Source of the DNA: Choristocarpus tenellus KU-1152
Lineage: Eukaryota > Protista > Phaeophyceae
Assembly: GCA_964200185.2 (NCBI GenBank)
Contig: CAXNAD020000071.1
Coordinates: forward strand, 1 to 32,342
DNA length: 32,342 bases
Reading direction: 5' to 3'
Position numbers and translations under genes: made by a program. The notes under the pieces are model-generated. The model was not told the DNA's origin, ran no database searches, and saw nothing but the letters and a program-made list of their open reading frames with translations. Positions 1 to 32,342 of the stretch are shown here, piece after piece (positions within the stretch are counted from its first letter, which is position 1; every line of letters starts with the position of its first letter).

Positions 1-16
1 AGTCCCCTCTTTGGTA
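1..16 (+). tRNA. trnL: 3' part of tRNA-Leu(UAG), continued from the window end (circular junction)
   Basis: AGTCCCCT-CTTTGGT-A completes the T arm (AGGGG-TTCAAGT-CCCCT) and acceptor stem (GCCAAGG/CTTTGGT) of the tRNA starting at 32278. Confidence 0.95.
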
Positions 17-394
17 ATGCCATCTATAAATCAATTATTACGTAAAGCAAGATCTTTAAAAAAAAAAAAAAAAAAAAGTTCCAGTCTTGAAGGTTGTCCT
101 CAAAAACGTGGTATTTGTCTTAAACTTTTTATTAGATCTCCTAAAAAACCTAATTCAGCTAGACGTCGTGTAACACGTCTTAAATTGTCGAACAAATTTA
201 AATTGACAGCATATATCCCGGGTCAAGTAAATAGTTTACAGGAGCATTCGCATGTTCTTGTAAGAGGTGGTAGGGTTCCTGATTTACCTGGTGTTAATTA
301 TCATTTAATTCGTAATAAACTTGATTTAGCTGGTTTAGGTAATCGAAAAAATGCTCGTTCTAAATACGGTACAAAAAAGAGAAAGTTATGGTAA
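17..394 (+). CDS. rps12: ribosomal protein S12
   Basis: [27 protein letters not shown] and RSKYG motifs; ATG at 17 directly follows trnL, and the track's TTG start lies inside the tRNA. Confidence 0.97.
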
Positions 395-846
395 AATCTG
401 ATATTATATTACAACCCTGTTTAATTAAAATAAGAAATTTACTTATACGGGATGGTAAAAAATCAAAAGCAGATCGTTTATTGGTTTCTACTTTTTCATT
501 TTTAGAAAAATCTTATCCTGGGGAAAGTAGATCTATTTTTTATCGTGCCATTTCAAATGTACAACCAATAGTGGGTGTTCGCCTTAAAGAACGTCGTGGT
601 CGTAAAAAAACTTCAAATAAAGTGTCTTATTTACCATATTCTATTTCTGCAGCAAGAAGCCAAAATATAGGAATACGATCTTTAATTAAAGCTAGTCGTC
701 GTCATTCTTCTAAATTGTATTATATAAATTTAGCTGAGGAATTTATTTTGGCTTCTCAATTTAAAGGTCAAGCTATTAAAATAAAGCTTCATATTCATGA
801 ACTTGCTAAGAAAAATAGTGATTTTTCTCATTTTCGTTGGAATTAA
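388..846 (+). CDS. rps7: ribosomal protein S7
   Basis: DGKKSKA and HELAKKN..FSHFRW motifs; follows rps12 as in the str operon. Confidence 0.9.
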
Positions 847-848
847 TA

Positions 849-1151
849 ATGTATCCTATTCAATATTGTTCGCTTACTGTATTAATATTTTTGATTGGTG
901 TAAGTGGTGTTGTTTTGAATCGTACCAATCTTTTATCGGTACTAATCTCCTTAGAACTTGCTCTTTTATCCGTAAGTTTAAATTTTATTATTTTTTCCAT
1001 TTATTTAGATGATATTATAGGACAAGTTTTTGCTCTTTTTATTTTATGTATTGCAGCTTGTGAATCTTCAATTGGTTTAGCTATTATTTTAGTTTATTAT
1101 AGAGTTCGTGGTAGTATTAGAATTGATCATGCTTCTTTAATAAAATCATAA
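849..1151 (+). CDS. nad4L: NADH dehydrogenase subunit 4L
   Basis: LNRTNLL..SLEL, DDIIGQVFAL and AACESSIGLA motifs; ATG at 849. Confidence 0.96.
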   Translation: MYPIQYCSLTVLIFLIGVSGVVLNRTNLLSVLISLELALLSVSLNFIIFSIYLDDIIGQVFALFILCIAACESSIGLAIILVYYRVRGSIRIDHASLIKS

Positions 1152-1165
1152 AATTTCTATAGTTA

Positions 1166-1246
1166 GCTTCTATGATGAAATTGGTAGACATGTAAGATTC
1201 AAAATCTTTTGTTAAAAACGTGCTGGTTCAAGTCCGGCTAGGAGTA
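1166..1246 (+). tRNA. trnL: tRNA-Leu(CAA)
   Basis: acceptor GCTTCTA/TAGGAGT, loop TT-CAA-AA, long variable arm, GGTTCAAGTCC. Confidence 0.92.
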
Positions 1247-1250
1247 TAAA

Positions 1251-1634
1251 ATGATTCATGTAGAAAGTTTTGTTAAGGTAGTTGATAATTCTGGGGCTAA
1301 AATGGCCAAATGTATTAAAGTAAAATCTAAATCAGGACACTCCTTTGCTCGTGTCGGTGATATTGTAGTAGTTTCTATTCAGAGTTTACGTCCGTATTAT
1401 GGTAAAGATAAAATTAAAATCAAAAAATCAGATGTTATGTTAGCTGTGGTAGTTCAGACAAAGTTTTCTTTTAATTCTAAACAATATAGATTTTTAGGGT
1501 TTGATTTAAATTCCGTTGTTTTAATTACTCAAAAAAAAAAAGCTATTGGTACAAGAATTTTTTCTGTTTTACCTCGTTCATTACGTGGAATAAAATGGTC
1601 TAAATTGGCTACTATATCCAAAGCATTAATTTAA
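1251..1634 (+). CDS. rpl14: ribosomal protein L14
   Basis: VVDNSGAKMAKCIKV, VGDIVVVS and GTRIF motifs. Confidence 0.96.
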   Translation: MIHVESFVKVVDNSGAKMAKCIKVKSKSGHSFARVGDIVVVSIQSLRPYYGKDKIKIKKSDVMLAVVVQTKFSFNSKQYRFLGFDLNSVVLITQKKKAIGTRIFSVLPRSLRGIKWSKLATISKALI

Positions 1635-2188
1635 TGTATATTTTTTCTAATCATTATCATGAGGTTATTCAATCTGATTTTTTATTGGTACAACCTTCAA
1701 TTGGATTATATAGTTTTCCGAATATTAATAAAATAGTAATTAGTTTAGGAAGTGATATACAATCAGAAGATAAAATTTTATCTTCTCTTTGTTTTTTAGA
1801 TCTTTTAGGATGTCAAAAACCTTTTTTAACACGAATTAGAATATCTTCAAAATCTAAATTTTTAAATAAAGGTTCTGTAATTGGAGGTAAATCTACTTTA
1901 AGACGGTCTTCCATATATTCATTTTTGCATAAAATTCTATTTGGATTTTTACCTAAAGTTCGTCAATTTGAAGGATTACCTTTGTTAAAACACCCTAAAA
2001 CTTTTAGTTTTATTGTTCAAGATCTTTTTATTTTTGAAGATTTAAGTTTTTTGTTCTCTTTTTTTGAAGATTTAGGTCCATTGTTTATTGATTTTACTTT
2101 TTATTCAAAAAATATAGAACAAACATTTTTTTTAATTCGAAGTTTCCAATTTTGTATTCGCGAAAGTAACTCAGTTGGTAGAGTGTAA
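1634..2188 (+). CDS. rpl5: ribosomal protein L5
   Basis: follows rpl14; P.INKIVI, GCQKP and G.KSTLR motifs; stop codon lies inside trnG. Confidence 0.88.
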   Translation: MYIFSNHYHEVIQSDFLLVQPSIGLYSFPNINKIVISLGSDIQSEDKILSSLCFLDLLGCQKPFLTRIRISSKSKFLNKGSVIGGKSTLRRSSIYSFLHKILFGFLPKVRQFEGLPLLKHPKTFSFIVQDLFIFEDLSFLFSFFEDLGPLFIDFTFYSKNIEQTFFLIRSFQFCIRESNSVGRV

Positions 2189-2232
2189 GCTTGCCATGCT
2201 TAAAGTCGAGGGTTCAAATCTCTTCTTTCGCT
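2160..2232 (+). tRNA. trnG: tRNA-Gly(GCC)
   Basis: acceptor GCGAAAG/CTTTCGC, anticodon arm TAAGC-TTGCCAT-GCTTA. Confidence 0.95.
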
Positions 2233-2234
2233 AA

Positions 2235-2489
<255 letters not shown>

Positions 2490-2494
2490 GATTA

Positions 2495-2893
2495 TTAAAT
2501 TAATCCATCTTTAATTTTTTTTTTAAGATTACTTTTTAAAATACAAATATGAATAAATTTGTATTGTAAATTTATTATTTTATTTTGTATTTGAATTTTA
2601 TTATAGAATTTTTCATTTATATAACACCCATATATATTATTATTTATTAAATTTATAATATTATTTATATCTTTATATTGTAAAATACCAACATTGTTTC
2701 CTATTATTGTTTTTATATTTATATGTTTCATATTGGAGGTTGAAAGCTTAGTTATTTTTAAATTTTTAAAAGTTTGTTTTAGTTTTATAATTTGATTGTT
2801 TTTTATATTAGCCCAGTTAATAATAATAAAAAATTTTTCTTTACTCAAAAATTTAAGTTTTAGTTTTTTGTAAATATTTCTTAATTTTTTCAT
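2495..2893 (-). CDS. highly divergent AT-rich basic ORF, candidate ribosomal protein L10
   Basis: 132-aa ORF directly downstream of rpl16 in the reverse-strand r-protein cluster; size and weak pattern (FFIII.W.NI....I.KLKQ) fit L10, but no firm motif is visible. Confidence 0.5.
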   Translation of the reverse strand: MKKLRNIYKKLKLKFLSKEKFFIIINWANIKNNQIIKLKQTFKNLKITKLSTSNMKHINIKTIIGNNVGILQYKDINNIINLINNNIYGCYINEKFYNKIQIQNKIINLQYKFIHICILKSNLKKKIKDGLI

Positions 2894-2895
2894 TT

Positions 2896-3315
2896 TTAAA
2901 AGCTATTATACACAATTTTAGTTTTAATGGGAAGTTTATTACTTCCATTTTTTAAAGCTTCCTTACCTTCTTTTTTTGGAATTCCTGCTAAAATAAAAAT
3001 AGGTTTCCCAGGATTAACTCGTCCAATCCATAATTCTACTTTACCTTTACCTTTACCTATTCTTGAGGAGGATGCCTTATGACTAATTCCCAAATCAGGT
3101 AATAAACAAATTCTTAGTTGACCTTTACGCTTTAATTTACGCCTAATACTTTGTCTTGCTGCTTCTAATTGTCTTCCTGTTAGATGACCTGATTCTAGAG
3201 CTATTGTTATAATGGTTGATTTTGGTTCTAGATTTTGATTTGTATTTTTTATTTTGTCTGATTTTCGAGGTTTGAAGAATTTTTGAAATTTTATTTTTTT
3301 TGGTTGTAAAAACAT
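2896..3315 (-). CDS. rpl16: ribosomal protein L16
   Basis: MFLQPKKIKF.K, QLEAARQ, R(M)GKGKG and KLPIKTK motifs. Confidence 0.96.
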   Translation of the reverse strand: MFLQPKKIKFQKFFKPRKSDKIKNTNQNLEPKSTIITIALESGHLTGRQLEAARQSIRRKLKRKGQLRICLLPDLGISHKASSSRIGKGKGKVELWIGRVNPGKPIFILAGIPKKEGKEALKNGSNKLPIKTKIVYNSF

Positions 3316-4165
3316 ATTTAATTTTTTTTCTTTTTTTTTGATTAGGGCATACCCATACTTTAAAACCTACACTACCGTAAGCTGTTTGGGTATCTTTAAA
3401 AATAGCTTGAATAGGTGTTTGGATTTGTTGTAATTGTAAACGTCCTAACTGATATTTCCATTTTATACTTCGTCCTTTAGGTTTATGGGAGTATCTTCCG
3501 TGTATATAAATACGTAGTCCTTCAATTTTATGTTTTGATACAAACGAATTAAAACCTTCTTTTAAAAATTTAAGAAATTCAAAATGTCTTTTTCTTTTTT
3601 GTTTACTTCGAAGTTGTTTTATTAAAAAAAAACTTAAGCTAAGAGCACTAGCTTTACCTTGTGCTACTAAGTTTATTAGTTGAAGTCCTGCACGTGCGTA
3701 AGGGTATTTTGTAATATTAAATCTTTTTATGTAAAAACTTATTTTTTGTCTTACAATTTTAGGTACTTCTCTGGTATATGTTTTAATTCGTTTAATTTTA
3801 AATTTAATTTTTTTGCAACCTGTTAATTTTTGGATTATTGGTTGTACTTTCTTAAATCGGAAAGCTAATTGTGGCCAAGAAGCACTCTTTTTAGTTTTTT
3901 TTTTAGTAGCTCTTTTTCTTTTAAAACGTTTATTTTTAGCTGTAGGATGTAAATGAATTAATTTCAATTCTATAAGAATAAAATCATGAAAACGACTTAA
4001 TTTTAATTCATCAATATAGATTGGGGTATTACGCGCACAAGCTTGTAATAATTTAGTAATCTGTATATTTAAATGGTGAAATTGTGCATGATTCCAATGA
4101 GCGCATCCTTGAGATGCGCCATAATCTGGACGAAGGCTGGATGGATGTGTTTGTTGTGCTATCAT
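3143..4165 (-). CDS. rps3: ribosomal protein S3 (3' end runs into rpl16)
   Basis: AQQTHPSSLR N-terminus, EGLRIYIHGR and TAYGSVGFKVWV C-terminal domain; lies between rps19 and rpl16. Confidence 0.9.
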   Translation of the reverse strand: MIAQQTHPSSLRPDYGASQGCAHWNHAQFHHLNIQITKLLQACARNTPIYIDELKLSRFHDFILIELKLIHLHPTAKNKRFKRKRATKKKTKKSASWPQLAFRFKKVQPIIQKLTGCKKIKFKIKRIKTYTREVPKIVRQKISFYIKRFNITKYPYARAGLQLINLVAQGKASALSLSFFLIKQLRSKQKRKRHFEFLKFLKEGFNSFVSKHKIEGLRIYIHGRYSHKPKGRSIKWKYQLGRLQLQQIQTPIQAIFKDTQTAYGSVGFKVWVCPNQKKRKKIKYVFTTKKNKISKILQTSKIRQNKKYKSKSRTKINHYNNSSRIRSSNRKTIRSSKTKY

Positions 4166-4419
4166 GTATTTTTTTTACGTATTTTTTTTTTTTGTGCATT
4201 ATAATTTTTTCTACTTGGAGAAAACTCACCTAGTTTATGCCCTACTATTTCTTGGGTGATTAATTTTGTAGTTACTTTTTGTCCGTTATGGATTTTAATT
4301 TTTGTTCCTACAAGAGGAGGTAAAATAGTTGAACGACGTGACCAGCAAATTTTTTTATTTTTTAAGTATTTAAGTACACTTAATTCGATATAAGGTAATT
4401 TCCATTTAGATCTTGGCAT
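4162..4419 (-). CDS. rps19: ribosomal protein S19
   Basis: MPRSKWK, WSRRSTILP, HNG and VGHKLGEF motifs. Confidence 0.97.
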   Translation of the reverse strand: MPRSKWKLPYIELSVLKYLKNKKICWSRRSTILPPLVGTKIKIHNGQKVTTKLITQEIVGHKLGEFSPSRKNYNAQKKKIRKKNT

Positions 4420-4444
4420 ATAATTATAATTTTAGATGTTTAGT

Positions 4445-5170
4445 TTATTTTCCTTTGGTAGGTTTACCCCATGGTGTTACAGATGGACGTCCTCCTGATG
4501 TTTTTCCTTCCCCCCCCCCATGTGGGTGATCTACCGGATTTATAGCGACTCCTCTTACAATGGGTCGGAATCCGAGCCAACGTGTTTTTCCTGCTTTTCC
4601 AATTTTTATTAAATGGTGGTTTTGATTGGATACAATACCCAAACACGCGATAGTATTTAGGTTAAACCATCTATATTGTCCTGATTTTAGTCGTACTTGC
4701 CCAAAATTATGTGTTTTTTGTAACAATTGACCAAAAGCACCTGGTGCTCTTATTATTTGTCCTTTCCCTCCGGGTTTGTTACATAGATTATGAATTAAAC
4801 TTCCAGTTGTAATATTTTGTAAATATTGACTATATCCATTTTGTCCTTGATCTGATCGTGATCGAATTATATCCCCCTTTTTTATATTAGTTGTTGCTAG
4901 AATATAATTATGTTGTTTATTATCTGGGTCAAAAATACGTCCTAAAAAAGCAGATCGATTTGGATCGTATTCTAATCCTATTACAATACCTTTTGTTGAA
5001 ATACGAGTAAAATCTACATTACGATATAATCTGGAATGCCCTCCTCCTCGGTGCCAAACAGTAATTTTACCTTGATTATTTCGTCCAGTAGATTTTATTT
5101 TTGGTGAAGTTTTTGATTTTAATTTTTTATCTTTAATAAAAATTGTATTTAATTTTGATTTAATTCTCAT
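4445..5170 (-). CDS. rpl2: ribosomal protein L2
   Basis: GRNNQGKITVWHRGGG, EYDPNRSA and NPVDHPHGGGEGK..TPWGKP motifs. Confidence 0.98.
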   Translation of the reverse strand: MRIKSKLNTIFIKDKKLKSKTSPKIKSTGRNNQGKITVWHRGGGHSRLYRNVDFTRISTKGIVIGLEYDPNRSAFLGRIFDPDNKQHNYILATTNIKKGDIIRSRSDQGQNGYSQYLQNITTGSLIHNLCNKPGGKGQIIRAPGAFGQLLQKTHNFGQVRLKSGQYRWFNLNTIACLGIVSNQNHHLIKIGKAGKTRWLGFRPIVRGVAINPVDHPHGGGEGKTSGGRPSVTPWGKPTKGK

Positions 5171-5181
5171 ATTTTTATAAT

Positions 5182-5532
5182 ATGTCTTATATTGCTGGTA
5201 AAGCTCTTTCTGAAAATAAAATGTTGGTTAAAGCTTTATCCCATATTTTTGGGATTGGTTTTTATCAATCTAAAATTGTATGTCAAAAAGCAGGTTTAAG
5301 TCCAGATGCCCGTCTTAGGGATTTGAATTTAGATCGTAAAAAAGAATTTATTTCTTTTGTAGAAGGATTACCTCTTGTTTTAGGTAAAGATTTATCTCGA
5401 TTTAATAAAGATCATATTCGTCTTTTAAAACGTATTAATTGTTATCGTGGTATAAGGCATCGTAAAGGTTTACCGGTTCGTGGACAACGTACCCATACTA
5501 ATTCAAAACCTCGCAAAATTCTTAAATTTTAA
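5182..5532 (+). CDS. rps13: ribosomal protein S13
   Basis: IFGIG and CYRGIRHRKGLPVRGQRTHTN motifs. Confidence 0.97.
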   Translation: MSYIAGKALSENKMLVKALSHIFGIGFYQSKIVCQKAGLSPDARLRDLNLDRKKEFISFVEGLPLVLGKDLSRFNKDHIRLLKRINCYRGIRHRKGLPVRGQRTHTNSKPRKILKF

Positions 5533-5589
5533 TTGTCTTAGTAATCGCAATATAAGGAATATATAAAATTTTTAATATAAATTAATAAA

Positions 5590-5994
5590 ATGTCTTATAA
5601 TAAAAAAGCTTTTCTTTTTATTTATTCTTCAAGGAGAAATCTTTTTTGCAGTTTAATTGATCCAGTTTTTAAAAAAGTAATAATTAGTTGGTCTTTAGGA
5701 AGTTTAGAAAAAGTTAAATGGAAAAAATCAATTTCTCTTGGCAGTTCCCATATAGGAGAATTTTTGTCTGAAAAACTTACCCAATTGGGTTATAATAGTA
5801 TTTTTATTTATTCACGTGGTTTAGGGAAGGGTAATATTTCTTTTATTCGATCTATTACTAAATCAGGCTTACATCTAATATGTTTTATTGAAAATACAGA
5901 ATTATCGCATAATGGTTGTCGTCCTTCTAAATTACGTAGGAAAAAAAACAAGACTCATCGTAATGATAATATGTTAGAAAATAAGAAGAAGTGA
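5590..5994 (+). CDS. rps11: ribosomal protein S11
   Basis: follows rps13; HNGCRP motif; TGA stop lies inside trnY. Confidence 0.9.
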   Translation: MSYNKKAFLFIYSSRRNLFCSLIDPVFKKVIISWSLGSLEKVKWKKSISLGSSHIGEFLSEKLTQLGYNSIFIYSRGLGKGNISFIRSITKSGLHLICFIENTELSHNGCRPSKLRRKKNKTHRNDNMLENKKK

Positions 5995-6066
5995 CTGAGG
6001 GGTTAAAAGTGGCAGATTGTAAATCTGTTGGTTATTCCATCGTAGGTTCAAATCCTACCTTCTTCT
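5985..6066 (+). tRNA. trnY: tRNA-Tyr(GUA)
   Basis: acceptor GAAGAAG/CTTCTTC, GCAGA-TTGTAAA-TCTGT, long variable arm. Confidence 0.94.
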
Positions 6067-6092
6067 TAGGAATTAGGGTGTTTTAAAATATT

Positions 6093-6896
6093 GTGAAATC
6101 TTTATCAACAAGTCAACGCCATCCTTTTCACCTTGTTGATCCGAGTCCTTGGCCTTTAGTGGCTGCTTTAGGTGCTTTAAATCTTACATTTGGTGGAGTG
6201 ATGTATTTACATAATTATAGTGGTGGTGGTAAACTATTGTCTCTTGGTGTGTTGACAATTTTGTTTGTGATGTTTACTTGGTGGAGGGATATTATCCGTG
6301 AAGCTTCTTTTGAGGGTCAGCATACTCTTGCAGTTCAAGATGGTCTTCGTATGGGTATAATTCTTTTTATTATTTCTGAGGTTATATTTTTTTTTGCTTT
6401 TTTTTGGGCTTTTTTTCATTCCTCTTTAGCTCCTACTTTTAATATTGGGGGCGTTTGGCCACCTAAAGGTATTCAAGTTATTAGTCCTTGGGGATTACCT
6501 CTTTTAAATACTTTTCTTTTATTATCTTCTGGTGCTAGTGTTACTTGGGCTCATTATGCTATTGTTGCAGGTAGTCGTGGGCAATCTTTGATTTCTCTAG
6601 TTGTAACTTTATTTTTTGCAATTAGTTTCACTTTATTACAGGTTATAGAATATTTTAATGCTCCTTTTGGTATATCTGATGGTATTTATGGGTCTTGTTT
6701 TTATTTAGCTACAGGTTTTCATGGTTTTCATGTTATTGTTGGTACTATTTTTTTAGCTATTTGTGGTCTAAGGCTTTATTTTCATCATTTTAGTCGTGAA
6801 CACCATTTTGGTTTTGAGGCTGCTGTATGGTATTGGCATTTTGTTGATGTGGTTTGGTTATTTCTTTTTGTAACCATTTATTGGTGGGGATCTTAA
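6093..6896 (+). CDS. cox3: cytochrome c oxidase subunit 3 (GTG start)
   Basis: [20 protein letters not shown] and [13 protein letters not shown] motifs; in-frame TAA at 6084 leaves no ATG before the conserved N-terminus. Confidence 0.98.
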
Positions 6897-6903
6897 TAAC
6901 ATT

Positions 6904-7653
6904 ATGGTACAAAGTCCATTAGAACAGTTTCAAATTTTACCTATTTTTAGTCTTGGCCTTGGTCCAATCGATATTTCGATCACAAATGCCATGTTAACTA
7001 CTATTTTAATACTTGGTTTCAGTTTTCTTCTTCTATATTCTTTGTCTTTTTACAGATTAGGTTTGGTACCTGGTCGTTGGCAATTATTATTTGAATCTTT
7101 ATATACTATAACTACTGGTTTAGTATGGGATAGTATTGGTCAAAGAGGTCAAAAATATTTCCCTTTTATTTTTGTTTTATTTAGTTTTATTTTAATGGCT
7201 AATATCTCAGGTTTAATTCCTTATACTTTTACTATTACGAGTCATTTAATTCAAACTTTAGTATTAGCCATTATGGTTTTTTTAGGAGTTATTATTATTT
7301 GTGCGTCTACTCACGGTTTTCATATGCTTAGCTTATTTTTACCTGGTGGTACTTCTTTAGTATTAGCTTTTTTATTAGTTCCTATTGAATTAGTATCATA
7401 TATTTTTAAACCTTTAAGTTTAGCTGTTCGTCTTTTTGCTAATATAATGGCTGGTCATACCTTGTTGAAGGTTATTGCAGGTTTTGCTTGGGCTATAATA
7501 GGAAGTGGGGGATTTCTTCTAATTGCTCATATTTTACCTTTAGTCGTTTTAATTATTCTATTTGGTTTAGAATTAGCTGTGGCTCTCATTCAGGCTTATG
7601 TTTTTACCATTTTAACGACTATTTATATTAATGATGCTATTGTTCTTCATTAA
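6904..7653 (+). CDS. atp6: ATP synthase subunit 6 (a)
   Basis: SPLEQF, SLAVRLFAN(M)MAGH and ELAVALIQAYVF motifs. Confidence 0.98.
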   Translation: MVQSPLEQFQILPIFSLGLGPIDISITNAMLTTILILGFSFLLLYSLSFYRLGLVPGRWQLLFESLYTITTGLVWDSIGQRGQKYFPFIFVLFSFILMANISGLIPYTFTITSHLIQTLVLAIMVFLGVIIICASTHGFHMLSLFLPGGTSLVLAFLLVPIELVSYIFKPLSLAVRLFANIMAGHTLLKVIAGFAWAIIGSGGFLLIAHILPLVVLIILFGLELAVALIQAYVFTILTTIYINDAIVLH

Positions 7654-7710
7654 TTATAAAATATTTTGATTCGGTATATTTTATTCTCATTTTATAATCA
7701 TGATATGAGA

Positions 7711-7784
7711 GCATTTTTAGCTCAGTTGGATAGAGCGGCGGTTTTCTAAACCGATGGACGTAGGTTCAAGCCCTATAAGATGTT
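7711..7784 (+). tRNA. trnR: tRNA-Arg(UCU)
   Basis: acceptor GCATTTT/AAGATGT, loop TT-TCT-AA. Confidence 0.93.
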
Positions 7785-7788
7785 TCGG

Positions 7789-10813
<3,025 letters not shown>

Positions 10814-10854
10814 AATTTTGTTTTTAAAGTATTCCGAAGATAGCTATTTCTCAA

Positions 10855-10934
10855 TAGCTTAGGGGTTAATGTGTCACTTAATAAGGTCGATTTTATAATA
10901 TATAATATCGGAGGTTCAAATCCTCCTCACATTA
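10855..10934 (+). pseudogene. degenerate tRNA-like element
   Basis: perfect T arm GGAGG-TTCAAAT-CCTCC, D-arm-like TAGCTTAGGGGTTA, TAATGTG/CACATTA pairing, but no coherent cloverleaf. Confidence 0.6.
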
Positions 10935-10955
10935 AATGTCTAAATTTATTTAATA

Positions 10956-11027
10956 AGGCCTATAACTCAGGGGTAGAGTATACGCCTGATAAGCGTAAAG
11001 TCAGTAGTTCAAATCTACTTAGGCCTA
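10956..11027 (+). tRNA. trnI: tRNA-Ile(GAU)
   Basis: acceptor AGGCCTA/TAGGCCT, TACGC-CTGATAA-GCGTA. Confidence 0.96.
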
Positions 11028-11028
11028 C

Positions 11029-11790
11029 ATGTTTGAAAAAAGTATAAAAACTTTAGATTTCTCTCAAATACCTGAATTATTTTGGCCTGGGATTCCTATT
11101 TTTTTAGGAGTATATTTGGTTGGTCACGGTATTCATTTATTGGCTGAGGTTTGTTCAGGTTCTACTCTTAATAATGAGCCTGACAAATCCAGCAATAAAG
11201 ATATCGATAAAAATCCTCAGGAATCCTCCCCTGAGTCATCCCCTGAATTTGACAGTGAGGATGAAGAAGAGAGGCTTATTAGATATTTTGAGCTAAAAAC
11301 CACCCCCGATGAGGAGGAAAGGATTGCAAAATATAATAAGATGATAGAGGAGACGAATCGAGAAATCGATAAACTCCGTCAACAGATTTATACCCAGGAA
11401 CATCCGGACCTGGGCCAAAGTGGTGACGGTGGTGATGATGATAATAATAAATTTAATCTGATTAAATTTATTATTGAAAAAATCACCTCTAATATCGATT
11501 GTTTTTCTGGTATTCTTGTAAATGTGTTGCCTGACTTTATCGTATCTACGATAGGGCTTTTTTTACCTTTACCTTTTGTGTTATGCAAGAAGGTTTTTCT
11601 ATTGTATAGAAAAATGGGTTATTTGATTGTTCGAGCCACAGGTATCGAATTTTATAATGTATTTTTACCTAAATGGACAAAATATGTTATTTTTAAAAAT
11701 AATTTCCCTATTGCATTTCTTTTAGGTAAAGCTGTAATTGGTTTATTCTATTTTGTGCTTGGTTATGGTCTTTTGTATATGTATCTTTGA
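11029..11790 (+). CDS. orphan ORF253, putative membrane protein
   Basis: 762-nt open frame filling the trnI-trnK gap; hydrophobic ends and an acidic low-complexity middle; no family recognised. Confidence 0.7.
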   Translation: MFEKSIKTLDFSQIPELFWPGIPIFLGVYLVGHGIHLLAEVCSGSTLNNEPDKSSNKDIDKNPQESSPESSPEFDSEDEEERLIRYFELKTTPDEEERIAKYNKMIEETNREIDKLRQQIYTQEHPDLGQSGDGGDDDNNKFNLIKFIIEKITSNIDCFSGILVNVLPDFIVSTIGLFLPLPFVLCKKVFLLYRKMGYLIVRATGIEFYNVFLPKWTKYVIFKNNFPIAFLLGKAVIGLFYFVLGYGLLYMYL

Positions 11791-11815
11791 ATTGGATACT
11801 ACTACATAATTGTTC

Positions 11816-11888
11816 TGTCGTATAGCTCAGTTGGTAGAGCATTGGATTTTTAATCCAGTGGTCCAGGGTTCAAGCCCCTGTATGACTA
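11816..11888 (+). tRNA. trnK: tRNA-Lys(UUU)
   Basis: TTGGA-TTTTTAA-TCCAG arm, T arm CAGGG-TTCAAGC-CCCTG; 1:72 pair is T.T. Confidence 0.92.
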
Positions 11889-11929
11889 TATAATGTTAAC
11901 CTTAATTAACATTTTTAATTGCTATTTTT

Positions 11930-12208
11930 ATGCCTCAATTTGATCATATTAGTTTTTTTAACCAAGTTTTTTGGTTAGTTATTTTATTTTGTAGTTTTTA
12001 TTTTTGTACAGTATGGTTTAGTCTTCCTTTGTTAGCAAGTAGTTTGAAGGCTCGTCGTAAAAAGGAAGTATTAGAATCAATAATGGTTTTAAATTATAAC
12101 AAAAATTTAAAATATTCTCGTCCTTTATCCAATCATAATAAAGTACGAGTTACAAAGCTTTCAGGTTTTAGTTTATCTGCTAGTTCTGGGTTTTATGTTT
12201 TTTTTTAA
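11930..12208 (+). CDS. atp8: ATP synthase subunit 8
   Basis: MPQFD N-terminus, one TM helix, then LKARRK. Confidence 0.93.
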   Translation: MPQFDHISFFNQVFWLVILFCSFYFCTVWFSLPLLASSLKARRKKEVLESIMVLNYNKNLKYSRPLSNHNKVRVTKLSGFSLSASSGFYVFF

Positions 12209-12211
12209 TTA

Positions 12212-12760
12212 ATGTCCGTATATTTTATAAATCATTTAACTACTCTTCTTCCCTTACGCAGTTATTATATCTTCGATAAAGAAATTATTATTATGGTTGA
12301 TAAAAAAGATCTTTTTTATTGTTTATCTTTTTTAAAATACCATACAAATACCCAGTTTAAAATTTTGACTTGTATTTCTGGAGTGGATTATCCTGAAAAA
12401 TATGATCGTTTTGAGATCGTTTACGATTTATTAAGTTTGAGTTTTAATACTCGTATTCGTATTAAAACTCAAACTAAAGAAGTTGAGCCTATTTCTTCTA
12501 TTGTTAGTATTTTTTCTGGAGCAAATTGGTGGGAAAGAGAAATTTGGGATTTATTCGGAGTTTTTTTTTCTTCTCACCCAGATCTTCGTCGTATTCTAAC
12601 AGATTATGGTTTTGAGGGTCATCCAATACGAAAAGATTTTCCATTATCTGGTTATTCTGAACTTAGATATGATGAAGAGCAAAAACTTGTTATTTATGAA
12701 AATTTAGAGCTTGGTCAGGAGTTTCGGGCTTTTAATTTTCATACTCCTTGGTCTAATTAA
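12212..12760 (+). CDS. nad9: NADH dehydrogenase subunit 9
   Basis: [11 protein letters not shown] and [23 protein letters not shown] motifs. Confidence 0.98.
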
Positions 12761-12789
12761 TTGTTATTTAGGGCTTGTTTATAATTTTT

Positions 12790-13947
12790 ATGTCAAGATG
12801 GAATGTTAATACTCTAACAGCGTGGTTTGACTCTCATATTATTGATTATCCCACTGCAATAAATTTAAATTATACTTGGAGTTTTGGTTCAGCTGCTGGC
12901 TTTTGTCTTGCTATTCAAATTTTAAGTGGAACTTTTCTTGCTATACATTATACAGGTGAAATTAATTATGCTTTCTCCAGTGTAGAATACATTATACGTG
13001 ATGTAAATAATGGCTGGTTAATTCGTTATTTACATGCAAATGGAGCATCTTTTTTTTTTATTGTTGTATATTGTCATTTATTTCGTGGTTTATATTATGG
13101 TTCTTTTAATGAACCTCGTCAATTTTTATGGTGGTCTGGTATTGTTATTTTTTTATTGATGATAGCGACTGCTTTTTTGGGTTATGTTTTACCTTGGGGT
13201 CAAATAAGTTTTTGGGGTGTTACTGTAATTACTAATCTCTTTTCCATTATTCCTGTTTATAGTGGGACTTTTGTTATATGGCTTTGGGGTGGTTATACAG
13301 TAGGAAATCCAACTTTAAATCGTTTTTATAGTTTACATTATATTTTACCTTTTGTTATTGCTGGTTTAGTTTTTGTTCATCTGGGTTTATTGCATAAAGA
13401 TGGTTCTAATAATCCAATAGGAATTAAAAATAAATTAGCTAATTTAGATTTTTATCCTTATTTTTATGTTAAAGATTTAGTAGGTTTTTTTGTTTTACTT
13501 GCTTTTTTATCTTTTTTTACTTTTTATATACCTAATTATTTAGGTCATCCAGATAATTATATCCCGGCTGATTCTATTAAAACACCTCTACATATTGTTC
13601 CTGAATGGTATTTTCTTCCTTTTTATGCAGTTTTAAAAGCAATTCCCCATAAAACTGGAGGTATTTTAGCTATAGGTGGTGCAATTTTTATTTTTTTTCT
13701 TATTCCATTTTTAAATCGTCCTGGTATTAGAAGTGGTAATTTTCGTCCTATTTATGAATTTTTTTTTTGTGTTTTTGCCGGTAATTTTTTTATTTTAATT
13801 TGGTCAGGCGCGTGTCCTTCAAATGATGAATTCTTTGAATTATGTAATAGGATTCTTACTGCATTTTATTTTCTTTTCTTTTATATCAGTAATTATACTT
13901 CAGGTATTTGGGAAAAGGATTTTAATCGTATTCTATTAAAAAAATGA
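12790..13947 (+). CDS. cob: apocytochrome b
   Basis: [17 protein letters not shown](M)SFWG and [10 protein letters not shown] motifs; first ATG at 12790. Confidence 0.98.
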
Positions 13948-14165
13948 AAATAGTGCGTAGTATAACTTTTTTTTCAGATGGAAGTTCTTCTTTTTTAAGT
14001 CGTCCCTATCTCTGTACTTCACTTTTTTTTAATATACAATTACATGATGTAGATAATCATTCATTTTGGTCAGGCCATAAGGTAAAAGATCAAACTCAAG
14101 TTTCTGCTTTTGTTTCTACCTTTTTCGAAGTAAATCGTATTTTGGAAAAAAAAAATTCTTTATAA
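13944..14165 (+). CDS. rpl31: probable ribosomal protein L31
   Basis: 73 aa; FSDGS and D..NH.FW resemble L31 (DGS / D...HPFY.G); ATGA overlap with the cob stop. Confidence 0.65.
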
Positions 14166-14181
14166 TTATAATTTTATACCT

Positions 14182-15081
14182 ATGAAAAAACCCTCAGATT
14201 TAAAACCCCCCTCAAATTCAAAAAAAAAATTAGATTATGATTCTATTGAGGATTATGTTATTGTTTTTACTAGCGCAGTGTGTCTTACAATTTTATATTT
14301 TGAGAATGGTGAAATGGATGCAGCCAACCCTTGGCAGTTAGGTTTTCAAGATCCTGCCACTCCTATTATAGAAGGTATTATTTATTTTAATAACCAATTA
14401 ATATTTCTTATGATTGTTGTTGGTAGTTTTGTTTGTTGGATATTATACCGTGCTTTAACTTTATTTAATAAGGATATTCATCCAACACCTATTATTTTTA
14501 CGCATTCGACTGATTTGGAAGTAGTTTGGACTATTACTCCAGCTTTAATTCTTATAATTATTGGTTTTCCTTCTTTTGCTCTTCTTTATTCTATAGGTGA
14601 GATAATTGATCCTTCTATTACTTTGAAAGTCGTAGGACATCAATGGTATTGGTCTTATGAATATTCAGATTATCTTTCTTGGTCTGATAATAATAAATCT
14701 ATTCTTTTTGATTCTTATCTTATTCCCGAGGAGGATCTTTCTATTCCAAAACCATATGGCCCTAAAGCAAAAGTTGGTACTGTTTTGCGCTTATTAGAAG
14801 TAGATAATCGTGTTATTCTACCTGTTAATACACATATTAGAGTTTTAGTTACATCAGCTGATGTTTTACATTCTTGGGCTGTTCCTAGTTTAGGTGTAAA
14901 AGTTGATTCTTGTCCTGGTAGATTAAATCAGATTTGTCTTTTTTTAAAACGTAAGTCAGTTTTTTATGGTCAATGTAGTGAAATTTGTGGAGTTAATCAT
15001 GGTTTTATACCTATTGTGGTTCAATCAGTTAGTATGGAAAATTATATTAGTTGGATTGGGAAAAGATTAAAAGAAGATTAA
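14182..15081 (+). CDS. cox2: cytochrome c oxidase subunit 2
   Basis: [28 protein letters not shown] and [11 protein letters not shown](M)P CuA motifs; alternative ATG at 14314. Confidence 0.97.
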
Positions 15082-16523
15082 TGTCAATTTTATCTTTTCT
15101 TTTAATCTTTTTATTTTTTGGTCTAGTAATTCTAAGTTTTATTCCATCAACCCAAAAAATATTACTTAAACAATTTGCTTTAAGTATTTCTTCATTAGCT
15201 TTTGTATTATCTTTATTACTTTGGGTTAAATTTGATCAATCGACTTCAGATTTTCAATTTGTAATTGAATCTTTATGGTTACCTATATTGAATATTAATT
15301 TTATTTTAGGAGTTGATGGAATTTCTCTTTTTTTTATTCTACTTACAACTTTAATTTTTCCAATTTGTTTTTTAGCTTCTTGGTCTTCTATTAAAACAGA
15401 TTTAAAATCTTATTTGATTTGTTTTTTAAGTATAGAAATTATTTTAATTTTAGTTTTTACTAGTTTGGATCTTTTACTTTTTTATATTTTTTTTGAAACT
15501 GTTTTGATTCCTATATTTTTAGTTATTGGGTTATGGGGTTCACGTCAGCGTAAAGTTCGTGCTGCTTATTTTTTCTTTCTTTATACATTATTAGGTTCTT
15601 TATTTATATTATTAGGTGTTGTTTATATTTATCATTTTGTTGGAACAACAAATTATGAAGTTTTGTTAAGTTTAGATATTACTATATCTGATCAGTGTTG
15701 GTTATGGCTTGCTTTTTTTGCTTCTTTTGCTACAAAAGTCCCTATACTTCCCGTTCATATTTGGCTTCCTGAAGCTCATGTAGAAGCTCCTACGGCAGGT
15801 TCTGTTATTTTAGCAGGAATTCTTTTAAAATTAGGTACATATGGCTTTTTACGCTTCTCATTAGCCTTATTTCCTTTGGCTACTATTTATTTTACTCCTT
15901 TAGTATTTAGTATTAGTCTTTTAGGTGTTGTTTATACTTCTTTAACGGCAATTCGCCAAACTGATCTTAAACGTTTAATTGCTTATACTTCGGTAGCACA
16001 TATAAATTTGGTAATAATTGGTTTATTCACAGCAGGGGGTTTGGGTATTGAAGCAGGAATTATTCAGTCATTAAGTCATGGTTTTGTTTCTTCTGCTCTT
16101 TTTTTAGCTATTGGTGTTGTTTATGATCGTTGGCATACTAGAGTAGTTCAATACTACGGAGGATTGGTTCATACAATACCTATTTTTATTATTATTTTTT
16201 TATTTTTTACTATAGCGAATTTAGGGTTACCCGGAACTAGTAGTTTTGTTGGAGAATTTCTTATTTTGATTTCAGCTTTTCAGGCTAATACTTTAGCCTG
16301 TTTTTTAGGGGCAACTTCTATAATTTTTAGTGGTGCATATTCCTTATGGTTATTCAATCGTATAGCTTATGGGAATTTAAAAATAGCAGGTTTTGATCTT
16401 AATTTACGTGAATTTCTTACTTTTTTACCTTTAATTATAGGAACTTTAGTTATGGGTATTTATCCAAATCCTTTTATTCAGCCTATTCACGCTAGTATTA
16501 ATCATTTAGTAGCCGGTTTTTAA
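15081..16523 (+). CDS. nad4: NADH dehydrogenase subunit 4
   Basis: HIWLPEAHVEAPTAGSVILAGILLKLGTYG and DLKRLIAYTSVAH motifs; TAATG overlap with cox2. Confidence 0.98.
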   Translation: MSILSFLLIFLFFGLVILSFIPSTQKILLKQFALSISSLAFVLSLLLWVKFDQSTSDFQFVIESLWLPILNINFILGVDGISLFFILLTTLIFPICFLASWSSIKTDLKSYLICFLSIEIILILVFTSLDLLLFYIFFETVLIPIFLVIGLWGSRQRKVRAAYFFFLYTLLGSLFILLGVVYIYHFVGTTNYEVLLSLDITISDQCWLWLAFFASFATKVPILPVHIWLPEAHVEAPTAGSVILAGILLKLGTYGFLRFSLALFPLATIYFTPLVFSISLLGVVYTSLTAIRQTDLKRLIAYTSVAHINLVIIGLFTAGGLGIEAGIIQSLSHGFVSSALFLAIGVVYDRWHTRVVQYYGGLVHTIPIFIIIFLFFTIANLGLPGTSSFVGEFLILISAFQANTLACFLGATSIIFSGAYSLWLFNRIAYGNLKIAGFDLNLREFLTFLPLIIGTLVMGIYPNPFIQPIHASINHLVAGF

Positions 16524-16562
16524 TTATTATATAATGATATAATTTGGCTTTTAAATGGTTGG

Positions 16563-16634
16563 GTTCTTTTCGTCTAGCGGTTAGGACATTGCTCTTTCAC
16601 GGCAAAGACGCGGGTTCAACTCCCGTAGAGAACA
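16563..16634 (+). tRNA. trnE: tRNA-Glu(UUC)
   Basis: acceptor GTTCTTT/AGAGAAC, TTGCT-CTTTCAC-GGCAA. Confidence 0.95.
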
Positions 16635-16642
16635 CTTCCTAC

Positions 16643-18622
16643 ATGTATTTAAATATTGTTTTTTTACCGTTATTAGGTTCCATCGCAACAGGTTTTTTTG
16701 GCCGTTTTTTAGGTGGAAAGGGAGCGAGTCTTGTGAGTACATTTTGTGTGGGTTTAAGTTTTTGTTTAAGTGGTATTGTTTTTTATGAAGTTGGTTTAGC
16801 TGGTAGTGCATGTTATATTCGTCTTATAACTTGGCTAGACGTAGATATTTTTCATGCTGATTGGGGGTTTTGTTTTGATAGTTTAACTGTAGTAATACTA
16901 TTAGTTGTTACTTTTGTTTCTACTTTAGTACATTTATATTCTACGGAATATATAAGAGAGGATCCACATATTTCCAGATTTTTGTCTTATCTTTCTCTTT
17001 TTACTTTTTTTATATTAATTTTGGTTACAGCAGATAATTTTATTCAAATATTTGTTGGATGGGAAGGTGTGGGTCTTTGTTCTTATCTTTTGATTAATTT
17101 TTGGTTTACTAGGATTCAAGCGAATAAAGCTGCTATTAAAGCTATATTGGTAAATCGTGTAGGTGATTTTGGTTTAGCTTTAGGTATTTTTGCTATTTTT
17201 TATTCTTTTGGAGCGGTGGATTATTCTACTGTTTTTGCATTAGTACCACAATTCGTTGATTTTACTTTATGTTTTATTCTTATCGAATTTAATGCTTTAA
17301 CTTTTATTTGTATTTTTCTTTTTGTAGGAGCTATTGGTAAATCAGCTCAATTAGGTCTACACACATGGTTACCCGATGCCATGGAGGGTCCTACTCCAGT
17401 TTCTGCTCTTATTCATGCTGCTACTATGGTAACAGCAGGTGTTTTCCTTTTGGTTCGTTGTTCTCCTTTATTAGAATTTGCTCCAACTGTTCTATCGGTT
17501 ATTAGTATTATTGGTGCTTTAACTGCTTTTTTTGCTGCTACAACAGCAATTGTACAAAATGATTTAAAGCGTGTTATTGCTTATTCTACTTGTAGCCAAC
17601 TTGGTTATATGGTTTTCGCTTGTGGTTTATCTAATTATTCAGTTGCTGTATTCCATTTAGCAAATCATGCTTTTTTTAAAGCACTTCTATTTTTAGGAGC
17701 TGGTTCTGTTATTCATGCTATAGGTGATGAACAAGATATAAGAAAAATAGGTGGTCTACGTAGGATTTTACCTTTTACTTATGCTATAATATTAATTGGT
17801 TCTCTTTCTTTAATAGGAATACCATTTCTTACAGGATTTTATTCTAAAGATCTTATCTTAGAAGTAGCATATGCTAATTATAGTTTAGTTTCTCACTTTT
17901 CTTATTGGTGTGGTGTTTTAGCGGCTTCTTGTACTGCTTTTTATTCTATTCGTTTAATTAGTCTTTGTTTTCTTTCAAAACCAAATGGAAATCGTTTAAT
18001 TTTATTATCAGCCTCTGAAAGTAGTTGGCCTATTGCTACTTCTTTAGGTATTTTAGCTATTCCTAGTATTTTTATTGGCTATATTGGCCGTGATCTTTTT
18101 GTAGGTTTAGGTACCAATTTTTGGTCAAATGCTATTTTTAATTTACCAACTACCATTAGTGCTCTAGATTTTGAATTCATACCTATTTTTTTTAAAATTT
18201 TGCCATTATTTTTTAGTATAACTGCAGGTATTTTATCTTTTATTTTTTACATTTATTATAATCATTTATTGTTTTCTTGTAAGATATCTTTTTCTGGAAG
18301 GAAATTATATACTTTTTTAAATCGTAAATGGTTTTTTGATAAAGTTTATAACGATATTATTGGTCAAAAAATTTTAAATTTTGGATATCATTTTACGTAT
18401 AAAGCTATTGATAGGGGTTTAATTGAAAGTTTAGGTCCTTATGGGTTAATAACAGTAATTTTAGGTCAAGTTAACAAAACACGAAATTGGCATTCTGGTA
18501 TTTTATATCATTATTCTCTTGTTATAATTTTTGGTATTTTCTTTTTATATGAGTCTTTTCAATTTATTTCTGAACTTAAATTTAATATTTTTTTAATTTT
18601 TGTTAGTTTAGCTTTATTTTAA
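16643..18622 (+). CDS. nad5: NADH dehydrogenase subunit 5
   Basis: MYL.IVFLPL start after trnE; KSAQLGLHTWLPDAMEGPTPVSALIHAATMV and HAFFKALLFL motifs. Confidence 0.98.
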   Translation: MYLNIVFLPLLGSIATGFFGRFLGGKGASLVSTFCVGLSFCLSGIVFYEVGLAGSACYIRLITWLDVDIFHADWGFCFDSLTVVILLVVTFVSTLVHLYSTEYIREDPHISRFLSYLSLFTFFILILVTADNFIQIFVGWEGVGLCSYLLINFWFTRIQANKAAIKAILVNRVGDFGLALGIFAIFYSFGAVDYSTVFALVPQFVDFTLCFILIEFNALTFICIFLFVGAIGKSAQLGLHTWLPDAMEGPTPVSALIHAATMVTAGVFLLVRCSPLLEFAPTVLSVISIIGALTAFFAATTAIVQNDLKRVIAYSTCSQLGYMVFACGLSNYSVAVFHLANHAFFKALLFLGAGSVIHAIGDEQDIRKIGGLRRILPFTYAIILIGSLSLIGIPFLTGFYSKDLILEVAYANYSLVSHFSYWCGVLAASCTAFYSIRLISLCFLSKPNGNRLILLSASESSWPIATSLGILAIPSIFIGYIGRDLFVGLGTNFWSNAIFNLPTTISALDFEFIPIFFKILPLFFSITAGILSFIFYIYYNHLLFSCKISFSGRKLYTFLNRKWFFDKVYNDIIGQKILNFGYHFTYKAIDRGLIESLGPYGLITVILGQVNKTRNWHSGILYHYSLVIIFGIFFLYESFQFISELKFNIFLIFVSLALF

Positions 18623-18746
18623 TTTATTTTTATTATGTCGTTGTATTATGAATATTCCTAAAATTTTAACATTTTCTTTCGTTGTATTTCTTTTTATTTG
18701 TAATTTTTCATAATCTAACCTATTAGTTTAGCTTTATTTTAATTTA
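18603..18746 (+). repeat. 24-nt direct repeat TTAGTTTAGCTTTATTTTAATTTA, two copies 120 nt apart
   Basis: copies at 18603-18626 (includes the nad5 stop) and 18723-18746. Confidence 0.85.
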
Positions 18747-18754
18747 GCTTTACT

Positions 18755-19615
18755 ATGGTGTTAGATTATGTATATTTTTCAATTTTTGGGTCATTAATTT
18801 TAGGTTTATCCTTGAAGGTAGTAACAACTCAGAATCCTGTTTATTCTGTACTTTATTTGGTTTTAGTTTTTATTCTAAGTTCCATTTTTGTACTTAGTTT
18901 AGGGCTAGACTTTATAGCTTTGTTTTTTGTTTTAGTTTATGTTGGTGCTATTGCGGTTCTTTTTTTGTTTGTTGTTATAATATTAGATATTAAATTAGTA
19001 GAGTATCCTACACCTATTACATTTATTTTATTTTTTTTGTTAATTTTAGCTATATATATATCTAATTTTGGTTTTTTTAGATTAGGACAAATTTTAAATA
19101 ATTATCCTGGATTTTATTCTTGGATTTTTGAAATTCCTAATTTATATATGGATTTCAAATATAAAGAATATCATATACCAAGAACTTATAGTCATTGTTT
19201 AGCTCTTAAATTTGATAATACTATGGATTATTGGTCATGTTTGTTTGCACTTGACTTTAAATTTCTTAAAATAAATTTTTGGTTAAATTCATTAGATTTT
19301 ACAACTTCAGCAAAAAATTTAGGTCATGTCTTATATACTTACCATATAATTTTATTTATTATTGGTGGAATTATTTTATTAATCTCAATAGTAGGAGCTA
19401 TTTCTTTAAGTCTTCAAGTTAATAAAACGGAATCTTTGACACGTCAACTTGGTCGTCAACCCAATAATGCGATTTTTCTTACAGTATCTAGTAAAACTAA
19501 AATAGATATTTTAACTTTTCGTGATTTAGAGGTATGGCCACCTATATCCTCTGATACAAAAGAAAATTCTTATTTTTCAAGTAAAGAATATTTAAAAAAT
19601 GAGAATTTTTATTAA
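18755..19615 (+). CDS. nad6: NADH dehydrogenase subunit 6 (extended)
   Basis: NPVYSVLYLVLVF, VYVGAIAVLFLFV, LG.VLYT and LLIS(M)VGAISL motifs. Confidence 0.96.
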   Translation: MVLDYVYFSIFGSLILGLSLKVVTTQNPVYSVLYLVLVFILSSIFVLSLGLDFIALFFVLVYVGAIAVLFLFVVIILDIKLVEYPTPITFILFFLLILAIYISNFGFFRLGQILNNYPGFYSWIFEIPNLYMDFKYKEYHIPRTYSHCLALKFDNTMDYWSCLFALDFKFLKINFWLNSLDFTTSAKNLGHVLYTYHIILFIIGGIILLISIVGAISLSLQVNKTESLTRQLGRQPNNAIFLTVSSKTKIDILTFRDLEVWPPISSDTKENSYFSSKEYLKNENFY

Positions 19616-20210
19616 TTCTTTATCTGTTTGGGTATCTCCTATTTCTAGTGTTTTGCAGACTTGTGAAGTTATATATGATTATATTCCTAGATTTTGTTAT
19701 CATCAAAAATTAATAATTGCGGGTAATTGTCGTATATGTTTAGTGGAGATTAATAATTCTCTTAAACCACAAGCTTCTTGTGCTTTACCCTTAATAGCTA
19801 ATATATTTATTTCTACTAATACTGCTTTAGTTAAAAAAGCTCGAGAAGCTGTAATAGAATTTATTTTATTAAATCATCCATTAGATTGTCCTATTTGTGA
19901 TCAAGGTGGTGAATGTGACTTGCAAGATCAAAGTTTAAATTTTGGTTCAGATCGTAGCCGTTTTTTTTTTTTTAAAACAACTATTTCGGATAAAATTTTA
20001 GGTCCTTTGGTTAAAACAGTTATAAGACGATGTATTTTATGTACAAGATGTATTCGTTATGCTATTAAAATTGGTGGTATTAAAGATATAGGAACTACTA
20101 ATCGTGGAGGTAAGTCTGAAATTGGTTTATACATCTCTAAAATTTTAGAGATGGAATTATCTGGTGGTATTATTGAGTTATGTCCTGTAGGATGGGTTTT
20201 ATCCTTATAA
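19599..20210 (+). CDS. nad11: NADH dehydrogenase subunit 11, N-terminal Fe-S domain only
   Basis: IPRFCYH, AGNCR(M)CLVE, NHPLDCPICDQGGECDLQDQ, RCILCTRC and LCPVG motifs, then a stop. Confidence 0.96.
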   Translation: MRIFINSLSVWVSPISSVLQTCEVIYDYIPRFCYHQKLIIAGNCRICLVEINNSLKPQASCALPLIANIFISTNTALVKKAREAVIEFILLNHPLDCPICDQGGECDLQDQSLNFGSDRSRFFFFKTTISDKILGPLVKTVIRRCILCTRCIRYAIKIGGIKDIGTTNRGGKSEIGLYISKILEMELSGGIIELCPVGWVLSL

Positions 20211-20214
20211 AAAT

Positions 20215-20577
20215 ATGTATTATTTTAATGAATATTATGCTATTTTAATTTTTTCTGGTATTAGTATTATTCTTGCTATTATTATTTTTGGAGCTTCTTA
20301 TGCTTTAGCTATTGTTAAGTCTGATAGTGAAAAATTATCTTCATATGAATGTGGTTTTGACCCTTATGAAGATGCTAGGAATGCTTTTGATGTTCGTTTT
20401 TATTTAGTAGCTATTTTATTTTTACTTTTTGATATTGAAACTGTGTTTTTATTTCCTTGGGCCCTTTCTCTATCACAGCTACCCTCTTTGGCTTATTGGT
20501 CTATATTAGACTTTTTATTTGAATTAGTTATTGGTTTTATTTATGCTTGGAAAATTGGTAGTTTAGATTGGGAATGA
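20215..20577 (+). CDS. nad3: NADH dehydrogenase subunit 3
   Basis: EKLSSYECGFDP, FYLVAILFLLFDIE and GSLDWE motifs. Confidence 0.98.
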   Translation: MYYFNEYYAILIFSGISIILAIIIFGASYALAIVKSDSEKLSSYECGFDPYEDARNAFDVRFYLVAILFLLFDIETVFLFPWALSLSQLPSLAYWSILDFLFELVIGFIYAWKIGSLDWE

Positions 20578-20876
20578 GAGAAGTAGGTTTTGATTCAGAT
20601 TTTAGACGTCGTCAATTTTTTTCTAAATACGAATCTAGACGAAATATTTTAAAATCAATTCTTTATTCACAAAATTTAAACTATAAAATAAGATGGTGGG
20701 CTCAATTAAATTTAAATAAATTACCAAGATCTAGTAGTATTTGTAGGGTTAAAAATCGATGTATTCAAACATCACGGTCTAAATCAGTTTTATCTAATTA
20801 TAAATTATCACGATTACGTTTACGTCGTTTGGTTTCACGTGGATTATTTCCTGGTGTCCGTAAAGCTAGTTGGTAA
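20574..20876 (+). CDS. rps14: ribosomal protein S14
   Basis: LPRSSS..RVKNRC and PGVRKASW motifs; ATGA overlap with nad3. Confidence 0.96.
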   Translation: MREVGFDSDFRRRQFFSKYESRRNILKSILYSQNLNYKIRWWAQLNLNKLPRSSSICRVKNRCIQTSRSKSVLSNYKLSRLRLRRLVSRGLFPGVRKASW

Positions 20877-20914
20877 TAACAGTTTAATGATTTTATTTAA
20901 AGAAAAATATATAT

Positions 20915-22111
20915 ATGGGTTTAAAAAAAAGTGAATTTCAGTGTAAACTTCAACATTTTACTATTAATTTTGGTCCACAACATCCAGCAGCTCATGGTGT
21001 ACTCCGTTTAATTTTAGAATTAAAAGGAGAGGTTGTTAAAAGAGCTGATCCTCATATTGGTCTTCTTCATAGGGGAACTGAAAAATTAATTGAGTCTAAA
21101 ACTTATCTTCAAGCTTTACCTTATTTCGATCGTTTAGATTATGTTTCTATAATATGCCAAGAGCATACTTATGTTTTAGCTGTTGAAAAACTTTTACAAA
21201 CTTCTATCCCAATACGTGCTCAATACATTAGAGTATTGTTTGCAGAAATTACTAGAATTTTAAATCATTTACTAGCTGTTGGTTGTCATGCTATAGATGT
21301 AGGTGCTATAACTCCTTTTTTATGGGCATTTGAAGAACGAGAAAAATTGATAGAGTTTTATGAGAGAGTCAGTGGTGCTCGTATACATGCTAGTTTTTTT
21401 CGTCCAGGTGGTGTTAGCCAGGATCTTTGCTTAGGTTTATTGGATGATATTTATTTTTTTGCTACTCAATTTAGTGAACGTTTAGATGAAATGGAGGAAA
21501 TATTGACAAATAATCCAATTTGGAAACAACGTTTAGTTGATATCGGTATTGTTAAAGGAAAAGATGCTTTAGATTGGGGTTTTTCCGGTGTAATGCTTAG
21601 AGGTTCTGGTTTAATTTGGGATTTAAGAAAAAATCAACCTTATGAGGTTTATTCAGATTTAAATTTTAATATAGCTTTAGGAACAAATGGAGATTGTTAT
21701 GACCGTTATTTAATTAGAGTTGAGGAAATAAGACAATCTCTTCATTTAATTCATCAATGTTTAAATAAAATACCTAAAGGTTCTATTAAAGTTGAAGATG
21801 GTAAATTAAGTTCTCCCTCACGTGTACACATTAAGCAAAGTATGGAAGCTTTAATTCATCATTTTAAGTTATATACAGAAGGTTTTATTCCGCCTGCTGG
21901 AGAAACTTATACTGCTACTGAAGCACCTAAAGGTGAGTTTGGTGTTTATTTAATTTCAAAGGGTATTAATAAACCATATCGATGTAAAATTAAAGCTCCA
22001 GGTTTTGCTCATTTACAAGCATTAGATTTTATATCAAAATCTCATATGTTAGCTGATGTTGTTACAATTATTGGTACACAAGATATTGTTTTTGGAGAAG
22101 TAGATCGTTAA
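20915..22111 (+). CDS. nad7: NADH dehydrogenase subunit 7
   Basis: [25 protein letters not shown] and DIVFGEVDR motifs. Confidence 0.99.
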
Positions 22112-22121
22112 TTAAAAAACA

Positions 22122-22195
22122 CGAGAGATGACGCAGTTTGGTAGCGTGTCTGCTTTGGGAGCAGAAAGCCGTAGGTTCAAATCCTACTTTTTCGA
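22122..22195 (+). tRNA. trnP: tRNA-Pro(UGG)
   Basis: acceptor CGAGAGA/TTTTTCG, TCTGC-TTTGGGA-GCAGA. Confidence 0.95.
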
Positions 22196-22299
22196 TTACC
22201 AATATTTTATTTTTTATTGATTAAGTAATCTCAATATAAGAGATTTAATCTAATTTTTACAGAGATTTTACCAAACTTTATCTAATATAGTAAAGTTTA

Positions 22300-23836
22300 T
22301 TAATAATGAGTATGATCCTGGCTCAGGATGAAGGCTTTGAGTTTGCTTTAACACATGCGAGTCGAATGGTTAGAATATAATTTTTATTCCATGGCGTACG
22401 GGTGAGTAATAGGCGGGAATTTACCTTATACTTCGGGATAATTCTATCTCTGCGGAGAGAAGGCAACAGAAAAATACCGAATCTTGATAGTTAAATATCG
22501 TTAAAGGATAATCCGGTTAAAGATAAGCCCGTCGAGTATTAGGTAGTTGGTGGATTAAAAGCTTACCAAGCCTATAATGCTTAGCTGGTCTGAAAGGACG
22601 ATCAGCCACACTGGGACTGAGACAAGGCCCAGGTTTTTAAGGAAGCCAGCAGTGGGGAATCTTGGACAATGAGCGAAAGCTTGATCCAGCAAAACTTAGT
22701 GAGGGAGAGAAGGCTGATGTTGTAAACCTCTTTTCTAGTTGAGGATGATGACAGTAAATTAGGAATAAGTCCCGACTAACTTCGTGCCAGCAGTCGCGGT
22801 AATACGGAGGGGGCGAGCCTTATCCGGAATAACTAGGCGTAAAGGGTCCGTAGACTGTTTTAAGAAAGTTCTAAGTTAAATATTAAGGCTATACCTTAAA
22901 AAGGCTTTGAAAACAAGAAAACTTGAGTTCGATAAAGGAAAATCGAATTTCCCAATGAGGGTTAAAATTCGTTGAAGTGGGAAGGAAGATCAGAGGCGAA
23001 GGCGATTTTCTGGCTCGATACTGACGTTGAGGGACGAAGGCATGGGGAGCAAACAGGATTAGGAACCCTGGTAGTCCATGCTGTAAACGATGAGTGCTAA
23101 CTCTTAGGATAACTTAGGGGTTAAGCTAAGGCATTAAGCACTCCGCCTGAAGAGTACGAGCGCAAGCTTGAAAATCAAAGGAATTGGCGGGGGCTCAAAC
23201 AAGTGGTGGAGCATGTGGTTTAATGCGATGTTACGCGCGTAACCTTACCAGTTCTTGTGATTTTGTCAATTTTCCGGGTAATCGGTTAATTTTGGAAATT
23301 TCAGGTGTTGCATGGCCGTCGTCAGCTCCGTGTCGTGAGATGTTAGGTTCACTCCTAAAACGAGCGTAACCCCCATCCATATCTGGTCAATGACTTTATG
23401 GAAACTGCCGACTATACGTTTGGAGGAAGGCGGGGATGAGGTCAGGTCTTCATGACCCTTATGAACTGGGCTACACACGTGCTACAATGGTAAAGACAAC
23501 GAGTTGCAATGGTGTAAGCCGGAGCCAATCTATAAACTTTATCTTAGTTCGGATTGGGGGCTGCAATTCGCCCCCATGAAGCTGGAATCACTAGTAATCG
23601 CGGATCAGGATGCCGCGGTGAATAAGTCACTGAGCCTTGCACATACTGCCCGTCACATCCTGGAAGTTTATTTGGCTTAAAGATTGTGGTTTATTTTTAA
23701 TATAAATCAAAAATATAATTAAAGAGAGATTTTTTTATTCTTGATTTTTAATAAAGTAGATCCTTTTAAGGGAGAGATAGGCAACTGGGATGAAGTCGTA
23801 ACAAGGTAGTCGTAGGGGAACCTGCGTCTGGAGTTT
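22300..23836 (+). rRNA. rns: small-subunit rRNA
   Basis: GAGTATGATCCTGGCTCAG, GTGCCAGCAGTCGCGGTAATAC and AAGTCGTAACAAGGTAG signatures; ends approximate. Confidence 0.97.
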
Positions 23837-23850
23837 TTTTTTATTTATTT

Positions 23851-23954
23851 AGAAATATTTTTTTCTGTTTAGACCCATACCCGAAATCATACCGAACTCG
23901 AGAGTTATTGTCTGAACTGCCAAACATACTGAGAAATCTTGGGAACCATGGCAA
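23851..23954 (+). rRNA. rrn5: divergent 5S rRNA, probably permuted
   Basis: loop-C-like ATCATACCGAACTCG; helix GTTTAGAC/GTCTGAAC; domain gamma TGCCA..ATACT..TGGGAA..TGGCA. Confidence 0.78.
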
Positions 23955-24026
23955 GGGGATATATGTCAGTGGTAGACTATATGCTTTGCAAGCATAAAGT
24001 CGGCGGTTCGATCCCGTCTATCTCCA
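23955..24026 (+). tRNA. trnA: tRNA-Ala(UGC)
   Basis: acceptor GGGGATA/TATCTCC with G3.U70, TATGC-TTTGCAA-GCATA. Confidence 0.95.
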
Positions 24027-24037
24027 AAACTATTTTA

Positions 24038-24121
24038 GGATAAATGACTGAGTGGTCTAAGGTATTAGTTTTGAAAACTAACGCAGTAAAACTGCCGTGG
24101 GTTCGAATCCTACTTTATCCT
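24038..24121 (+). tRNA. trnS: tRNA-Ser(UGA)
   Basis: acceptor GGATAAA/TTTATCC, loop TT-TGA-AA, long variable arm. Confidence 0.95.
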
Positions 24122-24130
24122 TCTTTTTAT

Positions 24131-24218
24131 AGAGGTGTGGCTGAGAGGTTTAAAGCTTTGATTTGCTAAATCAATTTACACCCAAAGTGTATCGTAGGTT
24201 CGAATCCTATCATCTCTT
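24131..24218 (+). tRNA. trnS: tRNA-Ser(GCU)
   Basis: acceptor AGAGGTG/CATCTCT, loop TT-GCT-AA, long variable arm. Confidence 0.95.
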
Positions 24219-24235
24219 TATTTTTTAATAAATGT

Positions 24236-24307
24236 AGGAGTATAACTCAGAGGTAGAGTGTGTGCCTTACAAGCATGAAGACAGCGGTTCGATACCGTTT
24301 ATTCCTA
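24236..24307 (+). tRNA. trnV: tRNA-Val(UAC)
   Basis: acceptor AGGAGTA/TATTCCT, loop CT-TAC-AA. Confidence 0.95.
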
Positions 24308-24692
24308 AAGCATGAAGTGGATGCCTTGGAAGGAAGAAATAGAGATGTAATATCATCAAAGTTTTGGGTTAGATTATATTTGAGATCCCATACTATCTAT
24401 AAAGGAAAACTTAGGTCAAAAGACTTTTTTTTTAATATAAAAGGGGAAGTGAAACATCTCAGTACCCTAATAACAATCAATCGAGTATTCATTAGTAGTG
24501 GTGAGCGAAAATGATTATTGGTATAGTTTTAATTATAGACGAAATTATATTAATAAAAGTTGAATATATGACCTTAGAAGGTGCTAGTCCTGTAAACTAT
24601 AAAAATATATAATTTATTTAAGTACATAGAGGCAAGTATACCTTTGTGGAATATTGGGGGACCACCCTCAATACCAATATCTATTCTTTCTT

Positions 24693-24730
<38 letters not shown>

Positions 24731-26041
24731 AGAAATTACGATAATGAAATGAAAACTTAAAACTTAATGTTTTTGTCGAAGATACTTTTAATCAACGGCA
24801 TACCTTTTGTATAATGGGTCAGTGAATTAATATAAAAGGCGAGCTTAAATCTATTTGATGTAGGCGAAGATAAATCGAGTCAATCGAGGGCGATAGTCTT
24901 CTATTTTATACCCGAAACCGTCTGATCTAAACTTGAGCAGGTTGATATTATAATGGCAACATTTTTTGGAAGACCGAACCCGTGTATGTGGCAAAATACT
25001 GGGATGACTTGAGTTTAGGGGTGAAAGGCTAATCAAAGTCGGTGATAGCTGGATTTCTGCGAAATCTATTTAAGTAGAGCGTCTTATTAGGGAATAAGGG
25101 GTAGAGCACTGTATGATGGATGGGGAGATTTTCTCTTACTGAAGTTTGGCAAACTTCGAATACTTATTTACTATTTAGGGCAGACAGAACATAGATGCTA
25201 AGATCTATGTTCTAAAGGGAAACAGCCCAAATTTAAAGCTAAGGTCCATAAAAAATTTTTAGTGAATAAGGTGACTTCATATCTTTAATAATCAGAAGGT
25301 AGGCTTGGAAGCAGCCATTCTTTAAAGATAGCGTAACAGCTCACTGGTTGAGATTTAAAGTCCTAATAATTCTGAGGGCTTAAATATTTTACCGAAGCTT
25401 TAGACAAATTATTGTGGTAGCAGAACGTTCCGTAGGTTTATGAAGTTAAAGCGAAAGCTATTAATTGAAATATCGGAAGTGAGAATACTGACATGAGTAG
25501 CATAAAACAATGGGTAGAGCATTGTGGCCGAAAGTCCAAGGTTTTCGATCCTAGGTTTATCCAGATCGGGGACATTATTTGTCTATGTAAAACGGTCCCT
25601 AAGCTTTTAAACCAAAGTTTAAAGTGATGGGTAAGTTTAAGCTGTGATGCTTTATTGACGAACGTTTAATTTTATTTTTTATCTTTGGTTGTATAAAAAG
25701 TATAGTATTCTTTCCAAGAAAAAGATTAGCAATATATTCACCGTACTTTAAACCACCACAGGTGGACTAGTAGAGAATACTTAGGCCTTGAGATAACTAT
25801 ATTGAAGGAACTCGGCAAAATGGCCCTGTAACTTTTGAAAAAGGGGTGAGAATAAAGATTTTTAATCTTTTTGAGCGCAAGCTTATATTCTTGGCACAGA
25901 ATCGGGGGTAGCGACTGTTTAATAAAAACATAGGTCTCTGCTAACTCGTAAGAGGATGTATAGGGACTGACACCTGCCCGGTGCTGGAAGGTGAATTCTT
26001 TCTATTAAGGTAGAAAGATTAAGCCCTAGTAAACGGCGGCT

Positions 26042-26098
<57 letters not shown>

Positions 26099-26985
26099 TG
26101 AATGGTGTAACGACTTCCCCGCTGTCTCCAATATAGACTCAGTGAAATTACAAAAATCGTGAAGATGCGATTATCCTACAGTTGGACGGAAAGACCCCGT
26201 GCACCTTTACTATAGGCAAGCACTGTAGACTAAAGACTTTAGTGTAGTATAAGTGGGAGTCTATAAAGCCTTTTCGCTAGAAAATTGCTGAGACATCGTT
26301 GAAATACCACTCAGAGTTTTATTGGTTTACTTACTATGGGACAATGTTTGCTGGGTAGTTTGACTGGGGCGGTCACCTCCTAAAGAGTAACGGAGGTACA
26401 CAAAGGTAGATTCATCCCCTGTTCTAAAAAAGGGGAGAAGAGCACAATGGTAAAAGTCTGCTTAACTGGAAGAAGTACTTTTCGACCAGAGACGAAAGTC
26501 GGTCATAGTGATCCGGTGGTTCTTTGTGGAAAGGCCATCGCTCAATGGATAAAAGGTACGCCGGGGATAACAGGCTAATGAAGCTCTAGAGCTCCTATCG
26601 ACGGCTTCGTTTGGCACCTCGATGTCGACTCATCACATCCTGGAGCTGAAAAAGGTTCCAAGGGTTCGGCTGTTCGCCGACTAAAGTGGTACGTGAGTTG
26701 GGTTTAGAACGTCGTGAGACAGTTTGGTCCCTATCTCCTGTGGGTGTACGAAAATTTAAAGGATTAAACTTTAGTACGAGAGGACCGAGAAAACTTGATC
26801 CATGGTGTTCCAGTTGTTTTACCAGAAGCAATGCTGGGTAGCTACATCAAGATAAAATAATTGACCACTATGGCAAGAAATTTTCCTTAAATGAAATTTT
26901 CTAAGGGTTGTGAAAGACGATCACATAAATAGGCGTAAAGTTTAAAATCTGTAAAGTTTTAAGCTTATTCGTACTAAAACTTTAT
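24308..26985 (+). rRNA. rnl: large-subunit rRNA, no introns seen
   Basis: GTGGATGCCTTGG, GAAACATCTCAGTACC, GGATAACAGGCT, GTTTGGCACCTCGATGTCG and sarcin-ricin loop AGTACGAGAGGACC; ends approximate. Confidence 0.97.
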
Positions 26986-26989
26986 ATAT

Positions 26990-27041
26990 GGGGTACATAG
27001 TTGTTCTTTAAAAAGAAAGTAAGTCGTTCTTACTTACCCCA
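26990..27041 (+). ncRNA. 52-nt tRNA-like mini-structure (remnant or processing element)
   Basis: GGGGTA/TACCCC-A closing stem enclosing hairpins TTCTTT/AAAGAA and AGTAAG-TCGTT-CTTACT. Confidence 0.5.
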
Positions 27042-27063
27042 ATAACCTTTTAATATTACTAAT

Positions 27064-27138
27064 AGCGTTGTGGAGCAGATTGGTTAGCTTATTAGGCTCA
27101 TGCCCTAAAGGTCGTAGGTTCAAATCCTACTGACGCTA
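27064..27138 (+). tRNA. trnM: tRNA-Met(CAU), initiator type
   Basis: acceptor AGCGTTG/TGACGCT, TG-GAGC D stem typical of fMet, TTAGG-CTCATGC-CCTAA. Confidence 0.9.
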
Positions 27139-27178
27139 AACAAATAGCTTTTTATTTAGTATCGGATCTTCTGCGATA

Positions 27179-27204
27179 GGGGGGAGGGTTAAGGGAGGGG
27201 GGGG
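27179..27204 (+). other. G tract G6-A-G3-TTAA-G3-A-G8 (G-quadruplex motif)
   Basis: four runs of at least 3 G with 1-4-nt loops in an otherwise very AT-rich genome. Confidence 0.75.
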
Positions 27205-27208
27205 TTAA

Positions 27209-27291
27209 ACAATCTTGGTGGAATCGGTAGACACGTCAGACTTAAAATCTGTTTCTAATTTAGAGTATCGGTTCAAGTCCGTTAGATTGTA
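27209..27291 (+). tRNA. trnL: tRNA-Leu(UAA)
   Basis: acceptor ACAATCT/AGATTGT, loop CT-TAA-AA, long variable arm. Confidence 0.94.
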
Positions 27292-27296
27292 TTAAA

Positions 27297-27369
27297 AGCA
27301 GGATAGTTCAGATGCTAGAACAATGGGCTCATAATCCATATGCCGGGGGTTGGAATCCCTCTCTTGCTA
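27297..27369 (+). tRNA. trnM: tRNA(CAU), probably elongator Met
   Basis: acceptor AGCAGGA/TCTTGCT, ATGGG-CTCATAA-TCCAT; atypical D loop (GC) and T loop (TTGGAAT). Confidence 0.85.
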
Positions 27370-27378
27370 TTTTTTTCT

Positions 27379-27453
27379 GGTAGTTATAACTCAGTTGGTT
27401 AGAGTATCAGGTTGTGGCTCTGAAAGTCGGGAGTTCAAATCTCCTTTTCTACC
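27379..27453 (+). tRNA. trnH: tRNA-His(GUG)
   Basis: encoded G-1 with C73, loop TT-GTG-GC; two T.T mismatches in the acceptor stem. Confidence 0.92.
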
Positions 27454-27469
27454 CTTAATTTAATATAAT

Positions 27470-27540
27470 GACTTGGTAGCATAATGGTAATGTTTTGGTT
27501 TGCAAATCCAATAATAGGGGTTCAAGTCCCCTCCTAGTCT
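27470..27540 (+). tRNA. trnC: tRNA-Cys(GCA)
   Basis: acceptor GACTTGG/CCTAGTC, loop TT-GCA-AA, U73. Confidence 0.92.
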
Positions 27541-27547
27541 ATTCTAT

Positions 27548-27620
27548 TCCTTAATAGCTCATTAGGTAGAGCATATGGCTGTTAACCATAGGGTGATAGG
27601 TTCAAGTCCTATTTAAGGAG
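27548..27620 (+). tRNA. trnN: tRNA-Asn(GUU)
   Basis: acceptor TCCTTAA/TTAAGGA, TATGG-CTGTTAA-CCATA. Confidence 0.96.
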
Positions 27621-27636
27621 TTTACCTATTTAATTA

Positions 27637-27708
27637 GTCCAGGTAGCTCAGAGGTAGAGCGAAAGACTGAAAATCTTTAGGTCAGTGGTTCAAACCCGCT
27701 TCCGGACA
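27637..27708 (+). tRNA. trnF: tRNA-Phe(GAA)
   Basis: acceptor GTCCAGG/TCCGGAC, AAAGA-CTGAAAA-TCTTT. Confidence 0.95.
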
Positions 27709-27711
27709 ATA

Positions 27712-28089
27712 ATGAAATCTCTTTCAGATATATTTACTCGTATTAGAAATGGCCAAATAGTATATAAAACATTTATTATTATACCTTCGGTTAATATTTG
27801 TTTAAAAGTTTTAAATATTATATGGGATGAAGGTTTTATTCAGGGTTATTCTCGTAGTAAAAATAACGAAATTTATATTATACTACGTTATATTAATGGT
27901 AGACCCGCTATTCGTCAGCTTACTGCTGTATCTCGTCCAAGTCAAAGAATTTATATCTCATCTTTGGATTTATGTCGTTTAAAGCCTAATTTGGGTCTTT
28001 TAATTTTATCAACCCCTAAAGGTATTATGAATATGGAAGATGCTATTTATCAGACTCAAGGTGGTGAAGTACTATGTTATATCGTATGA
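27712..28089 (+). CDS. rps8: ribosomal protein S8
   Basis: LSD(M)FTRIRNG, EGFIQGY, SRPSQRIY, LSTPKGIM and GGEVLC motifs. Confidence 0.96.
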   Translation: MKSLSDIFTRIRNGQIVYKTFIIIPSVNICLKVLNIIWDEGFIQGYSRSKNNEIYIILRYINGRPAIRQLTAVSRPSQRIYISSLDLCRLKPNLGLLILSTPKGIMNMEDAIYQTQGGEVLCYIV

Positions 28090-28565
28090 TAATTAGATTA
28101 CCTCCAGGTGTTTATTTTATTAATCAAAATGGAAAAACAATTTTAAAAGGACCACAAGGTAATTTAATTTTAAAATTAAATTTTAAAGCTATTCAAAAGA
28201 AAAATGTTCTTTTTATTATAGTTTCTATTACTAATAAAGAATATTGTGAGTTGATTCAAGCTTTATTAGGGGTTGGTTTATCTTATTATAAAGAACTTTA
28301 TTTAGAGGGGGTTGGTTATCGTGTAATTCAAAAAGAAAATACTTTAATTTTCGAATTAGGTTATAGCCATCCAATTTCTATTTTTATTCCTTCGAAAATT
28401 AAAGTAAAATGTGTAAAAAATAAACTTTTTCTTAAATCTTGTGATTTACAGTATTTAAATAGGTTTTGTTCTTATTTGCGTAAATTTCGTTTTCCTGATC
28501 CTTATAAGGGTAAAGGTATTTTATATGTTGGAGAAAAATTAATTAGAAAAGAAGGAAAGATTTAG
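28086..28565 (+). CDS. rpl6: ribosomal protein L6
   Basis: KGPQG, GVGYRV, LGYSHP and PDPYKGKGI motifs; ATGA overlap with rps8. Confidence 0.96.
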   Translation: MIIRLPPGVYFINQNGKTILKGPQGNLILKLNFKAIQKKNVLFIIVSITNKEYCELIQALLGVGLSYYKELYLEGVGYRVIQKENTLIFELGYSHPISIFIPSKIKVKCVKNKLFLKSCDLQYLNRFCSYLRKFRFPDPYKGKGILYVGEKLIRKEGKI

Positions 28566-28571
28566 TTATTT

Positions 28572-29099
28572 ATGAAAACCAAATTTATTAAACATAAATC
28601 TTTATTTCAATATTTGATTAAAAAAAAAGCTTATATAGGTCCACCTTTACCATATTTAGATTGTTCTTTATATCCATTTTTACATGGTAAAATAAATCAT
28701 TTTTCTATTTATGACTTACAACAAAGTCTATTCATTTTAATCCAAGTTTTAAAGCTAGTTGAAAAATTAATTAGTGATGGTGGTAAAATTCTTTTTGTTG
28801 GTCCACCTAAAAAGTTTATAAAATCCATACATTATATTCCAGGTATTTCGGTATGTTCTAAGTGTGTATCGGATATTCGTTCATCAACTAATATAGATTT
28901 AATTATTATTTATAATGTAAATTCTAAAATACTCTATGAGGCTAAACAAAAAGGGGTTCCTATTGTAGGATTTGGTGGTTTAAATTTTAAATACGTAGAT
29001 TATCCAGTTAGTTTAAATTTTAATGATAAAAATTTATTTAAGTGGCATATATACCTATTAGTACAGGCAATTATAAGGGGCTTTAATATTCGTTTTTAA
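28572..29099 (+). CDS. rps2: ribosomal protein S2 (divergent)
   Basis: IYDLQQS, GGKILFVG and EAKQKGVPIVG..VDYP motifs; rps8-rpl6-rps2-rps4 order. Confidence 0.85.
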   Translation: MKTKFIKHKSLFQYLIKKKAYIGPPLPYLDCSLYPFLHGKINHFSIYDLQQSLFILIQVLKLVEKLISDGGKILFVGPPKKFIKSIHYIPGISVCSKCVSDIRSSTNIDLIIIYNVNSKILYEAKQKGVPIVGFGGLNFKYVDYPVSLNFNDKNLFKWHIYLLVQAIIRGFNIRF

Positions 29100-29126
29100 A
29101 TGTTATTTTGATGTTATTAATAATAT

Positions 29127-29846
29127 ATGAGATTAAAACCTAAATATAAATCTTGTATTTGGACTAAAACTGATATTTGGGGAGATTTATTAAATAAAAG
29201 AAAATTTTTGCGTCTTAAATGGGTTAAGACTTTTCGTATTTTAAAAGGACAAAAACGTCGTCGTAGAAGGAGGTTATATAAAGATTATAACTTTATAAAA
29301 ACACGAAATAGATCAAATATTATTTTTAAATACCGAAAATGGGCTTTCCGTAATTATATAATATCTAATTTTTGTATAAAACGTTTTTATGGAGACCTTA
29401 AAGATAAATCATTTAGATTATTATGTAAAAAGATATGGAAATATCCATCTCCGTATTATTCTTTAATTCAATCTTTAGAAAGTAGGTTGGATACTACTCT
29501 TTTTCGTTTAGGTCTTTTCCCAACTATTTCAGCTAGTTCTCAATCAATTAAGCATGGAATAGTTAGTGTTAACCATTGTAAAATAACTTCTTCATCTTAT
29601 CGTGTGAAACCAGGAGATTTAATTGAAATTATACCAAATTATCGTAAAATTGTTAAGTATAAAATTGGTCTTTTATATAGTAAAAGATTTCCTCGCTGGA
29701 AAATTAGTAATACTTTATCTTGGGTTGAAACTGATTACCCAAGTATAAGCTTTTTAATTTTAGATATCGTTAATCCTAAAGAAGTTTTTTACCCTTTTCG
29801 TTTAAATTTAGATGATATTTTGTGGTCTTCTCGGTTTTATTTCTAA
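29127..29846 (+). CDS. rps4: ribosomal protein S4
   Basis: LESRLDTTLFR, Q.IKHG.V.VN and SYRVKPGD S4-domain motifs. Confidence 0.93.
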   Translation: MRLKPKYKSCIWTKTDIWGDLLNKRKFLRLKWVKTFRILKGQKRRRRRRLYKDYNFIKTRNRSNIIFKYRKWAFRNYIISNFCIKRFYGDLKDKSFRLLCKKIWKYPSPYYSLIQSLESRLDTTLFRLGLFPTISASSQSIKHGIVSVNHCKITSSSYRVKPGDLIEIIPNYRKIVKYKIGLLYSKRFPRWKISNTLSWVETDYPSISFLILDIVNPKEVFYPFRLNLDDILWSSRFYF

Positions 29847-29861
29847 TTCAAGTTTTAAAAA

Positions 29862-30833
29862 ATGAATTTTATTTTTTCTTTATTTACAATTCTTAGTCTT
29901 ATCATTCCTTTATTGGTTGCAGTAGCTTATTTCACTTTAGCAGAACGTAAAATTATAGCAAGTATTCAACGCCGACGTGGCCCTAATGTTATTGGTTTTA
30001 TGGGTTTACTTCAACCATTAGCCGATGGTTTAAAACTTTTTGTAAAAGAAACTGTATTACCCACAAATGCAAATACAGTATTGTTTCTTTTAGCACCAAT
30101 AGTAAGTTTTTTTTTAAGTTTAATTGCATGGGCAGTTATTCCTTTTGGCTATGGTCAAGTTGTGTCTGATATTGATTTAGGTTTATTATACTCGTTATCC
30201 ATTTCTTCTTTAGGTGTATATGGAGTTTTAATTTCAGGTTGGTCTAGTAATTCTAAATATGCTTTCTTAGGTGGTTTAAGATCTGCGGCTCAAATAATTT
30301 CTTATGAAGTTTGTATAGGTTTTCTTTTAGTAAATTTAATTCTTTGTGCTGGTTCTGCTAATTTGACTGAAATTGTTTTAGCACAAAAAGAGGTTTGGTT
30401 TATTGTTCCTCTTTTACCTATTAGTATTTTGTTTTTTATTTGTTGTTTAGCAGAAACTAATCGTCATCCTTTTGATTTGCCTGAAGCTGAAGCTGAATTA
30501 GTTTCAGGTTATAATGTTGAATATTCTGCGATAGGTTTTGCTCTTTTTTTTTTAGGCGAATATGCTAATATGCTAGTTATAAGTGCATTAACCTCTATTT
30601 TTTTTTTTGGTGGTTGGTTGCCTATTTTTTCTTTTATATATGTACCATGTGGTATTTGGTTAGGTTTAAAAATTTCATTTTTTGTTATTTTTTTCATTTG
30701 GGTTCGTGCTATTTTACCGCGTTATCGTTATGATCAACTTATAGAATTGGGGTGGAAATGCTTCATTCCGCTGTCCGTGGGTTTTTTATTATTAACCGCG
30801 GGAATTTTATTATCATTCAATTGGCTAAACTAG
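29862..30833 (+). CDS. nad1: NADH dehydrogenase subunit 1
   Basis: [45 protein letters not shown] and PRYRYDQL motifs. Confidence 0.99.
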
Positions 30834-30856
30834 CCAATTGAATGATAATAAAATTC
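30802..30856. terminator. perfect 26-bp inverted repeat followed by T tracts at the nad1/tatC convergence
   Basis: GAATTTTATTATCATTCAATTGGCTA-AAC-TAGCCAATTGAATGATAATAAAATTC, then TTTT-G-T14. Confidence 0.75.
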
Positions 30857-30867
30857 TTTTGTTTTTT

Positions 30868-30923
30868 TTTTTTTTAAGTTTATTATTATAATTACTTTTT
30901 TTTAAGTTTATTATTATAATTAC
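30868..30923. repeat. 28-nt tandem duplication at the tatC 3' end
   Basis: T8-AAGTTTATTATTATAATTAC occurs twice (30868-30895 and 30896-30923). Confidence 0.9.
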
Positions 30924-31608
30924 TTATCATACAAAGTATAAATCTCCAACTTTCATACAATAAAATTATAGGTGATACAACAAAAATTTGAGTTGTAAAA
31001 TTTGGTGGACTTAATAATGCTCCTATTAGACAAAATAATATATATATTATTCGTCTGTGGTTAGTTCCTAGTATTTTTAAAAGTATATTATTTATACGTA
31101 AAAATACAAGTCCAAATGGTACCACAAAATTTAATCCTAATCCTATTAATTCTAGATAATACAAGTACTCATTAAGTTGAGGCTCATAATTAAGCTGGAT
31201 AGTAGTAAATTCTTTTGTATATCCATATAAAAGTTCCCAACTTATTTGTATTAAGTAAGGTCCACAAAACAAAAATAAAAAAATGTATAAAATTGCTCCT
31301 TGCATTAAGATTTTTCTTATTTTTCTTGCTTCAGAGGCATAAAGGGCTGGTTTAACAAAATAATATACTTGTAAAATTGTCATAACTACCCCAGATTGTA
31401 CGCTTATAAATAGACAAAGTCTTAAATATGCATAAAAAATATCTGTAGGTTGGTTACTTACAAAGTGTGTGAATCCTTTTGGAATCAATATAAAAAGCAA
31501 AGTTTCTTTGTAACAGAAGGTTAGAATAAAAATTAAGCATATTGTAAAACCAATATATAGTGCTCTAAATTTTAATTCATTGAAATATTTAATATAAACG
31601 TCTACCAT
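30892..31608 (-). CDS. tatC: twin-arginine translocase subunit C
   Basis: YFNELKFR, PTDIFYAYL, YYFVKPALY.SE and ALLSPP..TQI....P..LLYE motifs; multiple TM helices. Confidence 0.92.
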   Translation of the reverse strand: MVDVYIKYFNELKFRALYIGFTICLIFILTFCYKETLLFILIPKGFTHFVSNQPTDIFYAYLRLCLFISVQSGVVMTILQVYYFVKPALYASEARKIRKILMQGAILYIFLFLFCGPYLIQISWELLYGYTKEFTTIQLNYEPQLNEYLYYLELIGLGLNFVVPFGLVFLRINNILLKILGTNHRRIIYILFCLIGALLSPPNFTTQIFVVSPIILLYESWRFILCMISNYNNKLKKK

Positions 31609-31659
31609 TTTAATTACAAGTTGGTTTTTTTTGGTATTTCTTTTATTAGTACACATGTT

Positions 31660-32004
31660 ATGAAAAATATAAATTATTCTTTTTATGATTTTAAATATAG
31701 ATTATACGACTGTGAGGTTTGGTATCAATCCACAAGTTTAAAAACACTTCGTTATTGGCTTTCAATTTTACCTGTTAAAGATTTTAATTTAAAATCTTTA
31801 CCTACAAGGCGTAAAAGATTTACTCTTCTTAGATCCCCGCTAGGTAATAAAATATCTAAAGATCAGTATGAAGAAATTTCTTATTGTGGATTTTTATCGT
31901 TACGCAGTGCAAATCCAGGAAAAATTTTAGGATTTTTAGGTTTACTCCTTAAACCTATAGGGGTTAAGGTTAAAATTAGAGTCGGCATCGGTGTAGGGAG
32001 ATAG
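31660..32004 (+). CDS. rps10: ribosomal protein S10
   Basis: LPTRRKRFTLLRSP..NK.SKDQYE motif; TAG stop lies inside trnW. Confidence 0.9.
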   Translation: MKNINYSFYDFKYRLYDCEVWYQSTSLKTLRYWLSILPVKDFNLKSLPTRRKRFTLLRSPLGNKISKDQYEEISYCGFLSLRSANPGKILGFLGLLLKPIGVKVKIRVGIGVGR

Positions 32005-32067
32005 TTCAATCGGCAGAACATTGGTCTCCAAAACCAAAGGTTGGGGGTTCAAGTCCCTTTCTTCCTG
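31995..32067 (+). tRNA. trnW: tRNA-Trp(CCA)
   Basis: acceptor AGGGAGA/TCTTCCT, TTGGT-CTCCAAA-ACCAA. Confidence 0.96.
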
Positions 32068-32192
32068 TTGATTAATTCTTGTTTCCATTTTTTAATCTTA
32101 ATATGGAAACGATTAATTAATCTTGGTATATCAGTAAAAAACAAAAGTCCTACAAATAATATAATTAATAAAGAAGAGATATTAAATTTCAT
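32049..32192 (-). CDS. tatA: probable twin-arginine translocase subunit A (47 aa)
   Basis: MKFNISSLLIILFVGLLFFTDIPRL..: short TM helix, F-hinge, (I)P and basic amphipathic helix; same strand as and upstream of tatC. Confidence 0.7.
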   Translation of the reverse strand: MKFNISSLLIILFVGLLFFTDIPRLINRFHIKIKKWKQELINRKKGT

Positions 32193-32205
32193 ATTTATAA
32201 AATTA

Positions 32206-32277
32206 TGGAGTCTAGCCAAGATGGTAAGGCGCCCGTTTTTGGTGCGGGGAACGTAGGTTCGAGTCCTGCGACTCCAG
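32206..32277 (+). tRNA. trnQ: tRNA-Gln(UUG)
   Basis: acceptor TGGAGTC/GACTCCA, CCCGT-TTTTGGT-GCGGG. Confidence 0.95.
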
Positions 32278-32342
32278 GCCAAGGTGGTGGAAATGGTATA
32301 CACGCTGGGTTTAGGTTCCAGTCCTATACGGTTAGGGGTTCA
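32278..32342 (+). tRNA. trnL: tRNA-Leu(UAG), 5' part (ends at bases 1-16)
   Basis: GCCAAGG-TG-GTG-GAAATGGTATA-CAC, loop TT-TAG-GT, long variable arm, T arm split by the window edge. Confidence 0.94.

Follow-up and report, generated by a model that had tools for sequence, protein, structure and literature searches.

Known AUA reassignments

AUA is read as Met in the vertebrate, yeast, invertebrate, ascidian and trematode mitochondrial codes (NCBI tables 2, 3, 5, 13, and 21, respectively), all of which read UGA as Trp and most of which alter AGR or CUN. The mitochondrial genome of the brown alga Choristocarpus tenellus very probably shares with these codes the reading of AUA as Met, together with the lack of a lysidine tRNA-Ile gene, but differs from them in that UGA is stop only, AGA/AGG encode Arg, and CUN encodes Leu. 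In animal mitochondria, tRNA-Met carries 5-formylcytidine at position 34, formed through the NSUN3/ALKBH1 pathway (PMC5372736, PMC10033821). The animal tRNA-Met(CAU), which reads AUG and AUA, is likely a functional analogue of the C. tenellus elongator tRNA described below, although animals use a single tRNA-Met for initiation and elongation, whereas Choristocarpus keeps separate genes.

Two algal cases are closer. In the green alga Pycnococcus provasolii, AUA encodes Met in the mitochondria (Noutahi et al. 2019, PMC6551751), and loss of trnI(CAU) has been proposed as the trigger (PMC6551751). As in C. tenellus, ATA lies at Met-dominant positions and two tRNA(CAU) genes are present, compared with three in relatives (PMC6551751). 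Pycnococcus differs in that UGA also encodes Trp and in that its second tRNA(CAU) is divergent and of uncertain origin, whereas the C. tenellus elongator clearly falls within the conserved brown-algal Met group. Xanthophyceae mitochondria also read AUA as Met, according to Ehara et al. (1997, J Mol Evol 45:119) as cited in PMC6551751, in keeping with what the first-pass annotation had noted. This related ochrophyte class shows the same single sense-codon change as C. tenellus, but the two appear to have separate origins, Choristocarpus being nested within the brown algae.

Genome and codon usage at methionine sites

The window, i.e., the whole 32,342-bp stretch analysed, is the complete circular mitogenome of C. 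tenellus (Discosporangiales), encoding 35 standard protein genes plus orf253, rns, rnl, a permuted 5S rRNA, and 22 tRNA genes. All protein genes are intact and free of internal stops. The nuclear genome of C. tenellus also holds copies of mitochondrial fragments. The features bearing on the extent of the genome and on its Met sites are as follows.

1..32342, + strand, complete circular mitogenome (exact 32,342-bp contig)
32278..16, trnL(uag), spanning the circle junction
9284..10813, + strand, cox1, with 15 ATA codons
9557-9559, 9602-9604, 9635-9637, and 9857-9859, + strand, cox1 motif ATA codons
10490-10492, 10625-10627, and 10649-10651, + strand, further cox1 motif ATA codons
13204..13206, + strand, cob ATA in WGQ[ATA]SFW
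15007..15009, + strand, cox2 ATA at the CuA methionine ligand position, HGF[ATA]P
21149..21154, + strand, two successive nad7 ATA codons in VS[ATA][ATA]
21383-21385, + strand, nad7 ATA in R[ATA]H
4541..4543, - strand, rpl2 ATA in GVA[ATA]NP

The first-pass annotation had listed motifs in which ATA occupies Met sites, and a check of the codon coordinates located every one of them with ATA at the residue named. In cox1, comparison with 119 homologues revealed that Met was the commonest or second-commonest residue at 13 of the 15 ATA columns (residues 52, 86, 92, 107, 118, 192, 199, 297, 358, 403, 437, 448, and 456), the remaining two ATA codons lying in the unconserved N-terminus. The ATA at the CuA site of cox2 aligned to Met in solved structures (PDB chains 7jro_b and 8c8q_B), the variable column of the cob motif was Met in 136 of 149 diverse representatives, and both nad7 columns following VS were Met in all 119 homologues (119/119).

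The same pattern was obtained from codon-to-residue statistics. At columns conserved at a level of at least 80% in cox1, nad7, nad1, and cob, ATA corresponded to Met in 23/23 cases and ATG in 11/11, whereas ATT corresponded to Ile in 47/52 (ATA vs. ATT, Fisher's test, p = 8e-20). When all genes were considered at columns where Discosporangium and Dictyota agree, ATA (n = 77) aligned to Met 60 times, Leu 8, Val 4, Thr 2, and Phe, Ser, and Ile once each, a profile indistinguishable from that of ATG (p = 0.79) and unlike that of ATT (p = 1e-35). Thus, ATA fell on Ile columns in 0/23 cases in the four genes and in 1/77 genome-wide. At 17 of the 77 two-species-conserved columns the residue was other than Met, chiefly Leu and Val, with ATG being spread alike; these columns constitute weak counter-evidence to AUA encoding Met. 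Pairwise comparison with Discosporangium placed ATG opposite C. tenellus ATA at 106 of 238 aligned sites, and C. tenellus ATT or ATC opposite Discosporangium ATA at 74 of 163. Under the new reading, Met is encoded by 248 ATA and 88 ATG codons, ATA thus accounting for 74%. For the other sense codons with enough data, the standard residue was the top match, the lone further deviant (TGC) being represented by a single column; AGA aligned to Arg at 89%, AGG to Arg at 93%, and CTN to Leu at 85-100%, indicating that AGR and CUN are unchanged.

UGA as a stop codon

In-frame TGA was absent (0) from the 35 ORFs counted, which contained 141 TGG codons. The first-pass annotation had reported TGA at the ends of rps11, nad2, cob, nad3, and rps8, all of which were seen, and rps19 and orf253 are added here, giving seven ORFs terminated by TGA. 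These terminal codons sit at the C-termini expected from the lengths of the Discosporangium orthologues.

13945..13947, + strand, TGA stop of cob, the ORF lengths agreeing with Discosporangium orthologues
31994..32068, + strand, trnW(CCA), reading UGG only

The CCA anticodon of trnW, which reads UGG only, fits UGA remaining a stop codon, and the earlier proposal that Trp is encoded by TGG through trnW(CCA) is consistent with the internal and terminal TGA counts, the TGG count, and this anticodon.

tRNA genes with a CAU anticodon

The anticodon CAU was present in just two of the 22 tRNA genes, one of the initiator and one of the elongator Met type, and a tRNA(UAU) gene was absent from the 22. 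Neither lowered ARAGORN thresholds nor Infernal at E<=1 yielded extra tRNA genes.

27063..27139, + strand, trnfM, initiator-type tRNA(CAU), with an A11:U24 pair, a weak 1:72 pair, and anticodon loop CUCAUGC
27297..27369, + strand, sole elongator-type tRNA(CAU), placed in the Met elongator (x) group by profile score, synteny, and alignment
10956..11028, + strand, trnI(GAU), reading AUU and AUC, the sole tRNA-Ile gene
32069..32205, no strand, trnW-trnQ spacer, the place of the third tRNA(CAU) in relatives
10870..10934, + strand, degenerate tRNA-like element downstream of cox1, found by ARAGORN at lowered threshold only

The initiator was 84-88% identical to its counterparts in Discosporangium, Dictyota, and a Fucus-type contig (L011). 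The elongator, located within the conserved L(uaa)/H/C/N/F cluster, scored 36.8 bits on the x-group profile with no match on the y-group profile, and presumably reads both AUG and AUA. In this retained elongator, the 19:56 tertiary pair is swapped, which is unusual.

A set of three tRNA(CAU) genes that includes trnI(CAU) is normal for stramenopile mitogenomes (PMC7936722, PMC13449250), and three each were found in Discosporangium, Dictyota, Sphacelaria, and a kelp/Fucales-type contig (L019). In Dictyota, Sphacelaria, and the latter contig, the third gene occupies the trnW-trnQ spacer, and in C. tenellus this spacer contained neither a tRNA nor a tRNA remnant. The y group is presumed to be the lysidine tRNA-Ile(CAU) and the x group appears to be the elongator Met type, these labels being based not on an annotated reference but on synteny, co-absence of the y group in two lineages reading AUA as Met, and a likeness to plant mitochondrial trnI(CAU). 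On the y-group profile, Discosporangium Dis_a alone scored, and it is only weakly y-like (19.9 bits), its x-profile score being higher (30.2 bits). The lysidine tRNA-Ile(CAU) gene is presumed to persist in other brown algae and, in a diverged form, in Discosporangium.

The degenerate element at 10870..10934 has an odd tRNA-like homologue in Discosporangium, whose anticodon loop is 8 nt long. It is not credible as a real tRNA, being detected by ARAGORN at the lowered threshold only and giving no match with Infernal at E<=1.

Phylogenetic origin

In a cox1 tree with the Met columns masked, Choristocarpus and Discosporangium were sisters (99/94) inside the brown algae, and both were placed apart from the clade of other sequences carrying Ile at Met sites; an identity of the C. 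tenellus sequence as a xanthophyte was rejected on this grouping. The two sister cox1 sequences are 91% identical. ATA aligned to Ile at 79% of sites in Discosporangium and at 66% in Dictyota, and Schizocladia, Phaeothamnion, and other brown algae have Met at the cox1 ATA sites. The AUA change thus appears to have arisen inside Discosporangiales, because in its sister Discosporangium ATA still encodes Ile and three tRNA(CAU) genes are present.

The clade with Ile at Met sites comprises seven cox1 sequences, lies next to Phaeothamnion, and probably consists of xanthophytes, of which the Discosporangiales change would be independent. A 23.7-kb contig of this presumed xanthophyte clade had ATA mostly at Met positions and did not use TGA as Trp, and its tRNA(CAU) genes were limited to an initiator and one of x type.

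Assessment of the AUA reading

What was observed directly is how codons map onto residues, which tRNA genes are present, and how the species is bracketed in the phylogeny, and with these observations it is very likely that AUA has been reassigned from Ile to Met in C. tenellus mitochondria, with UGA, AGR, CUN, and all other codons standard. The first-pass annotation had already proposed Met for AUA with UGA as stop, and the codon statistics, the tRNA set, and the cox2 CuA alignment bear it out.

Editing of each AUA to AUG before translation (A to G or I at the third position) under a standard code, which the first-pass annotation had itself raised, would account equally well for ATA at Met sites and for a dispensable trnI(CAU). 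However, it would require about 248 sites to be edited at near-complete efficiency with strict codon specificity, and would leave no unedited ATA for Ile sites, just one of 77 aligning to Ile; such an editing system is not known from the mitochondria of brown algae or other ochrophytes, and we regard it as very unlikely. The contigs of four public runs showed no alternative letter, an observation that is uninformative if these are DNA runs, none being recorded as RNA. Marginally less probable still is an intermediate stage in which AUA is ambiguous and yields a mixture of two residues, tRNA-Met(CAU) supplying Met while Ile could come from wobble pairing of tRNA-Ile(GAU) or from a cytosolic tRNA-Ile imported into the mitochondria. 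Such ambiguity is a standard model after trnI(CAU) loss (Sengupta et al. 2007, as discussed in PMC6551751), but ATA makes up nearly three quarters of Met codons, occurs where an invariant Met serves in catalysis or as a ligand, as at the CuA site, and has been cleared from the conserved Ile positions, which together point to a completed and unambiguous change.

Retention of AUA as Ile under the standard code, with Ile tolerated at these sites or with the sequence being mis-assembled or a pseudogene copy from the nucleus, is only a formal possibility, even though nuclear copies of the kind noted above exist in this genome. All 23 conserved ATA columns, including a metal ligand, would have turned to Ile while the ATT-encoded Ile sites hold, and the genome has no tRNA gene that could read AUA as Ile. 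The intactness of every gene, the complete circle of published size (10.1101/2024.02.19.579948), and four runs that reproduce the sequence exactly also speak against this reading. The standard code is effectively refuted by the codon statistics and has a negligible probability.

Proposed route

For the reassignment of AUA to Met, we infer which tRNA decodes the codon, whether it is modified, and in what order the events occurred. The most likely route is one of tRNA loss, codon capture, and codon drift, in which the lysidine-modified tRNA-Ile(CAU) gene would have disappeared from the lineage, and the lone remaining elongator tRNA-Met(CAU) (27297-27369) would have gained AUA beside AUG, probably through modification of C34, as happens in animal mitochondria. 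AT pressure would then have made about two thirds of the ancestral ATG codons drift to ATA, and the former ATA (Ile) codons would have given way to ATT or ATC.

A bolder proposal combines a young, independent AUA-to-Met change in brown algae, with a standard-code sister that has a third tRNA(CAU), and a decoding mechanism unlike the animal f5C34; we consider this combination rather doubtful. In such a mechanism, another C34 modification or a structural adaptation could give the same reading. If true, it would make Choristocarpus and Discosporangium the closest natural before-and-after pair found for the most frequent sense-codon change.

Public records and significance

The UniRef Nad1 of C. 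tenellus is identical to the mitogenome product except for a local frameshift, and the RefSeq/UniRef Nad1 and Nad7 show Ile at ATA-encoded sites. Under the reading of AUA as Met, about 248 residues, or roughly 3% of mitochondrial protein positions, would be mistranslated as Ile in C. tenellus records, and amino-acid supermatrices for phylogeny and dating that include Choristocarpus as a key early-branching taxon would carry the same error. No current NCBI table combines AUA as Met and UGA as stop with an otherwise standard code, and none would therefore translate this mitogenome correctly.

The code change itself is already known from other lineages. No report of AUA encoding Met in brown algae was found in the literature, and C. 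tenellus would be the first brown alga with a sense-codon reassignment and would represent an additional independent origin of this change. The Choristocarpus/Discosporangium pair would offer an unusually tight natural comparison for lysidine tRNA loss and AUA capture by tRNA-Met. The standard or 'protozoan' table has served for the annotation of well over a hundred mitogenomes of brown algae.

Probable methionine reading of ATA codons

Every motif in which the first-pass annotation had placed ATA at a methionine of Cox1, Cox2, Cob, Nad7 or Rpl2 was present in the mitogenome, with ATA at that residue. In cox1, 13 of the 15 ATA codons fell at columns where Met ranked first or second in frequency across 119 homologues, and the other two lay in the unconserved N-terminus. 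The cox1, nad7 and nad1 products were aligned with ~118 homologues each and that of cob with 150 diverse cluster representatives, a column being regarded as conserved when one residue was common to ≥80% of the homologues. Across these four genes, ATA stood at conserved Met in 23/23 columns, whereas a position mainly at conserved Ile would have spoken against the proposed reassignment; ATT stood at Ile in 47/52 and ATG at Met in 11/11 (ATA versus ATT, Fisher's test, p = 8e-20). In cox2, the ATA at 15007-15009 aligned with the methionine of the CuA site in two cytochrome oxidases of solved structure (7jro_b, 8c8q_B).

All genes were also aligned codon by codon with those of Discosporangium (L004, L007) and Dictyota (L009, L010, L013). 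Of 238 ATA sites in Choristocarpus, 106 were opposite ATG of Discosporangium and about 27 opposite ATT, ATC or ATA; conversely, Discosporangium ATA was opposite ATT or ATC of Choristocarpus at 74 of 163 sites and opposite ATA at only 10. At columns where Discosporangium and Dictyota agreed, Choristocarpus ATA corresponded to M (60), L (8), V (4), T (2), F (1), S (1) and I (1), a residue profile indistinguishable from that of ATG (p = 0.79) and utterly different from that of ATT (p = 1e-35). For the other sense codons with enough data, including AGA/AGG (Arg), CTN (Leu) and TGG (Trp), the standard residue was the top match; the sole other deviant codon, TGC, was based on a single column. The reverse test placed ATA at Ile in 79% (Discosporangium) and 66% (Dictyota) of cases, indicating that both relatives use the standard reading. 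ATA made up 74% of the Met codons in Choristocarpus (248 ATA versus 88 ATG).

The retention of UGA as a stop, also proposed earlier, was borne out by the absence of in-frame TGA from the 35 ORFs counted, the occurrence of TGG 141 times and the CCA anticodon of trnW. TGA terminates rps11, nad2, cob, nad3 and rps8, as annotated before, as well as rps19 and orf253, and the terminal TGA positions agree with orthologue lengths.

11029-11790: orf253, between trnI(GAU) and trnK, ending in TGA, outside the 35 standard genes

Probable loss of a tRNA(CAU) gene

Three tRNA(CAU) species are usual in ochrophyte mitogenomes, namely the initiator, the elongator Met and a lysidine-modified tRNA-Ile reading AUA (PMC7936722; PMC13449250). 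Three such genes were found in each of Discosporangium, Dictyota, Sphacelaria and the kelp/Fucales-type contig L019, and two in Choristocarpus:

27063-27139: initiator tRNA(CAU), with an A11:U24 pair, weak pairing at 1:72 and CUCAUGC as its loop
27297-27369: retained elongator tRNA(CAU), in the x cluster, 36.8 bits on the x profile and no match to the y profile

Identity between this initiator and the corresponding genes of Discosporangium, Dictyota and L011, a Fucus-type contig, is 84-88%. The elongator-type genes of Dictyota, Sphacelaria and L019 fall clearly into two groups, each at a conserved position: group x belongs to the M-L(uaa)-H-C-N-F cluster upstream of rps8, and group y is located between trnW and trnQ. 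As for the two elongator-type genes of Discosporangium, Dis_b scored 39.5 bits on the x profile, and Dis_a (19.9 bits) was the only tRNA(CAU) of the two genera to score on the y profile. The trnW-trnQ spacer of Choristocarpus (32069-32205) contained neither a tRNA nor a tRNA remnant. Searches of the window with ARAGORN (thresholds of 80% and 70%, introns allowed or not), Infernal (tRNA, E ≤ 1), blastn-short and nhmmer with the group profiles revealed no third tRNA(CAU) and no tRNA(UAU); apart from a degenerate element at 10870-10934, all hits were false positives within genes.

Group y likely represents trnI(CAU) and group x the elongator Met, because both lineages with AUA as Met keep x and are without y, and because the acceptor stem of y resembles that of trnI(GAU). 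The D-arm and T-arm of y, which we take to be like those of plant mitochondrial trnI(CAU), form a third basis for this labelling.

In the retained elongator (D-loop ...AGATGCTA..., T-loop TTGGAAT), the usual G19:C56 tertiary pair is apparently swapped to C19:G56, unlike in all compared relatives. A weak 31:39 anticodon-stem pair was considered as the cause of AUA reading and rejected, since the x-type tRNAs of Sphacelaria and L019, which use the standard code, are also non-Watson-Crick there. Downstream of cox1, Discosporangium carries a well-folded tRNA-like gene (L004:11537-11613) whose anticodon loop has 8 nt (anticodon 'aaat' according to ARAGORN); the element at 10870-10934, likewise downstream of cox1, is its degenerate homologue, with a T-arm equal to that of Dis_b over 17/17 bases.

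The classical loss-and-capture scenario (Sengupta et al. 2007, as discussed in PMC6551751) is the best-supported explanation for the AUA reading in Choristocarpus. Under it, the gene of the lysidine tRNA-Ile would have been lost, tRNA-Met(CAU) would then have captured AUA, and codon usage would have been reshaped afterwards. AUA capture in animals depends on 5-formylcytidine at C34 (PMC5372736, PMC10033821), and something similar may exist in Choristocarpus. A single nuclear TilS-like (lysidine synthetase) locus was detected (G000:C2761:8210-9158, minus strand, two exons, 71 and 43 bits), presumably serving the plastid tRNA-Ile(CAU); being expected for the plastid, it favours none of the explanations.

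Alternative explanations

Systematic editing of AUA to AUG in the mRNAs would leave Met in the proteins, and it would need ~248 perfectly specific edits, making it a very improbable account of the ATA pattern. Contigs of four sequencing runs were identical to the DNA over 9284-15081 (5,798 letters), none of these runs being on record as RNA, which leaves the identity neutral with regard to editing, and the protein clusters, which hold genome-derived records only, contained no transcriptome-derived copies of the proteins. Ambiguous decoding of AUA is likewise unlikely, given that ATA occupies invariant ligand sites and has been purged from Ile sites. A pseudogene or an assembly artefact is excluded, as the genes are intact, the sequence is circular with the size as published (Phaeoexplorer preprint 10.1101/2024.02.19.579948, Table S28), and it was exactly reproduced in the four runs. 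Reassignment of AUA from Ile to Met is the most probable explanation.

Origin and novelty of the code

Seven cox1 matches beyond the window also had Ile at Met columns. In a cox1 tree built with all Met-dominated columns masked, they formed one clade, taken to be xanthophytes, adjoining Phaeothamnion, and Choristocarpus was joined to Discosporangium (99/94) among the brown algae. A 23,670-bp metagenomic mitogenome fragment of that clade (L014 + L012, jgi 3300068088 Ga0617939_0000610) had ATA mainly at Met (46% versus 18% at Ile), did not use TGA as Trp, and carried only the initiator and x-type tRNA(CAU), with none between trnW and trnQ. AUA as Met together with UGA as stop is therefore not unique to Choristocarpus, whose AUA reassignment arose separately from that of this clade. 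TARA contig L008 (P0121), a candidate close relative by bit score, was rejected: it is the mitogenome of an unrelated protist, and its genes are ordered differently.

AUA as Met has been described in yeasts, animals, Xanthophyceae and Pycnococcus (PMC6551751), and possibly in Scenedesminia (PMC6821328). Full-text literature searches, in which subscription journals were incompletely covered, returned no such report for brown algae or Choristocarpus, and papers using this mitogenome make no mention of its genetic code.

The public Nad1 named Choristocarpus tenellus (YP_011007971.1 / WBP69802.1) equals that of the window except in one locally frameshifted stretch, outside which it has Ile at every ATA site, and the public Nad7 does not differ from the standard translation. 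The Nad1 difference is confined to 30609-30689 (residues 250-276) and has the form usual for compensating frameshifts; it probably reflects indel errors in one of the two assemblies. The public assembly also contains another mitochondrial contig, which is partial and has the same cox1 (L006, ncbi GCA_964200275.2 CAXNAL020002411.1, 20,532 bp), with automatic gene calls in which cob and cox2 are fused into a 680-aa product, evidently because the gene caller read through the cob TGA stop.

Other features of the mitogenome

The window comprises a single complete contig (32,342 bp, GC 30.6%) of a 164-Mb eukaryotic assembly, and its closest named match is Discosporangium mesarthrocarpum (identity 91% for cox1, 86% for nad7 and 82% for nad1). 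It encodes the usual ochrophyte mitochondrial set plus rns, rnl and a permuted 5S rRNA, with 22 tRNA genes (ARAGORN, circular mode).

32278-32342 joined to 1-16: trnL(uag), crossing the window ends, found in ARAGORN circular mode
23850-23955: permuted 5S rRNA, directly between rns and trnA (Rfam mtPerm-5S, 87.6 bits)
32052-32192, minus strand: 47-aa ORF in the trnW-trnQ spacer

As trnL(uag) crosses the contig ends, the window represents a complete circle; the gene is lost to linear scans, which may account for the literature tRNA counts of 22 versus 24. Nuclear copies of mitochondrial fragments were present at G000:C7931:2442-2801, C5629:2040-2199, C13528:3583-3677, C3686:3127-3348 and C4585:2277-2429, including a tRNA cluster 98% identical to 27336-27695 and cox1 pieces with stops. 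The cluster copy (C7931) was dismissed as a sign of an older order without trnM, because it begins inside trnM(27297) and is silent on order. ATG is present as the start in most genes, and GTG or TTG is the sole candidate in a few; no gene of the window requires ATA as a start codon. Pfam searches with orf253, orf132 and the small tatA-like ORF gave no significant match. The orf253 product is acidic and of low complexity in the middle and hydrophobic at its ends. The trnW-trnQ spacer is kept in Discosporangium, and its 47-aa ORF encodes a hydrophobic helix and, after it, a basic stretch, an arrangement that we take to resemble short mitochondrial tatA.
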